Shown: one piece after another, positions 1 through 64,000 of the stretch
Layout of the letters: the number at the start of each line of letters is the position of its first letter
Numbering within the stretch: the stretch's first letter is position 1
NCBI GenBank assembly: GCA_044892505.1
Contig: CM097882.1
Coordinates: 100,130,001 to 100,194,000 of the forward strand
DNA length: 64,000 bases
DNA from: Schmidtea nova
Taxonomy: Eukaryota
Direction of reading: 5' to 3'
Program-made: the position numbers and the translations under genes
Notes under the pieces: generated by a model
What the model was told of the DNA's origin: nothing
The model's database searches: none
The model's input: the letters and a program-made list of their open reading frames with translations, nothing else

Positions 1-663
1 ATCAAATAATGCAAAATAACAAAATAACAAAATTTTCAAAACCAAAAAAACCCGTCCTTAATCCAAATGCAAAATCGTTTCAGTTTCAGTCGCCCTAAAG
101 TGCAGCATTTCCGCTGTCTTGCGACTGTAGAAATAAAAGAATTGAATACTTTCAACTAATTTTAAATTTTGTTTTTTAATTCATTTTATTTCTTAAACAA
201 AAAATTGCATAAATTATTTCTGAAGATTTTATAGAAAATAAAATAAATTTTTTTTATTTATAATGATTAATGAATTTAATTATGGAAAACTTTTATACGT
301 GATAAATTGTGAATTTTTCGCTTATTATCGTTTTAAAAAAAAAGAAAATATTAATTAACTTTCAAAATTTGACATTTGTTATAATTTGGTGAAATTGTGA
401 CACGCATTAAATGATACTTTACAACATTTTTCTACCCGGTGATTTATATTTCTGAACGATTTTCTTATTAATTTTTTTTTGTTTTAAAAAGTGTTTTATT
501 ATATCAAAAAACAATCTTTGGAAATAAATTAAATAAATAAAAATATGATTCAATATAATTTAAGTTATTTCAAAAAAAGAATTAACAATAAAAATACAAT
601 TTCGAAAAAAATGCAATTTTAACCAATAAATAAAATTAGAATTCATTAAATATTTCAATAATA

Positions 664-1585
664 TTTGGCGTGTCAAAAAAGTAATGAGATTTCGTATGCC
701 ACACACACAAAACTGCTAGCTATGCATTGGTACTGCGTTAAACGAATCACAAGACTTTATACTATCTGACCAATCAGGTGGCTACTGACACACATGTGTG
801 TGACTCTATATAAGGCATGATTTGTAGCATACTTTGTCTTTGTGCAACGACTGCACAAATGGAGCTGAACAAAGAAGCTTATGGATCAGAACTCAATGGA
901 TGACTGTCTTCATTACTGGGCCACGCATGATGAGACCTCGGTACTCTTCAAAGGGCTACAGACAAAAGAGGAAAACCATGTGTGGCTTCCTCCTAACCTT
1001 CCTAGACCTTGAGTTGTCCTCCCAAAGTTGACAAATCAGAAGACAATGCTTGTTCTCGCATTCACTCGAGATGGCAAGTGCAATATTCATGCTGTCCCAC
1101 CTGGTGAAACAGTGACCTCTCAACGATACACTGAGTTTGTCCATGATTCTGGTGAAAAATGGAGGACTCTGTGTTCTTCTCCAACACGACTTAACCAGCT
1201 CCTGTGGCAACATGACAATACGCGTCCTCATGCATCTGTACACACCACGGAATTCTTTGAACAAAGGCAGGTCAAGCTAATCCGTCAGTCAGCTTACAGT
1301 CCAGACTTGAATCAATGTGATCGATGGTTGTTCAACCACCTGAAAAAAGACCTCAGAAAGAGGAACTTCCACTCCAAAGAAGAGGTTCAGAAGGAGTCGT
1401 TGCAGCTGTTCAGACGCATTGAGCGGGAACGCTTCTAGCATGAGCTGGAACGATTGTATACCCATTGTAAAGATGTCATTCGAATCAAGGGGGACTATGT
1501 TGTATGAAAATAAATTGCATTACTGCAAACTGTCTATCTTGTAAGTAGGGTAAGGGGAGTCTCATTACTTTTCAGACACGTCAAA
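664..1585 (+). mobile_element. Internally deleted mariner DNA transposon (~0.92 kb)
   Basis: Imperfect TIRs tttggcgtgtcaaaaaagtaatgaga (664-689) and tctcattacttttcagacacgtcaaa (1560-1585), with TA on both outer sides; mariner transposase remnant inside. Confidence 0.85.
925..1507 (+). pseudogene. Mariner (DD34D) transposase catalytic-domain remnant
   Basis: One frame gives DETSV...WQHDNTRPH...YSPDLNQCD and a mariner-like C-terminus (KGDYVV*), broken by in-frame stops near 1010 and at 1436-1438; the N-terminal DNA-binding domain is missing. Confidence 0.85.
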
Positions 1586-2191
1586 TAAATTAAAAATAAA
1601 TAAATAAATATAATTTTCTTATTTAATTTACGTATGACTATGGATGACTATATATATGTTGGGTTGGTATGGGTTTTGTTGTAGAATTCATTATTGGCAC
1701 TAGGAATTATAACCACCTACCGCCCATCATAGACATTTAACTATCACACTCGTGTAACCTTAGTTATACCCTAATTATCTATGTTGGTAATGTACACGGT
1801 GGAGAGAATCTAGAGAGCAGGGTAGCTCTATTGATAGAACTATTCCTAACTATATCATTTCATTCCAGTTCTTTGCTTCCGATAGAAGAACTTACACGTC
1901 CATGTGTTTTAAGGTCCTTTGATCCAGGTGGTTCTACTAATTATTCTGTGAACGCTGCATTTAATTTCTCTCCTAAATTCCCTTGAGTTATATAGGTCTT
2001 AGTTATTTATTCGTTACAATCCACTCAATTTAAAATTATAGTTAGTAACTCACAAGACAAAACAACTATTTCCCACTCGTTTATTTATATTACAATAATA
2101 GTTTTAATTATAGTGGTAGAATCTTTGCCAATATTTCCAGTTCGGACAGTACACTCAGGGTGTCTACTTGAGTTGCCAACTGCCAAGCGAT

Positions 2192-2815
2192 TTATCTTTG
2201 CTGCCGCCGTTTCTTTGAGCACAACTGTTTGCGCTTGGGAGTCACACTGACTTGAGTTGAAACCTTTCTGTCCTGATCGATTTGAATGGGTCTCTCAGCT
2301 ACTAATTCGGCATAATAGGTTCCCAGGTAGCAACTACTGATGATCGTGAAGGTCCATCGTTGCAACGTAAATGGCCGGATGCTCCCTCGTAATTCAGTGT
2401 TGTTGAAGGTTCGAGTAAATGAACTTAAGCAATTCCATAGCTCCAACCGTACGGCATCCAGTTCCATTTGCACTTCGACTATTGCTCGTTTTACCTGGTT
2501 GGTTTTCATCACTCTTTCCTTCATTTTTGCCGAAGTGAACCAGCTGCATCGTAACTCATCATTCTGGACTGTTAGACAACAAATTAGCCTCTTTAGATGT
2601 TCGATCTGCCTTCCCTGGTTTTGATGATCAGTTTTGGAATTTACGGTAGTCTTAGGATTCGCCATTATGTAGAGATTTTCAAAAGGAGGAAAACAAAATT
2701 CTGTTAGTTGAGTGGAACATCTTATTTTTGTTCCATTATTATTATCGTAGTTATTGATAATAAATAAAGAACAATCAGGGTCAACTTCAATCCAACAACA
2801 AAATTTAAAATACAT
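2192..2815 (-). CDS. Homolog of LTR ORF-B (coiled-coil protein; likely start at ATG 2665)
   Basis: LTVQNDELRCSWF...MELDAVRLELWNCL...ELRGSIRPFTLQRW aligns with LTVANDELKAKWF...LELDAVQRELRNCL...ELRALIRPITAQRW of ORF 25318-25902. Confidence 0.7.
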   Translation of the reverse strand: MYFKFCCWIEVDPDCSLFIINNYDNNNGTKIRCSTQLTEFCFPPFENLYIMANPKTTVNSKTDHQNQGRQIEHLKRLICCLTVQNDELRCSWFTSAKMKERVMKTNQVKRAIVEVQMELDAVRLELWNCLSSFTRTFNNTELRGSIRPFTLQRWTFTIISSCYLGTYYAELVAERPIQIDQDRKVSTQVSVTPKRKQLCSKKRRQQR

Positions 2816-2879
2816 TTATTTTTAGATGACAAACATGTTAAATTAGGCACATTTCTTTCTTGTACGTGAATATACGATG

Positions 2880-3350
2880 AATGTGGGGATCTTTTCAAAT
2901 AAACCTCATCTTCGATTTGAACCTAACCCAATCCTTAAAAGCTCTCTGCTGAACGTTCCTGAGGGGCCGGGCAAGAATAATGAACACGAATCCTAGCCTA
3001 GCAAATACCGATGGCGGGTTGTGTTTACAGTATAAGAGAGTTTTGGGACGACCCAAACTATCCTTGACTAGTGCGAATCATTTCACATATCCATCTTGAT
3101 ATTCTTCATCTGACTGAACTGGCCAATTAGGACCTCCGTGGTACAAAATGTGGGGACTGGAGTGAATTCCTATTGAACTGGAGCAGGTGGAGCGTAGTCC
3201 GTGACGCCGTTAGTACATTCTTTGGTTTTCCTGCCTCGAAATTTCGAGCGAAAGGTCTTTCAGGGCCCTATTATTCGTCTCTTTTGAGCTTCGAAAATTT
3301 GGTTCCGGACGAATAGCAGCTGGCTTTTCTCTCGATATAATTGGGTTGCT
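2880..3350 (-). pseudogene. Disrupted homolog of LTR ORF-A
   Basis: Manual translation gives LKDLSLEISRQENQRMY*RRHGLRSTC...HILYHGGPNWPVQSDEEY...K*F...GRPKTLLY...LGFVF...RPLR. It aligns with ORF 26219-26695; stops at 3210-3212 and 3078-3080 (the latter at a conserved Trp). Confidence 0.7.
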
Positions 3351-5299
3351 ATCTTGTCTTCCACATCTAACATATTCTAAATGAATGAAAATTAAAAAAT
3401 TCGTGCTGCCTTTCGGACTTATTTGGGACCGTCAACTACCCGAAAATTCGATTTGCTGTGTCATCGTAGGATATTCAACACTAAGTGTATTGTGGACATA
3501 CACTGGTTATAAAAATTCATCATCAATATTTCCTTCCTGACCGGATTTTAACCCTCTTGCCTTTTCATAATGACCCAGAAAATGTTTCAGTATTTCCTAG
3601 CTAGCTATCTATTCTCGAAAATTCCCATTTGCAACCTCAAAAATCATTATAACGAAATTATGTCAACTCTATCCTCAATTTAAATTATTCCCCATTAAAC
3701 CAAAACAAAAGTCTTTATTGTTTTAAAATTCTCACCATGATGTTGAACTAAAAAGTCCCACAATCACTGACAACACCCTCGCCGTTTCGCTACAGAGGAC
3801 GCATCTATTTTATTAAAATAATCATGTAAAATTCATAAAATAAAACACAATATAAATCATATAGTTAAATGAAATCGCCATCATGGTAGCATCACGATAA
3901 TACTACAAAATCAAAAACTTCACTAAATATTAATCCTGATTGATCGTAGAAGATTCTTGAAATAATTGGATGTCATAAGATGAGTGAAACTGTGAAATTG
4001 TTCAGCTCACTAATCAATTCAAAGTTCTAAGTTCTGCTTGAAATGATCTTAGGGTCGGTATTTATCCTTACCCAGTCAGTCTAACGGATTAATCAGGATC
4101 GTACCGCCTTACAAAGTAATTTTCATTTTAATTCAATTTACTTCAATATTTTGATCGACAGATCGCAATATCCTGCCTTCTAGATCAAAATTCAACTAAT
4201 GAAATAATAGAATATATTATTTCTTCCTTAATTTCTTATTATTTTTATGTAAATAATAATAATGTAAATAATTGAGTTATAAGAGACGACAATCATCTCA
4301 ATTCTGCGAAATTCTAATTATAGAAAACGATTATTATATGAAGTCCTCATTTTAGAAATCTGATTGATATGCTGACGCAAAATTAGTATAAAAGGAATAG
4401 CAAAACGACAGTAAATTACTAGTTTAGTCAAAGAAAAAAATTATTTAAGAGTACGACACATTTGGTGAGAAAAGTGCGAATAACGAAAATCTTATATTAA
4501 CAAATCAAACGCGTATCAGAATGAGCAATCTACCCTTGGTAGACCTAACCCTATAGCTGGAATAAAGAAAAAAACGGAGTGTTTTGCAGAAATTTGAAAT
4601 TGTATTGATTAATTATTAAATTATGGAAGAAGAAATATCCGATTTGGAGTAATCAAATAATCACCTCGTCGTGTCAATATCAAGAATGCACTTGATACTA
4701 AATTGAACCATGCTAGAGTATCCCAAAAAGAATTTGTAAGTGGAACGTTTGATAGAGCACCTGCATTATTAGGTAGAAATGTAAGTCTCGCTTGCCCCTT
4801 GAAAAATGTTACTACATCTTATACCATTGTTTATACCTGTTCATTGCCAAATTCAATATAAACATCTAGCAGGGTCGGAAAAACTTAACTTGGGACCCAG
4901 AGATATTCTCCTTACAATTCCTCGTCCAATTCTTCAGTATTAATGTCGCCACTGTACCAATGTTTTAGCAATGCGATATTAATTGATCCGTCCTCTTCAT
5001 CACCGTCAGCTTTTGTTTGTATGAAGAATTTCAAAAGTTTCATCAATATCTTTGTAATTTTTGCTCTTAACCTTTAATTCAATAGATATTTTATCACAAA
5101 TCACGTAGAAACTATTTCGCCTAAATATTGATAAATTAAAACATAATAACAGATTTCCTTTTGATTTTAGATATTCACAATAATCATATAAAAGCAATAT
5201 ACTTATTTCATTTGTTTATTATATACAGTTGTCCAACAGAAAAATAAATATTCTTATTTACAAATCCTTTCAAAATAGACAATTAAGGCGCTTCAAAAA

Positions 5300-6230
5300 A
5301 GCAGCTCTTGATATTTGTCTCATTTGTCTATGCGATGATCCGACCCCGTCATCGAATAGCTAAATATTTCAAATATGATGGTGTTGCTAAGGCAGCTTTA
5401 TATGAAAAGAATGAAAACAAATGAAAAGAATCATCTACAGTTCAAACATTTCCTTGAAGAGTTAGATGATGAAGATTCTGCAAATTATTTATCTTTCGAT
5501 TGCATTGTGAGATGATCATCAACTTCATCAAGTTTTTAAACTATTAGAGTTTCTTGTAAAATATCTTAAAGAAAAGACAAATCGTACTCGCAACTCGAAG
5601 ACAAAAACCTGTTGCAAAATATAATGTTCCTTACTGATATAATCAAACAATTTTGCTAATTTCAAACTTAACCCTGCAAAGAAAGAAGAAAAGTCTTCCC
5701 ATTCTAGTTCAAATGATTTTAAGCTTTACGAAAAACGTGCAACCTTTTAAAAAGGATCTCTTGAGAAAATAACTTTCAACATCTTACTTATCTAAAAACG
5801 AGATCTCTTAAGATCAAAGATGAAACACTTGATAAAGATCTAGGAAAGTTAAACGAATTATTGGCAGATTTCAGTCTATAATTTGAAGATCTCAAGAATT
5901 TAAAACCTGCCATCTCATTCTTAATTATAATTCTCAATTTTTCGGTTGGTGCTCCCTGAAATATAGCTGGAGAAATAGAATTGATAGAAATTAAACAAGA
6001 TCTAGCCTTGAAAACGAATCTCAGGGCATCTAGATCTCTAATAGAATTTTGGAAACTTGTTCCATAGTCAAAGAACCATAACCTATTCACAGGAACCACA
6101 ACCGATTTCTGTGAATCCCTTTACGCGCCAATGAAATGTATTAAATTAAAGCACCGTGCAACTACTTCAAGCCAGATTTTAAAAGTCTGATTAAATAGGC
6201 GCAAGCACCAAAATTTTATTATTAATTCAT
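5300..6230 (+). pseudogene. Decayed hAT (Charlie/Buster-like) transposase C-terminal remnant
   Basis: Fragments such as IMFLTDII, ELIEIKQDLALKTNLRASRSLIEFWKLV and MKCIKLKHR resemble Buster/Charlie C-terminal motifs; many stops and frameshifts. Confidence 0.45.
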
Positions 6231-9199
6231 TATTAAATTAAAAATAGAAATAAAATGTTGTGTTTTTAATTCAAGTCGGTATTATTTTCTGATTCATCGT
6301 GCTCTTGTTTAAAATAAATAAAGATTATCCAACACAGTAATATGTATACCAATTTGACCCGCAAAATATTTATTTTATTTTTTTCAGATTTTTTACTAAT
6401 TTTGCATTTTATTGTAAAAATAGTAGGCATCTATACAAAATACGCAGATGTATGACAAATTTATAATAAACCATTTTTGAAGATTTGAAATTATTGTTTA
6501 TGAGTTCCTTGAATAAAATGTGATTAGGACTTTCCAGTCTTTTATGATTCTTTTATGTGACTCACAGTGACATGAAGTTTGGCAACCCTTGCTATAGATA
6601 AAAATTTTGAGACTACAGAATATCATCCTTAGTTTTTGGTTTCACCCCACACTCTGAACCTTTCATTGTAAATATATTATAGGGTTACGGTTCAGATGTT
6701 AAACAGACTAATGGATTACTGTAATAAAAACTTGGGCGCGTAAATGAAAACCGTGAAGACGGAGGGATAACTGTATACTGTAATATATACTTTGATATTA
6801 TACTTTGTAAATTTTACTTGATAGTTGTCAATTCGTATATATGAATTATAAATTTATCTACAATTTATCTAATTTATTTACAATTTTTTTATTTTGTTTG
6901 GAAAATTTTTAAATTATTTTCTACTTTGTTCTTTTTTTTGAAATTTAATAAATTTATCTATAACTTGTAAATTAACATATACTTGTTTATTCTTATCTAT
7001 ATTATTATAAATAGCCTTGGCACGTTAGCTGCCACGTGAAGCAAGTGTGCTTCACAATTACATAAAAACTAATTGTGGCAGGTAACGTGTTGAATAAATT
7101 ATTAAATGATTGAAAATGTATGTTTTTGATTGATTTTGTTTATTGAATTCCTTATATATTACTTTATCGAAATAAATTTCTCTGAGATTTAATTTAATAA
7201 TATTGTTAAGATTATATTATTTGAATTTAATTTAATTTAGAAATAAGTCATTTTTATCAATAAATCAATTTTTTTGGAAACAACTAAAAAAATGATTTAT
7301 ATTACAAAAATTTATATGAAAATTATTGAATTAAAAAGAAGATCAAACGTGAAACCAAAAGATAAATATTATTTTATATTAATATTATTTTTTAGGATTT
7401 TATTTAAGGGAAGGAGACTTTTGATCAATAAAAATAAAGAATGTTAATAATCTACAAAAAAAGAGAACTCCCAAAGTTATACTAAAGGCCCCATTGAACT
7501 GTGCAATGCAGATCACATTAGAATAATCATCAACTGTTTTTGTGATAAAATAAATTGTGAAAAATTACGTTTTCAAAATGTATGAAGTTTAATGAAAATT
7601 GTAATTTTAAATTTATGTTTGTAAAATATCTTAAATTATAAAAATATATATTTCAAACAATATTTTATATTTTTATAATTTAAAACAATAATTTTAAAAT
7701 GGTCACATAATATAAAATCCCAAAATAAAATTCTTTAAAAAATAAATTTTATGTAAATATATTTTATTACTTGGAATTTGTTTGATTATTTAAATTTAGA
7801 TAAGAACGCTGAACAAATCAAGTGCCATTCTACTGTTACTAAAAAGCGAAAAATGCAAAATGATGTGTTTAATTTTATACGATACTCATTGGCTGCCTAT
7901 TATTTATATTCCCAAAAATCCGCTAATCTCTAAAAAAGTTGCGTGAAAAATCTGTGGTTGTTTGTTGGTATATTTGTAGTATACAAGAATAAAAATAAAT
8001 TTAATAAAAAATTTGGAAATTAACAAAACTTGAAAAATAAAATCTTAAAAATAGTTTTTATAAATTCTTCACTAAATTAAGATTAAAAGAAAAAATGAAC
8101 TTTTTTTAATTAAGAATTAAAATTTATTAAAAATCGAATTTACAAGTCTTCATCGTGTCAATGAAGATTAGCCGATAACATAGAAGTTGGGACAAAACTT
8201 TTGCACAATTATCTTTTGGAAATAATTTTATATATATTGTTTAAAATTTTTTAATTTTAATATATCATTTTTAAGAAGAAGAATATAGATAAAAAATATT
8301 TTTTTAATGCACACGGTTTTTTGGTGCATTTGTTCAAAAAATGTGCCACAAATTCATATAGTAGTAAGAGAAGTTGCCACTCAAAAACAAGCCATTTGTC
8401 CCTAAACTATATAAATTCCGTAATGATTAAACTGTGATTCCCCCCCAAAGAGGAAGGTCATATGCAGAATTATATAATACAGTATAGTCACGTATTATGT
8501 TTCGTTACATAATGCACCTTAATTACATAATATATAATATGTAATATTTTTATAACATAATCATTGGTATGACAATTTGTCATGCAGTAATAAAAAAATT
8601 TAATTCATTTTATTTTATAAAGATCTTTAAAAAACATCTAAGTTTAATAATTTTTTCAAAAATTTGAAAATTATTTCAATGTATTATTTGCTTTATTATT
8701 ATTGATTTTAATATACTAGCAACTTGAATATTAAAATTTATGACTTTTAAAATTTTATTCGAGCAAATTCTATAGCATTAAGTACCAATGTTATACGAAT
8801 AGCAATATTCGTGTTTCCTGTATCATTTTTAGTTTGTAATTCATACACTTAAAGCAATATCAATTCTAAATTCCAGGATTAAATACTAAATATTCATACC
8901 CACTCGTATCCAAACAGGATCAATTACCTAATGCTTTGTAGGTAATTGAGTAAAACTCTTGCTTGGTCACATAAATACGACTGGTTGAAGAAGAAAGAAA
9001 GTCTAGTGTAATAAATTCCTATTTATTTAAATTTCATTAAATATTTAAATTTTAAATTTTTATATTCTTACTTATTTTCATGAGCGAATAAACTCAAAGA
9101 ATTATAGAAAAACTTGTATTTATTGATAATTATTAGTTTGTTAGTTAGAATAGTACGAGGAAGTATGTGGATTCTACAAAATAAACATCATATCGTGTG

Positions 9200-9963
9200 C
9201 ATCCAATAAAAAACCGCTGCAGACCCGGGAGGAGGGGCTTTTTCTTTTTTTTGCAAATCCACCTCATAGTTTTTTTGCGTACCCCCATAATTCTTTTGAC
9301 ACACACACACGAGAGTCATCGAAAAATATATATATATATATTTTTATTTTTGAAGTCATTTTAAGGACAAACTATGACGTCATCTTGAGGTCAAGGTCGC
9401 CATAAGGTCAAGGTCACTTTAAGGTTATTATGTCAAATTTTAAAAACTTTAAAATTTCGAAAATTTCAATAAATTTAAGAAATTCGAAAAAACTTTAAAA
9501 AAAACTTCTAAAATTTCAAAAATTGATTATCAAAATTTATTTAAAATACATTAGGCGATTCTAGCACTGTTGATTTTTCAAATATAAGACACTGCTTCTT
9601 TTAGATCTACTTTATAGCCTTGAATCGATACATCAATAAACCATACATTCAACAGATCGAAATGAGTCATAAAAGTAAGTTTTCCTGTTTTTGATAAATA
9701 TTGTTTCATTGTAATATAATTTCTTGTTGATTTTCATCAACGCTTTATTGATTGCAACAGCATCTTCTTTATAGAACTGACCAATTAAGTTTGAATATTG
9801 CAAAGTCGACAGCTTCTGGATACGAGAACTTGAATGGGATTTCATTTACCAAGAAAAACATTTGATAATCGTGAAACATCTGAACTGGTCGTAAATCAAA
9901 TTTGGTTTGAATTGATTTGGTTTCGTTCTTAATTTGTTTCATTTTGCTGAAAAGATTTTGCAT
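9200..9963 (-). mobile_element. Possible Polinton/Maverick terminal remnant
   Basis: Repeated aggtcaaggtc motifs (~9388-9418), a GC patch at ~9215-9240 and a frameshifted minus-strand coding remnant (9633-9963). The family call is tentative. Confidence 0.25.
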
Positions 9964-10339
9964 TTTAGGACTAAGACTAGTTTTGTTCGGTTATTTATAC
10001 TAGTCAATGTTTATGTATGGCCAATCAGATTTGTGCATTTGTATTGCATGACATACATGTGTTGTGCATGTATGACTAATAATATGCATTTGTACTGCTA
10101 ATTATTTGCATATCTACTGTAACTTGTTATTATTATTATTATTATTATTGGTCGCGCCCGCTCTTAAAATATTTTTTAAATTAATTAAATAATAATTAAA
10201 ATAATTAATTGGGTGCTTGATCGCTGTGAGAGATTGTGGGGCGAGCCTGGAAGCCGTTAGACAGTCTTATCGAAATCTATATAAATCTATATGGAAACAA
10301 ATATTTCAAATGTAACTCCCCAATCGCTCCTAACATTCA

Positions 10340-10912
10340 TTGATCAAATTTATCATGATTATTAATAATAAAAGATTGAATCGAAGTTACGGAGATGTTT
10401 CTGGATTTCGCACAGATCTTGATTTATCATTTCTACACAAGAGCAAACTAAGTACAATAATTAATCAAAGTGGACAAATAAGTGGGCCAGTCGATTCTCA
10501 TCATTCAACAAAAGTAGATACAGTTCGCACCTCCTCATCGATACTCAATGGATCAGGAACAATGAATACTGAATTCAATAATTCTACTTATAATCCCAAT
10601 TATCGCAGTTATGATTCGCATTCCTTTTCAACAACCGATCATGACAAATGCAGTCAACAACTCGATACTTTGATGAAAGATTTAAATCTCGATAACAAAT
10701 CTGCATTTCAGGGATCTAGAATGAATTCTAACAACTACATGTTGCATACAGACAATGTCAATAATAATGACAATCCTCAGAATAAAATAGCAAATCGTGA
10801 GCTGCAATTAATGACAGAATTATTGGAAGCACAGAAAGAAATTTCGAATTTACGACGATCTATGAATCATTTAGATTTGCTGGAGCAGTCATCAACAAAT
10901 CTTGGAATTTAA
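10340..10912 (+). CDS. Orphan ORF or captured gene fragment (Ser/Asn-rich, C-terminal coiled coil)
   Basis: 190 open codons in AT-rich DNA, first ATG at ~10356, with LDTLMKDL and ELLEAQKEISNLRR helices; no recognisable family. Confidence 0.35.
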   Translation: MIKFIMIINNKRLNRSYGDVSGFRTDLDLSFLHKSKLSTIINQSGQISGPVDSHHSTKVDTVRTSSSILNGSGTMNTEFNNSTYNPNYRSYDSHSFSTTDHDKCSQQLDTLMKDLNLDNKSAFQGSRMNSNNYMLHTDNVNNNDNPQNKIANRELQLMTELLEAQKEISNLRRSMNHLDLLEQSSTNLGI

Positions 10913-11286
10913 TCGATTGGAATTTTTGGAGGTTTATTTAAAAACATTAGCTTGATTGATTTTGTGATTTGGTTTATTTTTGGGATTTAAGTTTCGTTTA
11001 TTGGGATTAATGGTAATTTTTTTGACTTAAAAATGATTTGTTTAAAATTAATTAATTTGTAATTAAGTTGTAATTTGGACTTTATGCATTTTGTTTGACT
11101 GTATTAATTGTAAGTATTATGGTGGCAGAATTAACTTTTGAATTTAATTATGTATAATTGCTGAGTTTTGTTTTTAGAATTTGAGATTTAACTTTAATTG
11201 AATGGATTTGATTTATCTTGTAATGAACTTTTAAATTGACTGAATTTAAAATATAGAGATTGGTAATACAGTTTTGTTTATTGAAA

Positions 11287-11808
11287 ATGCCAGATTCGGA
11301 ATTAAATGTCGATATTTTAATAACCAGATTATTAGAAGTAAGAGGATGTAGTCCAGGTAAAACTGTCGACATGAAAGAAAATGAAATACGAGCACTGTGT
11401 TTAAAGAGCAAGGAAATAATTTTAAATAAAAACATCTTACTAGAATTGAAAGCTCCGATTAAAATTTGCGGTGACATACATTGACAGTATACAGATCTTT
11501 TGCAACTGTTTGAATACGGGGAATTTCCTCCAGATTCTAACTATCTTTTTCTCGGTGATTATTTTGATCGGGGCAAGTTTTCACTGGAACCAATTTGTCT
11601 TTTGTTGGCTTATAAGATTAAATATCCAGAAAATTTCTTTTTACTACGTGGAAATCATGAAAGCGCCGAAATAAATAGGATTTATGGATCTTATGATGAA
11701 TGCAAGCGTCGATTTACGATTAAATTATGGAAAACGTTTACAGATTGTTCCAACTGTCTTCCTATTGCTGCAATTATTGATGAGAAAATATTCTGTTGTC
11801 ATGGAGGA
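11287..11808 (+). pseudogene. PP1: Protein phosphatase 1 catalytic subunit pseudogene (N-terminal ~174 codons, intronless)
   Basis: MPDSELNVD...LLEVRG...KICGDIH*QY...FLGDYFDRG...LRGNHE...CCHGG. TGA at 11482-11484 destroys the GDIHG motif; the sequence is truncated after HGG. Confidence 0.92.
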
Positions 11809-11859
11809 AGAAAGCTATTGATTTTGGAAATGATATATCAACAATTCTTTGACCTGTTC

Positions 11860-11985
11860 ATCGAACGAGGGCTATTAGCTAAAACTGATATTCAAAAGGA
11901 TTCAGTTTTATTTGAAGAGGAACCACTTGCTCAAATTCAGAATTCCTGGGTCAACGAATATAACTCTAGGGCTTGTCAATGTATT
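11860..11985 (+). pseudogene. SMYD5: SMYD5-like SET/MYND N-terminal fragment
   Basis: [39 protein letters not shown] resembles the SMYD5 segment KGLFA...[32 protein letters not shown] (recalled sequence). Confidence 0.5.
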
Positions 11986-11992
11986 GATGAAA

Positions 11993-12190
11993 ATTAATCA
12001 ATCGTACACTCAATCAGCTGCAATGATGCCATTAGGCTGTTCAATGATCGCATTCTCTTATGATAAGGAGATGGATAAGCTACTGTTATTCAAAACCGAT
12101 CCCAGTGGATTTGTAGCTGGTCGTCGAGCTGTTGCGGTCGGTGGAAAACAGTTGGAAGCTATAAGCTATGAGGAAAAGAAGCTTCGTAAA
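11993..12190 (+). pseudogene. PSMA6: Proteasome alpha-6 (alpha1) subunit internal fragment
   Basis: QSYTQSAAMMPLGCSMI...FKTDPSGFVAGRRAVAVGGKQLEAISYEEKK matches PSMA6 QVYTQNAEMRPLGCCMI...[31 protein letters not shown]. Confidence 0.8.
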
Positions 12191-12378
12191 ATTGAGGAAA
12201 GCAATAGGAGCTGGACTCGCCGAACCAATTATTATTATTATTATTAGTTTAATTGATTCTTAAACCAAAAAGTATATTTACGAATTAATAAACAAAGACA
12301 AGTTATTTATCAGGATTCACTGCATTTTTATTGCTTGCATCTTAATTACAAATTGCTAAAAAATAACCTAAAAGTCAT

Positions 12379-14875
12379 TGTGAGGATATTTAGACATGGT
12401 TACAAATAGACAAGCGTATCCAATGCCAAATATAGCGGAGATATTGGATAGATTGGAAGAAGCAAAACATTTTACGTCAATAGACTTGGGAAACGCATAT
12501 TATTAGGTTGAACTTGAAGAAAATTCAAAAGAAAAGACGGCATTTTCAACCACTACGGGCCAATATTGTTTCAACAGAATGCCATTTGGAATAGCGGTGG
12601 GGCCAGGAACATTTCAGGATTTAATGGGAAAAGTACTAGGCAACATAAAAGGTACAGTTGTTTATTTGGATGACATTTTAGTATTCACAGAGACAAAAGA
12701 GCAACATTATGCGGTTCTGAAAGAGGTACTAGGAAGAGTTAGACTAGCAGGGTTGAGAATAAACCCAGAAAAATGTCATATACTGGTTCGAGAACTAAAG
12801 TTCCTAGGGCACACTATAAACAAGGATAGTATACAAACAAACCCATCAAAATTAGAAGCAATAAAATCATTCCAGAAGCCGAAATGTATAAAGAATCTAA
12901 GGAGTTTTTTAGGGATATGTAACTATTATTGAAGGTTTATCAAAGACTATGCGAAGAAAGCTAGAACGTTGGAGGTATTATGTAGAAAAAACAATGTAAA
13001 ATTAATTTGGACAGAAAACTGCGAAAGGGCCTTCGAAGAAATTAAGAAAGCACTAACAGAATCCCCTATTTTAGGATACCCAGATTTTACAAGAGAGTTC
13101 ATCCTAGATACAAACGCCAGTTTTGATACAATTTGGGCTGTACTATCACAAAGAGATGATAATGGTTACGAAAAGGTTATAGAATATGGGTCACACGCGA
13201 TGAGTAGTCATGAAAAAGGGTGTTGTATTACGAGAAAAGATCTGCTTGCAATTTACTACTTTTGTCATCATTTTAATCACTACCTGTACGGCAAAAAATT
13301 TACGTTGAGAACGGATCACAAAGCAATCACGTTCATGCTATTCGCAAATAAGTCAATAACTGCGTAATTACAGACATGGACCAATCATCTCAGTAGTCTA
13401 GACATAAAATTAGAATAAAGAAAGGGAGTGAATCACGCAAATGCCGATGCACTGTCAAGAAGTACATGCGGGACTTGTACACAATGTCTCTTGAATCACG
13501 AGAATGCAAAGACCGAGAAAATGAAAACATTGCGTATAAACATGATAAAGAAAACTGAAAGTTGTAAATGGCAACAAGATGATGAAGAAATAAAAATAAA
13601 ATAAATAAAAATAAAATAAAAGGGTTATGCTGGAAATAGATATTGAAAGGAGGTGTAGTAACGACCAAGGAAAGAAAAATATGGATTCCAAAGAAAAAGA
13701 AACGGGAAATGATAAAAGAAATGCACGGATTACTATCACACACAGGAGCTGAAAAAGTGACAAAATATATAGCTGATAATTATGATATGAAGGATATAAA
13801 AGAATCGGTGAAAGAAACAATTAGAGCTTGTGAATCATGTCAAAGGACAAAGGTTGTTACGACAAAAACGAAGGAAGAGATAATTAAACTTAGCGCTGAT
13901 TAACCATGGGAGAAAGTATACATAGACATATGCGGGCCATTTCCAGAGACATTTAGAAAGAAAAAATATATTATATCAATAATTGATCAATATAGTAGAT
14001 ACATATCGTTGACAGCCGTAAATAAGCAGGATGAGAACACGATAAAGGAAACGATGAATAACAAATGGATTCTGAAATATGGAGCAACAAAAGAAATTCA
14101 CGTAAATTGTGGAAAAGCGTTTGAATAGAAGGTAATAAAAGATTTCACAGAATCAATGGGAATCACACTGTGTTTTTCGAGTCCGTATCATCATAATACA
14201 AATGTGAGTGTTGAAAGGCAATTTAGGACAATAAGAGATTATGTAAACGCGTCATTAAAAGAAGTTAATCGAACAAATTGGTCAGATATATTGTCAGAAA
14301 TTGAATTTACATTAAACGCAACATTTCAAAAGACAATTGGGAAGAGTCCTGCTGAAGTGGTATTTGGGAGGAAAATATTCAGAGAACGATGGTACAGTAA
14401 GAAACCGGAAGAGCATGCCATAGAAAAACCACAGGAGGAAATTGTCACTAGAAGAGAGTTTAAAATTGGAGATTCGGTACTAGTAAAAGTCGAAACTAGA
14501 TCCAAAGACAAAGACAGATACGAAGGCCCATACGAAGAGATTCAGAAGATACATGATAGACGATATGCGTTACGGGACGAAAATGGAATATTGATTCAAA
14601 GAAATGTAGAGAAAATGAAAGAATTTCTTAACTCTTTCCTATCCCGTGTCTATAGAAATATGACAAAAATAATTAACCATTCTATCCTCTGTCTGTAAAA
14701 AAATGACATTATTTTTGAATAGTTTATTTCCAATGCACTGTCGATTATATAATGACCAACTGTTTATAGAGTGATTATGACATTGCACTTTTTTGAACTT
14801 TTTTTGAAATTTTATTAGGATTGGAACGGGCGGATTCATAAAATAAAGAAGATAGGAAAGGGTTAAAGAAGGGGA
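12379..14875 (+). mobile_element. Decayed, internally deleted Ty3/Gypsy element (RT-RNase H-IN pseudogene)
   Basis: MPFG, YLDD, LDTNAS, LRTDH, H..H/C..C and VERQFRT motifs split by stops. A 24-bp LTR-start stub tgtgaggatatttagacatggtta (12379-12402) abuts RT directly. Confidence 0.9.
14861..14875 (+). promoter_or_regulatory. Polypurine tract of the decayed Gypsy element
   Basis: ggttaaagaagggga lies immediately before the TG of the 3' LTR at 14876. Confidence 0.7.
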
Positions 14876-16290
14876 TGTGAGGATATTTAGACATGGTTAT
14901 TAGCGAGCATTAAAATTAAAATTAAATAATTATTTGGAGATAGTTAAAATAAGTTTTAAATGTTTTATTAAAAATTTTTATATTTAATATAATAATATTT
15001 TAAGTAAGTTTTATTAAAATTAAATAATTATTTGGAGATAGTTAAAATAAGTTTTAAATGTTTTGTTGGGTTCTGGGGTTGTTGGTGAAATGTTAAAAGC
15101 TACCAATCAAATATCTGACTCCAAAGCGTGCCTTTAATTGACCCCAATAACAATTAACACTGGAAACTTTATTGAATATTGCAAATATTGTCTTTAACAC
15201 TGAATTGGCCAAAATCAACAGACCAAACGACACGATGGTGAAGAATAGCACTTTGTATAATTTTGGCTCTAACTATCACTCACCACTGATGGATACAACA
15301 ATTGGTAATTTGGCTGGTTGTTTTCGTTATTTGACTTGGAGTTACTTGGAACTTTATTCGCTTGTCAACTGAATCAGTTCCAGTTGTTTATTTTCTCTGA
15401 GTTTCCTTTAAGTCTTGTCTTGGGTTTCTGTACAATTCTCTTCACTTCTAATTCAATTATTCTATTTCACACCTTCTCCTTACAATATTCAGTTCACAAT
15501 TTCTTTAACAACTTTTGTTTCACAACTTCGGTTCACAATATTTTGTTCCACACTCCTCTAATAACTTCTGTAACAATTTCTTTCTACACTTCTGCTCTCA
15601 AATATACTGTCTAAAATTCTCGTTTCTGTCCAATCTTCTGTCTAAAAATTCCTCACTTCTGTTTAACTCCTGTCTAAAATTCTGATCTCTTCTGCTGCGT
15701 CTCTCCTTTTATATCTCGTCACTTTGTGGCACTTAATATTATCACTTGTTATTCCATTTTTCCCAACATAATTTGCCCTTCATTTTTCCAGCACGGAGTT
15801 ATCTCTGACAGCCGTCAAGATAACCTCTGTTTCCTTTTTGCCGCTCCGGCTTGTTTGATTTTTTGCCCACTTTATCTCTGACCGGTTGTCAAGATAAAAT
15901 TGTTGTTGTTGTTTTTTGTTTTTCCCAGTTTTCGAATTTTTCCTGTTTGCACTAATTAATTAGTGCTGACCTTTGTTTTTATTTTCCCGTCTGATTACTC
16001 CTCCTCATTTCTTTTTATTTCCGTTTTCTTTTCCAAGCTCCTATCAATCGTGTCATTCCCCATGACGATTTCCCCCCAAGTAATTTTGTTTATTTATTAT
16101 ATTATTTCTAATTTAGGAATCCTCAACAGTTTTATTAAAAATTTTATATTTAATAAAATAATATTTTAAGTAAATTTTATGAAATAATTTTATATTAAAA
16201 TAGTTTATTTAATTTAAAAAGTTTAATCTTTAAAAAAATAATAAATATAAATAAAATTTTATAAGTGTTTTAAATAAAAATGCTCGTTTT
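14876..16290 (+). repeat. 3' LTR of the decayed Gypsy element, interrupted by a nested solo LTR (right end approximate)
   Basis: Begins with the same 24 bp as 12379; its AT-rich internal repeats resume after 16128. Confidence 0.55.
15064..16128. mobile_element. Nested solo LTR (1,065 bp)
   Basis: TGTTG...CAACA termini with a 4-bp TSD GTTT (15060-15063 and 16129-16132); removing it restores the host repeat aaatgttttattaaaaatt. Confidence 0.85.
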
Positions 16291-17540
16291 TAAATTTGTT
16301 TAAATGTCCTCAAATAGACAAACATTTTCTTGAAATAAATATTTTGGATGACTTTAGAATTTGAACTAACCGAAGATGTTTTAACAACATCTAACAGTCA
16401 TAATTACGATTAAACCTTTTCAACTATTAAGTAAATACTACTAGTCAAACTACTATTAATCACTAAAGTCTATAATATAAAAACAAATCTATTAACAAAG
16501 GCAATTTAAAAACAGATTTATACAAGTCTATAAAAAGCAATGTTAATCAACAACAAATCTTTTAATAAACATTTATGAAAATCACATCGCTTACTTTCAT
16601 CGTCAACAGTCCAGCAATATTTTTTTACCTCCTTTCTGAGGAGCCATTTATGGTATTTTTGTGTCCTATGAAGACAACTCTTGCATCAACATTCGCATAT
16701 AATATGGCTGCTGCTGTTTGGTAATTATGCATTCAGGTTCTGCAGATGTTCTACGCAATCTTTTTTTCAAATCAATTCTAGTGATTGCTTACATTTTGAA
16801 AAAAAGAACCTCCGGCACGGTGTAAAGCAATTATTTTATCATCTTTGGGTAAAAATCATTTATCTTTGTCAACAGAACGGACTTTACTTTATCTGAAACG
16901 AATGAGAAAGTTGAAAAACATCTATTAAATAATAATCTATTCTTACCATTATTTAAAGACATTTTTGTTGAAGCTTCGAAAGAAATAGTACAGGTAAATT
17001 ACATGGTTCACGCTAACATTTAGGAATTTTATTTGAGAAAATTATTACTCATCGAATGAACTAATAAAATCAATATAATAATGATTCTGTGTCAAAAATA
17101 TTATTAAAGTTTAAAACAATTATCAAAAATCGAAAAAATGTTGTAAAATTATTACAAAATTTGTTTATGAAAGAAGTCGACTTACGCACTCAGAAAAAGG
17201 TTCAATTAAAACTAATAAATATTGACTTAGAAATTTAAAATTTATTTTCTTTTTTGAGGCTAAAATATTTTTTAAATTTACCAAAAATTATTTCCTAACA
17301 GAAATTAATTTTTACATACAAAATGAACAATATCTTCAAAATTAAAACAAAATACATTATTTTGTAAGATAAAACAAAATTAAAACATTTAATTTTTCAA
17401 AATTTAAAAAGAAAATGTCCACAAAATTTGATGCCTAAAAAGTCTAAAAAAAAGTCTTAAAAATCTGATACCAAAAGAAATCTCAAAAATATTTTGGTGC
17501 AAATACACTCACGATGTAAGCAAAAAATGTGCTTGTTCTA

Positions 17541-18788
17541 CACCCTATAACGATGACCAACATCTCCTATAATATAAAATTAAATTATATTATAGAAATT
17601 CAAAACACTCACCTGTGTGTTATCGGTGTGCTAACATTCATTAACATCCTTTATTATGTGGTAGACAAAAAGGACAGAAAAATTTTGTAAACCACAAAAA
17701 GGCATTATATAGTAAAAACTGCATGCAAACTTCTAATGGGTGCAAATTTAATCAATCACTAGCATCCCATAATAAATCTTACGCACACAAAAAAGTTGAT
17801 ATTTTCTTCATTTTAATTATTTTTTTATCAATTTTTAAAATGAAATTAAAAGCAAAATCATTGAAAAAAAATATATTTCAAGAGGGCACATTGTAAGATG
17901 TCTTTTTCATTTAAAATTTAAATAAATTTTTTATAGCAAATCCGATAATTCTGAAGGCTCCAAGTTAAGCTTTCGGGAAAATGACCAGCCAAATTTGGAA
18001 AAATTATTTTTTTATTATAAAAATAATTAAATTTTGATAGCAATTCTGATATTTCAGAAGGCTCCACGTTAAGCTTTCGGGAAAACAACCAGCTAAATTT
18101 GTAAATATTATTATTTTAATAATTTTTAATAATTAATTTTTAATAATTAATTTTTTTAATTATTTTTTTAATCATTAAATCAAAATTTTTATAGAATATC
18201 ATTTAATGAAGGACAATCAAGTTCTACAGGGCTTGGTTTGGAAAGAAAAACTAGAAAAAAAGCTGACAAAGCCAAAATCGTGTTTGCCATGGAAAATGGG
18301 GAGGATTATTTTCAATTTAGTAGACTGTTAGGAATTACTAAAAACACAATAAAAGCAATAGTAGTTAAGTATAAAAAATTTGGCTTTATATCAAAAAGAA
18401 AATCGGTGGCAGCAAATCAAAGATTTCTGAAGAAAATGGAAACAAACTGTTAGATTATGTAGAATAAAATTATTTTTCAATCTAACAGAAATAAAAAATT
18501 ACTTAAATACACAAAACTGTTCGATTTTTGAAAAAGTCCAAAATGATGCAAAAAAATAGATATCTCTGGATATTAATGTTATTAATGTAATAAAATAATA
18601 AATTTTAATATAGTTTCTTACTTTTTTTCGAATATAAATCCTTTCGCATGTTCATACATTACTAAAAAAAGTCATTTGAATGATAAATTTAAGTAAATAT
18701 CTTACTTAAAACAAAGAAAATTCATGAGTAATCATGAATACACACACCAACTAGCATTATAGAGGATGCTAGTCATCGTTATAGGGTG
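17541..18788 (+). mobile_element. Non-autonomous Tc1-like element
   Basis: ~33-bp TIRs (caccctataacgatgac... / ...gtcatcgttatagggtg) flanked by TA. An internal HTH remnant (KIVFAMENG...LLGITKNTIKAIVVKYKKFG, 18238-18453) is present; no DDE domain. Confidence 0.8.
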
Positions 18789-20254
18789 TATTCATACACA
18801 CACGATTTAAGCCAAAACCTGAGTAAGCTAAGCTGTCTTTTTTCTTGTTCTTGTGTGCTCACAACCCTTACTTAATATAAAAAATGGGAAAAAATAAAAT
18901 AAATATGAGAAATAATATTTATAAATTTATTTTAATCACATTCACATTATAACTTGCACATTTGCTTACAAAAAAAATAAATATTTTCTTTTTAATTAAA
19001 TATTTTTCCAAAATTTCATGACATTCAGTTTAATTGCTACTAATAAATCGTAGGCGCGAACTAATAATAATTAATTACGTCATTAATTATTTATTTTTAT
19101 CACAAATATATCAAGAACTTAGAAAAAAAATTATCCTCATCTCTTTTTCTTCTCATCTTTCAATCACGACTTTTGCCTGTCTACGTGACCGATTTGACGT
19201 TTCATTTCTGGTGCGTTGGGCGTAATGGAATATAATGCAAATGTTCTCGATATCAAATCTGTTAAATGAGAGATTTTTACTTTTATTATTGTCTTGAAAT
19301 TCGAAACATAGGGAATTTTAATACGGTTTTGTTTAAATGAATTCGATTTATGATTTATGATTTTGATTGTCTCATTGGTTCTCAAATGGTATTTGTCTGC
19401 CTTTCCTTGGGTATATTACATAAACTTTAGGTATATTACTCACCAAAATAATTAAGAAATAAAAGACAATAAATTTTTTATACAACTAAAAAGAGGAGGT
19501 ATTCCCTCTTTCTTGAATGTTTTCAACTAGTGCACCTGCTTTGAGTTGTCAATGTGATAAGTACATTTTATTGGCCAATTATATGCTCCACGCATTCTAC
19601 CCTTTACATAGGTAGCTGGTACAAATCTAATATTAGAGTTTTCAGTGTTGTTTTGCAAACTTAATCCACGCGTGATAAATGCTTTTTCAAGGTCCTCCAT
19701 GAAGGTCAACCTTTATAAATCACTTAAAACGTACTCATGAAAATAATTTCTAAACTTTGATTTGAAAATAATCCCAAATTTTGTCACATAAAAAGTTTTT
19801 CAAGTGAAATTAAAATTAAAAATCCCATCAAATATTAATTAAACAAACTCACCAGACAGACCGTAATTAAAAACAAATCCAATTAGGTAATCTCGGTTGA
19901 ACATTATCACGGACGAAGATTCAAGGGAAGATTTTCAACATTAATCATGTAACTATGGGAAAAGAATTAAATTTGTTGGACACATTTGATTATGATAATA
20001 ATGTTCAGTGTAAATTTAATTAATTAATTAATTATAATTATCTTTTGGTTTCACCTTTGATCTCTTTTTTTGAAAATCAATAATTTTCACATTAATAATT
20101 GAATGACTATAGATCAAATTTTTTTATGATTTTTAAGTACCTAATTTTCCATAAATAAGATTTTCATATAAACTTGTGACGGCTGAAATTAAGAAATCTG
20201 TATTTTTGGTCAAAGAAATTAATACACAAATATGTTAAGTTTATAATTATGATT

Positions 20255-20647
20255 TGTGGACTATTCATCATCGGAAGATTCTTCCCGGATGATTCTTCTA
20301 GAGGATAANNNNNNNNNNNNNNNNNNNNNNNNNNNNNNNNNNNNNNNNNNNNNNNNNNNNNNNNNNNNNNNNNNNNNNNNNNNNNNNNNNNNNNNNNNNN
20401 NNNNNNNNNNNNNNNNNNNNNNNNNNNNNNNNNNNNNNNNNNNNNNNNNNNNNNNNNNNNNNNNNNNNNNNNNNNNNNNNNNNNNNNNNNNNNNNNNNNN
20501 NNNNNNNNNNNNNNNNNNNNNNNNNNNNNNNNNNNNNNNNNNNNNNNNNNNNNNNNNNNNNNNNNNNNNGGCTGTGCCGAAATATTGTGTTATTGTTTAT
20601 AAAAAAAAATTTTGGATGAATCGTCCGTGGATGAATCATCCGCACAC
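20255..20647. repeat. Possible MITE with subterminal ggatgaatcatcc-type repeats spanning the gap
   Basis: ggatgattcttc repeats to the left of the gap and ggatgaatcatcc/ggatgaatcgtcc to the right, in inverted orientation. Confidence 0.25.
20309..20569. other. Assembly gap (N run)
   Basis: Run of N. Confidence 1.
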
Positions 20648-21697
20648 CATAATTATATATTTACTATTAGAAAAAAGAAAGTCTTCTAAATTCACTTTCT
20701 TCTATTTTTCTAAAATAAACAAAAAATAATAAATTAAACAAGTTATGTATTTAATTTACATTTAAATTGAAATAAAAAAAATAATTTAAAAATTAAAATT
20801 AAATTTTAAATTTTAAATATTTATTTGACAATTCAAATTGTAATATAAATTTTATGTTTTTATTTAATAAAAATATAAAAATATTCAATCAAAACTATTT
20901 AGATTTACTAACCGTAATAAACTACAAATTTTTGTTGATAGAAAAAAACAGTGAACCATTCTACGGGAAAATCATGGAATTAAATTGAAAACGAGAAAAA
21001 TCTTATATTTTTCTATGAAAAATATTGAGCAATGTTTAGGAATTTGAGTTTGTTAAATCAACTGGATTAGAAATCAAGCGGAAATCAAATTTTACTAAAC
21101 GGAGAAATTTAATAATTTTTAGAAGAAAAATGTAAAATATTCACAAAACAAGTAAAAATTAACATTGAAAGTGCGAATATATTAAACAAGATTAAATCCA
21201 CAAAATAAACATTTTTCAATGGAAAAATCAAAATCAAATATATAAATACAAATTTGCAAAAGTAATCTTGTTGTGTTTTCAATCAAAATTAAAATAATTG
21301 TATAATTAATAATCTAATTTATATAGTTTAGGTAATAAACGAAATAATATTTAAAAATAACAGAATTAAAATTTTTAAAAAATGGCACACTAAATACTTA
21401 TTTTATTACATAAAAAGGCCCTCAAAAAGTGATTCAATAAAATTTGAATTTTTTTTTTGAGTTATTTTTTTTAAAAAGCCATTCACCTTTGGTGACACTT
21501 ATTGAAAATTTGTTGTATGATTCATGTTATTATTTTTATAAAATAGTTTAAAAATAAAATAAATTAAATATAACATAAATTAAATAATATTTTAATGCTA
21601 TGAAATTTTAGTATAGCAACAATAATTAAATATTTTCTTCGTCCTAAATATACATAAAAATTATTAATTGTTAAATAATTTCAGTAGGTAGTTTTTG

Positions 21698-22150
21698 AGC
21701 CCTATAGACTACTATGAATTATCGCGCATATATCCGCCAAACAACTTTAAAATTTTGATCTCGTGAATAGAGTGATTGCACGTTTTTTATTTATTTTTTA
21801 AAAGTGCTAATATTGATTTTTAAGTGCTACTAATGTTTTTATTAGGCTCACTTTTGTAAAAAGTGCTATTATAGATTTAAAAGGTCTATAAAGTGAAAAA
21901 TGTAGTTCATATGTAGAAATTACGTTTTGGCTCAGTTAACTTGGGAGCGTTTCTCAATTGAAAAATTATGAAAAACATAATTTTTTAACGATTTTTCTTC
22001 AAGAAAAAATTACAGCAAATTTTATTACGGAGATGGGCCTAGAAGTCAATTGTCGATCTTCACTAATTTCAAAATTCCGAGTAATCTGTTTGACCAATCT
22101 CAATATGCTTAATATCGTTAGACTCAAAAACAAATGCCTTTTTGAAAATT
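21698..22150 (+). repeat. Dispersed non-autonomous DNA-element repeat, copy 1
   Basis: gccctatagactactatgaattatcgcgcat...ttctcaattgaaaaattatgaaaa matches the reverse complement of ~53690-54130; the end resembles piggyBac-type CCCT termini. Confidence 0.4.
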
Positions 22151-22389
22151 AGTGATTTTCAAATATTTGTTTTTACCTATTAACTAATTATTTTATCAAA
22201 TTAATTTTGATAACAATAGAGTTCTTTCTGATGATGTGAAAAGTTTGTTTAAAAAAATTGATTTTTTATTTTGCACACTCCACTTCAATGTTTTTATAGA
22301 TGCTCGAAATTAATTTCAAGAGATTTATACTTGATTTTACTTGAAAATCAATTCTCTACAAGATGCAAAGAAATTTACATCGGAAGCGC

Positions 22390-22631
22390 CCTTCGGACTG
22401 CATCAGAGAATTAAAGAACATCTTGATCCTGGTGGAAAGTCATCTGTATATAGACATCTCCACCAATGTCAAACAGAAAATAAGGAAAAATTAATATCAG
22501 TGAGAATATTGACAAACGAAAACGACGAAAAAAATCTCAGACTTAAAGAAGCTATTCTCATTAGAGACAAACACCCAAAAATTAACTCTAAAGAGGAAAT
22601 TAGCGAAATCGCCCACTTACTATCTTGTTAA
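22390..22631 (+). pseudogene. Penelope-like element GIY-YIG endonuclease 3' fragment
   Basis: LHQRIKEHL...SSVYRHL...VRIL...LRLKEAILIRDKHPKIN is the typical C-terminal half of the Penelope endonuclease. Confidence 0.75.
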
Positions 22632-23269
22632 AAAAAACATGTGGTTCTACAAATAAGAAAGTATAAAAGTAAAAGGAAGATATAAAAAATGGAGAAAGAA
22701 AAGTGATAGTACAGAGAATTTATGGGCATTTCAAAGAGATATAATATAATTAAATTGTAAAATTATAAAAAAAAATAAAATCAAATATTAAGGGTTAAAA
22801 AATTAAAAATGTAGAATGCAGGCAATAAAAATTTTAAATTTAAAAAAAGGATAAATCTATTTATTCGAAAAGAAATTTAGAAAAATTTTTAAAAATTTTG
22901 GAGTTTTTATTTTGTATTTTTAAATTTTTAACAAAATAAACATTTAAAAAAGCAATTAAGAATTTAAAAAATTTATTAATCAGATTAACATCCAATGAAA
23001 AGGAAGAGAAATCACAAAAAAGAAACAACATAATGAATGAAGATACCAGTCATTTGCCAAATTAGAGATTGACGAGGATTATTTGATAATCGAAAATTTT
23101 CTCACTTAATGAAATTATTATTTTTGCAGCAAAGGCTTATTTTGTTACTTATTTATTAATTAATGTTATATAAATTTTTGATATAATATTGATTTTGATT
23201 TTTAGTACTCTGAACTTCATCTTTTATTAAAATCATGTTTCAACATTATATTATATCATTCTAATTAAA

Positions 23270-23640
23270 ACATATTTATAAACAAATTGATATATAAATG
23301 TTTAACAAAATATTGAATTTGCCTTTGCTGATACTGTAATATGGAATCATTTCAATCAAATCCAACTACAATAAATCTTCAATGTCAGATTATTATAAGC
23401 TCTTGTTGGAAATCTTTTTAACATTGGTTTGTTCACACTGTGTGCAAGTTGGCGCGATAACCAATTTTGTGTCTCTTTCTTTGATTTCTTGACCGATTTC
23501 TATAGCCTTTCTAGTCCGCCAAAAGATGTTGGCTGTTCCGGATTTGTCCAAATTATTTCCATTAAACTACTTTAAAAAATCAAGTTTGAAATTCTGTAAT
23601 GAAGGAGTGCCATAAATATCCTGAACACACATGTTTTGAT
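23270..23640 (-). pseudogene. Polinton/Maverick integrase N-terminal remnant
   Basis: Manual minus-strand translation: IWTNPEQPTSFGGLERL*...NWLSRQLAHSVNKPMLKRFPTR...DLIEM. This matches the Polinton integrase pattern YY.P..PGSF.G...L...WL..Q..Y..HKP.R.+F.R...DL.DM. Confidence 0.65.
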
Positions 23641-24037
23641 TAACCTAGTTACAGATTTAAAATTATTATCTTCGTATGTTGTGGTTGTAATAATAATATT
23701 ATTAACATAAGATTAATTTATAAGTTATTTTCTTGACTTTATAGTGAATCAAGTTACGATTTGAATCGCGTAAAGATATGTTGGAAAATATGTTGAAAAC
23801 TTGTGAAAAAAGTACAATGAGTGCAAAAATTAAAAATCAATATTCTAACAAACATTGCGAATCGAATGAAATAAAGTTCAAACAGTTGTGAAAATCTTGA
23901 AGTGAATATAATACAAAAGAAAAATTCATTATTTTTAAACATTTATATATCAACTTGTATATAAATATGTTTCTAGTAGAATGACGTATAAAATATTAAA
24001 ACATTATTTGATCACTTATAAAAAAATGAAGTGCACA

Positions 24038-24593
24038 CAGCACCGTGCTGTAACTTTTGGGGGCCCTGTGCAGAAACTAAAAAAGTTAATTTTTTAATTT
24101 TTTAAAATTTTTTATTGATTTTATTTAAAAAAATAATACAAAGCAATTATAAAGTAATTGATAACACAACTGAGACTATCTTACCTGACACCTGTGTATT
24201 CCTTCTATAAATTTGAATATATGTTTATGTTTTCAAACTATGTTCGTTAACACAAATTTAATTTGAAAAGTGAAAATTACAATTTATTAAATATATAAAC
24301 GAATGGTTAAACCTAAAATATCATATAATAAACAAACAGAAGATAACAATTTGAAGCAAAAAACAACTGAATTATTAGGTATATTTGTTTCAAAATAAAT
24401 CGTTGCCAACTAGATTTTTTTGAAAGTTAAACGAATTTTGAATTTTGAATTTTCAAATTTGTTTTTTTTCTTTCAATTCGTAGTAATTTATGGTATTGGA
24501 GAAGTTTTTCTAATGTATTTAATATTTGGTGGCCCTCAAAAATTGGGGGCCCAGTGCGATTGCACTTGTTGCACTTGCGATAGTACGGCACTG
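24038..24593. mobile_element. hAT-type MITE (556 bp)
   Basis: Imperfect TIRs cagcaccgtgct / agtacggcactg, subterminal gggggccc boxes, and a perfect 8-bp TSD AGTGCACA (24030-24037 and 24594-24601). Confidence 0.85.
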
Positions 24594-25270
24594 AGTGCAC
24601 AGAGGGTTAAAAATCAAAATCAATATTATATAAAAATTTATGTACCATCTTGTAGAGAATTGATTTTCAAGTAAAATCAAGAATAAATCTCTTGGAAATA
24701 ACTTCGAGCATTTATAAAAACGTTGAGGTGCAGTGTGCAAAATAAAGAATCAATTCTTTTTAACAGAGTTTTCACATCATCAGATAGAACTGCTGGGATT
24801 ATGGGTGGGTTTTAAGTAATTCAAATAAACAATTAATCATACTAGGGATTCCGCGCCCATAACCATACATAACATGACTACTACACGCGTATGCCCTTGA
24901 CTATTCCCTACTAGTCAAGTTGGTACTGCATACGGTGGTGGAAAAATGATGGGCAGGTGAGCTTTGTCGCCAAAACTACTCCCCATTTATCTTCCCTCGG
25001 GTTCTTGCTGCCGATAGAAGGTCTTACGCATTTACATTCTATGGATGTTCGTTTCCTACTGAATTTTATACTACATATCCTTATGATCTATCACACGCTT
25101 TTCCCAATGACGCTCTCCCTCGCTGTTCTACAAGCCTACGAAAACTCTCGCTGCTAAGTAACGGTCGGTGTAGGTTTTACGATGCGATTTTTAGTTCTAC
25201 GAATTACTTATGTAGTCTTATTTTATTTAGTGAAATCACACGATGAGAGAAAAAATTTACACAGTAATAC

Positions 25271-25276
25271 TTTATT
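25271..25276 (-). terminator. Candidate polyadenylation signal in the LTR
   Basis: AATAAA on the minus strand ~45 nt after the LTR ORF-B stop; a similarly placed AATAAA exists in the diverged LTR (2080-2085). The AT-rich context weakens this. Confidence 0.4.
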
Positions 25277-25317
25277 AAAATAATAAAGACAGGTTGTTAT
25301 GTTACATGGAGATTTTC

Positions 25318-25902
25318 CTATTCAAACTCCAGGCTAATCTCCTGGATTAACTCTGCTTCGGTTAAGGAGTTCAGGTGGTGAATTTGTTCGTCCAGGCGCC
25401 TTGCAAATTCTCGGCGACGACGACGCTGTCGCGATCCCATTCGATGTTTTCGAAGCTGTGGGTTTATGACCGGTGCTGACGCTATTGTTCTCGGGGGATC
25501 ACTGGGAAAAATAGGCAAATCTTCCGTTGTAAGAGTGGGTGCCATGATGATTTCCTCTTCCGTCCCGCAAGCGACATCTTGGTGAGTGCATTGTATCCAG
25601 CGCTGAGCCGTGATCGGTCGGATTAGCGCTCGTAATTCGGAGTCGATGTAACTTCTTGTTACTGCGTTCAGGCAATTTCGGAGTTCTCGCTGGACGGCAT
25701 CCAGTTCCAATTTGGTTGTAGCCAATGCTTCCTGCACTCGCTCGAGTTTTTTCGACTGGTCCTTCATCTGTTCGGGCGAGAACCACTTCGCTTTCAATTC
25801 ATCATTGGCGACCGTGAGTCGCTTGATCTGTCGCTGCTGGTCCCTCAGCTTTCTCTCTTGAATTTGTCCCATGATTTTCTTCGAATTTTCTGAAGTCGGC
25901 AT
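25318..25902 (-). CDS. LTR ORF-B, 194 aa: N-terminal coiled coil, Arg-rich basic stretch
   Basis: ATG start, intact in both LTRs, protein-level homolog at 2192-2665, RQRRRRR motif. Confidence 0.8.
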   Translation of the reverse strand: MPTSENSKKIMGQIQERKLRDQQRQIKRLTVANDELKAKWFSPEQMKDQSKKLERVQEALATTKLELDAVQRELRNCLNAVTRSYIDSELRALIRPITAQRWIQCTHQDVACGTEEEIIMAPTLTTEDLPIFPSDPPRTIASAPVINPQLRKHRMGSRQRRRRREFARRLDEQIHHLNSLTEAELIQEISLEFE

Positions 25903-26218
25903 GTTGTCTGAAGATTATAACGATAAATTCACTGGAGGGCCTATCAACAATGTTATTTTATTTAAACAACTATTATTATTATTAAACGAGATGTATATTA
26001 ATGTTTTTAATTGTTGAGTTCTCTACAAAATTATTTACATATCTAATCATTGAAGACTCAAAAGGTTTATTGAACTAATTTTATATTAATAAATGAATTT
26101 CCTAATGACTATAACAACTACAATACTAAATCTACAGGACAACACTATTAACAAAACGAACATTTCAGAATTCTTTAAAACATTTATTTAACTTAAAAAC
26201 AGGCGGCCATTGATTCAG

Positions 26219-26695
26219 CTATTCATCCTCGGTCATTTTTCCTCGATACGAAAATACCGAGCGGATCTGCAAATTTGTATGGATTCCTGTGTTATTGGAC
26301 GAGGCCTGCTGGAAACGGATTCTCTCAGCTTCTCGGAGGGGTCGGATGGCTGTATTGAACTTGAACCCCAATTCCTTGAAGGTAGAGGCTGGAATGAACC
26401 CCCAATAAATGACACATCTCGGGAATCCACCTTTGTCCAACATCATGATGAACCAGGCGGCGTGCCATGATTCGTATTCCTCGTCTGGAATGATTGGCCA
26501 ACTAGCGCATCCCCGGTACCATACGTGGTGCCGTGGATGGTCCCATACTGTAAATGGACAGGCGGTTTCGAGCTCTCGGCGCCATGCCCACATCTTTTGG
26601 TGAATTTGCTGTAAAATCTCGAACGGAGCCGGCTTTAATGGGCTAACTCGGGCTCGTTCTTGTCGTTTTTTGATAGTGTATCTATGCTTAGCCAT
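26219..26695 (-). CDS. LTR ORF-A, 158 aa, unknown (Trp/His-rich)
   Basis: ATG start, intact in both LTRs, disrupted homolog at ~2880-3350. Confidence 0.75.
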   Translation of the reverse strand: MAKHRYTIKKRQERARVSPLKPAPFEILQQIHQKMWAWRRELETACPFTVWDHPRHHVWYRGCASWPIIPDEEYESWHAAWFIMMLDKGGFPRCVIYWGFIPASTFKELGFKFNTAIRPLREAERIRFQQASSNNTGIHTNLQIRSVFSYRGKMTEDE

Positions 26696-27782
26696 GATTC
26701 CAAAACGATGCTGAATTTTATAATAGTTACAATTTACATCAATAATTAATCATAGTAAATGTTATCTCTCATCGTGATTCCTTTATTATTTGCCTTCCCC
26801 TTAGACCTTAGCTGAAATCAAGAAAAAACTGTTGTTTGTTACAGTATGCATTACTCTCGTGTCTACTTAGATTTATCTGTTTATGATCAATTTGATAGAC
26901 GAAAAATTGATGATTTGTCTGCTTGGATTTTCAAAATATTGGTACCTCAAAACGGAAACTCTCTCCCGTCATGTATCCCTAGTTTATTCGAAAAAACGCT
27001 CTTTTGTACCAAACGCGGTCGACAAAATTTTCCTAAGGTTTATTAGACGTTTATTAAACAGCGGCGCTATGGTGAGGGTGAAAAATTGTGCCTCCTCCCG
27101 GTTAACAACTTCTTTCATATCTTTAAGCTTTATCAAAAAATTCTCGTCCCCTCTGTAGCTAAAATGATCAGAAAATAATTTCCCGGATTTGTTGGGTGTC
27201 CCATGTGCAAGTCTCAACCACTACTAATAAAATTGTGCTTTACTATTTATTACTTTACCGTGTGTGGAGCCCTCGAGCACCACGCCACGGACGGACACCT
27301 TGGGAACCTAAAGCTCCCAACGGCGCAAAATTAATATGATCATTATATATTTTAATGTTGAGTCTAATCACAATAACGTTTAATTCATATAACAAATTTC
27401 AACACATGAATGCATAAACACATAAATAATTAGATCAATAGATAAATGACAAAGCAAATGACACAATCATGAATAAAATAATACAGAAACCAAAATACCT
27501 AATTCGTCTGGGTTTGCTTCGATCGGTTCGTCTAGAATTCAAAGTCTATTTGATTAGTGAGCTAAATTTTACACTCTCAACTGACGTTGTAAGATTAGGT
27601 ATTAAGTCTGTTTTATCCAAAGTCTGATCAGTATTTATACTGATCAGTCTGATCTAGACTGACCAATCGGATTTGGCCGATTTCATGGTGGGTTTTAATT
27701 ATTGTTTTTGATTCTAATTAATTTTTATTTTTTAGATTGTATTCTTCCTTGGAGGTCCGGGTTTCAAAAACAATTATTCAAT

Positions 27783-28188
27783 AACAAGTACTTTTATTTG
27801 GTTTTAATTATTATTATTTGTATTTTATTTGTTTTTAGATGTCTCCTGGGCCCGTTAATATCTATAAATTCATTTATTTTTATTTATAGCTTGTACTTAG
27901 TTATTCTATATTTTTACTATATTATTCCTTTCTTTTAATAAATAAATATTCCCCTTTTTACCTTATTTTTCTCTTTTTTGTTTTAAACAAGTACTTTTAT
28001 TTGGTTTTAATTATTATTATTTGTATTTTATTTGTTTTTAGATGTCTCCTGGGCCCGTTAATATCTATAAATTCATTTATTTTTATTTATAGCTTGTACT
28101 TAGTTATTCTATATTTTTACTATATTATTCCTTTCTTTTAATAAATAAATATTCCCCTTTTTACCTTATTTTTCTCTTTTTTGTTTTA
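27783..28188. repeat. 203-bp tandem duplication in the U3 end of the LTR
   Basis: aacaagtacttttatttgg...ttttgtttta occurs at 27783 and 27986; the same duplication is in the other LTR (53109-53514). Confidence 0.9.
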
Positions 28189-28440
28189 ATTAATCTACTT
28201 TTATTTCATTTTTTTCTCTATTTGGCTGGCCCAACATCACTCGGGGACCCCTAAAATTGCGTCCCGCAATTAATTATACATTTACACCTATATCATCATA
28301 CATAAAAATTAAGCAGATAAATGTCAATTTACATATACACAAAGAATCACGTAAGGTGATAGATTTTATACGTAAGCACAAAGTCATATTATTGTTAAAT
28401 GTAAGTGGATCATACATAAAGTGAATGTAATATATCAGTT

Positions 28441-29013
28441 TTACACAAGCTCTTTGATTTCATGATTGGTATTGGATTGGATTGGGGTTCTTTCGCTGAT
28501 TGTTCGTAGTTCGTAGTGGCTTTGGATTCGGTTTAGGTGTTTTCTCATTCGCTTTTGGGTTCTGATGTCTTGTATTGTTGTTCGGTTCAGGATGACATGT
28601 TTTTGTTTTAAGATCTTCACTCGGTATGATGTTATGAGGATTGTGATCGCGATAATGGTCACGCTGAGTGCAAGGATTATTATAATTGCGATGATCCATT
28701 TTTCTTGATATTCTATCTCTGCTTGGGCTAAGCTTTTCATGGGTTCTCGACCTTCTTTTAGGGTTTTTCTGATTGTTTTCAATTTGATTCGATGTTCATA
28801 TAGGACCTGTTGAAATTTTTCATCGTTTGGGTTGTCTGATGTTATCTGTTGAAGTTGGGTGATTTCTTGTGTTGCTTCGCTGATTAGTTTATCTAGTTCT
28901 TCATAGGTTTTCTCGGGTAGGGCTCGTAGCTCCTTCTCTGTGAGTTGAAGATCTTCTCTTTGTAGGGTGATTGTTATTAGGTATAGGAATATCGGTATTC
29001 TGAGCTTTTTCAT
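28441..29013 (-). CDS. Accessory ORF, 190 aa, predicted type I membrane protein
   Basis: Signal-like MKKLRIPIFLYLITITLQ, helical/coiled-coil ectodomain, TM WIIAIIIILALSVTIIAITILI, basic tail. Confidence 0.8.
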   Translation of the reverse strand: MKKLRIPIFLYLITITLQREDLQLTEKELRALPEKTYEELDKLISEATQEITQLQQITSDNPNDEKFQQVLYEHRIKLKTIRKTLKEGREPMKSLAQAEIEYQEKWIIAIIIILALSVTIIAITILITSYRVKILKQKHVILNRTTIQDIRTQKRMRKHLNRIQSHYELRTISERTPIQSNTNHEIKELV

Positions 29014-29095
29014 ACTGTTTTCTTTACAGGTAGGTCAATACAATTTGATACTACATTTCATACAATTATTTACAAAAATATATTTTCCGCTTTAT

Positions 29096-30157
29096 TTACA
29101 CAATCGTCTCGTTTGGTTCGTAGAAACCTTCGTCCTGAGGTTCTACCTGGTTCGTGGGGAGTGGTATCCAAACAACCCTGCTCCTCCACATTTCGACTTC
29201 ATCTCGATACATGTGAGATATCTGGATCTCCTCGTCCAGCAAATATTCTAGGTAATTTGCTTGTTCTGTTAATGTTTCTATTTGCTTCTCTAATTCGATT
29301 ACTTTTGTCTTTTGTTCGTCTTCTTTCATCATTTTTGTTACGGCTGCCGTTGTACTTGTTTCTTTGGGTATTGCTAGTACTGTTACTCGTTTCTGTTTCA
29401 ATTCTTCGTTTTCTTTCATCAAATTCGTTAAATTTTCCTCATAACTTTGCTTCGCTTCCTTTAACCTTTCTCTGGTTCTTTTTAGCTCTATTTTCTTCTG
29501 GGTAATCACTCCTTGATAACCATTTATATCTCTCTTCATCTCTTCTTCTTTCTGATTCCATATTCCGGTGAGCATAGATTTCAGTTGTTCTTGATTAGCT
29601 AGTTCTTCTCCCATTCTTTGAACTTGATAGGTTAGTCCTTTAATTTTCTTTGCTTGTTCGCGGATAAATTGCTGTCTTTTTGTATTCCATCTTTTATTTA
29701 ACACTTCCTGGTTGATTTTTTGCTCTAACTCGTCTTTTAGTTCATCGATCTCTTTATATAACTTCCAATCATCACTATAAGCTGTCCTTTCTATTATTTC
29801 TCTAGCTTTTTCGTAAGATTCTTTCGCTTCTTTCTTCCAGTATCTTGCTTGTTCTGTAATCGAATACATCTTGTGTTCAGCTTCCATCTGCTGTCTGTCT
29901 CTTTCCTCTCGTCGCTCTTTCATCATTCTCTGGTAATATTCCTTTTGTTGTTGTAGCATTTTGTATACTTCTTCTATTTTTTCTCGACTTCTTTGACTTG
30001 ATCTTTCCGCTTCTTTTAATAATTCGGCTTGTCTCTCTATCTCCTCTTGCTTTCCATAATATGCATTGACCCATATTTCAATCTGTTCTAGATGATCGCT
30101 AATCGCTTCTGCTTGATGCATCGTAATTTCCTGTAAGCATACTTCGATATTTCCCAT
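29096..30157 (-). CDS. Accessory ORF, 353 aa, long coiled-coil protein
   Basis: ATG start, E/K/Q-rich heptads throughout, no globular motif recognised. Confidence 0.8.
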   Translation of the reverse strand: MGNIEVCLQEITMHQAEAISDHLEQIEIWVNAYYGKQEEIERQAELLKEAERSSQRSREKIEEVYKMLQQQKEYYQRMMKERREERDRQQMEAEHKMYSITEQARYWKKEAKESYEKAREIIERTAYSDDWKLYKEIDELKDELEQKINQEVLNKRWNTKRQQFIREQAKKIKGLTYQVQRMGEELANQEQLKSMLTGIWNQKEEEMKRDINGYQGVITQKKIELKRTRERLKEAKQSYEENLTNLMKENEELKQKRVTVLAIPKETSTTAAVTKMMKEDEQKTKVIELEKQIETLTEQANYLEYLLDEEIQISHMYRDEVEMWRSRVVWIPLPTNQVEPQDEGFYEPNETIV

Positions 30158-30272
30158 TGCTATAATTTCAAAAAAAAATTTTTTAATCGGTTTATATATC
30201 AGTTATTTTTTGTTTATATAATAATTTTTGGGTATTTAACTGTACATATTATTTACACGATCACTTCTCTTG

Positions 30273-31655
30273 TTACGTCAACCATTCTTTTCTATCCGCT
30301 TTCTCATTCCTTTCCATTTCTATGTATAGGGTGTCTGCATATAATCGTTCCCATAGGCTTTCTTTCGTTATAAACATTGGTTCTCCCGCTGCTAATCCAC
30401 ATTCTGTGGTTGGTTTCTCGCTCGTACTCGCATGTTTCTCTGTCTCAAAGAATTTTTCTACTGGTTTTGTTACACTTCTGATTCTAATGATGACTCCTAC
30501 TTTCAAGGGCCATTCTACTAGGTCGTCGTATTCTCCTTTACATAGCGAGAAAAATATTGACACATGTGTTCCTCGTCCTCTTCCGTCTCCATTTGGGTAT
30601 AGCTTCAATCTCACTTTAGCTCCGTTTCTCCATAAATAAAATGGTGGGCTTATTACTGCTGTTTTCGTCATATTTCTGGCCTCTGTTAATTTGTTTCTAA
30701 AATCTGTCACTTTCCACACATATGGTGCGATTGGTAACTTTTCCTCGGTATCCTGGGTGAGTTTGTTGTACTGGATTTTCATTCCTTTAGCCAGTTCTTC
30801 GATAGCTTTTATCTTTTCCTCCATCTTTTCTCGTGTTAGTTCGAATTGCTCTCTGGTTTCCAACAGTAGGTTTACCATTATCTTGTGTGACTCTATTTCT
30901 CTTTCTAATTTTTTGATTGTTTGTTCGGTTTCTTTTGTTGCTTCGTTTGTCATTTCCGCATGCTTTAGTAATGCTTCCTCCAGATGTTGTTTCATGGTTT
31001 TTTGCGTTCTTTTCTCCATACATCCCTGTTTGTTATAAGGACATTCCCTTGGTTTCTCCGTGCACACTTTCCAATGTTCTTGTAATTTTACTTCTACCGT
31101 TATCTCGCATTCGTTTGAACATATTCCTACATATTGTCTACATACTTTCTCCTCTTTTATATTCAGGTGTTCTTCTTCGATCTTTCTCCTCGTTTCTCGA
31201 GTTCCACAATATTCGCATAGACTTTCCTCTTCTTTACATTCATCTTTGTGCTGCTCTTTATTCTTTATAGTTATTTTTTGTTGGCATTTGTTACATTCAG
31301 TTCTCTTCTCTTCGCAGTTCTCCAGATGGTTCTCGAGATCGCGTATTTGTCCTTGCCATATACATGGTTGATTTATACATTCGGTTTTCGTGTTCATGAT
31401 TTCTCTCTGAGTTGCTCTATCTGGTCCGGTTTCTTCGAATTTTATTTGACCTTCTTTGCATTCTGGACATTCTGGTGGTCTTTTCATACTTAACTCGTGT
31501 ATGCATTTGGTACATACTCTGCATCCGCATAGGGTTTGTCTTGGTTTCAATATTATGTTTTTACAATTTACACAAGTGAGTCTCAGACTCCATTTCCTGT
31601 TCTCGGCTCTCAAAATTTCGATTATCCGCTCTTCGGCTTTTCCTTCTGTATTCAT
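30273..31655 (-). CDS. TRAF: Full-length intronless TRAF (RING, TRAF zinc fingers, coiled coil, MATH/TRAF-C), 460 aa
   Basis: RING CVNC..CGCRVC..C..CPEC; fingers such as CINQPCIWQGQIRDLENHLENC; TRAF-C YVWKVTDF..SPPFY..YPNGDGRGRGTHVSIF..GEYDDLVEWP. Confidence 0.95.
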   Translation of the reverse strand: MNTEGKAEERIIEILRAENRKWSLRLTCVNCKNIILKPRQTLCGCRVCTKCIHELSMKRPPECPECKEGQIKFEETGPDRATQREIMNTKTECINQPCIWQGQIRDLENHLENCEEKRTECNKCQQKITIKNKEQHKDECKEEESLCEYCGTRETRRKIEEEHLNIKEEKVCRQYVGICSNECEITVEVKLQEHWKVCTEKPRECPYNKQGCMEKRTQKTMKQHLEEALLKHAEMTNEATKETEQTIKKLEREIESHKIMVNLLLETREQFELTREKMEEKIKAIEELAKGMKIQYNKLTQDTEEKLPIAPYVWKVTDFRNKLTEARNMTKTAVISPPFYLWRNGAKVRLKLYPNGDGRGRGTHVSIFFSLCKGEYDDLVEWPLKVGVIIRIRSVTKPVEKFFETEKHASTSEKPTTECGLAAGEPMFITKESLWERLYADTLYIEMERNEKADRKEWLT

Positions 31656-31745
31656 TCTACAATGATATATACACTTGATTTGTTATCTATTTTTTGATTT
31701 TTCTTGTTTTTGTTTTACATATTTACAATTTTTCGCTTTATTTAT

Positions 31746-32102
31746 CTACGGCTCGTTTGTTGAATCTGGTTCTGGGTCGTTTTCTGATCTGTTTATTGCC
31801 CAATTTGTCCATCCATCCTCTGCTTCTTCTGTCTCTCCCATTGTTAAACGGTCTATCTCTATTGCTTGTCTCTGATTTATGTCGCTCATCACTTGATTCT
31901 CTCTGGTAAGTTGCGTTATCAATCTCTGTTGCTCCTCGATTCTGTGGAGTTGTTCAAAACTATTATTATAACTTTCGGATAACAAATTCTGTTTCTCAAT
32001 TAACTGATTTTGTAGTGAGTTGATTGTTCGTATTAACATGTCACACTGGGCTTTCCATCGCATAGCCATAGTAGTTTCTGCTATTTCTTCCTGTTCGTTC
32101 AT
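31746..32102 (-). CDS. Accessory ORF, 118 aa, coiled coil with acidic tail
   Basis: ATG start, Q/E-rich heptads, collinear with the other accessory ORFs and set between AT-rich spacers. Confidence 0.7.
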   Translation of the reverse strand: MNEQEEIAETTMAMRWKAQCDMLIRTINSLQNQLIEKQNLLSESYNNSFEQLHRIEEQQRLITQLTRENQVMSDINQRQAIEIDRLTMGETEEAEDGWTNWAINRSENDPEPDSTNEP

Positions 32103-32227
32103 TTTCTAAATTATATACATTAATCGTTTTCTCGATTTCTCTTTTTATATTTTTATAATATCGATACCCATACTATTACGGTAATGCATTGTTATTTACA
32201 CTATTATTTACAGTCATATCCCGCCTC

Positions 32228-35200
32228 CTATATCACCATCACTGTCTCTCCTTCGTATCGCTCTTCATCTTCTATTTGTCTCCAAAATTCTTTGCCTTTC
32301 GTCCTCCTTTGAAATTCTTTCTGTACTTCTTCCGGTAATTCTATACTGTAGTTCATAATCTTTATATCTGGCCAATGTGTTATTGGTTTCTTGTTGAATA
32401 CATCATATATCCATATTATTAATAATACTGTTATTACTGGAATAGTTGCTGCTAGTATTCCCAGACCAATTAGTTCTCTAACTTGTTTGTTTACGTCCAT
32501 CTTCGTAATTTCACTCTGGTTAATCATTGGTCCGTATTGTCCCTTTAGTTTATTTAGTAGTTGTTCTCGTTCTTGTTGTTTTCTTTTAACTTCTTTAATT
32601 ACTTCTTCCGGCGTCCATCTTGCGTAAGGGTCTATTACTACTTGTTCCGCGTCCATTTGTTTCGTTGTCTGACTTATTTCTTTAAATTCGAGTTTTCTCA
32701 CTTTCCCTTTGGACGTTGAGTTTACCGGTGTGTAGTACGTTTCGCATCTTTCCTGCTGATTTCCTAATATGTCCGTCTTTTCTACCGCACATATCTCGTA
32801 TTCGCTATTGAATTTCAGATTTCTGATACTTATTTCCTCTTTTCCTTTCACGTTTCCACAGTCTCGTGGCTGTCTTTCCCTTTGTTTCTGAACTATTACC
32901 CAACATATTTCTAACGTTTTATTGTCTATTCTCCATAGTATAAGAGTTGCTGTAGTATTCTTTTCGGTTCTTATTTGTATTTCTTGGTTTTTCTGTTGTC
33001 CATTAGGTTTAAAAGTAGTGGTATACCTCGTTTTTCCTTTGTTCCGTTGTCTTCTGCTTTTTCGCGTTGTCTTTCCAATTCTTGTTCTGGTGGGTGTTTT
33101 ATATATTTTGCATTCCAGTTCATTTACTGTTATTTTGTCGCTCTTCCTGATCAGGCATATTTCGTACGTTTGATTACTTTCTAACCCTTCTATCTGTATT
33201 GTGGTTGTTCCTCTGTTTGTTCGACATTGCGGCGGTGTATTCTGGTTTGTTTTCTTTTCCTGCTTCTTCCAGCATACGCCTTTGACGTCCGGTTCCATTC
33301 CGGTTAACTCTAACATTATAGTTGTTCTCCGTTTGGTGCGTTTATTTCTTCTTCCTCGTCGTATGAACTTTATTGTTTCCCCAGGTTGAAATGTTTTACA
33401 AATTGTCGTTCCTTTCTTGTGTCTTTCTTTTTCTAGTAAACATAGTTCATACGTCCTGTCTGCTTTTACTTCTGATATCTTGGTTACTTTATTTGTTTTC
33501 CTTTTCCGACTCGTCTTTATTTCGCTTACGCCAATTTCTTCGTTGCTTCTGGCCCAACACTTTGGGTTGGTGTTTTGGGTGTCGTTCATCTCTGTTACTG
33601 CCATTGTGTCAATGTCTATCCCTTCTTCTAACCGTTTTAACATTGTTAATATGAGTGCTAAACATAGTAATTCTGCTTGGTAGGTCACTCTTTCAGTTTC
33701 ATTTGTGGTTACTCTTACTTCGGGCCTGTCTATGGTAATTTGTATAGTTGGCGTTGTTCGTCTGTCTATTGTCTGAGGTTTCTTGTTTTTTGTTCCTTGT
33801 GTCTCTGTTCTTCCACACTTTCCTACGACATAGTCTCCTTTGGATGACTGCTGTACTGTTATGGTTACTTTGGGTGTTAGGTAATTTGCACATGCAATTG
33901 TCTTATGTGATCTCGGATCCTTTGGTTTCCGAACGGTGCACATTCTGTACCAAGTATCTAGCTCTAAGTCATCGATCTCTATGATTTCTTGTTCATATTC
34001 TGAGATCCTGCAATCCATTGGACTATTTTGTCCCGATATTTTGTCCTTTTTTGACCAACATACTCGTTCGATTCCTTTTGCGTTTCCAATTTGTATTGTC
34101 GCTTTTTCTTCACATATCATTCCTTGAGTTGGACTAATTAAGGTCATGATTACCGTTAGTAATAATAGTTCTGGTTTAAAGAATGGGTTTATTGTTTGTT
34201 TGTAGCCTGTTCTTTTTACTTCGTTTTTATTTTTATAGTTGTTGTTTCTTTGTTTCCCAAATTCATTGTTCTTATCATTTTTCTCTGTGTCCCTTCCTTT
34301 CTCTTCACTGTCCTCTTTATCTGATAACTCATGATCCTCTGGATTTTCTCGAGTACTATCGTCGTCGTTTCCTGTATTGTCACCTCCCCTTTGGTCGTTG
34401 AAAATGTCGTCCTCGACATTAACTGCTTCTATCATTTTTTCATACGTTATGGTTGTGAGTATACTTGCTTCGTATTCTTGTGTTACTGCCTGCTTAGGTA
34501 TTTCCTTATCGGTTAATTTACAATCTAGAATCTCTTTCTTGGCTTTTATCCAATTATTAAGGTACGTTTTCATTAGTTCTTTCCATTTGTCCGTACGTTC
34601 TGTTTCCTTTGGGTTGTTTGTGAATCGTAAATCTTTTCTTCTCATGAAGATGTCTATTATCTTTGGCCATTTGTTTATTATTAATGCACACTTTATATAC
34701 AAATTTTGGCCTTGTTCCATGCACTCGTTGATCCTGAATGCTGGTTCATTGGTGTTTGGGTTCATCCAATTGAGTATTGCTTCAGTTAGTTCAGCGTTAT
34801 GCATCATGGAATGTACGCTAGCTTTTTTAACTGTCCTTGTAAGGTATTCTATTTCCTCCTGATTTGTGATTGTTTTTATGAAATTTATCACCTCCCAATT
34901 GTGCGCTAACAACGCTACGTCTAGTATTGAGCTGTCTTTGTTAGTTCTTCCCATGAGTCCTGCACCTGCTTCGTACAGTTCCTGTAACACTCGGGTTTTT
35001 GTGTTCGCTCTTGCTGCGAATATCATGAGGGTATCTCCCTTTTTATCTTTCATGTTCATGTCACTTCCGCAATCTTGCATCAACCGTGCAATTTCGACTA
35101 CCCTCCTATCTTTTCCTGCTCGTAAGGCTCTATGTATTGGCAATACTCCATTCTTTGTTAATAAGAAAGTCACTGGCATTTCTCTTTTTATGATCATCAT

Positions 35201-38200
35201 ATCGTTTTCATTGTAAGTTCCTTCCGCATATGCGTGTACCTTTTCCACAATTGATCCGAGTATCTCCAGTGTATGTTTAGAATTCTCGAATTCTGGTAAT
35301 AGTTCTTTTGCTTTGTCCTGTATCGCATCTAACCTTTCTTGATATGGTACCTCTGCGCTGAAAAGTGGTGTAAATTTCCTTTTGCTTTCTCTTTCCTTTC
35401 GACCTAGGAATTGTTTGCATTTTTCGGGGTGGTTTAATATGTCTACTAGTTTGTCATACTCTTCCTCCACCGTTTTGTACTTATCTTGAAAATTGGATAT
35501 ATCTTTGTAAGTTATCGACTTGGTTAGCGATTTTGCACACCATTCCCTAATTTTCCTGAATAATGCTTCTTTTTCGCTTTCGAATTTACACTCCTCTTTG
35601 TTTTTGGAAATTGTGATCTTTCTTCTGTCCAATAATATTAACAGTGTTTTCTGATCACAAACTAATTTTAATAGGAATTGAAATAACGCGTTTTGTCCTT
35701 TACTGTATACTTCGTTTATATTTAATACCCATGTATCATTTTCGGATCTTTTCCATTTTATTAGCTTGCGTATTGTTTTGCAGTTACCGATTTTTATTGC
35801 CTCCTTGATTATATCACCTTTGATCAGTTCGTCTATTTCCCAAGTGGCCTTCTCGATTATTTGTTTGAGCATTATCTGATTTGAGCTCCATATTGCGTGA
35901 TTCAAGACTGTTTTGTTTTCTCTATCGCGTTCCGTCCAGTTGAAATCGGCATTTATCAAAAGGTCTATTATTGCTTTATCCGATTTGTAGATGGCTGCTA
36001 CCATTAATGGTGTTTCTTGTTCGCTATTCCCAAAACCAAGGTGTTGGTTTGTTTCCTTAGCGATTTTTAGAAATTCTTTTACTCTCTCTACTTCTCCCCA
36101 TTTTATGGCGTTATGTAATGCTGGTTGTCCTCCTATGTCTTCTAGTGAAAGTATTTCTGGAATCTTTTCCAGTAGTTCTGAAATGACTGGTTTTGTTGGT
36201 AGTCCCCTTGCGTAATCACTAATTATCGACTGAATATCTCTTAATATATCGTCTCTGACATGCCATTTTCCCATTATTTCTCTGGCTTTTAGTACAATTT
36301 CCTTGTTTCTTTTTTCTCGTTGATTGTTCTCTGCTTCGGTACTTTCATTGGTTGCTCTGAGCATATTCATTCTGGCTGTCTGGGATCTGGTTATTATTCG
36401 TTCTTCTGGCGCTGTGGTTATTGTCTTTGGTACTTTTTTACATCTGCATGTATTAACGTATATTGGTCGTATCAATGGTCGATTAACAAGTTTTACCTTC
36501 ACATTGTTTTCCTTTTTGTATATAACTTCGTAAGGGCCTTTTCCTGGTCTTTGTAGTTTTTTAACGGTTCCTGGTATTATTTCTGGGGTTTCTATCATCA
36601 CCCAATCTCCTGGTTTAAGATCATTTGTTTTAACATTTTTCTTTTGATCGTGTAGGTCCTTGTAACTTTCTTGGTAAAACTTTATGTTCAGTTCAGCTGT
36701 CTTCCATATCTCTTGCATTCGTTCTTTGAATTTGGTGACGTAATCATCTTCCTCCATATATTGAGACAAAGGTGGTTGATATTCAAGATCTATTGGCATA
36801 TTGCATTCCCTTCCATACATTAATTGAAATGGACTCAATTTTGTTGCTGCGTGTGTCGACATTCTGTATGCCATTAGACATAGCTTTACGTATTCATCCC
36901 AATCTGTTTGGTGTTTGCTTACATAATTGGATAACATTCGAATCAATGTGCCGTTAAATCTTTCCGTTTGTCCATTGGTTTGCGGATGATATGGTGACGT
37001 TCGTAATTTAGCTATTCTGAAGTAATTTGTTACTTCATCTAGTATTTCGCTCATAAAATTTGTTCCTTGATCTGTTAGTATTTGTTTCGGGGTTCCGTAT
37101 CGACAACATATTTCCTCTACTAAAATTCTTGCTACGGTCTTTGCTTTTTGATCCGGCATCGCAAATGCTTCAGGGAATTTAGTCAAATAATCCGTTATTA
37201 CCAATATATATTGATTCCCGTTTAAACTTTCTGGCAATGGTCCTATTACATCCATCGCAATGGTAGTCATTGGTTCCGCTGGTATTGGCATGGGTTTTAA
37301 GGGATTTTTCCATTTCTTCCCACTATCCTTTCTTGTGGCACAAGTTAAACAGTTCTTTATCCATTCCTTTACGTCTTCGTCCATTGTTGGCCAATAATAT
37401 TTCTGTCTCATACGATCTAATGTTTTCTTAGAGGACATGTGTCCTCCTAGCTTTCCGTCATGGTATTGAGTTATTATCTCTTTTCGTCTATTACTTGGCA
37501 GACACATTAATCGTTTTTCTCCATCTTGTATTAACAACCATCCTTTTTCTATTGTGTATCGGTGTTGGTATTTCCTCATGTGTTCTTTTAACTCCGCATT
37601 GTCTTCGAATACATCCATATTTCGTGAGCTTAGAAATTCTATGATGGGTTTTAGTTCTTTATCCTCTTGCTGATCTTTCTTTAACTCACTGAAATCCAAG
37701 TCCTCTGCTATCACTATGCATATTCTTTGCACTTCTGGGTCTGTTAGTTCTGGAAACGTTAATCTTGACATACAATCTGCGTTGGCATTCGCTTTTCCTG
37801 ATTTGAATTTTATATCTGGTGAATATTCTTGTAATTGCATCGCCCATCTCATCAACCTGCTGGATGTTTCCTTGTGTTGTCCTAGCCATACAAGTGGTTG
37901 ATGATCCGTGGTTATGCATATAACGTGTCCCCATAGTAGATATTTAAAGTGTTTTATTGCTAATATTATCGCCAATGCTTCTCTTTCCGTTACTGAATAA
38001 TTCTTCTCGTGTTTCTTGAATGTTCTGCTATAATATCCGATTACCCGCTCTTTTCCCTCGTCATCATATTGTCCTAACACTGCTCCTGCTGCATATCCAC
38101 TTGCGTCGGTTGCGAGTAAGAATGGCTTTTTAAAATCCGGGTGAACCAATATTGGTGCAGTTATTAACTTATCTCGTAATGTTTCGAAGGCTGTTTGTTG

Positions 38201-41200
38201 TTCGCTTCCCCATATGAACGATACGTCTTTCTTTACTAGCTCCTGGATTGGTTTTGCAATTCCTGCGTAATCCTTTATGAATTTTCTATAGTAACCGCAT
38301 AATCCGAGAAATTCTTGGATCTGCGTTATCGTCTTTGGTACTGGACATTCTTTTACTTTATCAATGTTTCTGGGATCTGGTTCCTTTCCTTTTGCGGACA
38401 CAATATGTCCTAAGAATGTCACTTTCTCTTTTGCCCAATCGCATTTCGATGGTTTGAGCTTGAGTTTCCATTGTCTCAATCTAACAAATACATCTCTGAT
38501 ATCTTGGATGTGTTGTTCAAATGTGCTTGAGTAGATCAGTAGGTCGTCAATGTAAACCATGCATTGTTTTATGCCGTGGGTAACGAAATTCATACATCTT
38601 TGAAATGATGCTGGCGCATTGGTTAGTCCGAATGGCATTTTCCTAAATTGGTACAAGTCTCTTCCGATAGTGAAAGCAGTTTTCTCTTTGTCTTCCTCCT
38701 TCATTTTAATTTGCCAGTATCCGCTTTTCAAATCCAATGATGTAAAATATGCCGCTCCTTGTAATGTCAATAACATCTCGTTGATGTCCGGTAATGGGTA
38801 GGTATCCCTTTTTGTAACTGCATTTAATCTCCGATAATCGATACAAAATCGTTGTGTTCCGTCTTTCTTTTTCACCATTACAACTGGGAATTGCCACGGT
38901 GAGCAGCTTGGTTCAATTACTTCTGCGTCTAGCATTTTCTGTACCTCTGCTTCTGCTACTGATTTTTGCGCTTCAGCTAACTTGTATGGTCTTAACGCAA
39001 TAGGCGTTTCGTCTGTTAGGGGAATCGTATGTAGTGTGACGTCGCATGTCCCTAGATCTAAATCGGATGCTGCGAATATATCTTTATATTCTATCAGTAA
39101 TCTTTCTAGCTGCTTCTTTTGATCCTCATTTAATAGTTGGCTATCAATGTTCCAAGTGGGTTCCTCCTCTTTTACTCCTTCTTTTATTGGTATTTCGATA
39201 TCCATCATTGGAGTTAGTTTACCTAGTCTTTCATTTTCATAAATTATTTTATCCTCTTCATCGAAATTTACTACAGTTATTGGGATTTCTCCGTTGTCAT
39301 TCGCACTCACTAATCCCCTTGCCATTGGCAACGACTTTCTCTTTTCAAATCTTTTACTGGGTTCAAAAATCATGTCACCTTCTATTGTAGGGTCTATTTT
39401 TACGAAGCATATTTTCTCTCTCCGTGCTGGTACGATTATTTGTTTCGAACTTGTTACTTTTGCTTCTATTGCGCATATCTGTCCTGTCCTATCCTTTAAT
39501 CTCATTGTTCCGAGGTCAATAACTATTTCTTTAAATAATGCTGGCATCAGATCCGTGCCTATAATGCATGGTACGCTCAGTGCTGGTATTACTGCTACGT
39601 ACGTTTCGATTTCCGTGTTTTGATGTTTTATCTTTACCCACCATCTTCCGGCAACTTCTACTACTTCTTTACTGCATGCTATTACGTGAACGTTGGTTCT
39701 CTCAATATCCCGTCTTTGTTCTTGTGGTATCCATTTTATATCTATTGCTGAGATATTTGCTCCTGTATCAATCATCGCTTCAATTTCCCTTCCGTTAATT
39801 TCGATTGTTGTAGTTAATACTGGACCGGTGTTTGATGACATTACTGCAATTGTATGTGAGTCCCCTTGCGGATCTACGCTTCTGCACCGTCTCGTTCTAT
39901 AGTCTTCTGGTATCATAGGATATATGTTTGTCATCGGCATCATTTGCATTGTATTTTGTCTCATCCCTGGTGTTGGTTCTTGGTACATAGTTGGTGGGGG
40001 TGCGTAACACTTCCACATTTCCGCTGGATTCTTTTCGACATACTGTGGTACTTGATTTTTAAATACTTGACCTCCTTCGTTATCATCATCATCGTCGTCA
40101 CTGGAATCGTCTTGGGTTCTGTACCCTTTCATTCTTTCCCATAGTCCTTTTCTCTCTTTCTTTAGTTGTTGTCTTGCTTGCTCGTTATTCATTATCTTTT
40201 TAAATTTTCGTCCCACCTCTTCATCGGTTCCTTTCATTTTTGCCAGTATTTTTAGGAGTCTCTTTATTCGGTGAATATCTTTTGAATGACCGTGTAATAC
40301 CATTGTTTTAGCCAAAAATGGTAAGAATCCTACCACCAATTTCCAATTTACTTTCTTTTCTCTTTTATAGATGTCAAAACAGGCTAACATTTGCGTTATT
40401 ATTACCCGTATTATTTGTATAATTAGTATAACACCAAGTATTCCTGCCATCATTTGTCCAAATATTAAAAATCTTCCCCACATCGCTTTCATCATGTTTT
40501 CCGTTGCCTTCTTAAAGTGGGCTGGTGACAATAATAATTCGTAATTTGGTCCACCTTGGTAATTTGTTCCTCCTGTTATTGTTACAATGCTGGATAACAC
40601 CGCTTCCCTTCTTGCTGGAAATAGTATGTTTTGTCTTGCTGCTTCTAAATCCTTTGCACTATAGAATCCCATATTGCTTACATCTACGTCTTTAAATTTT
40701 CTTCCTTTTGATAGTTGCATTAATTCAAATTCTCTTGGTGCTGGTACCTCTGTTCGTGACGGAAACATAACCCAATTTCCGTCTGGTTTTTGGTATAGTG
40801 GTCCATATGCGTTGCTGCAATTGAAAGGGTTTGGTTCGAAGCTTACTGGATTTATGATTCTTGTCACTGGTTGCACATATCTTACCTTCCCTTTGTATTC
40901 GATTTCTAGTTCGTTTGTACACTGCCCTGGTTGTAATTTTGTCATTGTCGCTACCTTCGCATTTGTCTTTTTACATATGTATACATACATGACCTCTCCG
41001 ACTACCCTTCCAAAATGACCTTCTCTTAATGGTAATAATGGCATTGCACTGTCCGGGTTTGTGATTGCTACCGCTAGTTTTGTCTTTAATATTTCCCTAT
41101 TTAATATGCAATCGTTGTTTATTAAATCGTAATACACTTTTTGTAGTGACGCTTGTCCTCTATGGAATAGAAAATCCATTTTATTGTTCATGTAAAGGTG

Positions 41201-44200
41201 TAATTTAACATCGTTCGTGTGTACTTTGCGTTTCGCACTAGGTACTTCTTGTTTTGATACAAAAATGCCGGGGTAGTTGGTTTCCAACATGGCTACTCCG
41301 CATTTCAAGGCTGTTTTTCCTTTTACAAACCTCATTCCGATATCTGCATCTGAGGTAATTAGTACCGTTGGTGTATTTCTCATTTTAATTTGTTTTTCTT
41401 GTGTTCGGGTTTCAATCTTTTTCTCTCCCCGTACTGTGTCTTGAAGTATTTTTCCTCTTGCTGCCTCGTCTTCTTCTTCCTCTTGGAAGGTTTTCCCTTG
41501 TATCTCATCGAATTCTGCTTCCTTTAACAGTTGTAGTTGACATTCCTTTCCTCGTATCTGGTAGGTTAGGGTTGACATACCAGTCTGACAAGTGTTTGAC
41601 TCGATTTTGCACATAGGTAGAGTTTTCATTTCTCCCGTCGTTGGATCGAAGAATGCCTCGTACGTTTTTAGTTCCACTGTATACGTATCTATTACCACTA
41701 GGTTTGTTGCTGCTACTCCGAATATTGGATATGTTGCTCCTTGGCAGTACCCTTCTCCTCCCGTAATAGCTCCTGCTACATAATATGTTTGTTGCAATAT
41801 CACTCCCGTTTTTCCTCTTATCTTTACTCTATCTCTAGTCTCTACTTCTCCATGTTTAAATAATTTTTCACAGTCTTCTCCTTGCAGCATTACCGATTCT
41901 CTTTCCGTTCCTGGCATCACGATTGCTGAATAATGGCGGTGCCCACAATAAAAAGCAAATCTGGTTTTATAAATTTTGCATTCTCTGACCATTGTTCTTA
42001 TCAGTTCAGCTTCCTGATATACGTGGTATAATTGTCTCTTTTTTAATGTTTTTAGCTCCGTTGGGGTTGCGTCTTTACATTGTTCTGTCCCTCGTAATGA
42101 GTATTTTTCCCCTAATGCCATTTGATCGCAATCGAATACTTCAAATGCTGTTGCGCCGTCAGTACTAATCATCCATATTAACATCATCATAATAATGGAA
42201 CTCAAGTTTAGTGACGATTTCCCGTTTCCTGTTCCCGACTTTTCCTTTTCCAATTCTCCCAATATCTCTTCGAATTTCCTTTTCATATTTTTGGCTTGGT
42301 TTTTCTTTTGGTTCGTTTCTGTGAATGTTTCCCATCCTCCTTTACTGATGATGTACGGTTCTATTTCCTTCTCTATAATTTTGGCTGTATTCTTTATATG
42401 TCTTTCAAGTGCTGTGGGTTTCAGTCGACCTCTACTCAGTGTCAGCAGATTGTAGATGGTGTATGCCATAGCTATTAAATATTTGTTATCCGTCTCTGCT
42501 CCTTCCGTTAACTTCTTTATCAACATCGTGGTTCCTTGCCAATCTAGGTGGTTTGACCTTGTCTTCTCTTTTATTAATTCTGGTAGGATTGGTGCGATGG
42601 CGCTATGCAGTGATTTCGCCCTTTCGCTTATTTCGTTTATTCTCCACCATTTCTTTAATTCTGGATCGATTATTGCCAGTATTTCCATTAACATCTTTGA
42701 TATCCATTCCTCGCCTTGGTATGTTTGTGTTGTTTCTTTTTCTTTCGTTTCGGCTATTTTATTTAGTTTCTTTAAACACAAATCCCATTGATCCCGTCTT
42801 TTTTCCTCTCTTGATTTTATAACTACATTTGCTGGATCCATCTTGGGTCTACCTCTAGGTCGTTTATCCATTGTCGTGCCCGTTTCTACCAATCTTGTTT
42901 CTCGTCCAGTTTCTTCTGTGACGTCTCTTGGTTCATTGGCTCTTTCTTCTAACCATCTTTCCATTTCTTGTGTGAATTGTACATTTTCTACATTTGCCCT
43001 CCTTGCTTCCTCTTCTGCTATTTCATTTACTTCTTCGATGATTATTTCTTGTTCAACTTCATCTTCGGTGTTGGTTACCGGTATTGCTGTTGGTAATTCT
43101 TGAATTCTTTCGAAAATATTATCATCCTTCTCTTTTGTTAGCTCTATTAACTCCTCTAACATATCATCGCTATCTGTAAAAATTTCGTCTACATCGTATG
43201 GTTCTGGTGGTGTTCTTTCTCTTGTCTCTCTTGGTGTTGTTTTAGCTTGTTCTGAGCTTGTTCCTGGAGTCATTACCGATTTCATTGGGCTCGGCGTACT
43301 CATACTTCCTTTTGGTTTCTTTTCCTCTTTCAATTTCAATGGTTGGCCTGCTATTGCTGCCACTGTCAATGTATTTGCGATATCTAATTGCGCTGGCGTT
43401 ATTCCAATTTCCAAGCTGTTATCTAATGATCGTCCTTGGTGTTGTAAATGGAATGGTGGTTCATATCTCAATTTCTTTTTAATGTCTCGAACTTTCTCCG
43501 CTATCCCTACCCAAAACTCTTCCTTTTCTTGGTTCGGATATACTATTCTTAGGTGTACTTTCTGTGGCGATTCCTGCGAGAATTCTTGGTTTCTCCATTT
43601 TTTAATTACGTGATCCAATTGTTCTGGACACCACTCGTTAACTCTTTTGTATTCGGCGATTGCTTTTGCTACTTTACGCAAGCATGTTATGTCTTCTCCA
43701 TTAACTACGAAAAAATCTGCGAGACCTTTTACTACTTTTCTCTTGCCGTGCGCATTGGTTTTTAATATTTCGACAAATTCTTCCGTTTTTTGTTTTTCTC
43801 TTTCCAACCACATGGTTGTCGTTTCTGGTCCGTCTAAATCTGCTGGCATGGCTTTTCTTGTTACCATACAGACTCTTCCGGTTTCCGGTTTGTGATCGTC
43901 TTCTATGCCTATTCCGTATTCCTCTTCGTATTCGCCTGCTTTTGGTTCCCAACATTTTCCTCGTTCGTTCCATTGTTTTTCTACAGGTGTTGGTAATCGT
44001 CTGTTGAGATTGAGTTCTTCTAATACGTCTTCCCATTCTGGCCAAATCCGCCAATTTCGATAAATGTCTACTATTTGTTGTAATTTATGCACAACTTCTT
44101 TTTGTCGTTCCCGTTCTCTTTTCTCATCCTTAGCAGTTTCTCTTGGTGTATCGTCCATTCTGATAACGTGGATGGTTTGGTGATTATCCCATATACCAAT

Positions 44201-47200
44201 TTTATATAGCCGTCTTTCATCGTGATCCCATAATACATGTTCGTTATATTTCATGATTATGTCATCTTCCCATTCTTCTTCTGGTTCTCTTTGTAATAGT
44301 GTCTCGTTGATGACATTTACTAATTCTTTTATGGTACAATCTGCTACCACTTCAATTTCTTTGGTATCCTCATTAGGCAGTTCCACTGAAATTTTTAGAT
44401 CTGTTATTTTTCCTTGTCTAAACATTGCTTTTCCCATTTTGGCAATTACTTTTCCGTATGAGATCTGTGACCATCTCGTGTGACTTGTGTCACGTATGCA
44501 CTCGATACATCGTTTCAACTTTTCGTATTCGCTTCTCATTAACTCCTTTCTATGTTTTTTGATTTGTGGGATGATTTGTTCTATCATGGAATTTAGATTT
44601 CCTCGTAAGATTCGTCCTTTTTCGTATTCTAACCGTGGTTTTATCTTCCTCTCGAAACACATATTTGCTTCTTTTGCTACTTCTTGTAGGTTCTCTTCTC
44701 TCTTATCATCGCATATCGATAATGTTGTCACCTCTCCTGGCCATATGCCTGTTTCTATCAAATGCGTCCTTTTCTTCACTAGTCCATTCTGTGAATAGAG
44801 GAATTTGTTTTTATATGAACTCCCTAATCTATCTTCTACCCATTGATAGATATCTTCCGTGAGTGGAGTTTTGATCCAAATCCTTGGCAAACATGTTTTT
44901 ATCTCTATTAGGATTATATATTCATGGAGTGGTTCTTTTAATAATTTTCCTACGTATTGGCTTAGTGTTTCTACTTCCCGGCCTGGTAACCACTCTTTAT
45001 AGTTCATTTGTAATATTGCTCTCATGAATTTTCTATAGTGTTTCTTGTCAATGAATTCCTCATTATATATTACTTCTAGCGCGTTATCTAATAATTTCTG
45101 GATCTCGTCCTCTTTTACTTGAATAGTTTCTGGTGTCTTTACTACTTCTATCTTTTTGTCTTCAATTTCCGGTTCGTTTAGCATATCTCCGGCTAGACTA
45201 CTGACGTCACTATCCTCTTCGTCATCTGAGAATTTCTTTGCCTGGCCTCTCAACATGTTAATGTGTTTTATTTGGTTGATTTCACTTGGTGTATTTTCCG
45301 TTGGTCTTGTTTCACTTTTAATAGCTTTTTGTGTTGATTCACTCTTGTCGTCTACTACTCCGACCTTTCTCATTTTTCGTTCTAACTCGTCTATTTCTCC
45401 CAACCGTCTTCGTATCATTTTCCCTTTAAATATTCGACTGATTCGTGTTTCGTGACGCACTGGCGATGGAATTCCTTCTGGTTCTATTTCCTTGATTACC
45501 ATCACATTTCTTTTTGTCTCTACTACTCCCAGGTTTTCCCATGTATCCGTTAGTTTCAATTTTACTTCTGGTGCACCTTCTATTTTTAGGAATGCTTCTC
45601 TGGGCAGTTTCGTTACTCCTGGAGCCATTTCATTCACTTTATTGAACAATATTTCTACTTCTTCTTTTATGTTATATTGGAATCGAAACACGTGCTTGTT
45701 TGGCAAAATTACCATCATTCCTCTTTTCCCGAGTTTCCTTTTCTCTTCTTGGTTCCCTTCTTTTTCTACTTCCTTTTCTGTTTCTTTTTCTGCTTCTTCA
45801 TCTTCTTGTATTATCTCTTTTCGGCCTTCGTTGTTGGTTGGATTCGGGTTTGTTGGATTTATTTCTGGTACAGTCTCTTTCTCGTGGGTATTTGTTTGAT
45901 TGGTTGCTCTCATCATATTAATTCTTAGAGGTTGTCGTTCTCTTTCTTGCTGTTTTTGTTCCTCTTCTCTTTGTATTCTTGCCCATTCCTGAGCATGTCG
46001 TGCTTGACTTTCCCGATTCAATCGTTCGTTTTCGCTTTCTATTTTCCTCATCATATTGATTTGTTGTTGACCTGTTTGCGGATTTCCTCTGGTTGTATTG
46101 TTTATCAGCTCCGTCAATCTTTGGACCTCTTGCATTAAATGTATCTCTTTAGTGGTATTTTTATTTTGGTTATTATTATTACTATTTGGTTGGTTTCCGT
46201 ATTCCGGTTGGTTTCCATTATTTGGCTGATTTCCATAATTCTGTCGATTTCCACCAGTTGGTTGGTTTCCATAGTTTTGTCGGTTTCCGGTATTCTGCCA
46301 GTTTCCTCGTTGATTGCTTCTTTGTCCGCAATTTCTTGATAGGTGTCCAGGCCGTCCACAATTAAAACAGGTTATTGTGTAACATCTGCTCTCTGAATGC
46401 CCTTTTACTCCACATTTTCCACAATTCAAGTTCTGATAACATTCTTGTTGCCAATGTCCCAATTTCCCACATGTTTTGCATTGTTTCGTTGGTCCTTGGG
46501 GGTTGTAATTGTTTTGATTTCCGTAATTTGATACTTTATTCCCTTCATTCCTTCGTTGCGGTGGTGGTCGGTTTAATTGTTGTGAATTTGGAATGTGGTT
46601 ATTCAGGTTCACTTCTTGTTCGTTTTGTGCTGTATCCATAGCTAAATAGATTCTACCATCATTTCCTATCATGTGTAGTTCAAATCTATTAGCTGTTTCT
46701 AGTGCTTGGTCGATGGTTTTACACCCTTGACATCCAACTTGCGCTCTTATGTCGGGTCTTCTTAATCCTCCCACAAAGATAGCTGCCATTAACTCCTCAT
46801 TTATTGGGCTGTCTTGATTAAAGATCAACTTTGCTAACTTTTTCAATTCGCTTGCATATACCGCATTCGATTCATTTATCTTTTGTTTCCTCATTGAGAA
46901 TTCCGTGAATGCCTCATTCAATACTTTATTTATTCCAAAGGTTTGTTGGAAAAAGTCCTTTATCGCTGACCAACTTGTAGGTGGATTAGTTCCATTCTTT
47001 GCTTCCAAATATAGATCTAATGCGCTATCTTTCAAATATAGCTGAATTCTGCTTACAGTTGTTTCTGGTTTCCACTTGCATACTTCCACGAATATGCCAA
47101 ATTCCTTTAAGAAAGTTTCTAATTTACTCGCATCTCCATTAAACGGTTCTCCGGAAAATTTGTCTTTTATCTCTTCTCTTGGTTCACTCATTTCGATTCC

Positions 47201-47617
47201 GCTGTCTGTAGTTATTTTACTTTCGTTTCCTCTTGTTTCTAGTTCACTGTTAGGTTCGTCACTTGAATTTCGGTCGATCTCAGTTTCCTTTGCTGATTCG
47301 TTATCTGATGCTTTACTATCGTTATCGGTGTCGTCACTTTCTGTTTCTTGTTCTACTTCGTCTTCTATTTCTTCTATATAATCGTTGTTGGTTTTGTCGA
47401 CTTCTATTTCACTTATTGGGTTTCTCTCGGGTTCTGCTTGATTTTCTTTGTTGCTTGAACTGTTGCTTGTTACTGATAATTTATCGTTTTCGATAATCGA
47501 CTTTTGTATTATTATCTGCCTTGCTTTACTTCCTTTTGGGCCTTTCTGATTATTATTCTTGGTAGCTTTATTCTTTTCTGCTGGTTTTATTATGACACTC
47601 TTTTCTCCTTTTCTCAA
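32228..47617 (-). CDS. Single ~5,100-aa Gag-accessory-Env-Pol-ANK-FN3 polyprotein (track start is TTG; first ATG at 47191)
   Basis: 5,129 codons without a stop, carrying Gag, CCHC x3, DTG protease, YIDD RT, RNase H, HHCC/DDE integrase and additional domains. Confidence 0.97.
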   Translation of the reverse strand: MRKGEKSVIIKPAEKNKATKNNNQKGPKGSKARQIIIQKSIIENDKLSVTSNSSSNKENQAEPERNPISEIEVDKTNNDYIEEIEDEVEQETESDDTDNDSKASDNESAKETEIDRNSSDEPNSELETRGNESKITTDSGIEMSEPREEIKDKFSGEPFNGDASKLETFLKEFGIFVEVCKWKPETTVSRIQLYLKDSALDLYLEAKNGTNPPTSWSAIKDFFQQTFGINKVLNEAFTEFSMRKQKINESNAVYASELKKLAKLIFNQDSPINEELMAAIFVGGLRRPDIRAQVGCQGCKTIDQALETANRFELHMIGNDGRIYLAMDTAQNEQEVNLNNHIPNSQQLNRPPPQRRNEGNKVSNYGNQNNYNPQGPTKQCKTCGKLGHWQQECYQNLNCGKCGVKGHSESRCYTITCFNCGRPGHLSRNCGQRSNQRGNWQNTGNRQNYGNQPTGGNRQNYGNQPNNGNQPEYGNQPNSNNNNQNKNTTKEIHLMQEVQRLTELINNTTRGNPQTGQQQINMMRKIESENERLNRESQARHAQEWARIQREEEQKQQERERQPLRINMMRATNQTNTHEKETVPEINPTNPNPTNNEGRKEIIQEDEEAEKETEKEVEKEGNQEEKRKLGKRGMMVILPNKHVFRFQYNIKEEVEILFNKVNEMAPGVTKLPREAFLKIEGAPEVKLKLTDTWENLGVVETKRNVMVIKEIEPEGIPSPVRHETRISRIFKGKMIRRRLGEIDELERKMRKVGVVDDKSESTQKAIKSETRPTENTPSEINQIKHINMLRGQAKKFSDDEEDSDVSSLAGDMLNEPEIEDKKIEVVKTPETIQVKEDEIQKLLDNALEVIYNEEFIDKKHYRKFMRAILQMNYKEWLPGREVETLSQYVGKLLKEPLHEYIILIEIKTCLPRIWIKTPLTEDIYQWVEDRLGSSYKNKFLYSQNGLVKKRTHLIETGIWPGEVTTLSICDDKREENLQEVAKEANMCFERKIKPRLEYEKGRILRGNLNSMIEQIIPQIKKHRKELMRSEYEKLKRCIECIRDTSHTRWSQISYGKVIAKMGKAMFRQGKITDLKISVELPNEDTKEIEVVADCTIKELVNVINETLLQREPEEEWEDDIIMKYNEHVLWDHDERRLYKIGIWDNHQTIHVIRMDDTPRETAKDEKRERERQKEVVHKLQQIVDIYRNWRIWPEWEDVLEELNLNRRLPTPVEKQWNERGKCWEPKAGEYEEEYGIGIEDDHKPETGRVCMVTRKAMPADLDGPETTTMWLEREKQKTEEFVEILKTNAHGKRKVVKGLADFFVVNGEDITCLRKVAKAIAEYKRVNEWCPEQLDHVIKKWRNQEFSQESPQKVHLRIVYPNQEKEEFWVGIAEKVRDIKKKLRYEPPFHLQHQGRSLDNSLEIGITPAQLDIANTLTVAAIAGQPLKLKEEKKPKGSMSTPSPMKSVMTPGTSSEQAKTTPRETRERTPPEPYDVDEIFTDSDDMLEELIELTKEKDDNIFERIQELPTAIPVTNTEDEVEQEIIIEEVNEIAEEEARRANVENVQFTQEMERWLEERANEPRDVTEETGRETRLVETGTTMDKRPRGRPKMDPANVVIKSREEKRRDQWDLCLKKLNKIAETKEKETTQTYQGEEWISKMLMEILAIIDPELKKWWRINEISERAKSLHSAIAPILPELIKEKTRSNHLDWQGTTMLIKKLTEGAETDNKYLIAMAYTIYNLLTLSRGRLKPTALERHIKNTAKIIEKEIEPYIISKGGWETFTETNQKKNQAKNMKRKFEEILGELEKEKSGTGNGKSSLNLSSIIMMMLIWMISTDGATAFEVFDCDQMALGEKYSLRGTEQCKDATPTELKTLKKRQLYHVYQEAELIRTMVRECKIYKTRFAFYCGHRHYSAIVMPGTERESVMLQGEDCEKLFKHGEVETRDRVKIRGKTGVILQQTYYVAGAITGGEGYCQGATYPIFGVAATNLVVIDTYTVELKTYEAFFDPTTGEMKTLPMCKIESNTCQTGMSTLTYQIRGKECQLQLLKEAEFDEIQGKTFQEEEEDEAARGKILQDTVRGEKKIETRTQEKQIKMRNTPTVLITSDADIGMRFVKGKTALKCGVAMLETNYPGIFVSKQEVPSAKRKVHTNDVKLHLYMNNKMDFLFHRGQASLQKVYYDLINNDCILNREILKTKLAVAITNPDSAMPLLPLREGHFGRVVGEVMYVYICKKTNAKVATMTKLQPGQCTNELEIEYKGKVRYVQPVTRIINPVSFEPNPFNCSNAYGPLYQKPDGNWVMFPSRTEVPAPREFELMQLSKGRKFKDVDVSNMGFYSAKDLEAARQNILFPARREAVLSSIVTITGGTNYQGGPNYELLLSPAHFKKATENMMKAMWGRFLIFGQMMAGILGVILIIQIIRVIITQMLACFDIYKREKKVNWKLVVGFLPFLAKTMVLHGHSKDIHRIKRLLKILAKMKGTDEEVGRKFKKIMNNEQARQQLKKERKGLWERMKGYRTQDDSSDDDDDDNEGGQVFKNQVPQYVEKNPAEMWKCYAPPPTMYQEPTPGMRQNTMQMMPMTNIYPMIPEDYRTRRCRSVDPQGDSHTIAVMSSNTGPVLTTTIEINGREIEAMIDTGANISAIDIKWIPQEQRRDIERTNVHVIACSKEVVEVAGRWWVKIKHQNTEIETYVAVIPALSVPCIIGTDLMPALFKEIVIDLGTMRLKDRTGQICAIEAKVTSSKQIIVPARREKICFVKIDPTIEGDMIFEPSKRFEKRKSLPMARGLVSANDNGEIPITVVNFDEEDKIIYENERLGKLTPMMDIEIPIKEGVKEEEPTWNIDSQLLNEDQKKQLERLLIEYKDIFAASDLDLGTCDVTLHTIPLTDETPIALRPYKLAEAQKSVAEAEVQKMLDAEVIEPSCSPWQFPVVMVKKKDGTQRFCIDYRRLNAVTKRDTYPLPDINEMLLTLQGAAYFTSLDLKSGYWQIKMKEEDKEKTAFTIGRDLYQFRKMPFGLTNAPASFQRCMNFVTHGIKQCMVYIDDLLIYSSTFEQHIQDIRDVFVRLRQWKLKLKPSKCDWAKEKVTFLGHIVSAKGKEPDPRNIDKVKECPVPKTITQIQEFLGLCGYYRKFIKDYAGIAKPIQELVKKDVSFIWGSEQQTAFETLRDKLITAPILVHPDFKKPFLLATDASGYAAGAVLGQYDDEGKERVIGYYSRTFKKHEKNYSVTEREALAIILAIKHFKYLLWGHVICITTDHQPLVWLGQHKETSSRLMRWAMQLQEYSPDIKFKSGKANANADCMSRLTFPELTDPEVQRICIVIAEDLDFSELKKDQQEDKELKPIIEFLSSRNMDVFEDNAELKEHMRKYQHRYTIEKGWLLIQDGEKRLMCLPSNRRKEIITQYHDGKLGGHMSSKKTLDRMRQKYYWPTMDEDVKEWIKNCLTCATRKDSGKKWKNPLKPMPIPAEPMTTIAMDVIGPLPESLNGNQYILVITDYLTKFPEAFAMPDQKAKTVARILVEEICCRYGTPKQILTDQGTNFMSEILDEVTNYFRIAKLRTSPYHPQTNGQTERFNGTLIRMLSNYVSKHQTDWDEYVKLCLMAYRMSTHAATKLSPFQLMYGRECNMPIDLEYQPPLSQYMEEDDYVTKFKERMQEIWKTAELNIKFYQESYKDLHDQKKNVKTNDLKPGDWVMIETPEIIPGTVKKLQRPGKGPYEVIYKKENNVKVKLVNRPLIRPIYVNTCRCKKVPKTITTAPEERIITRSQTARMNMLRATNESTEAENNQREKRNKEIVLKAREIMGKWHVRDDILRDIQSIISDYARGLPTKPVISELLEKIPEILSLEDIGGQPALHNAIKWGEVERVKEFLKIAKETNQHLGFGNSEQETPLMVAAIYKSDKAIIDLLINADFNWTERDRENKTVLNHAIWSSNQIMLKQIIEKATWEIDELIKGDIIKEAIKIGNCKTIRKLIKWKRSENDTWVLNINEVYSKGQNALFQFLLKLVCDQKTLLILLDRRKITISKNKEECKFESEKEALFRKIREWCAKSLTKSITYKDISNFQDKYKTVEEEYDKLVDILNHPEKCKQFLGRKERESKRKFTPLFSAEVPYQERLDAIQDKAKELLPEFENSKHTLEILGSIVEKVHAYAEGTYNENDMMIIKREMPVTFLLTKNGVLPIHRALRAGKDRRVVEIARLMQDCGSDMNMKDKKGDTLMIFAARANTKTRVLQELYEAGAGLMGRTNKDSSILDVALLAHNWEVINFIKTITNQEEIEYLTRTVKKASVHSMMHNAELTEAILNWMNPNTNEPAFRINECMEQGQNLYIKCALIINKWPKIIDIFMRRKDLRFTNNPKETERTDKWKELMKTYLNNWIKAKKEILDCKLTDKEIPKQAVTQEYEASILTTITYEKMIEAVNVEDDIFNDQRGGDNTGNDDDSTRENPEDHELSDKEDSEEKGRDTEKNDKNNEFGKQRNNNYKNKNEVKRTGYKQTINPFFKPELLLLTVIMTLISPTQGMICEEKATIQIGNAKGIERVCWSKKDKISGQNSPMDCRISEYEQEIIEIDDLELDTWYRMCTVRKPKDPRSHKTIACANYLTPKVTITVQQSSKGDYVVGKCGRTETQGTKNKKPQTIDRRTTPTIQITIDRPEVRVTTNETERVTYQAELLCLALILTMLKRLEEGIDIDTMAVTEMNDTQNTNPKCWARSNEEIGVSEIKTSRKRKTNKVTKISEVKADRTYELCLLEKERHKKGTTICKTFQPGETIKFIRRGRRNKRTKRRTTIMLELTGMEPDVKGVCWKKQEKKTNQNTPPQCRTNRGTTTIQIEGLESNQTYEICLIRKSDKITVNELECKIYKTPTRTRIGKTTRKSRRQRNKGKTRYTTTFKPNGQQKNQEIQIRTEKNTTATLILWRIDNKTLEICWVIVQKQRERQPRDCGNVKGKEEISIRNLKFNSEYEICAVEKTDILGNQQERCETYYTPVNSTSKGKVRKLEFKEISQTTKQMDAEQVVIDPYARWTPEEVIKEVKRKQQEREQLLNKLKGQYGPMINQSEITKMDVNKQVRELIGLGILAATIPVITVLLIIWIYDVFNKKPITHWPDIKIMNYSIELPEEVQKEFQRRTKGKEFWRQIEDEERYEGETVMVI
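32398..34175 (-). other. Polyprotein domain: second signal peptide, four FN3-like repeats, C-terminal TM
   Basis: PELLLLTVIMTLISPTQG|MICEE. Repeats show CW...IDDLELDTWYRMC / ISEVKADRTYELC / IEGLESNQTYEIC / IRNLKFNSEYEIC, multiple N-X-S/T sequons, and TM LIGLGILAATIPVITVLLIIWIY. Confidence 0.7.
34880..36145 (-). other. Polyprotein domain: two ankyrin-repeat clusters
   Basis: GGQPALHNAI, ETPLMVAA, KTVLNHAI, GVLPIHRAL, GDTLMIFAA, SSILDVAL. Confidence 0.85.
36480..37480 (-). other. Polyprotein domain: integrase (HHCC, DDE, GPY)
   Basis: YHDGKLGGH..CLTC; IAMDVIGPLP; LTDQGTNF; GQTERFNGTL; GKGPYEV. Confidence 0.95.
37780..39010 (-). other. Polyprotein domains: reverse transcriptase and RNase H
   Basis: RFCIDYRRLN, LDLKSGYWQI, MPFGLTNAPASFQ, YIDD (38543-38554); TDASG, TEREALA, TTDH. 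Confidence 0.97.
39480..39830 (-). other. Polyprotein domain: aspartic protease
   Basis: EAMIDTGANIS (DTG at 39761-39769) and CIIGTD. Confidence 0.95.
40290..42215 (-). other. Polyprotein domain: chuvirus/Jingchuvirales-type fusion glycoprotein (Env) with internal signal peptide and TM
   Basis: Signal IIMMMLIWMISTDGATA|FEVFDC. Conserved Cys pattern and motifs FYCG, TNYPGIF, LYMNNK, GEVMYVYIC, CTNEL, QPVTRI and GFYSAKDL..ILFP; TM at ~40380-40472. Confidence 0.8.
42320..42712 (-). other. Polyprotein domain: BCL2-like helical domain
   Basis: ~130-aa all-helical segment ending EPYIISKGGWETF, a BH2 motif (cf. BCL-xL EPWIQENGGWDTF); the canonical BH1 NWGR is absent. Confidence 0.65.
43352..45725 (-). 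other. Polyprotein region: three to four ubiquitin-like folds alternating with helical segments
   Basis: Examples: LKISVELPNEDTKEIEVVADCTIKELV..LYKIGIWDNHQTIHV; LRIVYPNQEKEEFWVGIAEKVRDIKKKL..HLQHQGRSLD; LIETGIWPGEVTTL. Confidence 0.5.
46150..47191 (-). other. gag: Polyprotein domain: Gag (capsid-like region, three CCHC knuckles, N/Q/G-rich repeats)
   Basis: FSGEPFNGD..RKQKINES..FVGGLR; CKTCGKLGHWQQEC, CGKCGVKGHSESRC, CFNCGRPGHLSRNC (46328-46480); GNRQNYGNQP repeats. Confidence 0.93.
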
Positions 47618-48165
47618 CGGGATTACTTTTGTATACTCAATTTTCCTGTCTTATCGTGTTCCGATTCTTTTCTTCCTTAGTTGATTGGTTTGGTTTGATT
47701 GATTTATCTAAAATACAAATGTCACTTCAACGATACTCTATTGTTATCGTTGCGCTTTTATTCCCTTTTTACGGGACTTCTCATTACTGGGTTTCTATTA
47801 TTTTTCCCCATTCCCAGATTCCCCTTTATTTAAGTCTATTTAAATTATCTATATACTAGTCACAATTATCTATTTAGTCATAACAATTATCTATCGGTTA
47901 TTAAAATACATCAATTATTTTTCCCGCGGTCTCCCAATTTATTTGTCGTTCGAACGCTCTAATTCCCTGAGTCATTTGACTCGATTATTATTTTTTCATC
48001 TCTTTATCTTTCTCTCTGCTAGCCTCTAATTATTAATTCTGCCGGTCTTTCCGGTCAGCTCCTATTTCTCAATTCTACTTGCATGCATTATTTTAGGTCG
48101 CATAATCAGCTTTACTCGCATTTCTCAATTCCTGGTGCGCACTATTCTCATTATCGTCGACGATC

Positions 48166-48381
48166 ACAACTCTGGGCCTATATTCCCTCTGTTGTTATTT
48201 CTTATCACTTGCAACCCTGGGCCTATATTCCCTCCGTTGCTACTCAAACGATTGTAACCCTGGGCTTATATTCCCTCCGTTACTATCTTCCTTTAATTTT
48301 AAATAATTGCAACCCTGGGCCTATATTCCCTCCGTTGCTACTCAACAATTGTAACCCTGGGCCTATATTCCCTCCGTTACT
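48166..48381. repeat. Leader tandem array 1 (5 copies of a 26-bp core)
   Basis: aaccctgggcctatattccctccgtt at ~48168, 48213, 48256, 48311 and 48353. Confidence 0.9.
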
Positions 48382-48427
48382 ATATATCCGGATATCCCTA
48401 TTGGCTCCTTTGGCCTCTAATTAATAT

Positions 48428-48592
48428 CAATTATCTCAAATGGCTCTTATGGCCTCAAATTCATATCTCAACTATCTCAAATGGCTCTATTGGCCTTAAA
48501 TTCATATCTCAATTATCTCAAATGGCTCTATTGGCCTTAAATTCATATCTCAATTATCTCAAATGGCTCTATTGGCCTTAAATCATATCTCT
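48428..48592. repeat. Leader tandem array 2 (4 x 41 bp)
   Basis: atctcaaatggctctattggccttaaattcatatctcaatt starting at 48433, 48474, 48515 and 48556. Confidence 0.92.
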
Positions 48593-48635
48593 CAATAACG
48601 CCTAGCTAGGTCATTCAATATGGCTCTTTGGCCTC

Positions 48636-48851
48636 AACCCTTTGTTTCAAGGGACAAACCGCTGATAACCCTTTGTTTCAAGGGACAAATTCTAATAACC
48701 CTTTGTTTCAAGGGACAACCCGCTGATAACCCTTTGTTTCAAGGGACAAATTCTAATAACCCTTTGTTTCAAGGGACAACCCGCTGATAACCCTTTGTTT
48801 CAAGGGACAAATTCTAATAACCCTTTGTTTCAAGGGACAACCCGCTGATAA
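48636..48851. repeat. Leader tandem array 3 (7 hairpin units of alternating 31/30 bp; 61-bp higher-order unit)
   Basis: aaccctttgtttcaagggacaa at 48636, 48667, 48697, 48728, 48758, 48789 and 48819; ccctt/aaggg is an internal inverted repeat. Confidence 0.93.
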
Positions 48852-49326
48852 CTTTTCCTTAACCGGTTAATCGTAATTCTTAACTTCGCTAGCGACTACA
48901 ATTTCTCAGCTGAGTTCTCTCAATTTCATGCGAGCTGATTATGCACCTCTTATTTTTCTCTATAATTCCTCGATTCTTTGTTTTATTACTAATTCTTTCG
49001 CTGATCAGTCATAATTCAATTTTTATTATTTTCTCTGCGCGCATCTTACCTCCTCAGGGTTTTCCCTATTTCTCTCCCCAACCAAAATATACAAAAAGAT
49101 CGCGTTGGTCTACTAATGCGGGATGTGGTGATCAATCACATCACAAAAGCTTTCCAACATTTGCGATTGGCCCCTTTCTATATACCCCGAGTGGGTTGAT
49201 CAACTGGTACCTCCCAATGGGTGCTTAACGGACTACTTGACAGTAGCTCAAAAATTAATTAACATTGTTGATTGCTCCCTTGACTTTGTCATTCGATACA
49301 ATATATTAACACACTCTAAATATTTA

Positions 49327-49788
49327 TTATAAATAAACTACAATTCTATCAGCTACAGAGAAATTGCACATGGGGCACTCATCACACTTATTCGCACAGT
49401 TTTTACAGAATCGAAAATGTCCGCATGGTAGAAACATTATTTGGATTTCACTGTCTTCGCATATGTAACATTGTTTATATTGTTTTGCTGCTTCGACCCC
49501 TTGTGACATCCATCGGTTATATGTTAGGCTTAACTGCTGTTCTATATGTCGGCATCTGATATTCAACTCGGCATCCTCTAATCGTGCTTTGTACCATTTA
49601 TATCGCGTATTTATATCGAGTTTATTTACTTTCTCTATGATTTTTATTAACTCAGTTGTTTCCTCAGTTTGTGTCGTAGGTTCCTCATATTCGGATGCTC
49701 TTATTCGGGTTATTTTTTCGCAGACTGTCTCAAATGTATCGTTCTCGGTGTTGAAAAATTCCTCGATTTCTTTCAGTTTTTCCTCCAT
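49327..49788 (-). CDS. Upstream accessory ORF, 153 aa, with a C-terminal IAP/MDM2-type RING finger (no BIR)
   Basis: CYICEDSEIQIMFLPCGHFRFCKNCANKCDECPMCNFSVADRIVVYL at the extreme C-terminus; ATG start. Confidence 0.9.
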   Translation of the reverse strand: MEEKLKEIEEFFNTENDTFETVCEKITRIRASEYEEPTTQTEETTELIKIIEKVNKLDINTRYKWYKARLEDAELNIRCRHIEQQLSLTYNRWMSQGVEAAKQYKQCYICEDSEIQIMFLPCGHFRFCKNCANKCDECPMCNFSVADRIVVYL

Positions 49789-50092
49789 TTCCTAGATAAT
49801 TTATTTAATTACTGTGTTAATATTATTCGAAAAGTAGTACTGTGTTTCGTTTCTGACAGTTTTATAGCCTCCCCCCGTGTTTCGGTAAATTGTCGTCCCG
49901 ACCTGTTATTTATGAATGCATTTGTTCAATATATCTACTAATTTGTTTTAATTCCCTGTCTGTAATTATCTATTTCCACGCAACTCACTTTTATCTCGAT
50001 TACTCTTTCGGTTACTATTTCTACTCACAAAATTCTGACTTTAAATTTCTCTGTTGTCATTGGGTTCACCTTTTCCGCATAAAACAAAGTTG

Positions 50093-50110
50093 ATCCCGGC
50101 TGAGCCCCCA
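50093..50110 (-). promoter_or_regulatory. Primer-binding site, tRNA-Pro
   Basis: Minus strand TGGGGGCTCAGCCGGGAT lies 6 nt inside the 5' LTR boundary and matches 16/18 of the MLV tRNA-Pro PBS TGGGGGCTCGTCCGGGAT. Confidence 0.88.
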
Positions 50111-50643
50111 AATTTATGCTGGGATTATGGGTGGGTTTTAAGTAATTCAAATAAACAATTAATCATACTAGGGATTCCGCGCCCATAACCATACATAACA
50201 TGACTACTACACGCGTATGCCCTTGACTATTCCCTACTAGTCAAGTTGGTACTGCATACGGTGGTGGAAAAATGATGGGCAGGTGAGCTTTGTCGCCAAA
50301 ACTACTCCCCATTTATCTTCCCTCGGGTTCTTGCTGCCGATAGAAGGTCTTACGCATTTACATTCTATGGATGTTCGTTTCCTACTGAATTTTATACTAC
50401 ATATCCTTATGATCTATCACACGCTTTTCCCAATGACGCTCTCCCTCGCTGTTCTACAAGCCTACGAAAACTCTCGCTGCTAAGTAACGGTCGGTGTAGG
50501 TTTTACGATGCGATTTTTAGTTCTACGAATTACTTATGTAGTCTTATTTTATTTAGTGAAATCACACGATGAGAGAAAAAATTTACACAGTAATACTTTA
50601 TTAAAATAATAAAGACAGGTTGTTATGTTACATGGAGATTTTC

Positions 50644-51228
50644 CTATTCAAACTCCAGGCTAATCTCCTGGATTAACTCTGCTTCGGTTAAGGAGTTCAG
50701 GTGGTGAATTTGTTCGTCCAGGCGCCTTGCAAATTCTCGGCGACGACGACGCTGTCGCGATCCCATTCGATGTTTTCGAAGCTGTGGGTTTATGACCGGT
50801 GCTGACGCTATTGTTCTCGGGGGATCACTGGGAAAAATAGGCAAATCTTCCGTTGTAAGAGTGGGTGCCATGATGATTTCCTCTTCCGTCCCGCAAGCGA
50901 CATCTTGGTGAGTGCATTGTATCCAGCGCTGAGCCGTGATCGGTCGGATTAGCGCTCGTAATTCGGAGTCGATGTAACTTCTTGTTACTGCGTTCAGGCA
51001 ATTTCGGAGTTCTCGCTGGACGGCATCCAGTTCCAATTTGGTTGTAGCCAATGCTTCCTGCACTCGCTCGAGTTTTTTCGACTGGTCCTTCATCTGTTCG
51101 GGCGAGAACCACTTCGCTTTCAATTCATCATTGGCGACCGTGAGTCGCTTGATCTGTCGCTGCTGGTCCCTCAGCTTTCTCTCTTGAATTTGTCCCATGA
51201 TTTTCTTCGAATTTTCTGAAGTCGGCAT
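50644..51228 (-). CDS. LTR ORF-B copy (194 aa)
   Basis: Translation identical to 25318-25902. Confidence 0.8.
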   Translation of the reverse strand: MPTSENSKKIMGQIQERKLRDQQRQIKRLTVANDELKAKWFSPEQMKDQSKKLERVQEALATTKLELDAVQRELRNCLNAVTRSYIDSELRALIRPITAQRWIQCTHQDVACGTEEEIIMAPTLTTEDLPIFPSDPPRTIASAPVINPQLRKHRMGSRQRRRRREFARRLDEQIHHLNSLTEAELIQEISLEFE

Positions 51229-51544
51229 GTTGTCTGAAGATTATAACGATAAATTCACTGGAGGGCCTATCAACAATGTTATTTTATTTAAACAACTATT
51301 ATTATTATTAAACGAGATGTATATTAATGTTTTTAATTGTTGAGTTCTCTACAAAATTATTTACATATCTAATCATTGAAGACTCAAAAGGTTTATTGAA
51401 CTAATTTTATATTAATAAATGAATTTCCTAATGACTATAACAACTACAATACTAAATCTACAGGACAACACTATTAACAAAACGAACATTTCAGAATTCT
51501 TTAAAACATTTATTTAACTTAAAAACAGGCGGCCATTGATTCAG

Positions 51545-52021
51545 CTATTCATCCTCGGTCATTTTTCCTCGATACGAAAATACCGAGCGGATCTGCAAAT
51601 TTGTATGGATTCCTGTGTTATTGGACGAGGCCTGCTGGAAACGGATTCTCTCAGCTTCTCGGAGGGGTCGGATGGCTGTATTGAACTTGAACCCCAATTC
51701 CTTGAAGGTAGAGGCTGGAATGAACCCCCAATAAATGACACATCTCGGGAATCCACCTTTGTCCAACATCATGATGAACCAGGCGGCGTGCCATGATTCG
51801 TATTCCTCGTCTGGAATGATTGGCCAACTAGCGCATCCCCGGTACCATACGTGGTGCCGTGGATGGTCCCATACTGTAAATGGACAGGCGGTTTCGAGCT
51901 CTCGGCGCCATGCCCACATCTTTTGGTGAATTTGCTGTAAAATCTCGAACGGAGCCGGCTTTAATGGGCTAACTCGGGCTCGTTCTTGTCGTTTTTTGAT
52001 AGTGTATCTATGCTTAGCCAT
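51545..52021 (-). CDS. LTR ORF-A copy (158 aa)
   Basis: Translation identical to 26219-26695. Confidence 0.75.
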   Translation of the reverse strand: MAKHRYTIKKRQERARVSPLKPAPFEILQQIHQKMWAWRRELETACPFTVWDHPRHHVWYRGCASWPIIPDEEYESWHAAWFIMMLDKGGFPRCVIYWGFIPASTFKELGFKFNTAIRPLREAERIRFQQASSNNTGIHTNLQIRSVFSYRGKMTEDE

Positions 52022-53689
52022 GATTCCAAAACGATGCTGAATTTTATAATAGTTACAATTTACATCAATAATTAATCATAGTAAATGTTATCTCTCATCG
52101 TGATTCCTTTATTATTTGCCTTCCCCTTAGACCTTAGCTGAAATCAAGAAAAAACTGTTGTTTGTTACAGTATGCATTACTCTCGTGTCTACTTAGATTT
52201 ATCTGTTTATGATCAATTTGATAGACGAAAAATTGATGATTTGTCTGCTTGGATTTTCAAAATATTGGTACCTCAAAACGGAAACTCTCTCCCGTCATGT
52301 ATCCCTAGTTTATTCGAAAAAACGCTCTTTTGTACCAAACGCGGTCGACAAAATTTTCCTAAGGTTTATTAGACGTTTATTAAACAGCGGCGCTATGGTG
52401 AGGGTGAAAAATTGTGCCTCCTCCCGGTTAACAACTTCTTTCATATCTTTAAGCTTTATCAAAAAATTCTCGTCCCCTCTGTAGCTAAAATGATCAGAAA
52501 ATAATTTCCCGGATTTGTTGGGTGTCCCATGTGCAAGTCTCAACCACTACTAATAAAATTGTGCTTTACTATTTATTACTTTACCGTGTGTGGAGCCCTC
52601 GAGCACCACGCCACGGACGGACACCTTGGGAACCTAAAGCTCCCAACGGCGCAAAATTAATATGATCATTATATATTTTAATGTTGAGTCTAATCACAAT
52701 AACGTTTAATTCATATAACAAATTTCAACACATGAATGCATAAACACATAAATAATTAGATCAATAGATAAATGACAAAGCAAATGACACAATCATGAAT
52801 AAAATAATACAGAAACCAAAATACCTAATTCGTCTGGGTTTGCTTCGATCGGTTCGTCTAGAATTCAAAGTCTATTTGATTAGTGAGCTAAATTTTACAC
52901 TCTCAACTGACGTTGTAAGATTAGGTATTAAGTCTGTTTTATCCAAAGTCTGATCAGTATTTATACTGATCAGTCTGATCTAGACTGACCAATCGGATTT
53001 GGCCGATTTCATGGTGGGTTTTAATTATTGTTTTTGATTCTAATTAATTTTTATTTTTTAGATTGTATTCTTCCTTGGAGGTCCGGGTTTCAAAAACAAT
53101 TATTCAATAACAAGTACTTTTATTTGGTTTTAATTATTATTATTTGTATTTTATTTGTTTTTAGATGTCTCCTGGGCCCGTTAATATCTATAAATTCATT
53201 TATTTTTATTTATAGCTTGTACTTAGTTATTCTATATTTTTACTATATTATTCCTTTCTTTTAATAAATAAATATTCCCCTTTTTACCTTATTTTTCTCT
53301 TTTTTGTTTTAAACAAGTACTTTTATTTGGTTTTAATTATTATTATTTGTATTTTATTTGTTTTTAGATGTCTCCTGGGCCCGTTAATATCTATAAATTC
53401 ATTTATTTTTATTTATAGCTTGTACTTAGTTATTCTATATTTTTACTATATTATTCCTTTCTTTTAATAAATAAATATTCCCCTTTTTACCTTATTTTTC
53501 TCTTTTTTGTTTTAATTAATCTACTTTTATTTCATTTTTTTCTCTATTTGGCTGGCCCAACAGAACTCTGAATTATCATCTATTGTTATCAAAATTAATT
53601 TGACAAAATGTGTTAGTTAATAGGAAAAACAAAATATTTGAATATCACTAATTTTCAAAATGTTTTTTTACGAAAATACGTATGAAGCA

Positions 53690-54130
53690 TTTGTTTTTGA
53701 GTCTAATGATATTAAGCACACTGAGATTAGTCGAGTAGATTACTAGGAATTTTAAAATTATTGTATTTATTGTATTTCTGTAATGAAATTTGTTGTATTT
53801 TTTTCTTGGCAAAAAATCGTAAAAAATTTAGATTTTTCATAATTTTTCAATTGAGAACCGTACTAGAGTTAACCGGGCCAACATCCCTTATAATATCATA
53901 CTACAAATCTTCTCTAAAAAGTTCACCATCCCGGTGAAAAACTGTGATTTGTACACAACAAACTTTCTTCACTTTTTAGCACTTTTAAAATATTAGCACA
54001 AAAAAATTATATTAGCTCTTTAAATGAATAAATATAAAAAAACGCGAAAAATCAGAAATTTCAGAAAGATGAGAATTTTGAAATTGCCAGGGAGTACATG
54101 CGCGTCTACTCATAGTGGTCCAGAGGGCTA
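53690..54130 (-). repeat. Dispersed non-autonomous DNA-element repeat, copy 2
   Basis: Diverged inverted match to 21698-22150 (for example catgcgcgtctactcatagtggtccagagggc). Confidence 0.4.
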
Positions 54131-55702
54131 AGTCTACTTATTCATTTCCTTTTTTTTATTACAATATTTTATAAATTAATTGACTTGCATTTTGGGTGCA
54201 CTAAATTATCTATCATAAAGTGTGCTTAAGATGTTGTCAATATCTGTAAACATTTATAGATATTTTATCATCTGACAAATAAAAATAAAGAGATTGGAAA
54301 ATAATTTTTCAAACAATGTTAATTTTACTACTTATTAATTATAATTAATGTTAAAAATGGTTTTCAGAAATTTATTATTATTATAATATTAAAAAATATA
54401 AAATCTTTGTATAGTTCTTTTTAATAATAGAAAAGTCTAATGTTTATTTTTAAAAAACTTATATACTTAACTTTTTTAAATTTTCAATTAAAAATCAAAT
54501 TAAAACCTCGCTTAAAAACTCAATGGATTTCTATCATAAATGAAGATTAAAAAGAATTCCATAAAATTTAATGCATTTTTTAGAAGAAATATTATTAAAA
54601 TTTACCATAAATCAGTAAAAATAATTTCCAATAATAATTTCAAATATTTACACGAACAGTTGGGATCAAAATAAAAATAAATGAAAATTTATTAAGAGAA
54701 CAAAAAAGAATAAATTTCATTAAAAAATACAAAAATGTTATTATATTATTAAAACAAGAAATCTGTGATAAATAAAATGCTATAATTTATTGGGGGACAT
54801 TCTTAAATTGATTTGTTTAAATGCATTGACCTTCAAAGGGTTTTTTAAAATATCTCATGACAATAAATTTAAATTTTATACAAACAAATTTAATTTCACT
54901 TAATTTCACTTAAAACATATAATCGTTTTTATAATTAATGGGATAATTATTTACGTTTTCTTTTTGCTTTTGTCTTAATGATAATAACAAAAGGAGGTGA
55001 TGTATTCAATATTTATTAAAATATTTACCATTCTTTAGTATTTTTATTTGGTGTTATTTACCTTGTTTTAAACATTTTAAAAATACAGCACCTTTGGGAC
55101 ACTGGGTAAAAGGGTATTTGGTTGGGCAGAAAACGTGTCAACTTTACGTTGAATTCATTCAATACATCTAATACATTCTATAAGTATTCCTATTCAATAC
55201 TTTTACACCTATTTCCGAAAAAAATGGATAAGATTATACATTTGAATTTTAGACGGAAAATTCTTTTAAATTTTAATTCTTTGCTTATGCAATTTGATCT
55301 GGAGGACAGGTTGTTTGTCATTTATAACATGTTTCATAGGAAAATTTAATGGGAAATATTCTATTTGATATTAGATATCATTAATAATTTAACAATATAA
55401 TTGGGTAATTTAATATGGGAAAGATATTAATATATTATGAGACAATTTTAAAATTTTTAATAAAAAAAATTATTTTAAATTTTAAAAAATAAAATGTTTT
55501 TTTATTTGTTTTGAAATTTATTTAACGATTTAATGATTAATATTAATTATTATTATTATTATTATTATTAATTCAATTATGCGTACACACTTGAAAAATT
55601 CTGCACCGGAATATCATATACATAATAAAATATTTTTTTTTGATCTACATTATTACTAAAATTAATATGAAAATTATTGAATTAAATAAGATAAAAAATG
55701 AA

Positions 55703-56351
55703 NNNNNNNNNNNNNNNNNNNNNNNNNNNNNNNNNNNNNNNNNNNNNNNNNNNNNNNNNNNNNNNNNNNNNNNNNNNNNNNNNNNNNNNNNNNNNNNNNN
55801 NNNNNNNNNNNNNNNNNNNNNNNNNNNNNNNNNNNNNNNNNNNNNNNNNNNNNNNNNNNNNNNNNNNNNNNNNNNNNNNNNNNNNNNNNNNNNNNNNNNN
55901 NNNNNNNNNNNNNNNNNNNNNNNNNNNNNNNNNNNNNNNNNNNNNNNNNNNNNNNNNNNNNNNNNNNNNNNNNNNNNNNNNNNNNNNNNNNNNNNNNNNN
56001 NNNNNNNNNNNNNNNNNNNNNNNNNNNNNNNNNNNNNNNNNNNNNNNNNNNNNNNNNNNNNNNNNNNNNNNNNNNNNNNNNNNNNNNNNNNNNNNNNNNN
56101 NNNNNNNNNNNNNNNNNNNNNNNNNNNNNNNNNNNNNNNNNNNNNNNNNNNNNNNNNNNNNNNNNNNNNNNNNNNNNNNNNNNNNNNNNNNNNNNNNNNN
56201 NNNNNNNNNNNNNNNNNNNNNNNNNNNNNNNNNNNNNNNNNNNNNNNNNNNNNNNNNNNNNNNNNNNNNNNNNNNNNNNNNNNNNNNNNNNNNNNNNNNN
56301 NNNNNNNNNNNNNNNNNNNNNNNNNNNNNNNNNNNNNNNNNNNNNNNNNNN
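55703..56351. other. Assembly gap (N run)
   Basis: Run of N. Confidence 1.
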
Positions 56352-58434
56352 NTTTAAAACAATTAAATAATATAACTTTTTTTATTTTATTTATTTTCTA
56401 AAATTGAAAAGTTATTGAAATCGAATTAATTCATAAATACATCATCAAAAGAAAATGTTGAATTTGAAATGAATGATAAAATATTAATAATATATTTTAT
56501 GAAAAATTATTTTTCTTGACTTTTATATAAAAAATCATTTTTTAAAGTCTAATAATGAAATCTTCCTAGAACAAAACAATAACCTATTTATATCGTAGTA
56601 TTAATTAATTTAGTCCTTTTATCATTAGTTTTTTTATCCAATCTTATGCGAGATACGTGAGATTCACAGATTTGTCTTGCATCATTTTACATTTCTAGTT
56701 GGCGGGGGCGAGAAATATCCACGGAATGTTAATGTACAAGTAACACAAATCGAATTCCATTTACCCATGAAATTTGTAGTTTTATGAATTTCACAAGTGA
56801 ATTCACTAAGTGCTCCATCGATATTCATTATATCAACTTCCTTCAATTTCTATCTTTGGTCTTCTTTCGTTTCCCCACAAAATAATTTGAACATTATAAA
56901 TGAAGTAAATTTTGAGGTTAGGAAACAAATATTTTTTTAGTTTGATTATACAATAATCGATTAGAAATAAAGGACATTTTGTGGCTAAAGAGATCGGGAG
57001 GTTCGGAGCAAAGAACTCACCTTTCAGAAAATGGAGAAATGACCAAAAAATGATTTTATATTTAAGCCTTACCAAGTGCAAGGTGAATCTTGTCTTTCTG
57101 ATTTGAGTTCCACGAACGTATCTAGATCTTTCTACAACAAAGCTCTAAACTTTAGAGTCTAAATAAAAACATAAATGACTTGAGATTCAATAATTAATAA
57201 AGGTTTTTTGGATGTTGCCTAAAAGATAGAATGGATATCAACACAATGAGCTTTCAGTTGTTAAGCTTAATACTTGTCTTTGTATATCACGTTTTGGTAG
57301 GAAAAAGGTAGTTAAAAATTGATTACTTACAGAATCACAAAAACAAAAAGAATAGTCATGAACACACATTGAGTACATAGACCAAGGGTTCACAAAGTAA
57401 TTCAAATGAACCTCAAAGATTGATTGCATTAAGTAGGTTTTCTCTGAAGACCTAGGAATTGTATGGAAGTGGATAGGCAACGGTTACTAATTTAAGACTG
57501 GGATACCCTAAGATTGGCTGATGAGACAATATGTTCTTTTAGACGTTTAGTTCGATCTTTGAGGAAAAGCTTATTATCCAGTTGTCAGAATTGAAATAAT
57601 TTATATGATAATAGAAAATAGTGAGATGTGTTCTTTTTGGCTAAAAAATGGAAAACTCACAGATCACCATGATGAGTTATTTCTCTAAGAGAGTGATTCA
57701 GTGTACAAGATGATGCGTCATACATTTTAGTCTGATTTACAAAGGTTCAAAATATTTCGATGACTCGTCAATATTGAAATAAAAATAAAAATTTCCAAGT
57801 CAAAACAAAGCCCTCCTATAAATCAAAGGTACCCCCCCGCCCCTGTTGAATCCTAATTGGCGCCCCCCAAAGATAATTTTTATGAATGTGTACAAGCATT
57901 AAGATTAATCCGATCACTGACACTGACAATTTAATATATCTTTGATTTGGAAGAGCTAAATGGATTGAAATGTATTCTACTATCACTGCAGCATACAGCT
58001 GCTCAGAGTCACCGTTTATATTATTATTATTATTATTGATAGTACCTATTACTCAGCTATGTTGTTAAACATAGTTGATGCAGCACAGCAGCAGGCATAT
58101 TCTTCAGTAGTGCAGATTACAGCTTACTCAGCAGTGCTGAGACTGCCACTAGCCAGACGGCCTGGCCTTTCTTTTATTACAGTTTTGTCTGTGTACAAAG
58201 TTCAACTGGATTTAAGCAACTCCAGCTGTTATGCTGCATCATATTAATAATATTACATAGCTCCTTTGAAGAGCGACAGTTTGACTTTTTTAAGCTTGTA
58301 TAGTGTTTGTACATAAATCTAACCATAATAATTATTGTCAATTTGGACTTTTATGACAAACAAATTATTGCGTTAGTATTGAAATATTAAAATAATATTC
58401 AATATTGAATTAAAATAAAATTTAAATTAGAGCC

Positions 58435-59170
58435 ATGGCTGAGTCAACTGGTGACACTAATAAAAGAAAATCAGTTACCAAATTAAGTGGATCATCTAGG
58501 CGTAAATTGGCAAAGGAAGCCAGTCTCAAGGCAGATGCTAGCAAATGTATTAAGTTAACATCATTTATTACTAAACAGTCTAAACTGCCAGTAGTTCAAT
58601 CAGCTGAAGTTTCTGCTAAAAATGTGCATGTATTTGATGATCAACACCCATCTACGCATTCGAGTTCCTGTACTGAGCCTGCTGAGACAGAAACATCATC
58701 TGAAGTTCTTGTTGAAGATAAGCAAGTACTATCTGTAGTTGATGATCAACACCCAGCTATACATTCATGTACAGAAAATACTGAGACGGTAACATTACCT
58801 GCTCAGGGCTTGAAACATAATCAGGGTGGTTTAGAATTTGATACAGTGGAAAAACAACTTGCTTCAGATATTTTACAAGAACCACTTCTTCCTCAATCCG
58901 ACTTTCCTACAGATCCAGGACTCTACATTAATACGAGCATAAGCTCGAAACTGATACGAAAATTGTTTGAAATCGGACCATGTCAACCTGGACTCAATGA
59001 ACCATTTCAATTTCCGACAGATGAATTGGGGCGCAAGTTTCAAATTTCTTGGTACACAAAATGTTTTGGAAAAGGTAGTATGAAGGAGGAAAGAAATTGG
59101 CTTGTCTATTCACCAACAAATCAAAAAATGCATTGCCAAGCTTGCTGGTTATTCGCTGATTGTACACAAA
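58435..59170 (+). pseudogene. hAT transposase N-terminus (ZMYM1-like, TTF-type zinc finger), truncated
   Basis: DPGLY..IGPCQP..FP..GRKFQISWY..RNWLVYSPTNQKMHCQACWLF; similarity ends where the Penelope sequence begins. Confidence 0.75.
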
Positions 59171-59179
59171 CACTTGATA

Positions 59180-60360
59180 ACCCCTACGATCGCCACGTCA
59201 AAAGATATTCCAATCACACATCGCCGTCACATAATGTACAACATTCCAACCACCAACCAACGACACGCACACCATCCTACATGTATTTTCCTTTCTCGCG
59301 TTGTTAGCTAGAGCTTGCCTTAATGTCTTAGATCTATGTGCCAAACGAATCGGAAGGCCAGTGAGATTAAGTTCTTTGATAATCATGAAATTTATTCGGT
59401 CACTGATAAAAGGAATTCGAAGGTAGAAATATTTCTTTTCCTTTTGTAGGTCTTTCTACCTTCTCTGGTTGAATTTTACTTTGTTGATCTCGAAAATATT
59501 ATGGTATCCGTTACGATGCAGGACTTCAGTAAATATTGTTTGTTGTACTGAATTGTCCTCTTCATTTGTGCATCGATTAGCTATCCCTTGTCTCTCATTT
59601 CTAATGACGTTTACCTTCTGCAGATGAGGAAGTGCTGATCTTTGGTGCATAAATATTTCTTTGTAGGCTGATTTTCTGTAGAACCCATATGCTGATGTGT
59701 CTGAGTTGATTTTTATTCTCAGATCTAATAGTTCGAGGGATCCGTCTTCTTTCGGGTATTCAATCTCGAATTTTATTCCAATGTGTGCCGCGTTGAAGAT
59801 ACGAAATATTTCTTCCGCTTCCATTTTGCTATTTGTCGTGATAAATATATCGTCTACATATCGTGCGTATATACCAATGGTATTTATGGTTATCAGTGTT
59901 TGTTGTTCGAGATAATATATGAATATAATCGCTAGTATGGCTGAAATACTAGATCCCATTGGCAGGCCTCTTACTTGTTGGTATACTTTCTGTTCAAATG
60001 TAAAGTAGGTGTTTGCTAGAATTACAGTTAGAAGTTCAATGATGTCCTCTGTCTGCATCTCATTTATTGTAAGTTTACATTTTTGTAACTTTCTTTCTAA
60101 ACAATCTATAGCATCTTTAGAGTGGATAGAGGTGTATAGGGATACCACATCGAGGCTAAAGGGATAAGTGAATTTTGCATGGGTGTTTTTATCTGTTTTA
60201 TTCAATTTTGACATAAGACAGTCACTGCTTTGAAGATGGTGTGGTACTTGGTTTAGCAGCGGTTTCAGAATTTTGGAGAGAAGCCAACTTACTTTGGTTG
60301 TTGTACCTTTTGTATTGGATACAATTGGTCTAATCTTGATCGCGGGACCTGTTTTGTGGG
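59180..60360 (-). mobile_element. Penelope-like retroelement fragment (RT plus start of the endonuclease linker)
   Basis: KTHK..IRPIVS, SLDVVSLYTSI, YQQVRGLPMGSSIS, YARYVDDIF, LLDLRI, YRKS; frameshifted 3' part. Confidence 0.88.
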
Positions 60361-61438
60361 TTTTAATTAAACAGTAAAATTTTTATTATATAAATATATA
60401 TATATTATTAAATTAAATATATTTTATCTACATTTGGTTTTATTTTTGTTTTAATATTCACTAAAAAATGACAAGCAAGGTTATTCAAATTCAAAAGATG
60501 AGAGTTTCGTTAACAAAGAAGCACCAATCATATTCAAATGCGAAGACGACAGATTTAATTATTAAGAAGAAGGAAACAAATCAAGACTCAACGCTCCGAC
60601 ATTTTTGGTTAAATAAAATTTTATTATTTACAGTCATTTATTTCAGTGCTACTAAACTTATGATAAATATATTAAAATCAAAATTATCAATTTAAATTCA
60701 AAAATAAAAAGTCAATTAGAAAAATAATAATTAAAGTTAAGTTAAATTAAAGTTATTAATTAAAATAAGTTAATAAATTTAAATTAATTAAAATAAGTTA
60801 ATAAATTAAATAATAAAAATAAAAAATAAAAAAATTTTAAAGTTATCAAAAGGCATACTTCTGTCTTTTGATAAGTCGAAAGAGAGGGTGGGGTACCAAA
60901 AAGTGCTTAATCAGTAACAAATAAAACTATATGCAGTGACATATTGATATGACTGGAGAAATTCAAAAGAATCTTTACAAGAATTGCATTTTTTGCATTA
61001 TTTGCAGAAATGACAGATGATTTATGGAATTTACTTAAATATTTTGAAACAAAATTTTAAAGTTTGTTTTTAACCACTAAAACAAGTTACCTAATTGAAT
61101 ATTTACTTTTTGTTAATTTCTTTTGTTATATTTAATTTAGATAATTAATTACAAATCCGACCAGAGGCAATTAAATCATTTATTAATTTCAAAAAATAAC
61201 TATTGAAATGGCAAATCTTTTATTTGTACATAATTTCAAGTTATAATTATTTATCCGTAAAATATTAATTAAATAATTTTTCTAATTAATTATTTTTTAA
61301 TTATACTGAATTATTAACACCGAGATTTTCATCAAAGGAAATCGGTTATTACACTAATACTTTTATATTATTTTATCCTTTTTAAAACTCTCCGTCGTAA
61401 TTATTAGCTGATTATTTTTCTGTTAAATAATTACAGAA

Positions 61439-61569
61439 NNNNNNNNNNNNNNNNNNNNNNNNNNNNNNNNNNNNNNNNNNNNNNNNNNNNNNNNNNNNNN
61501 NNNNNNNNNNNNNNNNNNNNNNNNNNNNNNNNNNNNNNNNNNNNNNNNNNNNNNNNNNNNNNNNNNNNN
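61439..61569. other. Assembly gap (N run)
   Basis: Run of N. Confidence 1.
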
Positions 61570-62046
61570 AAACAATGTTCAAACGATATTTAAACAATTT
61601 AGTCTAAATTTCTTGTCATTATTGACAATTTCCAGTAGATTGCACTTGGAGAAAATTTTCATTATTTATTTCACAAATAATATTAATATACATTTATATA
61701 AAACAATAATGTTAATTTAAAATTCATGAAAACAAGAACATAAAATAACCAATTATTATCATCATTATTCTTAATTTTTTTCTTATTATTATTTTAAGAA
61801 AAAAACAATATTAAAAAGAATTTTTAATAAAATGCTCTTTTTATAAATATTTCGTATGTAAATCATGTATGTTAAAGTATTAGTCTAATTTAAAATACAA
61901 TATTATTAAAACAAATTATAACGTTAATTTGTTTGAGGAGTTTCTAAAAATATAATTAATGTATAAGTAAGGATTTCATCATACAATCAAACATGCACAG
62001 CATCATACCATTTATATTTTAATACAAATTACAAAAACGCCTCACA
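61570..62046 (-). repeat. 3' LTR (partial) of the Gypsy element at the right edge
   Basis: Starts TGTGAG right after the PPT; the far end is not resolved before the gap. Confidence 0.5.
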
Positions 62047-64000
62047 TCCCCCCTTTTTTAAAAATCTTTAACCACTCAATATTTCTCGTGACGGCACTTC
62101 CATTTTCCAATTTTATTTCATAACTTCGATCATGAATCTTTTTAGTAATTACACCTGGACCCATGTATCTATTATCACCTTTATTTCGAACATTTACTTT
62201 GATTAACACGCAATCTCCAATTTGAAATTCACGATTTGTCGTCTTATTGATTTTTTCTTCTTCCAAAATTTCTGAGAACCATTCACTAAAGATCTTTTTT
62301 CCAAACACCATTTCAGCTGGAGTCTTTCTAATAGTTTTTTGAAACGTTGAATTCATCATAAACTGTACTTCGGGAAGAACATCTACCCATGATTTAAGTC
62401 TTTTATCTTTGAGTGTTATCTGTATTGCATCTCTAATTGTACGGAATTGTCTCTCAATCTGTCCATTTGCTGAATGATGATATGGACTTGAATAATTAAT
62501 TTCAATATTGTGGAATTCTGCAAAATCTTTCATTAGCTTTGATTCAAATGATTTACCTCTGTCACAGTTTATTATCCTTGGTGCACCAAACTTCATTATC
62601 CACTCTTCTTTCAGTAATCTTACCACTGTTTTTTCATCTTGCGATTTTACCGCATGTAAAGAAATAAACTTACTATGATGATCTATAATCCCAAGAATAT
62701 ATCTTTCTCCTCTCATTGCAAGTTGTAATGGACCACAAAAATCTACATAGATTGTTTCAAATAATTTCGAATCACTTTTGCAAATTATTTCTTCTTTTGT
62801 TTTAGTTGTATCAACCTTTCTTTTCTGACAGTTTTCACAGGCTTGTACAACATTACGAATAGATTGCTCCAAATCTTTCATATGAAAATTGTTTGATACG
62901 TACATTTTTACTTTTTTAGCACCCGCGTGACAGAGCTTTTTATGATATTCTATGATGAATTTGGACTTGTTTTCCTCAGGAATCCAAATTTTATTATTAT
63001 TGGTCATAATCACTCCGTTGACATATTTAAAAAATGTTTTATCTGGCATCATACTAATATTTTCTTTAATATTTTCAATTTCTTTTGAGTTCTTTTGCCA
63101 TTTATTTTCAATATTTTCAGTCATCAGTGTCAACAATCTTGTTTTTAATTTACCCATTTTAGGATTTTCATGAATCATTTGACATTGAACACATGTTTCA
63201 CATTCTTTTCTAGATAGAGCGTCGGCATTATTGTGGTTATCACCTTTTCTGTATTGAATCTCCATGTCCAGACCACTAAGATGGTTAATCCAAGTTTGAA
63301 ATTGTGGAGTAATAGCTTTCTTTGTCTTCATCATAAAAGTAATGGCTTTGTGATCCGTTCTCAAAATAAACTTTTTACCACATAAATAGTGCTTAAAATG
63401 ACCAGTAAAATAAAATATAGATAGTAATTCCTTTCTTGTTATACAATAGCCTAATTCGTGTTTATTCATAGCTCGAGATCCATATGCGATTACTCTTTCT
63501 TTATTTTCATCTTCCTGAGATAGAACAGCACCGATTCGGTCAAAACTTGCATCTGTATCCAAAATGAATGGTTTAGAAAAATCTGGAAACTTCAATACAG
63601 GTGAAGACGTTAATTTCAGTTTTAAATTTTGAAATGAAGTTTCACACTCATCAGTCCACATAAGCTTCTTTTGTTTACTTCCACATAACGCTTCTAATAC
63701 TTTGGAATCTTTGGTGTAATTTTCTATAAATCTGCGATAGTAATTTGCCAGGCCTAAAAATCCTCTCAAGCTTTTTACGCATTTAGGTCTTTCAAAATTT
63801 TTAATAGTTTCAATCTTGCTTTCATCCGTACGTATTCCATTTTCACTAATGATATGACCCAAAAACTTTACTTCTTTCCTTTTGAATTGACATTTTGCTG
63901 GACTTATTTTTAGATTCGCTAATTTAATCTTTTGAAAAACCTTTTCAATGGTGCTATAATGTTCATTCAATGTCTTTGAAAATATAAGGATATCATCCAG
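62042..64000 (-). CDS. pol: Ty3/Gypsy pol (RT end, RNase H, integrase), open to the window edge
   Basis: LDDILIFS at the edge; LDTDASFD, LRTDHKA, YHKKLCHAG..CENC, YVDFCGP, NCDRG, GQIERQFRT; no stops. Confidence 0.92.
   Translation of the reverse strand: MDDILIFSKTLNEHYSTIEKVFQKIKLANLKISPAKCQFKRKEVKFLGHIISENGIRTDESKIETIKNFERPKCVKSLRGFLGLANYYRRFIENYTKDSKVLEALCGSKQKKLMWTDECETSFQNLKLKLTSSPVLKFPDFSKPFILDTDASFDRIGAVLSQEDENKERVIAYGSRAMNKHELGYCITRKELLSIFYFTGHFKHYLCGKKFILRTDHKAITFMMKTKKAITPQFQTWINHLSGLDMEIQYRKGDNHNNADALSRKECETCVQCQMIHENPKMGKLKTRLLTLMTENIENKWQKNSKEIENIKENISMMPDKTFFKYVNGVIMTNNNKIWIPEENKSKFIIEYHKKLCHAGAKKVKMYVSNNFHMKDLEQSIRNVVQACENCQKRKVDTTKTKEEIICKSDSKLFETIYVDFCGPLQLAMRGERYILGIIDHHSKFISLHAVKSQDEKTVVRLLKEEWIMKFGAPRIINCDRGKSFESKLMKDFAEFHNIEINYSSPYHHSANGQIERQFRTIRDAIQITLKDKRLKSWVDVLPEVQFMMNSTFQKTIRKTPAEMVFGKKIFSEWFSEILEEEKINKTTNREFQIGDCVLIKVNVRNKGDNRYMGPGVITKKIHDRSYEIKLENGSAVTRNIEWLKIFKKGGM
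62047..62059 (-). promoter_or_regulatory. Polypurine tract
   Basis: AAAAAAGGGGGGA (minus strand) immediately before TGTGAG. Confidence 0.8.

What the first reader, a model, noticed from the sequence alone, without database searches (positions are those of the whole stretch)
24791..53562. Giant 28.8-kb intact endogenous retrovirus-like Ty3/Gypsy element with a virus-sized gene set
Seen: 3.4-kb LTRs, TSD, PBS, one 5,129-codon ORF and seven further same-strand ORFs. Known: typical Ty3/Gypsy elements are about 5-15 kb, and giant 'Burro' elements with extra domains were reported in Schmidtea (recalled, not rechecked). Inference: Env, a second surface protein and death/immune modulators make this look like an infectious enveloped retrovirus lineage outside Retroviridae rather than a simple transposon.
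Basis: partly seen in the sequence, partly recalled or inferred. Interest (0 to 1): 0.95.

Follow-up and report, generated by a model that had tools for sequence, protein, structure and literature searches.

The report
Intact giant Burro-type planarian retroelement
This is a complete, very recently inserted 28.8-kb Burro-type Ty3/gypsy retroelement whose single 5,129-codon reading frame carries a viral envelope-like glycoprotein between gag and pol; the structure is real, but this giant family and the idea that it is a provirus are already published.

Summary
Window 24791-53562, minus strand, is one gap-free LTR element of 28,772 bp. It has two 3,446-bp LTRs that are 100% identical (TG...CA), a 4-bp target duplication (GAAC), a tRNA-type primer-binding site and one 5,129-codon ORF. 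There are six further distinct sense ORFs, eight if the LTR duplicates are counted.

The ORF reads Gag (3 CCHC knuckles), a 1,370-aa charged region, a Monjiviricetes-type fusion glycoprotein with its own signal-like segment and membrane anchor (Pfam E 7e-70), then PR, RT, RNase H, IN, ankyrin repeats and a second type-I membrane module. Accessory ORFs encode an IAP-type RING, a full TRAF homologue, a coiled-coil protein and a small membrane protein. Two further ORFs sit in the LTR.

Pol is Ty3-like (390 bits) and not retroviral (about 120 bits).

This matches the published Burro family (GYPSM1; Grohme 2018). Arkhipova and Yushenova (2019) already reported the in-frame env, the apoptosis and ubiquitin domains, and the provirus hypothesis. 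Infectivity is untested.

Possibly new details:
- The alternating signal/anchor layout, which a 40%-identical relative keeps for the envelope module.
- An orphan C-terminal surface module made of four Cys-repeat units.
- Conserved LTR-borne ORFs, one with an arginine-rich tail.

I file it as a new member of a known kind, of moderate interest.

The parts
50117..53562 (-). 5' LTR, 3,446 bp, TG...CA
   Evidence: 100% identical to the 3' LTR
24791..28236 (-). 3' LTR, 3,446 bp
24787..24790 (.). Target-site duplication GAAC, copy next to the 3' LTR
53563..53566 (.). Target-site duplication GAAC, copy next to the 5' LTR
53109..53532 (-). 203-bp tandem repeat (2.1 copies) near the 5' end of the LTR; also present at 27783-28206 in the 3' LTR
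51545..52021 (-). LTR-borne ORF of 158 aa (duplicate at 26219-26695); no Pfam family
   Evidence: Longer than chance. A diverged protein-level copy lies in the left flank.
50644..51228 (-). LTR-borne ORF of 194 aa (duplicate at 25318-25902); coiled-coil-like with an arginine-rich C-terminal tract
   Evidence: 34% identical over 163 aa to the ORF at window 2192-2815(-), E 1e-26.
50089..50110 (-). Primer-binding-site-like 22-mer starting with TGG, six bases after the 5' LTR
   Evidence: tRNA identity not tested
49327..49788 (-). Upstream accessory ORF of 153 aa with a C-terminal IAP-type RING; no BIR domain
   Evidence: Pfam zf-C3HC4_3, E 7e-12. Best PDB matches are XIAP/cIAP RINGs, E 6e-11.
48402..48852 (-). 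Tandem repeats in the 2.9-kb leader (41-nt x4.7; 31/61-nt x7.1/3.6)
32228..47617 (-). Giant ORF of 5,129 codons, uninterrupted; first ATG at 47191
46328..47191 (-). Gag (aa 143-430): Retrotrans_gag-like region plus three CCHC zinc knuckles
42218..46327 (-). Charged 'mid' region (aa 431-1800) with no significant family. It contains a Q/N-rich repeat and three weak ubiquitin-like segments (aa 628-714, 1070-1158, 1350-1422).
   Evidence: Not alignable to the relative L002.
40268..42211 (-). Env-like module (aa 1803-2450). It has a signal-like segment at aa 1803-1819, a Monjiviricetes-type fusion glycoprotein ectodomain with 14 Cys, a TM anchor at aa 2389-2407 and a basic tail.
   Evidence: Pfam PF24664, E 7e-70, profile positions 6-579 of 653. 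Topology. 40.5% identical to the relative L002, with all 14 Cys aligned.
39539..39811 (-). Aspartic protease (aa 2603-2693) with a DTG motif
38399..38875 (-). Reverse transcriptase (aa 2915-3073) with a YIDD motif
   Evidence: Best PDB match is Ty3, E 2e-115.
37823..38212 (-). RNase H (aa 3136-3265)
36983..37498 (-). Integrase: HHCC zinc domain plus rve core (aa 3374-3545); a GPY motif follows at aa 3694
34838..36184 (-). Post-integrase region with two ankyrin-repeat blocks (aa about 3812-3925 and 4141-4260)
32231..34168 (-). C-terminal type-I membrane module (aa 4484-5129). It has a signal-like segment at aa 4484-4501, four tandem Cys-containing repeats of about 90-125 aa (17 Cys, 7 N-x-S/T sequons), a TM anchor at aa 5050-5068 and a 60-aa tail.
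   Evidence: No homologue in 1.84 billion representatives, PDB or Pfam. FN3-likeness is only a weak lead.
30273..31655 (-). Accessory ORF of 460 aa: a full TRAF homologue (RING, TRAF zinc fingers, coiled coil, MATH/TRAF-C)
   Evidence: Pfam. PDB TRAF5/3/2 TRAF-C, E 1e-22, and TRAF6/5/2 RING-ZnF, E 5e-11.
29096..30157 (-). Accessory ORF of 353 aa, highly charged and coiled-coil-like; no family
28441..29013 (-). Accessory ORF of 190 aa: hydrophobic N-terminus, a strong TM segment at aa 107-127 and a basic tail; no family

Best explanation
This is a full-length, very young insertion of a Burro-type giant Ty3/gypsy (Metaviridae) LTR retroelement. The host is most likely a planarian genome; that is inferred from the family and the very AT-rich flanks and was not tested.

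Shown:
- It has every part needed for LTR retrotransposition: identical LTRs, a target duplication, a tRNA-type PBS, Gag with CCHC knuckles, and PR-RT-RNase H-IN with intact signature motifs.
- A complete viral-type fusion glycoprotein module lies in the same reading frame between gag and protease.

Inferred:
- The element is transcribed from the 5' LTR, reverse-transcribed from a tRNA primer and integrated with a 4-bp duplication.
- The 5,129-aa product is threaded through the ER membrane as it is translated. Gag and the mid region stay cytosolic. The internal signal-like segment (T-x-G at positions -3/-1) sends the Env ectodomain into the lumen, and its anchor stops transfer.
- PR-RT-RH-IN-ankyrin then stay cytosolic. 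A second signal-like segment, again with T-x-G, translocates the C-terminal four-repeat ectodomain, which is anchored by the last TM segment.
- Signal peptidase and the element's own protease would then cut out the mature proteins. Spliced subgenomic RNAs are the alternative route of expression.
- The Env-like protein would let particles pass between cells.
- The RING, TRAF and ankyrin genes would act on host ubiquitin, survival and signalling pathways, as reported for the Burro1 B-IAP region.
For: - Anatomy.
- Coding intactness: chance of no stop about 1e-163; other sense frames carry 555 and 284 stops.
- Domains and their order.
- Catalytic signatures DTG, YIDD and HHCC are present.
- Pol is closest to Ty3: 390 bits, against 208 for a caulimovirus-type polyprotein, 120-128 for foamy/MLV and about 35 for HIV.
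- Env: PF24664, E 7e-70, nearly full profile.
- Signal-like and TM segments alternate in a topologically consistent order.
- An independent relative (JGI metagenome contig, L002) is 40.5% identical in Env and 44.9% in PR-RT. It has the same same-frame order (upstream region, Env, PR, RT), keeps the signal-like and TM segments, and aligns all 14 ectodomain cysteines.
- Uniform A-rich composition across all internal genes argues for one long-resident unit and against a chimera.
- Literature: Burro family, in-frame env and provirus hypothesis (PMC6431247); BURRO1 expression and PIWI control (PMC8532177); Burro1 B-IAP function as cited in PMC13465017; GAG-ENV-POL elements in Platyhelminthes (PMC13524379).
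Against: - There is no expression, particle or transmission evidence for this copy.
- The polypurine tract is atypical.
- The fold of the Env module could not be confirmed. AlphaFold gave pLDDT 33 with a two-sequence alignment, and no PDB sequence matched.
- Host species and copy number could not be determined. There were no exact matches on record and two metagenome scans were blank.
- Perfectly identical 3.4-kb LTRs could in principle owe something to assembly polishing.
- The co-translational threading model rests only on hydrophobicity and -3/-1 residues.
- BIR, BCL2 and dUTPase-like motifs reported for Burro were not detected by Pfam here.
Confidence: 0.85

Rival explanations
1. It is an ordinary intracellular retrotransposon. 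The Env-like and second membrane modules are retained for an intracellular role, such as membrane-associated assembly or host manipulation, or are on the way to decay. No cell-to-cell or horizontal transfer takes place.
For: - Env sits in-frame inside the polyprotein and is not a separate, separately regulated gene.
- No transmission data exist.
- The related copy L002 carries 4 in-frame stops in 2,717 codons, so copies do decay.
- According to PMC13465017, the Burro1 accessory region has been tied to a host-beneficial role.
Against: - Two elements only about 40% identical keep the signal-like segment, the TM anchor and all 14 ectodomain cysteines. That indicates long-term selection on a folded, membrane-inserted extracellular protein.
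- The entire Env frame is intact in this copy.
Confidence: 0.3
2. It is an assembly artefact: a chimera or collapsed repeat joining parts of different elements, with the LTRs made identical by consensus polishing.
For: - Zero differences over 3,446 bp.
- The literature says Burro repeats make planarian genomes hard to assemble (PMC11410931).
- N gaps lie in the flanks.
Against: - Matching 4-bp TSD at both ends.
- One unbroken 15.4-kb ORF.
- Uniform composition in all internal genes.
- No N inside the element.
- The Env-PR-RT order is reproduced in an independent contig.
Confidence: 0.04
3. It is a recently endogenised exogenous retrovirus-like agent, not a long-resident genomic family. The copy would then record a new germline or neoblast infection.
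For: - Identical LTRs and all genes intact.
- A virus-like gene set including Env and accessory genes.
Against: - The family is reported in thousands of copies in Schmidtea and across Dugesiidae and Geoplanidae, which fits long residence with ongoing activity.
- A diverged LTR-like remnant carrying homologues of both LTR ORFs lies in the same window.
Confidence: 0.1

Closest known systems
Burro / GYPSM1 giant gypsy-like LTR retrotransposons of dugesiid planarians (Jurka 2007; Grohme et al. 2018; Arkhipova and Yushenova 2019, PMC6431247)
   Same: - About 30 kb in total, with multi-kb LTRs.
- One polyprotein ORF of about 4,900-5,140 aa.
- Gag with CCHC knuckles (three, as reported for S. mediterranea).
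- Env with mononegavirus-glycoprotein similarity, in-frame between gag and PR.
- RING, MATH/TRAF, ankyrin and ubiquitin-like motifs, plus accessory ORFs.
- In the reported D. tigrina element, MATH/TRAF is likewise a separate accessory ORF next to a 5,140-aa ORF1.
   Different: - TRAF lies downstream of the giant ORF here; in D. tigrina it is reported upstream.
- Pfam detected no BIR, BCL2 or dUTPase-like domain.
- The RING ORF has no BIR.
- The passages I could read do not mention the C-terminal four-repeat membrane module, the small TM ORF or the LTR-borne ORFs.
- Nucleotide identity to Burro1-4 could not be tested.
Env-carrying Ty3/gypsy 'errantiviruses' with GAG-ENV-POL order in Nematoda, Bryozoa and Platyhelminthes (PMC13524379)
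   Same: - Gypsy-type pol.
- Env placed between gag and pol.
- Env of a viral fusion-glycoprotein type; that paper groups chuvirus-like and gB-like proteins as class III.
- Young copies with near-identical LTRs.
   Different: - Those elements are described with separate ORFs and conventional sizes; here Env is fused in-frame within a 5,129-codon ORF.
- This element adds about 15 kb of extra domains and genes.
- The Pfam match is to the Monjiviricetes fusion family, not to herpesvirus gB.
Mosquito BEL/Pao and gypsy elements that captured Chuviridae-like glycoproteins (Dezordi et al. 2020, as cited in PMC13524379)
   Same: An LTR retroelement associated with a glycoprotein of negative-strand RNA virus type.
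   Different: A different retroelement superfamily or host, a separate env ORF, and no giant polyprotein.
Complex retroviruses and polyprotein RNA viruses (a functional analogy only)
   Same: - Accessory genes near the 3' end and in the LTR/U3 region.
- An arginine-rich small protein.
- Internal signal and anchor segments alternating along one polyprotein, as in viruses that mature their glycoproteins by signal peptidase.
   Different: - Pol is far closer to Ty3 than to any retrovirus.
- No homology to retroviral accessory proteins was found.
- The analogy rests on my general knowledge and was not tested.

Membership tests
Ty3/gypsy LTR retrotransposon (Metaviridae) | Direct LTRs with TG...CA termini, flanked by a short target-site duplication | tested here: met
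   3,446-bp LTRs, 100% identical; TSD GAAC
Ty3/gypsy LTR retrotransposon (Metaviridae) | Pol domain order PR-RT-RNase H-IN | tested here: met
   Pfam order RVP, RVT_1, RT_RNaseH, Integrase_H2C2, rve
Ty3/gypsy LTR retrotransposon (Metaviridae) | RT/IN closest to Ty3/gypsy references, not to Retroviridae | tested here: met
   PDB search: Ty3 Gag-Pol 390 bits, E 2e-115, against 120-128 bits for foamy/MLV and about 35 for HIV. No formal phylogeny was made.
Ty3/gypsy LTR retrotransposon (Metaviridae) | tRNA primer-binding site next to the 5' LTR and a polypurine tract next to the 3' LTR | tested here: inconclusive
   A 22-nt TGG... site whose complement ends in CCA lies 6 nt from the LTR. The cognate tRNA is not identified. 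The PPT is not purine-rich.
Burro family | Giant size (internal region up to 25 kb) with a polyprotein ORF of about 4,900-5,100 aa | tested here: met
   28,772 bp in total; 5,129-codon ORF, set against the description in PMC6431247
Burro family | Env homologue located in-frame between gag and protease | tested here: met
   PF24664 at aa 1809-2418, between CCHC (aa 380-430) and RVP (aa 2603) in one frame
Burro family | Accessory RING, MATH/TRAF and ankyrin domains | tested here: met
Burro family | BIR, BCL2-like and dUTPase-like motifs (reported for Burro1-4 / HHpred) | tested here: not met
   No Pfam hit at E up to 1 in any tile or accessory ORF. Pfam is less sensitive than the HHpred used in the paper, and these motifs vary between reported family members.
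Burro family | Sequence relatedness to Burro1-4/GYPSM1, and a planarian host | not testable with these tools
   No planarian genome or Repbase entry was reachable. The only relative found is a metagenome contig.
Class III viral fusion glycoprotein (rhabdovirus G / gB / chuvirus-like) | Sequence membership in a viral fusion glycoprotein family, with a signal peptide and a C-terminal TM anchor | tested here: met
   PF24664 at 236 bits against a cut-off of 27. Signal-like segment at aa 1803-1819 and TM at aa 2389-2407.
Class III viral fusion glycoprotein (rhabdovirus G / gB / chuvirus-like) | Class III fold with fusion loops | tested here: inconclusive
   AlphaFold pLDDT 33 with a two-sequence alignment. 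No PDB sequence hit.
Retroviridae | Pol clusters with retroviral RT/IN; env is a separate 3' gene expressed from spliced RNA | tested here: not met
   Pol is closest to Ty3. Env is in-frame upstream of pol. Splicing was not testable.
Infectious enveloped virus | Particles that leave one cell and enter another | not testable with these tools
   Sequence only.
Fibronectin type III / Ig-like repeat surface protein (C-terminal module) | Significant match to an FN3/Ig family, or a confident beta-sandwich model | tested here: inconclusive
   Four internal repeats share C-W, Y-E-[IL]-C, C and P columns. Only sub-threshold hits were found: fn3_5 and Fn3_ELFN at E 0.08 and the contactin-4 FN3 region at E 0.86. 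AlphaFold gave pLDDT 36.

The most novel reading that the evidence does not exclude
Burro-type elements may be genuinely complex enveloped metaviruses, not just large transposons. On this reading, one polytopic polyprotein is matured in the ER membrane into a class III-type fusogen and a second, four-repeat attachment-type glycoprotein that has no known homologue. Conserved LTR-borne genes would act as regulators, including a coiled-coil protein with an arginine-rich tail, by analogy with the small regulatory proteins of complex retroviruses. As far as I could see, the second glycoprotein, the threading topology and the LTR genes have not been described.
Probability: 0.2. Interest if true: 0.75.

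Novelty: new member of a known kind. Interest (0 to 1): 0.4.

Why it matters
Burro elements are the largest known LTR retroelements, they make up a large part of planarian genomes, and they have recently been linked to stem-cell survival. An intact copy with zero LTR divergence and every frame open is a clean reference for what an active family member encodes.

Two layout features give concrete, descriptive hypotheses about how a 5,000-aa retroelement polyprotein could yield both cytosolic enzymes and surface glycoproteins. One is the pair of signal/anchor-bounded modules in a single frame. The other is the set of protein-conserved genes inside the LTR.

The main claim, a giant gypsy element with env and host-modulator domains that may be a provirus, is not new.

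Tried and rejected
- Whole-ORF protein search: only two unrelated giant RT proteins.
- First Env-domain search: blank, because low-complexity words swamped the candidate list. The repeat restricted to residues 35-477 found one relative.
- C-terminal module: nothing in 1.84 billion representatives, PDB or Pfam.
- Both AlphaFold runs were unusable: pLDDT 36 and 33. No fold search was therefore run.
- IMG/VR scan: only a 28-residue low-complexity hit.
- Two metagenome scans: nothing.
- Exact look-ups of four accessory proteins: not on record. Copy number and host could not be established.
- Rfam: no hit. tRNA scan: none.
- PDB profile searches for Env and for the C-module repeats: no significant hit.
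- Pfam on the individual repeats: noise only.
- Grohme 2018 and Lee 2026 are not held in the library, and the eLife supplements are not held either.
- The idea that the two membrane modules are paralogues was rejected: no similarity.
- The idea that the flanking gypsy fragments belong to the same family was rejected: only 31-38% identity in pol.

1. In my reasoning I briefly wrote out a generic dUTPase motif pattern from memory.
2. In my reasoning I noted the rough position of one stop in the relative L002, read from the ORF bounds that a tool printed. It is not repeated here; only the count is given.

Full report
**1. Observation**

The element lies on the minus strand of window 24791-53562 and is 28,772 bp long.
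- Two direct repeats of 3,446 bp (24791-28236 and 50117-53562) are identical at every position. The two mismatches first counted are the bases just outside the repeats.
- The repeats start with TG and end with CA, and GAAC flanks them on both sides.
- Six bases inside the 5' LTR there is a 22-nt stretch beginning with TGG whose complement ends in CCA. This is the form expected of a tRNA primer-binding site. The window has no tRNA gene to compare it with.
- The sequence next to the 3' LTR is not a typical polypurine tract.
- No N run falls inside the element.

**2. Coding capacity**

One ORF of 5,129 codons runs from 47617 to 32228, with its first ATG at codon 143.
- The strand's composition (A 0.43) predicts about 362 stops, so the probability of none is about 1e-163. 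The other two sense frames contain 555 and 284 stops.
- Eight further sense ORFs of at least 120 aa exist. Two are LTR-borne and therefore duplicated, leaving six distinct ones.

**3. Domain map of the giant ORF**

| Residues | Feature |
|---|---|
| about 193-286 | Gag (Retrotrans_gag, weak) |
| 380, 399, 417 | three CCHC knuckles |
| 431-1800 | charged region with no significant family |
| 1803-1819 | hydrophobic signal-like segment, followed by T-D-G / A |
| 1809-2418 | Pfam Monjiviricetes_fusion (PF24664): E 7e-70, 236 bits against a cut-off of 27, profile positions 6-579 of 653 |
| 2389-2407 | transmembrane segment, followed by a basic tail |
| 2603-2693 | protease (DTG) |
| 2915-3073 | RT (YIDD) |
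| 3136-3265 | RNase H |
| 3374-3545 | integrase (HHCC plus rve core); GPY motif at aa 3694 |
| about 3812-3925, 4141-4260 | two ankyrin blocks |
| 4484-5129 | second signal-like segment (4484-4501, followed by T-Q-G / M), a 550-aa ectodomain with 17 Cys and 7 N-x-S/T sequons, a TM segment at 5050-5068 and a 60-aa tail |

**4. Accessory ORFs**
- Upstream of gag: 153 aa with an IAP-type RING (Pfam, E 7e-12). The best PDB matches are XIAP/cIAP RINGs at E 6e-11. There is no BIR domain.
- Downstream, 460 aa: a full TRAF architecture. RING and zinc fingers match TRAF6/5/2 at E 5e-11, and the TRAF-C domain matches TRAF5/3/2 at E 1e-22.
- Downstream, 353 aa: a charged, coiled-coil-like protein.
- Downstream, 190 aa: a hydrophobic N-terminus and a strong TM segment.
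- Every internal gene has the same unusual composition (A 0.40-0.46, GC 0.37-0.38). The two LTR ORFs differ, with GC 0.49-0.50.

**5. Class of element**

In a search of solved structures, the PR-IN region matches Ty3 Gag-Pol best (E 2e-115, 390 bits). A caulimovirus-type polyprotein scores 208 bits, foamy and MLV RTs 120-128 bits, and HIV RT about 35 bits. The element is therefore a Ty3/gypsy (Metaviridae) element and not a member of Retroviridae.

**6. A relative**

A restricted search with the Env module found one protein, P0003 (36% identity), on an 8.2-kb JGI metagenome contig, L002.
- L002 has the same order in a single frame: an unannotated upstream region, the Env-like domain, protease, RT.
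- It is 40.5% identical over 639 aa of Env and 44.9% over 539 aa of PR-RT.
- It keeps a signal-like segment directly before the ectodomain and a TM segment after it.
- All 14 ectodomain cysteines of the window's Env align with cysteines in the relative.
- That frame carries 4 stops in 2,717 codons, so L002 is a decayed copy.
- The region upstream of Env does not align between the two elements.

The in-frame, membrane-competent Env is therefore an old and conserved feature, while the mid region is variable.

**7. The second membrane module**

It has no detectable homologue in 1.84 billion representative proteins, in PDB or in Pfam.
- Internally it is four tandem units of about 90-125 aa. They share invariant C-W, Y, C, K, C and P columns, giving the pattern C-W ... 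C ... Y-E-[IL]-C ... C-x-x-Y-x-T-P.
- The only outside similarity is sub-threshold but consistent in kind: fn3_5 and Fn3_ELFN at E 0.08, and the FN3 region of contactin-4 at E 0.86 with a profile of the four units.
- I read it as a repeat-built surface protein, possibly made of FN3/Ig-like beta-sandwiches. That fold assignment is a lead and not a result.
- It is not a paralogue of the Env module.

**8. LTR-borne ORFs**

The 158-aa and 194-aa sense ORFs in the LTR are longer than expected by chance.
- None of 1,000 random sequences with the LTR's dinucleotide statistics reached 194 aa.
- None of 2,000 built from the local GC-richer stretch reached 194 aa either, and only 7 of those 2,000 reached 158 aa.
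- The antisense strand has nothing over 91 aa.
- Both ORFs have protein-level homologues, in the same order, in the left flank of the window at about 2354-3263 (minus strand), with no DNA-level similarity.
- The 194-aa protein is 34% identical over 163 aa to the 207-aa ORF at 2192-2815 (E 1e-26). The match includes the arginine-rich C-terminal tract.

Conservation of protein without DNA similarity argues that these are real genes of this family's LTRs. Their function is unknown. Any regulatory role, by analogy with small basic proteins of complex retroviruses, is speculation.

**9. Mechanism**

Shown: all parts for LTR retrotransposition are present and unbroken, and the insertion is very young.

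Inferred:
- The order of hydrophobic segments is cytosolic Gag and mid region, signal 1, Env ectodomain, anchor 1, cytosolic PR-RT-RH-IN-ankyrin, signal 2, repeat ectodomain, anchor 2, cytosolic tail. This order is topologically self-consistent for co-translational threading of a single polyprotein.
- Both signal-like segments have small residues at positions -3 and -1.
- Expression from spliced subgenomic RNAs is the alternative, and sequence alone cannot tell the two apart.
- The Env-like protein gives a route for transfer between cells.
- PMC8532177 reports BURRO1 as highly abundant and active, enriched in intestine, and de-repressed in differentiated cells when SMEDWI-2 is lost.
- PMC13465017 cites Lee et al. 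(Dev Cell 2026) for a Burro1 RING+BIR region that protects stem cells from apoptosis.

**10. Comparison with what is known**

PMC6431247 describes Burro (Grohme 2018) and its earlier name GYPSM1 (Jurka 2007). It reports:
- more than 30 kb in total and thousands of copies in Schmidtea mediterranea;
- a 4,873-aa ORF1, and 5,140 aa in a Dugesia tigrina element where MATH/TRAF is a separate accessory ORF;
- Gag with two or three CCHC knuckles;
- RING/AIR1, Smc-like, MATH/TRAF, BIR, ankyrin, BCL2-like, SUMO-like and dUTPase-like motifs;
- an env region in-frame between gag and pol that hits mononegavirus fusion glycoproteins;
- the hypothesis that these are integrated proviruses.

PMC13524379 describes GAG-ENV-POL gypsy 'errantiviruses' in Platyhelminthes, Nematoda and Bryozoa.

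The window's element fits this family on every feature I could test except BIR, BCL2 and dUTPase, which Pfam did not detect. Those motifs vary among reported members, and the published work found some of them with the more sensitive HHpred. Relatedness to the named Burro1-4 sequences, and the host species, could not be tested.

**11. Verdict**

- The structure is real and remarkably intact.
- The interpretation as a virus-like gypsy lineage outside Retroviridae is reasonable but already published, and infectivity remains untested.
- Three details may add something: the conserved signal/anchor architecture, the orphan four-repeat surface module and the conserved LTR genes.

Noticed in passing
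window 2192-3263 (minus strand): A diverged remnant carries protein-level homologues of both LTR-borne ORFs, in the same order. The 207-aa ORF at 2192-2815 is intact; the homologue of the 158-aa ORF is not in one piece. There is no DNA similarity to the element. It is probably an old LTR of a related family.
   Followed up: partly
window 62042-63970 (minus strand), running to the window edge: Part of another gypsy-type pol (RT end, RNase H, integrase). It is only 31% identical to the Burro-type pol, so it belongs to a different family.
   Followed up: partly
window 10340-14700: Fragments of a third gypsy-type pol lie on the plus strand (RNase H at 12969-13367; 61% identical to the right-edge element). 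An ORF at 11500-11997 matches calcineurin-like phosphoesterase (Metallophos, E 4e-22).
   Followed up: no
window 1028-1438 (+) and 59456-60214 (-): A DDE_3 transposase fragment and a separate RT fragment. The neighbourhood is a patchwork of transposon remains in very AT-rich DNA (GC 0.17-0.26).
   Followed up: no
window 42218-46327 (aa 431-1800 of the giant ORF): Three segments of about 70-90 aa (aa 628-714, 1070-1158, 1350-1422) look ubiquitin-like and share a P-N motif after the first strand. Only one gives a weak Pfam hit (Ubiquitin_4, E 0.028). A Q/N-rich 36-nt repeat follows the zinc knuckles (46181-46288).
   Followed up: partly
P0001 (protein found): A 6,491-aa metagenome protein combines RT, RNase H and integrase with DNA methylase, 3'-5' exonuclease and NUDIX domains. 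It is an unrelated giant retroelement-like polyprotein, 31% identical over the pol part only.
   Followed up: no
window 47618-50116 (leader): The leader between the 5' LTR and the gag ATG is 2.9 kb. It holds the RING ORF as a first cistron and two blocks of tandem repeats (48402-48591 and 48636-48852). How gag is translated downstream of these is unexplained.
   Followed up: no

Follow-up and report, generated by a model that had tools for sequence, protein, structure and literature searches.

Long terminal repeats (LTRs) ordinarily hold just control signals, and genes encoded in the LTR or in its U3 part are rare, the examples being sag of MMTV and the overlap of HIV nef. In MMTV, the whole sag gene lies within the LTR (PMC11998498). 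Additional ORFs have been reported in LTR retrotransposons of plants and rotifers, where they are situated internally, in most cases after pol and ahead of the 3′ LTR, and are often antisense (PMC7264820). Another LTR-retrotransposon-encoded protein, CERV of Cer1, has been described as carrying both a zipper and a nuclear-localization signal, and export of the genome depends on it (PMC10309623).

In dugesiid planarians, the Burro/GYPSM1 elements encode a polyprotein of ~5,000 aa, the described architecture of which matches that of the element analyzed here (PMC6431247). Gene content is reported to vary among Burro families; features associated with them are long LTRs, an internal region of more than 20 kb, a single polyprotein of ~4,900-5,100 aa, a MATH/TRAF domain in the latter or in an accessory ORF, ubiquitin-like, BCL2-like, and dUTPase-like motifs in the polyprotein and, in Burro1, a BIR-containing IAP gene. 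The elements are reported to be abundant and PIWI-controlled, BURRO1 being a PIWI target (PMC6431247, PMC8532177). The titles and abstract openings covered by our literature search contain no account of genes internal to Burro LTRs, which the primary Burro papers or the Repbase GYPSM1 entry may show.

Structure of the Element

The window, that is, the whole 64-kb stretch of DNA analyzed, contains on its minus strand an element of 28,772 bp, composed of an internal region of 21,880 bp and two LTRs of 3,446 bp each. The 3′ LTR of this giant gypsy element (24791-28236, minus strand) is letter-identical to the 5′ LTR (50117-53562, minus strand), pairwise comparison giving 0 mismatches over 3,446 bp. 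Both LTRs have TG..CA termini, and the element is flanked by a 4-bp target duplication, GAAC, at 24787-24790 and 53563-53566. The identity of the LTRs, together with these ends and the target duplication, indicates that the insertion is very recent. Six nucleotides past the 5′ LTR, at 50093-50110 (minus strand), lies an 18-mer beginning with TGG which resembles a primer-binding site and which may be comparable to a tRNA-Pro primer site; no tRNA gene is present within the 64-kb window.

Between the LTRs there are one polyprotein and five accessory ORFs, all of them on the same strand as the two LTR-internal ORFs, termed ORF-A and ORF-B, that are described below. The polyprotein (4,987 aa; 32228-47191, minus strand) was delimited from the ORF list and Pfam, and has the order Gag-Env-PR-RT-RH-IN-ankyrin. 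Its start matches Retrotrans_gag (PF03732) with E 9e-5, just under the curated cut-off, and contains three CCHC zinc knuckles. A Monjiviricetes fusion glycoprotein (PF24664, E 1e-67) spans residues 1935-2276, in frame ahead of the protease (2461), and is followed, as judged by Pfam, by PR-RT-RH-IN in the gypsy-type order and by ankyrin repeats. When excised segments of the polyprotein were compared with Pfam, Ubiquitin_4 (E 0.036) and Bcl-2 (E 0.094) were obtained, both below the cut-off, and no match to a dUTPase. Four accessory ORFs (118, 460, 353, and 190 aa) follow pol at 28441-32102 (minus strand), separated by 82-125 nt, the 460-aa ORF being a TRAF/MATH protein (PF22486, E 2e-21). The fifth, a RING-finger ORF of 153 aa (49327-49788, minus strand; PF13920, E 6.7e-12), is located between the primer site and gag. 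The latter consists of the RING alone, and none of the eight element ORFs scanned with Pfam contains a BIR domain; because of this, the element is not Burro1 itself. Assigned by its architecture rather than by a reference sequence, it appears to be a Burro-like giant gypsy element, an architecture that also points to a planarian host.

Two ORFs Within the LTR and Their Diverged Homologs

A first-pass annotation of this DNA had reported two ATG-started ORFs, of 158 and 194 aa, that are duplicated with the LTR. Both are found, repeated letter for letter: ORF-A (158 aa) at 26695-26219 (minus strand; LTR positions 1542-2018), with its second copy at 52021-51545, and ORF-B (194 aa) at 25902-25318 (minus strand; LTR positions 2335-2919), with its second copy at 51228-50644. 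The whole of both reading frames lies within the LTR, on the gag-pol strand. When the LTR was shuffled, one ATG-started ORF of at least 158 aa arose in 2 of 1000 shuffles, and two such ORFs in 0 of 1000. Rfam gives no match in the LTR.

A second LTR in the window, decayed and belonging to a distant family, extends from 1657, where it has a TG..CA end, to about 4250 (minus strand). It contains homologs of both ORFs, that of ORF-A at 3373-2838 (minus strand, ATG at 3373) and that of ORF-B at 2665-2108 (minus strand, ATG at 2665). Their conserved order, already noted in the first-pass annotation, and their strand are borne out by tblastn, in which ORF-A aligns with 3263-2850 (E 2e-19, 31%) and ORF-B with 2656-2135 (E 5e-26, 34%). 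Upon codon shuffling, the z scores against the homologs are of 37 for ORF-A and 34 for ORF-B, and 0 of 500 shuffles come near the real score. The motifs listed in that annotation are present in both families, apart from two slips in spacing: NDEL...WF and WP...DEEY each contain three gap residues.

Both homologs are broken, a point absent from the first-pass annotation. In that of ORF-A, the frame shifts near 3263 and is interrupted by three stops (at the codons that begin at 3212, 3080, and 2897); in that of ORF-B, the end of which is at 2108, there is a single in-frame stop (2194-2192). The 207-aa ORF at 2192-2815 includes ~50 codons of intergenic DNA before the ATG that aligns with the ORF-B start. 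The aligned frame of the decayed ORF-A homolog contains 3 stops vs 6-11 in the other five frames; in that of the ORF-B homolog there are 2, one of them being the natural end, vs 7-15 in the other frames.

Homology between the LTR families reaches beyond the ORFs. Over its final 527 nt, the intact LTR aligns with the decayed copy as far as the terminal base of the latter at 1657 (z of 12.8 vs 60 shuffles), a stretch which includes a terminal non-coding block common to both families (24791-25030, minus strand; 68% over 173 nt), with a shared hairpin near 24960-24977. As the LTR terminus is homologous to the last base, the ORFs are parts of the LTR and not a nested insert. On the far side of the decayed LTR, a weak alignment to the intact LTR reaches about 4250; its far end and its target duplication were looked for and not found. 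A third ORF was considered in the terminal block and rejected, the block having no ATG-started frame and the indels between families being non-triplet. An apparent small inversion between the LTR families is not significant, 30 of 100 shuffles reaching it. No Burro internal domain stands beside the decayed LTR, and the other pol matches in the window belong to unrelated gypsy elements (24-38%).

Evidence for Past Selection on Both Reading Frames

ORF-A and its homolog have 43 identical residues over 132 aligned sense codons, and ORF-B and its homolog 63 over 178. At codon positions 1, 2, and 3, identity is of 0.49, 0.59, and 0.39 for ORF-A, and of 0.51, 0.59, and 0.34 for ORF-B. Synonymous sites are saturated, with pS values of 0.79 (ORF-A) and 0.82 (ORF-B), and pN, which is inflated by the decay of the second copy, is of 0.43 for both ORFs. 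The ratio pN/pS is thus ~0.5 (bootstrap range 0.43-0.68 for ORF-A and 0.44-0.63 for ORF-B), an estimate that rests on one pair of which one member is dead; as dS is saturated, it does not represent a true dN/dS. When the DNA was aligned blind to frame, codon positions 1 and 2 were identical in 394 of 670 cases vs 147 of 332 for position 3 (p = 1.6e-5).

The comparison of this one pair supports that both frames were in the past long under purifying selection. ORF-A and ORF-B are very probably, as judged from the sequences, true accessory genes that have been in the LTR since before the two LTR families split; as they lie inside the repeat, each insertion doubles them.

Base composition sets this part of the LTR apart. 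GC at third codon positions (GC3) is of 0.53 in ORF-A and ORF-B (187/352) vs 0.34 in the six internal ORFs (2130/6261; p = 1e-12), and none of 121 windows of 158 codons along the polyprotein exceeds 0.44. The diverged homologs have a GC3 of 0.48 (142/297). The difference has therefore outlasted synonymous saturation, and represents a lasting contrast of this LTR segment with the A-rich interior of the element.

Homolog Searches and Protein Predictions

Profile and structure searches, which the first-pass annotation had proposed as a check, yielded no homolog of ORF-A or ORF-B in any library, the model used for ORF-A being poor. Pfam has no family for either ORF at E 0.1, the best fragment being at E 0.015, below the cut-off, and it has no match for residues 59-115 of ORF-B or for the homologous stretch. 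No homolog is present in PHROGs (best E 0.075), the PDB sequences show no significant match (best E 0.036, a coiled coil), and the ESM Atlas contains nothing at 0.9. A word-index protein search limited to near lengths retained 0 of 8 candidates for ORF-A and 0 of 306 for ORF-B, HMMER, run with a two-sequence ORF-A profile against 1.84 billion representatives, gave 0 matches, and the ORF-B model had no match under E 0.7 among viral structures. Exact look-up in the protein collection recovered 0 of 8 element proteins. The element RT-RNase H, used as a control at near lengths only, has no match above 52% (best 51-52%) among the best 120 of 3,492 matches. As the element family is unsampled in the protein collection, blank searches for ORF-A and ORF-B say little on novelty. 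Of the earlier claim of purifying selection on two novel proteins, selection is sustained for one pair, and novelty is only weakly tested.

ORF-A is predicted to be soluble; its N-terminus is basic and its core is rich in aromatic residues. The AlphaFold models of both ORFs were built from two-sequence alignments, and that of ORF-A is unusable (pLDDT 40), so fold searches with it (best Z 4.1, best E 0.22) mean little. A likeness of ORF-A to the ubiquitin-conjugating fold, seen by eye, received no support from Pfam or fold search and was dropped. Neither ORF-A nor ORF-B contains a membrane segment, the top hydropathy over 19 residues being 0.87 and 0.41, respectively.

ORF-B is laid out as a coiled coil at about residues 15-84, with Leu 53, 60, 67, and 74 in heptad spacing, a conserved RP.T.QRW block, a Pro-rich linker, an Arg-rich stretch (151-169), and a Leu-rich tail. 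Conservation is concentrated in the first 105 codons, where the N-terminal coiled coil is located (43/101 identical). AlphaFold models residues 4-87 as a long helix. Residues 1-112 were modeled as a homodimer that is parallel and in register over 15-84, with a score of 0.59, the best of 3 controls scoring 0.03. At least 92% of contacts agree between dimer runs, and pLDDT is at least 78. Among microbial controls, the mark applied to dimers is attained by 21 of 30 one-chain pairs of solved structure vs 0 of 23 single chains; among eukaryotic ones, by 17 of 29 pairs (7/16 in animals; 1/7 without an older solved relative) vs 0 of 30 single chains. Interface positions 26, 29, 33, 36, 56, 67, 70, 74, and 77 are invariant between families. 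The model supports that ORF-B dimerizes via a leucine zipper, a prediction that may have passed owing to similarity with zippers of solved structure; coiled coils readily lend themselves to modeling, and the dimer model is silent on RNA binding.

In the bZIP consensus, a basic region with an invariant Asn and Arg directly precedes the zipper. Inspection of ORF-B did not reveal such a region before its zipper, and there is no bZIP Pfam match. The Arg-rich stretch, previously annotated as Rev/Tat-like, is real (9 R/K in the 15 residues 151-165), but its basic character alone is kept in the other family; it sits in the less conserved half of the protein, and a plain nuclear-localization signal would account for it equally well. 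The Leu-rich tail follows the basic stretch in both families and, as judged by eye, might be likened to an export signal.

Candidate Expression Signals

The spacer between ORF-A and ORF-B (25903-26218, minus strand) is AT-rich and 316 nt long. Within it, an AATAAA at 26188 has a GT-rich tract behind it, and a CAG lies 5 nt before the ATG of ORF-B. AATAAA is found 33 nt past the stop of ORF-A; it is also found 44 nt past that of ORF-B, the last two sense-strand AATAAA hexamers of the LTR (25222-25276, minus strand) lying just past this ORF. The decayed copy has AATAAA after the ORF-A homolog (2820), and also at 2085 and 2011. Considering all intact ORFs, A(A/T)TAAA occurs within 90 nt past the stop in six of eight.

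A YAG trinucleotide lies 1-3 nt before the ATG in each of the four post-pol accessory ORFs, and within 5 nt of it in six of the seven accessory ORFs, the exception being ORF-A (15 nt). The background, measured as 282/2089 ATGs in the window, 7/76 non-coding ATGs of the element and 23/152 internal Met codons, gives p ~4e-5, for a pattern that was noticed post hoc and with a 5-nt cut-off chosen on the same data. In the decayed LTR, YAG lies 3 nt before the start of the ORF-A homolog, and none is found within 35 nt of that of the ORF-B homolog. The heptamer TGTAAAT occurs 11 times in sense and 0 times in antisense in the 3,000 non-coding bases after pol vs 19 times in 34,186 host bases, both strands considered; the decayed LTR contains none. 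In S. mediterranea, SL trans-splicing has been reported, and flatworm operons are described with gaps of similar size (PMC12582326); the titles and abstract openings searched by us contain no report of a trans-spliced LTR-element operon.

The candidate promoter of the LTR is located at 27632-27671 (minus strand), and comprises ATTGG (27667) and, within an 11-bp inverted repeat, TATAAATA (27639). An A-over-T skew that marks the LTR start ends at LTR position 566 (27671), with a 2dlnL of 42, or of 30 when one tandem-repeat copy is left out. This repeat, a 203-bp tandem duplication (27783-28206, minus strand), lies at the 5′ end of the LTR, in an enhancer-like U3 position. The candidate core matches the decayed copy weakly, at 4066, 11 of 200 block shuffles reaching the match; the match of the wider region is reached by 9 of 100 block shuffles when scoring is strict and, when it is lax, by none of 40 plain shuffles. 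Both LTR families have A(A/T)TAAA 252-255 nt beyond the promoter core, past a T-rich tract. There is no skew change in the decayed LTR (2dlnL 3.5).

Discussion

Our best overall explanation, to which we assign a probability of roughly 0.45, is that the LTR bears accessory genes which are processed in an operon-like manner from an upstream promoter and which encode nuclear regulators of RNA. Since an acceptor-like YAG precedes the ATG and a poly(A) signal follows the stop, as in the other small ORFs, we lean slightly to the idea that ORF-A and ORF-B would be cut out as single-gene mRNAs from a gag-pol-strand transcript, by SL trans-splicing or by cis-splicing. Several poly(A) and acceptor sites within the full-length RNA would then have to be bypassed, and this RNA would need protection from processing. 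Tentatively, ORF-B, as a zipper dimer with a basic, Leu-rich tail, might act in the nucleus on element RNA, protecting or exporting the unprocessed genome by analogy with Rev, Rem, and the CERV protein of Cer1; for ORF-A, the idea of another regulator in the nucleus, or of a factor that counteracts silencing, is somewhat more doubtful. We consider it unlikely that all details of the following version hold together: an LTR that is a two-gene operon, with its promoter near position 600, an R/U5 of 2.8 kb and SL trans-splicing along with six other cistrons, in which ORF-B would act as a switch by which the 25-kb genome evades such processing.

Both ORFs are downstream of the best promoter candidate, which would place them in R or U5, as the first two cistrons, with the LTR promoter ~950 nt upstream of ORF-A; we regard this position as slightly more likely to be true than false. 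For the same reason, the analogy with U3-encoded sag and nef may be wrong on position. As the last poly(A) hexamers (25276, 25227) directly follow ORF-B, the same genes could instead be in a 3-kb U3, as is MMTV sag, with transcription starting just past ORF-B, a short R, and ORF-A and ORF-B as the last accessory cistrons, expressed mainly from the 3′ LTR. U5 would then be of ordinary size (~430-480 nt), which the conserved and structured terminal block fits; the decayed copy has TATAAATAAA at 2089, and the four other post-pol accessory ORFs run toward the LTR on the same strand. We nevertheless find the U3 placement rather doubtful: from the ORF-B stop to the last hexamers the intact LTR has no clear TATA, and the tandem duplication, the TATA, and the end of the skew are all grouped within LTR positions 30-600. 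The TATAAAA at 25070 is followed by no later canonical poly(A) hexamer and is not aligned with the TATA of the decayed copy at 1994; its position not being conserved there, it was rejected as a promoter.

As to function, the ORFs might have none, being either coding DNA that was captured and travels passively with the LTR, or a mobile element nested in it. The second copy is indeed broken and the libraries searched gave no homolog outside the window, but this brand-new insertion keeps both frames intact although synonymous divergence from the other family has reached saturation, and the deficit at position 3 persists in the frame-blind alignment. Furthermore, order, strand, poly(A) hexamers, and LTR terminus are common to both families. 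The codon analysis largely refutes this reading, which we hold to be very improbable. Foamy-virus Tas and the bZIP-type regulators of HTLV offer a role comparison for ORF-B as a DNA-binding LTR transactivator, in which the zipper dimer would set the RP.T.QRW helix on DNA. The predicted parallel dimer agrees with such a role, and so does the fact that the most conserved block of ORF-B follows the zipper, a block that to us recalls the recognition helix of a helix-turn-helix, while the candidate promoter offers an 11-bp inverted repeat. The role is unlikely, however, taking into account that inspection shows no bZIP basic region before the zipper and that residues 59-115, which have no Pfam match, are modeled at pLDDT below 60. 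A less remote alternative is that both proteins are directed at the host, as anti-silencing factors (piRNA/chromatin) or as effectors of cell survival, like the TRAF, RING, BCL2-like, and ubiquitin-like cargo of Burro. The remaining cargo is apoptosis and ubiquitin themed (PMC6431247), BURRO1 is reported as a PIWI target (PMC8532177), and an IAP of Burro1 reportedly has a protective effect on stem cells (Lee et al. 2026, via PMC13465017). The GC3 of ORF-A and ORF-B is also unlike that of the six internal ORFs, as might be expected of captured genes, but it differs in both families despite saturation and so is not the mere trace of a recent capture. Pfam, PDB sequences, and protein collections moreover show no match to a host family. 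We regard host-directed roles as an appreciable possibility that falls short of even odds. Our estimates for these readings cover different layers and are not expected to sum to one.

Annotation treats LTRs as non-coding and regards a solo LTR as dead. If a gypsy-type LTR holds two ancient genes under selection, recombination to a solo LTR would leave a coding unit in place, and a lone leftover LTR might make proteins. One Burro cargo gene reportedly contributes to regeneration (Lee et al. 2026, via PMC13465017). If the ORFs are downstream of the promoter, reverse transcription would begin with ~2.8 kb of strong-stop DNA, and the element would have to reconcile operon-style processing with a full-length genome. 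If the LTR were in fact a two-gene operon, every 3′ or solo LTR would be a free-standing cassette for two trans regulators of the family, and possibly of RNA processing by the host in its stem cells.

Comparison With Known Systems

The likeness to Burro/GYPSM1 comprises a length of ~29 kb, a Gag with three CCHC knuckles, a mononegavirus-type fusion protein before PR-RT-RH-IN, ankyrin repeats, and TRAF/MATH and RING ORFs (PMC6431247). The TRAF ORF follows pol here and is upstream in the described D. tigrina element, and the consulted part of the published description makes no mention of LTR-internal ORFs (PMC6431247). With MMTV sag, ORF-A and ORF-B have in common that the gene is internal to the LTR, is doubled with it and is kept under selection (PMC11998498). 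Sag is, however, a single type II membrane protein of a retrovirus, whereas the present LTR belongs to a gypsy-type element and encodes two proteins predicted to be soluble (PMC11998498). In addition, each gene has here its own poly(A) signal and is possibly downstream of the promoter, and no sequence likeness to Sag was found for either.

ORF-B resembles CERV, Rev, and Rem in its predicted zipper oligomer region, its basic stretch, and its Leu-rich tail, and its element likewise has to bring RNA out of the nucleus before it is processed (PMC10309623, PMC11998498). It has no homology to them, and differs in location: CERV shares exons with gag (PMC10309623), and Rem overlaps env (PMC11998498). 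Rev overlaps env as well, and none of the three is known to be located in an LTR. Like the additional ORFs reported in plant and rotifer LTR retrotransposons, ORF-A and ORF-B are conserved, of obscure origin and without match outside elements (PMC7264820); in contrast to these, they lie on the sense strand and inside the LTR (PMC7264820).

Insertion site and LTR borders

Besides the Burro-like element, the window contains other mobile-element remnants, located at 900-1500, 12390-14700, 58435-60214 and 62042-64000. They include a mariner-like transposase, RT/endonuclease-like and hAT-like ORFs (all labelled by eye) and two pol fragments of ordinary gypsy type. As one arm of a 146-nt inverted repeat (22220-22365 and 24646-24791) touches the LTR end, the Burro-like element seems to have inserted within another repeat.

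At the other border of the 3′ LTR (28237-28260, minus strand), no purine-only tract was found 5′ of the LTR, its place being taken by a short G4-T-C4 palindrome; hence, plus-strand priming of the element may be unusual. Within the LTR, the candidate TATA of the proposed promoter is enclosed by a perfect 11-bp inverted repeat (27628-27651), flanked in turn by repeated GATCAGACT words. The terminal block common to this LTR and to the diverged LTR, a decayed copy from a distant family, includes in each of them a matching hairpin (24948-24980 and 1818-1850, minus strand) in which two double base-pair changes between the families were recognized by eye, from two sequences.

Leader, polyprotein and accessory ORFs

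The 2.1-kb leader preceding gag includes three adjoining tandem arrays (48150-48852) with units of about 43, 41 and 30/31 nt. TATA-like boxes lie on the minus strand both ahead of the RING ORF (49870-49830, with CAGT about 25 nt further on) and after it (49195-49180), and are possible internal promoters.

The final approximately 1,000 aa of the polyprotein (32228-35000, minus strand) comprise repeated Cys-bearing blocks and a C-terminal hydrophobic stretch. This part, for which Pfam gave no match, may represent a second surface protein. Neither the 190-aa nor the 353-aa accessory ORF (both in 28441-30157, minus strand) matched Pfam above cut-off; the latter is coiled-coil-like, and the former shows by eye two hydrophobic stretches, likely a signal and a membrane segment.

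When the accessory ORF starts at 49788, 32102, 31655, 30157, 29013, 26695 and 25902 (minus strand) were checked, a splice-acceptor-like YAG was found immediately 5′ of the ATG in nearly all of them. Together with the short, AT-rich spacers, this makes an operon-like arrangement for a retroelement. The motif TGTAAAT, of which the diverged LTR contains no copy, occurs 11 times on the sense strand in the non-coding DNA of 32212-25036 (minus strand), and is found there 16-22 nt 3′ of four internal stops. It is similar to Pumilio/CFIm or forkhead sites.

Follow-up and report, generated by a model that had tools for sequence, protein, structure and literature searches.

A young Burro-type retroelement of Schmidtea nova carries selected TRAF, RING, BCL2-like and ankyrin modules that may act on host survival signalling

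Burro elements, giant LTR retroelements of planarians, are the main example of transposons with cell-death genes; for one of them, a role in the support of stem cells has been reported. A study published in 2019 (PMC6431247, section 7) described planarian Burro elements with MATH/TRAF, BIR, ankyrin, BCL2-like and ubiquitin (Ubi)/SUMO-like modules and an in-frame env, and proposed that they meddle in apoptosis and ubiquitination. The BIR+RING protein of Burro1 (B-IAP) is reported to guard stem cells from caspase-mediated death (Lee et al. 2026 Dev Cell, through its citation in PMC13465017). BURRO1 is described as silenced by PIWI and its RNA as enriched in the intestine, and RNAi of BURRO1 brought no improvement of the smedwi-2 phenotype (PMC8532177). 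Planarians express over 121 TRAF/MATH transcripts, and RNAi of host TRAFs leads to more cell death (PMC7586133).

Here we analysed a window of 64,000 nucleotides from Schmidtea nova (GenBank assembly GCA_044892505.1, contig CM097882.1, positions 100,130,001 to 100,194,000), in which an earlier note had read positions 30273..49788 as a coherent cell-death and TNF–NF-kB toolkit carried by one retroelement. That span extends from the stop codon of a TRAF ORF to the ATG of a RING ORF, both on the minus strand. The reading is right in outline and overstated on TNF/NF-kB and IAP function, and both the layout and the idea of a role in apoptosis and ubiquitin signalling were previously published for the Burro family (PMC6431247, 2019).

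The LTRs, target-site duplication, primer site and coordinates place all of the noted modules within one recently inserted LTR element, as the note had claimed. This Burro-type gypsy LTR retroelement is 28,772 bp in length (24791..53562, minus strand, as are all of its genes and domains given below), has TG...CA ends and is flanked by a 4-bp target-site duplication (GAAC). Self-comparison of the window delimits a 5′ LTR (50117..53562) and a 3′ LTR (24791..28236), each 3,446 bp in length and matching at 100%; the 5′ LTR contains two ORFs (51548–52075 and 50647–51240) and a 203-bp tandem duplication. The primer-binding site (50093..50110) is complementary over 18 of 18 bases to the 3′-terminal sequence of a genomic tRNA-Pro(TGG) with CCA added. 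The element is young, intact and a recent insertion. Upstream of gag lies a 153-amino-acid RING ORF (49327..49788), and self-comparison also revealed tandem repeats with 30-, 31-, 41- and 61-bp units in the leader (48167..48852). ORF1 spans 5,140 codons from stop to stop (32228..47650), with the first Met at codon 154. It is followed by a 118-amino-acid accessory ORF (31746..32102), the full-length, intronless TRAF ORF of 460 amino acids (30273..31655), a coiled-coil-like accessory ORF of 353 amino acids (29096..30157) and a 190-amino-acid accessory ORF with a hydrophobic segment (28441..29013); Pfam gave no family for these three accessory ORFs. The two unlabelled contig runs aligned with the stretch (of four) cover it without splice-like joints and are uninformative as to expression.

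By its layout, the element is assigned to the planarian Burro family. It has a length of about 30 kb, long LTRs, multiple copies, an ORF1 of about 5,000 amino acids and the order gag then PR–RT–RH–IN, as well as an env in frame between the BCL2-like and protease regions and MATH/TRAF and ankyrin cargo. For the Ubi/SUMO-like module of Burro elements, the window’s element gave only weak profile matches and a model with a pLDDT of 38. With amino acids 640–1812 as the query, protein database searches gave a single Burro-type match, a public protein that has the layout of Burro1 and is 32% identical.

The element belongs to a young, multi-copy family. A search with the TRAF ORF gave 621 candidates, of which 40 were scored, all at 99–100% identity. 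With the BCL2 region, 150 of 1,200 candidates were scored and a sister subfamily, B, was found at 82–85% identity; among the matches at 94% identity or more, about 33 of 81 lie in frames of at least 5,000 codons and are free of stops (hand count). The ORFs of subfamily B and their order are unchanged in all four copies fetched. Subfamily C (around 65% identity, with a 476-amino-acid TRAF ORF) keeps open frames and order, and subfamily D has its MATH domain within ORF1, like the layout of Burro1.

ORF1 has the order gag–ubiquitin-like (Ubl) region–BCL2-like–env–PR–RT/RH–IN–ANK–surface protein. The gag part (46325..47191) comprises a capsid domain and three CX2CX4HX4C knuckles, two of which pass in Pfam; protease, RT, RNase H and integrase (36401..39838) were likewise identified by Pfam. 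The in-frame env (40391..42145) matches a Monjiviricetes-type fusion glycoprotein (PF24664, E = 1e-67) and has a transmembrane segment. At the C terminus, a surface-protein module (32231..34183) consists of a signal-like stretch, Cys-rich FN3-like repeats (a weak assignment), a transmembrane segment and a short tail; subfamily B has two copies of it in tandem. The pattern [IVM][NCHA][MLAIV][MLIV] is found repeatedly, where the protease, RNase H and integrase end and between accessory blocks. Its strict version, [IM]NM[ML]R, occurs 4 times, compared with a mean of 0.012 over 500 shuffled sequences; subfamilies B, C and D retain similar motifs at the borders of the protease, RH/IN and IN/ANK. 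We infer that this motif is a candidate cleavage site of the element’s own protease. The stricter pattern found no site at the junction of the BCL2-like domain and env, where a hydrophobic stretch (42146..42214) was recognized by eye, under the hydrophobicity cut-off used. This stretch precedes env in five element subfamilies, all of which show the same succession of AT-hook, BCL2, hydrophobic stretch and env; it may be the env signal peptide and possibly also a tail anchor for the BCL2-like domain. The ankyrin block would have an equivalent arrangement, with the signal-like sequence ahead of the surface protein.

The assignments of the TRAF, the XIAP-type RING and the ankyrin repeats are firm. 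The TRAF is complete, as previously noted, with RING, zinc fingers, coiled coil and TRAF-C (MATH) domain (Pfam MATH_2, 2e-21); its PDB matches include TRAF2/3/5 at about 1e-22 and, in the RING region, TRAF6 at 5e-11. In its RING, Cys occupies the His position of C3HC4. The SSSF and ASGCP stretches of TRAF3/5 are not matched in the element’s TRAF-C, although the genome’s other TRAFs are variable there as well, and a protein database search with the TRAF returned distant TRAFs only. In a midpoint-rooted TRAF-C tree of 40 rows, which used 19 of 30 fetched ‘host-type’ loci (putative host genes; P0007 was dropped as short), the 11 rows from elements fall into one clade (96/95) inside a group with the genome’s other TRAFs, a topology that fits a single capture of a TRAF across elements. 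Many TRAF-domain matches in the genome are element-borne, which matters for how the TRAF expansion of planarians is counted and for the specificity of RNAi.

The small RING ORF has a helical N terminus and a C-terminal XIAP/cIAP-type RING (XIAP RING, 6e-11; the top 10 of 15 PDB matches are XIAP, cIAP or ML-IAP). The IAP-type RING of the earlier reading thus stands; however, an IAP also has at least one BIR, and neither Pfam nor a six-frame spacing scan found a BIR domain in the window’s element. On this sequence evidence, direct caspase inhibition through a BIR is not available to its subfamily. The ankyrin repeats are borne out as two blocks (34451..36343; Ank_2, 4.7e-17), whose 24 PDB matches at E ≤ 1e-5 are generic ankyrins and DARPins, with no IkB among them.

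An AT-hook-like RGRP motif followed by a BCL2-like domain occupies 42281..42865. A BCL2 helical fold is moderately supported for this domain, by the fold matches of its predicted structure and by a related element whose Pfam-positive Bcl-2 is homologous to the domain in both sequence and position. By sequence, the Pfam Bcl-2 match is weak (E = 0.12); weak PDB matches (E of 0.2–1.8) are all to the BCL2 family (33 of 33 and 46 of 46) and cover the BH2 stretch only, as does a profile comparison with six host-type BCL2 genes (weak, probability of 23%). A protein database search among longer proteins found no relative of the BCL2 region. The structure model, built from a five-row alignment, has a pLDDT of 65. 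With this model, all 44 rows listed by Foldseek are BCL2-family proteins, none at E ≤ 0.001, and the top 22 of 48,161 chains in VIA are all BCL2-family (Z of 7.5–5.5); the best match (Z of 7.5, rmsd of 3.1, 114 residues aligned) lies below the Z of 8 under which the tool warns of a possible common helical arrangement. A distant element has, in the same slot, a Pfam-positive Bcl-2 (E = 9e-8) that aligns with the window’s domain. NWGR is the BH1 motif of the BH3-binding groove in the BCL2 family. The BH2 GGW is kept in the window’s element but NWGR is absent from the inferred BH1 slot, which reads TDNK when placed through the alignment of family E; the tryptophan of NWGR is retained in five of the six host-type BCL2 genes. 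The previously proposed BCL2-like domain holds as a moderately supported fold but without the groove motif. As the element has no BIR and its BCL2-like domain lacks NWGR, inhibition of caspases or of BAX/BAK is not assignable to the subfamily.

Between gag and the BCL2-like domain, the region 43343..45733 contains helical domains and three candidate ubiquitin/SUMO-like domains (45476–45733, 44147–44413 and 43343–43567), for which the fold assignment is weak. The candidates are likely to be ubiquitin-like, on the basis of weak profile matches: one matches Ubiquitin_4 (Pfam, E = 0.028) and a 42%-identical homologue of another matches Rad60-SLD (E = 0.009). Used as profiles against the PDB, their alignments gave best E values of 0.13–0.54. 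The model of the region (797 amino acids, 5 rows) has a strand–strand–helix start and a poor pLDDT, and Foldseek and VIA returned noise or generic helical matches only, so that the ubiquitin-like domains of the earlier reading keep their profile matches but gain no confirmation from the fold. A CID-like fold guessed by eye for amino acids 1270–1360 received no support from the model searches.

Some relatives of the element carry a true IAP. Of 1,295 candidates in a genome search for BIR domains, 150 were scored, and most lie in 399-codon frames. These frames are BIR+RING ORFs; their position, between the TRAF and coiled-coil ORFs, is unoccupied in the window’s element. One IAP-bearing copy (C1:569.57–569.59 Mb, about 25.8 kb) has 4.3-kb LTRs that are 99.7% identical, a 4-bp duplication and a primer site identical to that of the window’s element. 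It encodes a RING, a Ubl–protease–ankyrin protein, a TRAF and the BIR+RING protein; reading this copy end to end, we detected no gag, BCL2, env, RT or integrase. Its Ubl–protease–ankyrin junction is present at full length and at least 98% identity in all 40 places scored, out of 2,073 candidates. The LTR of this copy is 82–83% like that of subfamily D and has no match to the window’s LTR. Both LTRs were demonstrated for this copy only, and the upstream content of two further IAP-bearing loci differs, so the IAP-bearing family is mixed.

Copies inside the window element’s subfamily are too similar to reveal selection on their own, which would leave room for the modules to be neutral, captured host fragments that hitch-hike in a young element. 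The window’s element was compared with three of the four fetched copies of subfamily B (Nei–Gojobori). The dN/dS is 0.06–0.07 for the BCL2 segment, 0.07–0.12 for the ankyrin repeats, 0.14–0.15 for the TRAF, 0.07–0.11 for the RING ORF (dS near saturation), 0.07–0.31 for the Ubl candidates (0.07–0.08 for the second) and less than 0.01 for RT. The accessory ORFs give 0.11–0.16 (118 amino acids), 0.10–0.12 (353 amino acids) and 0.27–0.32 (190 amino acids); the value for the transmembrane-tail segment does not fall clearly under 1. Confidence intervals lie below 0.7 for the BCL2, ANK, TRAF, RING ORF and Ubl segments, with dS ranging from 0.35 to 2.4 along the element; for the RING domain by itself, the coiled coil of the TRAF, LTR ORF A and one of the ANK comparisons, dS was saturated and could not be computed. 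The cargo modules are under purifying selection (about 0.06–0.3), and subfamilies B and C preserve their open frames and arrangement. The comparison with subfamily B refutes neutral cargo, a reading to which we give almost no weight. Purifying selection signifies usefulness to the element and does not indicate the kind of use. Selection on the cargo extends to a subfamily that lacks the BIR module reported as active, so the TRAF, BCL2-fold, RING-only and ankyrin products are testable candidates.

We consider it probable (about 0.6) that the conserved TRAF, RING, BCL2-fold and ankyrin modules act on host survival and ubiquitin signalling, keeping the cells that produce the element alive. The element’s protease would cut ORF1 at the conserved motif, and signal peptidase would cut it in front of both env and the C-terminal surface protein. 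Among the products would be a BCL2-fold protein and a protein with the ankyrin repeats, each held at the membrane by the signal sequence that follows it. The products of the separate TRAF and RING ORFs, as ubiquitin ligases or adaptors, would redirect the host’s large TRAF family or compete with it. Of the published results, the increased cell death after RNAi of host TRAFs speaks for this reading, whereas the smedwi-2 phenotype left unimproved by BURRO1 RNAi and the intestinal enrichment of BURRO1 RNA speak against it. The modules could instead serve the life cycle of the element (assembly, trafficking, budding, AT-hook integration targeting or removal of restriction factors) and leave cell death unchanged, which would suit the fusion of Ubl, BCL2-like and ANK modules into gag–env–pol, the missing NWGR and BIR, and the presence of A52 and N1L among the fold matches. 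Viral BCL2-fold proteins such as these can work outside apoptosis. We nevertheless regard this as rather unlikely, given that the high-copy relative, in which no gag, RT, IN or env was detected, retains RING, Ubl, ANK, TRAF and BIR+RING; the retention of cargo without replication genes fits cargo that targets the host, as does the reported phenotype of Burro1 B-IAP (cited in PMC13465017). That same report favours the earlier proposal of cell-death suppression and persistence in stem cells, but concerns a BIR+RING protein that the window’s element lacks.

The TNF–NF-kB part of the earlier reading is not supported. A set of TNF-receptor/NF-kB mimics like those of large DNA viruses, with the ankyrin protein as an IkB mimic alongside a TRAF and a cIAP-type RING, would draw on the TRAF2/3/5-like TRAF-C and the XIAP/cIAP-like RING; however, no ankyrin match is an IkB, and the RING ORF is without BIR domains, through which cIAPs bind TRAF2. 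According to PMC13563047, planarian TRAFs are TBK1-dependent wound and immune response genes and there are seven divergent RHD genes, yet a planarian NF-kB homologue is hard to identify and was not clearly found. Our own genome search for Rel homology gave 0 candidates, compared with 17 matches for a T-box control; we do not read this null as absence, because seven divergent RHD genes are reported from a planarian (PMC13563047). Overall, we judge such a mimic set improbable, and favour action of the cargo on host survival and ubiquitin signalling.

The sister element that bears an IAP, and in which we detected no replication genes, is a more surprising lead than the window’s element. Tentatively, and as a speculation that we think will more probably fail than hold, Burro elements may form a helper–satellite community that splits a host-survival toolkit. 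Autonomous families would provide particles, the membrane-anchored BCL2-fold protein and a TRAF; the high-copy satellite, without gag, RT, integrase and env, would bring the BIR+RING IAP, a TRAF, ankyrin repeats and its own protease, and would spread by keeping cells alive.

Among described systems, the Burro-like element of Dugesia tigrina (PMC6431247) is similar in its 5,140-amino-acid ORF1 without MATH, separate TRAF ORF, env in frame between BCL2 and protease, and ankyrin modules, and its Ubl/SUMO-like modules have weak candidate counterparts in the window’s element. Compared by description, its TRAF ORF is upstream of ORF1 rather than downstream as in the window, and it has two zinc knuckles whereas the window’s element has three motifs; similarities to midasin and dUTPase are described for it, and Pfam gave neither in the window’s ORF1. 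Burro1/GYPSM1 of Schmidtea mediterranea (Jurka 2007 and Grohme 2018, via PMC6431247) is likewise a giant gypsy element with MATH/TRAF, ANK and RING cargo, but carries a BIR (B-IAP), in contrast to the RING-only ORF and full, separate TRAF described here. The satellite and subfamilies may already be included in the supplements of Grohme 2018 or Lee 2026. The viral BCL2 mimics KsBcl-2, BHRF1, A179L and M11L, which are among the fold matches, share the BCL2 fold at 5–17% identity; the window’s element differs from the BCL2 and IAP mimics of large DNA viruses in its retroelement polyprotein context and in lacking NWGR. We put forward as new, from sequence comparison, the apparently conserved protease sites, the putative env signal peptide as a possible BCL2 anchor, the single clade of element TRAFs and a high-copy sister element that, with no gag, RT, integrase or env detected, has a predicted true IAP.

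A high-copy LTR element (G000:C1:569565771-569591573; loci L110-L112, with further loci L090-L093, L106, L108 and L114) carries a RING, a Ubl-protease-ankyrin, a TRAF and a BIR+RING IAP as its cargo. No gag, env, RT or integrase was detected in this element, and its LTR is akin to that of the Burro1-like subfamily D, a combination that makes the IAP-bearing element likely to be a helper-dependent satellite. TRAF-domain loci are also densely clustered close to one contig end (G000:C2, about 405-455 Mb), apparently as a host TRAF expansion distinct from the dispersed element-borne TRAFs.

A further multi-copy gypsy family (L100:634-9852; G000:C1:411.01-411.02 Mb) has a single frame of ~3,070 aa in the order gag-Ubl-BCL2-env-pol, and its Bcl-2 scores above the Pfam cut-off.

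The Burro-type element of the window appears to have interrupted an inverted repeat of ~440 bp (21927-22365 versus 24646-24791 and 53579-53881) by inserting within one of its arms; the repeat is probably a DNA-transposon end. The pattern for tRNA-Pro(TGG), the match for the element's primer-binding site, has 1,105 matches across the genome, and a long tandem array of such genes, with a period of 308 bp, lies at G000:C1:459.61-459.66 Mb (L102). Elsewhere in the window, a PP1-like phosphatase (Metallophos, 1e-23) and a proteasome subunit (3e-11) are represented at 11485-12244 by fragments that overlap and are possibly captured retrocopies. Broken gypsy pol pieces follow directly (12507-14695); an unrelated RT fragment lies at 59459-60382, and a second gypsy pol (62045-64000) continues past the window end.

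Each LTR of the window's element contains two ORFs (50647-51240 and 51548-52075; second set, 25321-25914 and 26222-26749), for which no Pfam family was found. A 207-aa ORF at 2195-2815, which by eye resembles the longer of them, is perhaps left over from a related family. Both LTR ORFs are still open in the sister subfamily B, at 29-37% identity. ORF1 is longer in subfamily B (about 5,660-5,740 codons) because it carries two tandem copies of the C-terminal surface-protein module (L013, L017, L020 and L025).

What the first reader, a model, noticed from the sequence alone, without database searches (positions are those of the whole stretch)
30273..31655. Retroelement-borne full-length TRAF with a Cys-for-His RING variant
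Seen: an intact, intronless RING-ZnF-coiled coil-MATH gene inside the element, with RING core CGCRVC instead of the usual CGHRFC. Inference: a captured host TRAF under selection. Element amplification could account for part of the expanded TRAF repertoires reported in flatworms, so some annotated 'host TRAFs' may be mobile.
Basis: partly seen in the sequence, partly recalled or inferred. Interest (0 to 1): 0.75.

Follow-up and report, generated by a model that had tools for sequence, protein, structure and literature searches.

The report
Host TRAF gene riding giant retrotransposons
A giant flatworm jumping gene of the known Burro kind carries an intact, conserved copy of a host cell-signalling gene (TRAF), which it and its relatives have spread to about 1,700 places in this genome and which likely helps the cells that carry it survive; the flagged cysteine is simply the normal planarian form of the gene.

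Summary
The gene is real: an intact 460-aa RING-zinc finger-coiled coil-MATH TRAF lies in a 28.8-kb Burro-type gypsy element with identical 3,446-bp LTRs. It is under purifying selection (dN/dS 0.11-0.13). Six element lineages carry it and form one clade inside triclad TRAFs, so it was captured once. A RING-core pattern finds 1,735 element-type copies; 1,177 belong to a lineage without gag, env, RT or IN in the copies read, where TRAF sits beside a BIR-RING IAP gene. The Cys-for-His RING is not an element novelty: host-type CGCR[FY]CxxC occurs 177 times in this genome, the His form 0 times. The host TRAF expansion is mostly tandem and outside these elements, and no named planarian TRAF falls in the element clade. 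MATH/TRAF cargo in Burro is already published (PMC6431247), and this scan reported the full-length gene before on other DNA. Likely role: a pro-survival adaptor or ubiquitin ligase (untested). Verdict: new variant of a known kind.

The parts
30273..31655 (-). Full-length TRAF ORF, 460 aa
31458..31574 (-). RING, C28-C66, eight Cys ligands (C4C4); C45 (31521-31523) stands where vertebrate TRAFs have His
   Evidence: all eight Cys kept in 6 of 6 lineages
30960..31379 (-). TRAF-type zinc-finger array (aa 93-232, about five fingers by ligand spacing)
   Evidence: ligands invariant in 6 of 6 lineages
30756..30971 (-). Predicted coiled-coil helix (aa 229-300)
30315..30722 (-). MATH/TRAF-C domain (aa 312-447); the host FKPD..CY loop is replaced by FETEKHASTS
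50117..53562 (-). 5' LTR, 3,446 bp; holds two ORFs (194 and 158 aa) with no Pfam match
24791..28236 (-). 3' LTR, identical to the 5' LTR; target duplication GAAC at 24787-24790 and 53563-53566
50093..50110 (-). Primer-binding-site-like 18-mer 6 nt after the 5' LTR, kept in lineages B and D; a tRNA-Pro match is recalled, not tested
49327..49788 (-). 153-aa ORF with a C-terminal C3HC4_3 RING (the kind found at the end of IAPs), no BIR
   Evidence: E 6.7e-12
32228..47191 (-). 4,987-aa polyprotein: gag with CCHC knuckle, weak Bcl-2-like stretch, fusion glycoprotein (env), protease, RT, RNase H, integrase, ankyrin repeats
   Evidence: Bcl-2 match only E 0.11, none in the PDB search
31746..32102 (-). 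Accessory ORF, 118 aa, directly upstream of TRAF (homologue there in all six lineages); dN/dS about 0.1
29096..30157 (-). Accessory ORF, 353 aa, no Pfam match; dN/dS 0.06-0.10 against lineage B
28441..29013 (-). Accessory ORF, 190 aa, with hydrophobic stretches; dN/dS about 0.23-0.25
31656..31745 (-). 90-nt AT-rich spacer with TGTAAATA and an acceptor-like TAG one base before the TRAF ATG; the same layout in the other three spacers

Best explanation
This is a host TRAF gene that a giant Burro-type gypsy LTR element captured once and keeps under purifying selection as a separate accessory gene; it is likely made from its own spliced message and likely acts as a trimeric adaptor and ubiquitin ligase that tilts the carrying cell's death and immune signalling towards survival. 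Shown: the gene, its place in the element, selection, a single clade nested in triclad TRAFs, the Cys RING inherited from the host family, and, in the most abundant lineage, a BIR-RING IAP gene directly behind it. Inferred: expression by splicing to an acceptor just before the ATG; trimer formation and E3 activity (from TRAF2/3 biology, recalled); partnership with an IAP, element-made or host-made, like the vertebrate TRAF2-cIAP module (recalled); and benefit to the element through survival of the stem cells that pass it on.
For: Domains and fold. dN/dS 0.11-0.13 against 5 lineage-B copies at dS about 0.9-1.1, with ratios of 0.03-0.20 per domain where computable. Shared-variant pN/pS 0.15 (lineage A, 35 copies), 0.10 (D, 29), 0.06 (F, 9); only stop-free, indel-free copies were counted. 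28 of 29 Cys/His positions in aa 1-234 are invariant across 6 lineages that are 35-78% identical. Tree: elements one clade 98/95, inside the triclad clade 100/100. 80 of 92 scored copies have no internal stop. Lineage F keeps TRAF (intact in 9 of 11 copies) and the IAP (full length in 7 of 11) although no gag, env, RT or IN was found in the 2 copies read upstream of the cassette, and its LTR pairs are 99.8-99.98% identical in 3 of 3 copies: the gene is kept where there is no own particle to serve. Company of other death regulators: RING ORF, weak Bcl-2-like stretch. Burro1's BIR-RING protein is reported to protect planarian stem cells from apoptosis (Lee 2026, seen only as cited in PMC13465017); host TRAF RNAi raises cell death (PMC7586133). 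YAG lies within 6 nt of the ATG in 4 of 4 accessory ORFs against 60 of 492 ATGs (window chosen after seeing the pattern), and all 6 TGTAAATA of the 21.9-kb interior lie in or at the four spacers.
Against: No expression or activity data. The window's own element has no BIR, so any IAP partner must come from elsewhere. The MATH loop that binds receptor peptides in vertebrate TRAFs (contact residues recalled) is altered in lineages A, B, D and E, which fits a decoy or a new ligand as well. No splice donor is conserved across A, B and D. Purifying selection shows a function but not which one. The Bcl-2-like match is weak (E 0.11).
Confidence: 0.6

Rival explanations
1. The element's TRAF is a decoy: it would co-trimerise with host TRAFs or occupy their partners and so damp innate immune or antiviral signalling instead of relaying a survival signal.
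For: The host FKPD..CY loop of the MATH domain is replaced in 4 of 6 lineages while the scaffold is conserved (MATH 88% identical between A and B). The element encodes a fusion glycoprotein and so has a virus-like cycle.
Against: All RING and finger ligands are kept in 6 of 6 lineages; a pure decoy would not need them (that RING-less TRAFs act as dominant negatives is recalled). Lineage F keeps an FRPN loop and sits beside an IAP.
Confidence: 0.24
2. The TRAF serves the element's own cycle as a ubiquitin ligase, for example by marking a restriction factor for degradation or helping particle release.
For: Intact C4C4 RING, a recognised RING type with an E2 complex on record (PMC3166285 passages). 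The element also carries a second RING ORF and ankyrin repeats.
Against: It is retained under the strongest constraint in lineage F, where no gag, env, RT or IN was found, and it keeps the whole signalling-adaptor layout.
Confidence: 0.13
3. The gene is a neutral passenger that looks intact only because the insertion is recent.
For: This copy is very young (identical LTRs); no RNA evidence was obtained.
Against: dN/dS 0.11-0.13 over dS near 1; open frames in six lineages down to 35% identity.
Confidence: 0.03

Closest known systems
Burro / GYPSM1 giant gypsy-like LTR elements of planarians (Jurka 2007 and Grohme 2018, neither seen; as described in PMC6431247 section 7, read whole)
   Same: About 29 kb, one ORF of about 5,000 aa, env between gag and pol, ankyrin repeats, Bcl-2-like and IAP-like cargo, a MATH_TRAF_C domain.
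   Different: The review reports a MATH domain inside the polyprotein (S. mediterranea) or in an upstream accessory ORF (D. tigrina). Here a whole RING-finger-coil-MATH TRAF is a separate ORF downstream of the polyprotein. The in-polyprotein MATH type also occurs in this genome, without RING (L163).
Burro1 B-IAP (Lee et al. 2026 Dev Cell; paper not held; seen only as passages of PMC13465017)
   Same: A captured cell-death gene carried by a Burro element and reported to protect stem cells.
   Different: That cargo is BIR-RING. The window's element has a RING-only ORF and a TRAF; lineage F has TRAF and BIR-RING side by side. Whether that paper mentions TRAF could not be checked.
Triclad host TRAF2/3-like proteins (Dendrocoelum lacteum TRAF-2/-4/-5, Dugesia japonica TRAF2-like A; Smed-TRAF-2A/B of PMC7586133)
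   Same: Same domain order, same CGCR/CGCK RING core, 27-36% identity, same clade.
   Different: Chromosomal, often tandem; they keep the FKPD..CY MATH loop. The element genes form their own long-branched subclade.
Vertebrate TRAF2/TRAF3/TRAF5
   Same: Best PDB matches by sequence and fold.
   Different: C3HC4 RING with His; 28-30% identity over the TRAF domain.

Membership tests
Burro giant gypsy elements | LTR element of about 30 kb | tested here: met
   28,772 bp with 3,446-bp LTRs and a 4-bp target duplication
Burro giant gypsy elements | One polyprotein of about 4,900-5,100 aa with gag-PR-RT-RH-IN in gypsy order | tested here: met
   4,987 aa; CCHC 274, RVP 2461, RT 2773, RH 2994, IN 3232-3403
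Burro giant gypsy elements | Env-like fusion glycoprotein in frame between gag and protease | tested here: met
   Monjiviricetes_fusion E 1.3e-67 at aa 1935-2276
Burro giant gypsy elements | Ankyrin repeats and a MATH_TRAF_C domain | tested here: met
   Ank_2 E 2.4e-12; MATH in a separate downstream ORF
Burro giant gypsy elements | BCL2-like motif | tested here: inconclusive
   Pfam Bcl-2 E 0.11 over the last 31 profile positions; no PDB sequence match
Burro giant gypsy elements | BIR domain | tested here: not met
   None in the 8 window ORFs scanned; present in lineage F (E 2.2e-16). So this is Burro-like, not Burro1 itself.
Burro giant gypsy elements | Sequence identity to Burro1-4 reference elements | not testable with these tools
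TRAF proteins | C-terminal MATH/TRAF-C domain | tested here: met
TRAF proteins | N-terminal RING and zinc-finger array | tested here: met
TRAF proteins | Coiled coil (TRAF-N) before the MATH domain | tested here: met
   predicted helix 229-300 in a single-chain model
TRAF proteins | Trimer formation and receptor-peptide binding | not tested
   No complex was folded; the peptide loop differs from host TRAFs
TRAF proteins | E3 ligase activity | not testable with these tools
   needs an assay
C3HC4 RING | His at the fourth ligand | tested here: not met
   Cys45; the RING has the C4C4 pattern, a listed RING type (PMC3166285)

The most novel reading that the evidence does not exclude
Planarian Burro elements carry a working TRAF-IAP survival module. 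In this genome a non-autonomous lineage of about 1,200 copies has shed gag, env, RT and integrase but keeps TRAF and IAP side by side under strong selection: a satellite element that spreads by supplying an anti-death signalling complex to stem cells, so that mobile TRAFs outnumber host TRAFs about ten to one and take part in host signalling.
Probability: 0.3. Interest if true: 0.8.

Novelty: new variant of a known kind. Interest (0 to 1): 0.5.

Why it matters
It extends a known cargo (a MATH domain in Burro) to a whole, selected signalling gene, and gives a direct test of whether these elements rewire the host's death pathway beyond the reported IAP. In practice, TRAF counts, expression values and RNAi results in planarians with this cassette could be confounded by hundreds to over a thousand mobile copies. 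It also settles that the Cys RING is the planarian norm and that the host expansion is mainly tandem, so the element does not explain it away.

Tried and rejected
Expression: no RNA holder listed. Three runs of unknown kind laid on 24700-33300 covered 30 of 30 bins and showed no joint at any accessory ORF start; this says nothing on splicing. Complex prediction (TRAF trimer; TRAF coiled coil with the lineage-F BIR) was not available, so there is no verdict. Word-index protein searches missed most planarian relatives (12 hits; 8 hits; none for the IAP); the HMMER library search found them. The metagenome scan gave 2 loci, neither with element genes, so the context of P0033/P0071, the sisters of the element clade, stays unknown. 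AU test: joining element TRAFs with the C2 tandem genes was not rejected on the MATH domain alone (p 0.154), although the free trees keep them apart. The first careful tree did not finish; one search is a smaller finished one (28 rows; long rows L141, L167, P0109 and seven others left out). The 'polyCterm' rows were out of frame and are not used. The strict regex (9 of 83 Cys) missed several triclad RINGs, so alignments were used instead. No splice donor is shared by lineages A, B and D. Rejected: Cys-for-His as an element adaptation; intronless structure as proof of retro-capture; chance ORF. Grohme 2018 and Lee 2026 are not held; no supplements were opened.

Full report
1. Observation. The ORF at 30273-31655 (-) is one open frame of 460 aa. 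It has a MATH domain (Pfam E 2e-21), a TRAF zinc-finger match below cut-off and an N-terminal RING that aligns to TRAF2, 5 and 6 in the PDB, with Cys45 opposite their His. The model is confident (pLDDT 88.5; pTM 0.43, as expected for a long rod) and matches TRAF2/3/5 folds.

2. The carrier. Two identical 3,446-bp LTRs (24791-28236, 50117-53562) with TG...CA ends and a GAAC target duplication bound a 28,772-bp element. On the minus strand it reads: 5' LTR, a 153-aa RING ORF, a 4,987-aa polyprotein (gag, fusion glycoprotein, protease, RT, RNase H, integrase, ankyrins), then four accessory ORFs of 118, 460 (TRAF), 353 and 190 aa, and the 3' LTR. This is the anatomy of planarian Burro elements in PMC6431247 (section 7 read whole). 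The host is a triclad planarian, judged from the nearest TRAFs. Identical LTRs make this a very recent insertion.

3. Copies. The protein search of the own genome scored 92 candidates: 87 at 86-100% identity and 5 at 78-79%; 80 of 92 have no internal stop. I fetched 50 of the 92; all 50 lie in element sequence and all 50 read CGCR[VIL]C. Searches with Dendrocoelum TRAFs revealed further lineages with the same gene order: C (43% identical), D (53%) and E (67%). LTR pairs of 99.6-99.97% were found for 1 B, 2 C and 2 D copies, 5 of 5 tested; E was not tested. The union of four protein and family searches is 214 loci. I fetched 17 of the 1,735, and all 17 have TRAF homology with the 118-aa ORF homologue upstream. 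A sixth lineage, F (36% identical), accounts for 1,177 matches. These are motif counts, not counts of intact genes.

4. Lineage F. In 3 of 3 copies the LTR pair (4.0-5.6 kb aligned) is 99.8-99.98% identical. In the 2 copies whose stretch between the 5' LTR and the cassette was read, no gag, env, RT or IN homology was found: a RING ORF is followed by an ORF that runs from a SUMO-like stretch to the protease and ankyrins. TRAF is followed directly by a 389-aa BIR-RING IAP. TRAF is intact in 9 of 11 copies, the IAP full length in 7 of 11. The BIR family search returned 150 scored matches, most in 399-aa frames like F's. F looks like a non-autonomous element whose coding content is mostly host-type regulators.

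5. Selection. Window against five B copies: dN/dS 0.11-0.13 at dS 0.89-1.06; against six diverged A copies 0.20-0.39. Among stop-free, indel-free copies, pN/pS of shared variants is 0.15 (A, n 35), 0.10 (D, n 29), 0.06 (F, n 9) and 0.17 for the F IAP (n 23); private variants give 0.19-0.44 (the filter favours intact copies). Of 29 Cys/His positions in the first 234 residues, 28 are invariant in all six lineages.

6. The RING variant. Host-type CGCR[FY]CxxC matches 177 times in this genome and CGHR[FY]CxxC 0 times (controls 2 and 1). Of 22 host-type RINGs read, 21 have Cys, 1 Ile and none His. Dendrocoelum TRAF-2, -4 and -5 have CGCR, as do TRAF3-like proteins of Asterias, Anneissia and Antedon. 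C4C4 is a listed RING type (PMC3166285 passages). The element inherited the residue.

7. Origin. In a finished tree of 28 proteins the six element TRAFs are one clade (98/95) inside the clade of triclad TRAFs (100/100), with two unnamed proteins, P0033 and P0071, as sisters (99/97). The element rows differ in amino-acid make-up, which the tool flags. The four named planarian proteins group with host genes. In a quick MATH-only tree the in-polyprotein MATH of a Burro1-type element of this genome (L163, 99.7% LTRs, no RING found) joins the element clade at SH-aLRT 93, which hints that both cargo forms come from one capture. Direction (host to element) follows from the nesting and the outgroup root.

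8. Does it explain the planarian TRAF expansion? At DNA level elements supply most TRAF-like loci. But an independent host expansion exists. Of the 150 best MATH matches, my classification by hand gives 73 host-type (63 in C2:405-455 Mb), 75 element-cassette and 2 polyprotein. 69 of 74 CGCR[FY]C[FY] hits lie in C2:403-455 Mb, many in tandem and with RING and MATH in separate frames. None of 46 host-type loci read has the cassette's ORFs within 1.5-3 kb; two have an unrelated pol fragment on the other strand and one an LTR fragment 2.3 kb away. These genes form their own clade (SH-aLRT 95), though an AU test did not reject joining them with the element genes (p 0.154). Published counts for S. 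mediterranea are 121 MATH domains (PMC6109357 passages) and 282 contigs (PMC7586133, first of six parts); the latter's main text has no hit for 'transpos', 'burro' or 'retro'. Burro transcripts could add to such counts, but I could not test that.

9. How it likely works. Expression: each accessory ATG has a YAG within 6 nt (4 of 4 against 60 of 492), and all 6 TGTAAATA of the interior fall in or at the four 82-125-nt spacers; similar spacers recur in B to F. This fits separate messages made by splicing with alternative 3' ends, or operon-like trans-splicing; no RNA was available and no shared donor was found. Function: an intact RING, fingers, coil and MATH point to a trimeric adaptor and ligase (recalled from TRAF2/3). 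The company it keeps (IAP, RING, weak Bcl-2-like stretch), the reported anti-apoptotic role of Burro1's BIR-RING (via PMC13465017), the death phenotype of host TRAF RNAi and retention in a lineage with no replication genes favour a survival role (0.6). The altered MATH loop in A, B, D and E keeps a decoy role open (0.24). S. mediterranea Burro1 is transcribed, above all when piwi-2 is lost (PMC8532177 passages), which shows that such elements can be expressed but not that this gene is.

10. Novelty. MATH_TRAF_C in Burro has been noted since 2007, once as an accessory ORF. Eight literature searches showed no listing that describes a full-length TRAF downstream of the polyprotein or a TRAF-IAP pair, but Grohme 2018 and Lee 2026, the two papers most likely to do so, are not held. 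This scan reported the full-length gene before, twice in this genome and once in another. New here are the six-lineage tree, the element and host counts, and lineage F. Class: new variant of a known kind; interest 0.5.

Noticed in passing
L185-L198, L205-L212 (G000:C1, e.g. 1513400-1538800): Lineage F: about 1,177 motif matches, LTR pairs 99.8-99.98% identical, no gag, env, RT or IN in 2 copies read; TRAF directly followed by a BIR-RING IAP and at least four more accessory ORFs.
   Followed up: partly
window 29014-29100, 30158-30272, 31656-31745, 32103-32227: All 6 TGTAAATA of the element interior lie in or at the four spacers, and each spacer ends in an acceptor-like AG just before the ATG; possibly 3'-end signals, a forkhead site or a Pumilio site (labels recalled).
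   Followed up: partly
L243-L251, L253-L256, L258 (dispersed on C1 and C2): A second route of mobility: 14 of 20 loci fetched share a 150-nt end starting TGGTCGC that is not Burro; 13 of them carry only the 5' half (RING and fingers, no MATH) of three different host TRAFs (89-98% identical to L051 in six), some next to what look like proteasome alpha-subunit fragments (recalled). It looks like a gene-fragment-capturing element.
   Followed up: partly
L163, L164, L183, L184 (G000:C1:97568000-97598900): A Burro1-type element with MATH inside a 4,706-codon frame, 99.7% identical LTRs and no TRAF cassette coexists with the six cassette lineages.
   Followed up: partly
L058-L067: Lineage C copies have different internal deletions upstream of the 120-aa ORF yet mostly keep an open TRAF frame.
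   Followed up: no
G000:C2:403-455 Mb and C2:5-16 Mb: Large tandem clusters of host TRAF genes with CGCR RINGs at both ends of C2.
   Followed up: partly
window 25318-25902, 26219-26695 and 50644-51228, 51545-52021: Each LTR holds two ORFs (194 and 158 aa) with no Pfam match; homologues occur in LTRs of other lineages although LTR DNA diverges faster than the interior.
   Followed up: no
window 21927-24791 and 53579-53881: The element sits among inverted repeats (22220-22365 with 24646-24791; 21927-22220 with 53579-53881), suggesting insertion into nested DNA transposons.
   Followed up: no
window 48083-48852: Three tandem-repeat arrays (units of about 44, 41 and 30-31 nt) lie between the RING ORF and the polyprotein start.
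   Followed up: no

Follow-up and report, generated by a model that had tools for sequence, protein, structure and literature searches.

The 64,000-nucleotide stretch of Schmidtea nova DNA analysed here (the window) contains a giant Burro-type retroelement with a class III fusion glycoprotein (Env) encoded in frame between Gag and the protease. Our preferred reading, to which we assign a probability of roughly 0.7, is that the polyprotein carrying this Env is likely processed in the manner of an RNA-virus polyprotein. The frame, the domain order, the fold class, the purifying selection and the recent copying of the Env element are documented below.

The glycoprotein segment (40290-42215, minus strand) is part of a 28.8-kb Ty3/gypsy element of the Burro type with identical 3,446-bp long terminal repeats (LTRs) and the 4-bp target-site duplication (TSD) GAAC at both edges. 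Its features, from the 5′ to the 3′ end of the element, are:

50117-53562 (-): 5′ LTR, 3,446 bp, TG...CA, 100% identical to 24791-28236
50093-50110 (-): primer-binding-site-like 18-mer
49330-49791 (-): accessory RING-finger ORF upstream of gag (PF13920, E 6.8e-12)
32228-47650 (-): ORF1, one stop-free frame, 5,140 codons from stop to stop
46328-46480 (-): Gag CCHC zinc knuckles, aa 391-441 (PF00098, E 2.8e-7)
42281-42541 (-): Bcl-2-like domain, BH1-BH2 part (profile against Bcl-xL, E 2.2e-4)
42146-42217 (-): internal signal sequence, aa 1812-1835, with a predicted signal-peptidase site A-x-A before FEVFDC
40478-42145 (-): class III (gB/chuvirus-type) fusion ectodomain, 556 aa from FEVFDC, 14 Cys, one N-glycan sequon
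40367-40477 (-): membrane-proximal helix and transmembrane segment (TM), aa 2392-2428, predicted to be the single TM between ectodomain and protease
40295-40351 (-): second, weaker hydrophobic patch just past the TM, aa 2434-2452
39827-39853 (-): candidate protease self-cleavage site directly before the protease
39539-39811 (-): aspartic protease (PR; PF00077, E 2.1e-8), DTG at aa 2628 (39769), in the frame of Env
38399-38875 (-): reverse transcriptase (RT; PF00078, E 8.9e-38)
37823-38212 (-): RNase H (RH; PF17917, E 1.2e-38)
36983-37498 (-): integrase (IN), H2C2 and core (PF17921, PF00665), after RH as in Ty3/gypsy
35849-36118 (-): ankyrin repeats (PF12796, E 1.9e-14)
32393-34171 (-): second membrane module, signal-like stretch aa 4494-4508, C-terminal TM aa 5057-5086
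30276-31682 (-): accessory TRAF-like ORF (zf-TRAF and MATH; PF22486, E 2.1e-21) downstream of ORF1
24791-28236 (-): 3′ LTR, 3,446 bp, matching the 5′ LTR with 0 mismatches

The TG...CA LTRs with a 4-bp TSD and the Pol order PR-RT-RH-IN place the element in Ty3/gypsy (Metaviridae). The Pfam set fits gypsy as well, with RT_RNaseH and Integrase_H2C2 present and no Pao peptidase or DUF5641 match in the element. Its length, an ORF1 of about 5,000 aa with BCL2-like, env and ankyrin parts, and the TRAF and RING cargo agree with the description of the Burro elements (Burro1-4/GYPSM1) in PMC6431247. The first methionine of ORF1 is codon 154 (ATG at 47191), with 4,987 codons from there. The frame encodes, in this order, Gag, a spacer, the Bcl-2-like domain, the internal signal, the Env ectodomain, the TM, PR-RT-RH-IN, the ankyrins and a second signal, ectodomain and TM. 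This single frame bears out the initial annotation, which had placed a glycoprotein upstream of the DTG protease in one ORF. Its position between Gag and protease holds as an order, but about 1,370 aa, with the Bcl-2-like domain at their end, separate the zinc knuckles from the Env signal. The 18-mer immediately inside the 5′ LTR, the 5′ part of which is the same in four of five sister copies, presumably resembles the 3′ end of tRNA-Pro; no tRNA genes were found in the 64-kb window.

The Env ectodomain affiliates with the family Monjiviricetes_fusion (PF24664; E 4.5e-72, 243 bits against a cut-off of 27), and its best stand-alone match is the named chuvirus glycoprotein P0025. The chuvirus-type identity proposed earlier is thereby supported, at only 20-28% identity to stand-alone G proteins. 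The earlier length of about 580 aa applies if the TM is counted; up to the TM the ectodomain has about 556. Conservation of each of the 14 ectodomain cysteines reaches 90% or more across 109 aligned homologues, and signal, cysteines and TM are retained across families merely 26-40% identical. In an unrooted IQ-TREE reconstruction with 30 rows, 13 polyprotein-embedded Envs formed one side of a branch with 100/99 support; a FastTree calculation used 97 of the 109 rows, the other 12 having been left out for a coverage below 80%. The sister group of the element Envs consisted of the unnamed proteins P0123, P0044 and P0103, with P0025 elsewhere on a long branch of the unrooted tree. Word-based homologue searches found one longer protein and none for the alignment. 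A lone 28-aa match in a metagenome scan was rejected as spurious, its locus being without similarity to the polyprotein.

A single-sequence search of the PDB with Env gave 0 matches. With the Env profile there were 36 matches, 33 of them to herpes gB (best E 0.0036). The AlphaFold2 model of Env (pLDDT 89.3, pTM 0.71) was compared with 48,161 chains in a VIA-align wide search, in which HSV-1 gB ranked first with a Z of 9.5, a moderate score at an rmsd of 6.7 over 400 aligned residues. HCMV gB followed with Z 8.9; the four best rows were all herpes gB (Z 9.5-7.2, 390-422 aligned), and thogotovirus GP and rhabdovirus G ranked lower. The Atlas recognition of the model was 1641, below the 2300 mark. 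Because the model ranks herpes gB on top, the Env fold as modelled is class III and gB/G-like, with beta fusion and PH domains, a long central helix of 48 residues (mature 315-362), a crown domain and a C-terminal arm, and the class proposed in the initial annotation passes both the profile and the structural comparison. A class I (F-type) errantivirus/gypsy Env would be expected to have a furin site ahead of a fusion peptide and an F-like fold. The ectodomain contains no R-x-x-R site; its top structural matches belong to class III, and F-type folds are simply absent from the listing.

The internal Env signal aligns in register with the N-terminal signals of stand-alone viral G proteins, and small residues occupy position -1 in 76 of 96 rows and position -3 in 81 of 96. 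The register, the -3/-1 rule and crude scores agree with a type I membrane protein with a cleavable internal signal and a single stop-transfer TM, and the signal predicted earlier before FEVFDC probably exists. The scores come from our own rough implementation of an insertion score with Hessa-scale values; all 14 polyprotein rows scored favourably for the TM, and none of the 14 for the second patch. The medians of Lys/Arg are 4 before and 4 after the TM, so that the positive-inside rule does not discriminate. If the TM is single-pass, as the rough score and the structural model suggest, PR-RT-IN would be left in the cytosol, in line with the earlier annotation.

The second patch could alternatively be a true second TM, or the signal could often be skipped; functional Pol would then come for the most part from Env-less RNAs, whether spliced or deleted, and the main use of the long ORF would be to make Env. 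Viral and element homologues alike conserve the patch, which is insertable by score in 10 of 79 stand-alone homologues (P0015 comes close, 0.66), and in-frame Env-less forms exist. Against these points, besides the score of 0 in 14, stand the cysteines within the patch in 12 of 14 polyprotein rows, which by analogy may resemble those of palmitoylated cytosolic tails, and the AlphaFold2 model, which splits the region into short helices after a proline. In P0151, a hydrophobic pair and not a lone segment is inserted before Pol. Together with the copy data given below, this makes a second TM or frequent skipping quite improbable, and the patch is probably a cytosolic juxtamembrane helix.

In the polyprotein processing that we favour, the internal signal would start ER translocation of Env, signal peptidase would cut ahead of FEVFDC, and the signal would remain attached to the upstream Bcl-2-like product as its tail anchor. 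With transfer stopped by the TM, PR-RT-RH-IN would be made in the cytosol on the Env tail, and cuts by the element protease at repeated sites would then release Gag and Pol. Env would trimerise and allow particles into other cells, e.g. stem or germ cells, Env being dispensable in cis for copying within a cell. What the predicted cut would separate from Env is the Bcl-2-like spacer product, and not Gag as had been proposed. The Bcl-2-like domain ends about 25 aa ahead of the hydrophobic core of the signal. By single sequence it reaches E 0.66, and Pfam Bcl-2 is under the cut-off (E 0.12). A BH2-like motif occurs in 4 of 15 proteins checked, and the domain is missing in many relatives; a tail-anchor role is therefore not general. 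The putative self-cleavage site before PR has a similar counterpart before PR in P0151, and its five-residue motif, picked after inspection, occurs five times against 0.04 by shuffling, with no occurrence in Env. Gag proper has candidate protease sites of its own. One ORF implies equimolar Gag, Env and Pol, which we counted against the processing model.

The family is young, high-copy and recently copied: all 68 genome matches scored, among 3,811 candidates, had an identity of 99-100%, and an open frame of 5,140 aa surrounds 23 of them. Env evolves with dN/dS values of 0.04-0.07 (copies picked by integrase). A passive viral insert, kept open merely through the frame that it shares with Pol, would also lose stops to selection, simply since they truncate Pol, and would be compatible with the transposition of Env-less lineages. 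Yet amino-acid-changing substitutions are purged too, and signal, cysteines and TM persist between the divergent families; this largely refuted reading is very improbable.

The Env cassette is wholly absent, with the frame kept, in 9 of 40 hand-picked copies, the deletions taking out signal and TM together. Three of these copies, each with a TSD of its own and LTRs that hardly differ, have hence transposed. An Env tether of Pol is not needed in cis, and the tethering of Pol through Env put forward in the initial annotation is thus not a requirement. Splicing was rejected as the origin of the Env-less copies: the junctions fall within a short direct repeat, where a GT that splicing would have removed is still present. 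This also speaks against Pol being made mainly from Env-less RNAs, as does a subfamily at 93% integrase identity that keeps env in frame with pol in nearly all examined copies. No env-skipping joint was listed in contigs from three of four runs of one study, in which the kind of contig is unrecorded and which are silent on expression.

A further alternative is that Env works at the membrane without serving particle entry: it would anchor the Gag-Pol precursor and cluster the protease at the plasma membrane or ER, or it would fuse adjacent cells and so pass non-enveloped particles directly. Between subfamilies, identity is 96-97% in TM and tail but 79-84% in the ectodomain, although an exposed entry protein is itself expected to change faster outside than inside. 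The candidate fusion-loop tips, two Cys-Gly hairpins, are just mildly hydrophobic and His-rich in this Env, which fits a role other than entry, and section 11 of PMC13524379 calls the entry mechanism of gB-type elements unknown. On the other side, an entire class III ectodomain with its 14 cysteines is under purifying selection, and anchoring by Env is inessential in cis, as Env-less copies replicate. We regard a non-entry role as unlikely and retain the entry protein of a processed polyprotein as the preferred reading.

The second membrane module comprises four Cys/Trp repeats that are weakly FN3-like (fn3 E 0.14) and an internal hydrophobic patch at aa 4657-4675. A signal...TM module after IN is also present in P0001, P0005 and P0151. 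It is possible, though doubtful, that we are dealing with an endogenous enveloped virus and that its one polyprotein passes through the membrane in two places. The Env signal would then be the tail anchor of the Bcl-2-like protein, Pol would be held between the Env tail and an FN3-like type I protein, the latter a possible receptor-binding partner of the fusogen, and the Env-less derivatives would spread as dependants recombining with full-length genomes.

The gag-env-pol order with a chuvirus/gB-type env is already published for planarian elements, so that the headline will not surprise specialists, and the novelty implied for it in the initial annotation falls away for flatworm elements (PMC6431247; PMC13524379). 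What the family offers is a direct test bed for the processing model, being young and high-copy, with natural in-frame Env-less derivatives as a control for the role of Env; the second conserved membrane module after integrase is the remaining point of use. Section 11 of PMC13524379 poses the question of how gB-type retroelement envelopes enter cells in the absence of herpes gD/gH/gL, and to this question the family supplies a candidate partner protein and defined candidate cleavage sites. In a non-exhaustive literature search, neither the processing model nor Env-less derivatives came up.

An in-frame env between gag and pol was reported in 2019 for planarian Burro elements (PMC6431247). Burro1-4/GYPSM1 of Schmidtea mediterranea and the Burro-like element of Dugesia tigrina are giant gypsy LTR elements as here, with a single ORF1 of 5,140 aa, against 5,140 codons from stop to stop in our case, and they share the CCHC Gag, the BCL2-like motif, the ankyrins and TRAF on a separate ORF. 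Their env, with matches to mononegavirus fusion glycoproteins, likewise lies between BCL2 and PR. In contrast, that description relates env to fusion proteins of the baculovirus/paramyxovirus type and to gypsy Env, where the modelled fold here is class III, and it places the TRAF ORF upstream, not downstream as here. Section 7 of that paper is without a signal/TM processing model, a second membrane module or an Env-less derivative. BURRO1 is piRNA-controlled (PMC8532177, in passages that make no mention of env).

GAG-ENV-POL errantiviruses with an HSV/gB-type ENV occur in Platyhelminthes, Nematoda and Bryozoa (PMC13524379), the ectodomain flanked by a signal and a TM or by two TMs. They share with the present element the Ty3/gypsy pol, the gag-env-pol order, a chuvirus-like gB-fold env and many near-identical copies. 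Of the six S. mediterranea families in the supplement, family 5 is by eye like this Env, and family 1 like the second family of this genome. The passages of that paper on these elements give no account of polyprotein processing, a Bcl-2-like neighbour or in-frame Env-less derivatives. PMC10084718, in the part concerned, reports no gypsy capture found in arthropods.

The Anakin elements of mosquitoes (PMC7642597) also carry, within an LTR element, a chuvirus-derived glycoprotein of the Pfam family of this Env. Their backbone is BEL/Pao with the glycoprotein 3′ of pol, whereas our element is without Pao domains and has its Env 5′ of PR, which sets it apart from Anakin; the Anakin-type homologue P0053 has its glycoprotein after a DUF5641 domain and falls outside the gag-env-pol clade. 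The viral class III fusogens (Jingchuvirales/Monjiviricetes G, herpes gB, thogotovirus GP and rhabdovirus G) resemble this Env in PF24664, the Cys pattern, the signal register and the gB-like fold. Unlike them, it sits in a retroelement polyprotein and carries fewer glycan sequons, one in the ectodomain against a median of four in stand-alone homologues.

The glycoprotein segment under study (Env, 40290-42215, minus strand) lies in a stop-free frame of 5,140 codons (ORF1, window 32228-47650, minus strand), itself enclosed in an LTR element of 28,772 bp (24791-53562). The two LTRs of 3,446 bp each are 100% identical with TG...CA termini, and the target-site duplication (TSD) is GAAC (4 bp). In the Pfam scan, ORF1 has zinc knuckles (aa 391-441), the family Monjiviricetes_fusion over Env (PF24664, E 4.5e-72), and PR, RT, RH, IN and ankyrins downstream of it. 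Hydropathy locates a signal-like stretch (aa 1812-1835) and a transmembrane segment (TM, aa 2392-2428), which flank a 556-aa segment with 14 cysteines; the protease motif DTG follows 200 aa beyond the TM. All 68 Env matches scored in the own genome are 99-100% identical, and 23 of them each lie in a 5,140-aa frame; since 3,811 candidates exist, these copy figures are lower bounds. An Env embedded in one frame between Gag and protease, as the initial annotation had stated, is real and repeated in the genome.

Several further features were recorded in and around the element. Two open frames without Pfam match, 198 and 176 codons long, lie within the LTR (50647-51240 and 51548-52075, minus strand) and are repeated in the other LTR. 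The region 3' of TRAF contains a coiled-coil-like frame of 368 codons (29099-30202) and another of 197 codons (28444-29034) that includes signal-like and TM-like stretches, both on the minus strand. Three short tandem-repeat arrays (units of ~45, 41 and 30 bp, 48150-48852) separate the RING ORF from gag. Outside the element, inverted fragments resemble the LTR end and the flank adjoining the element (21927-22365), and other mobile-element pieces were seen by eye: an RT of another LTR element (62045-64000, minus), a Penelope-like RT (59459-60382, minus), an integrase piece (14129-14695, plus) and a hAT-like frame (58426-59304, plus).

The search for Env homologues among 1.84 billion representatives yielded 992 matches at E <= 0.001. 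Long polyproteins ranked first (26-41% identity) and stand-alone proteins of ~650 aa came next; the best of the latter is named chuvirus glycoprotein, and others are insect endogenous copies. In a 109-row alignment, 14 of 14 cysteines were conserved at >=90%, and the alignment profile matched herpesvirus gB over the central helix in 33 of 36 PDB matches (best E 0.0036). In the AlphaFold2 model of the ectodomain (pLDDT 89.3, pTM 0.71) the N-terminal domains are rich in beta structure, a helix runs for 48 residues and the C-terminal arm is extended. Against 48,161 chains its top four rows were herpes gB (Z 9.5, 8.9, 8.0 and 7.2; rmsd 6-7.5 over 390-422 residues); Bourbon and Thogoto virus GP and rhabdovirus G domains appeared at Z 5-6 amid a helical background. 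Language-model neighbours, of low recognition value, were PF24664, rhabdovirus G and gB clusters. Env is thus a class III, chuvirus-type glycoprotein, and the earlier identification holds because both profile and structural matches were found. In an unrooted 30-row tree the 13 polyprotein-embedded Envs formed their own branch (support 100/99); a second tree comprised 97 rows (FastTree). The chuvirus-type identity does not by itself imply descent from Chuviridae specifically.

Among the homologous database proteins, Env precedes PR and RT in P0001, P0005, P0011, P0012 and P0016, and Gag features lie upstream of it in P0003, P0015 and P0016. In several relatives (P0001, P0002, P0003, P0015, P0151) Env is followed by at least two retroviral protease domains, which in some of them also occur past the integrase. 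P0005, a gag-env-pol polyprotein, is filed under a Flavobacteriaceae MAG name, with bin contamination by host or eukaryote probable. A second, high-copy family in the own genome (L021-L030, ~30% identical, longest open frame 3,442 aa) shares the order Bcl-2-like domain, signal, Env, TM and PR.

In the alignment the internal signal falls at the same position as the N-terminal signal peptides found in stand-alone G proteins. Small residues occupy position -1 of the site before FEVFDC, the start of the predicted mature ectodomain, in 76 of 96 rows and position -3 in 81 of 96; the predicted site in the window reads A-x-A. The Bcl-2-like domain (profile match to Bcl-xL residues 120-205, E 2.2e-4; weak as a single sequence) ends ~25 aa ahead of the signal, which thus lies at about the place of the tail anchor in Bcl-xL. 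As this domain precedes the signal, signal peptidase would part Env from the Bcl-2-like product; the proposed cut before Env is retained, its assignment to Gag proper is not. The motif [IVM][NC]M[MLV][RT], chosen post hoc, occurs five times in ORF1 (aa 531, 577, 797, 1260 and 3761; 0.04 expected from 1,000 shuffles). Looser versions lie on either side of PR and ahead of IN, with none inside Env, and also match the C-terminal repeats and RT. We read the repeated motif as candidate protease sites.

On a rough, home-made insertion score with Hessa-scale values, all 14 polyprotein rows gave a favourable value for the Env TM (median -1.3). The weaker hydrophobic patch behind it scored as insertable in none of the 14 (median +2.6) and contains a cysteine in 12. 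Counting against a single crossing, the patch was insertable in 10 of 79 stand-alone homologues, and charge counts did not discriminate. The internal signal and the single TM would form a pair of crossings ahead of a cytosolic Pol. An even number of crossings ahead of Pol agrees with two natural variants: P0151 carries a pair of hydrophobic segments before its Pol, and Env-less copies have lost signal and TM together.

ORF1 ends in another membrane module:
32393-34171, minus strand: second signal-ectodomain-TM module; it includes an internal hydrophobic patch, and its four Cys/Trp repeats weakly resemble FN3.
A signal-to-TM module after the integrase is also present in P0001, P0005 and P0151.

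Forty copies were hand-picked from 150 integrase matches without regard to Env sequence, ten purposely from outside the Env match list. Of these, 28 keep Env, three are truncated copies, and nine lack Env with the frame kept. These nine form a sister subfamily (L042, L043, L053-L058, L061) lacking the block spacer-Bcl2-Env-TM: the Gag-side spacer joins the pre-protease linker at a short direct repeat, six copies having lost 5,385 nt and three 5,388 nt. Open-frame length alone (~3,330 aa) suggests that they retain the C-terminal membrane module. Both termini were viewed for five: three carry 4-bp TSDs that differ from one another and LTRs 99.5-99.96% identical, one lies in a simple repeat with 99.9% LTRs, and one was unresolved. 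Their Pol is under purifying selection. Because such copies have transposed, neither Env nor a tethering of Pol through it is needed in cis, and the tether once proposed loses its necessity; Env help may be supplied in trans. In two Env-less copies Pol is more similar to that of an Env-bearing copy (99.7%) than to that of most others without Env, a pattern suggestive of recombination or of deletion on more than one occasion. For Env, dN/dS of the first 20 copies versus the window was 0.042, 0.072 and 0.043 in three identity groups, dS being saturated in the third. Between subfamilies the ectodomain is 79-84% identical, RT 96-99% and TM plus tail 96-97%.

A literature search, incomplete and confined to text, turned up nothing on the processing model, on the second membrane module or on derivatives without Env. 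A two-membrane-protein polyprotein with dependent Env-less satellites would, if true, be the more notable result. Anakin is treated in PMC7642597 and PMC10084718. The feature is real and correctly identified and the mechanistic guess sound, and its gag-env-pol order belongs to a kind already in print: Burro elements have env homology between BCL2 and PR, matching arthropod and fish mononegavirus fusion glycoproteins, and are billed as the first case of an in-frame env between gag and pol (PMC6431247). Judged by this likeness, the present host would be a planarian. The Dugesia tigrina element described there has an ORF1 of 5,140 aa (PMC6431247); here ORF1 measures 5,140 codons from stop to stop.
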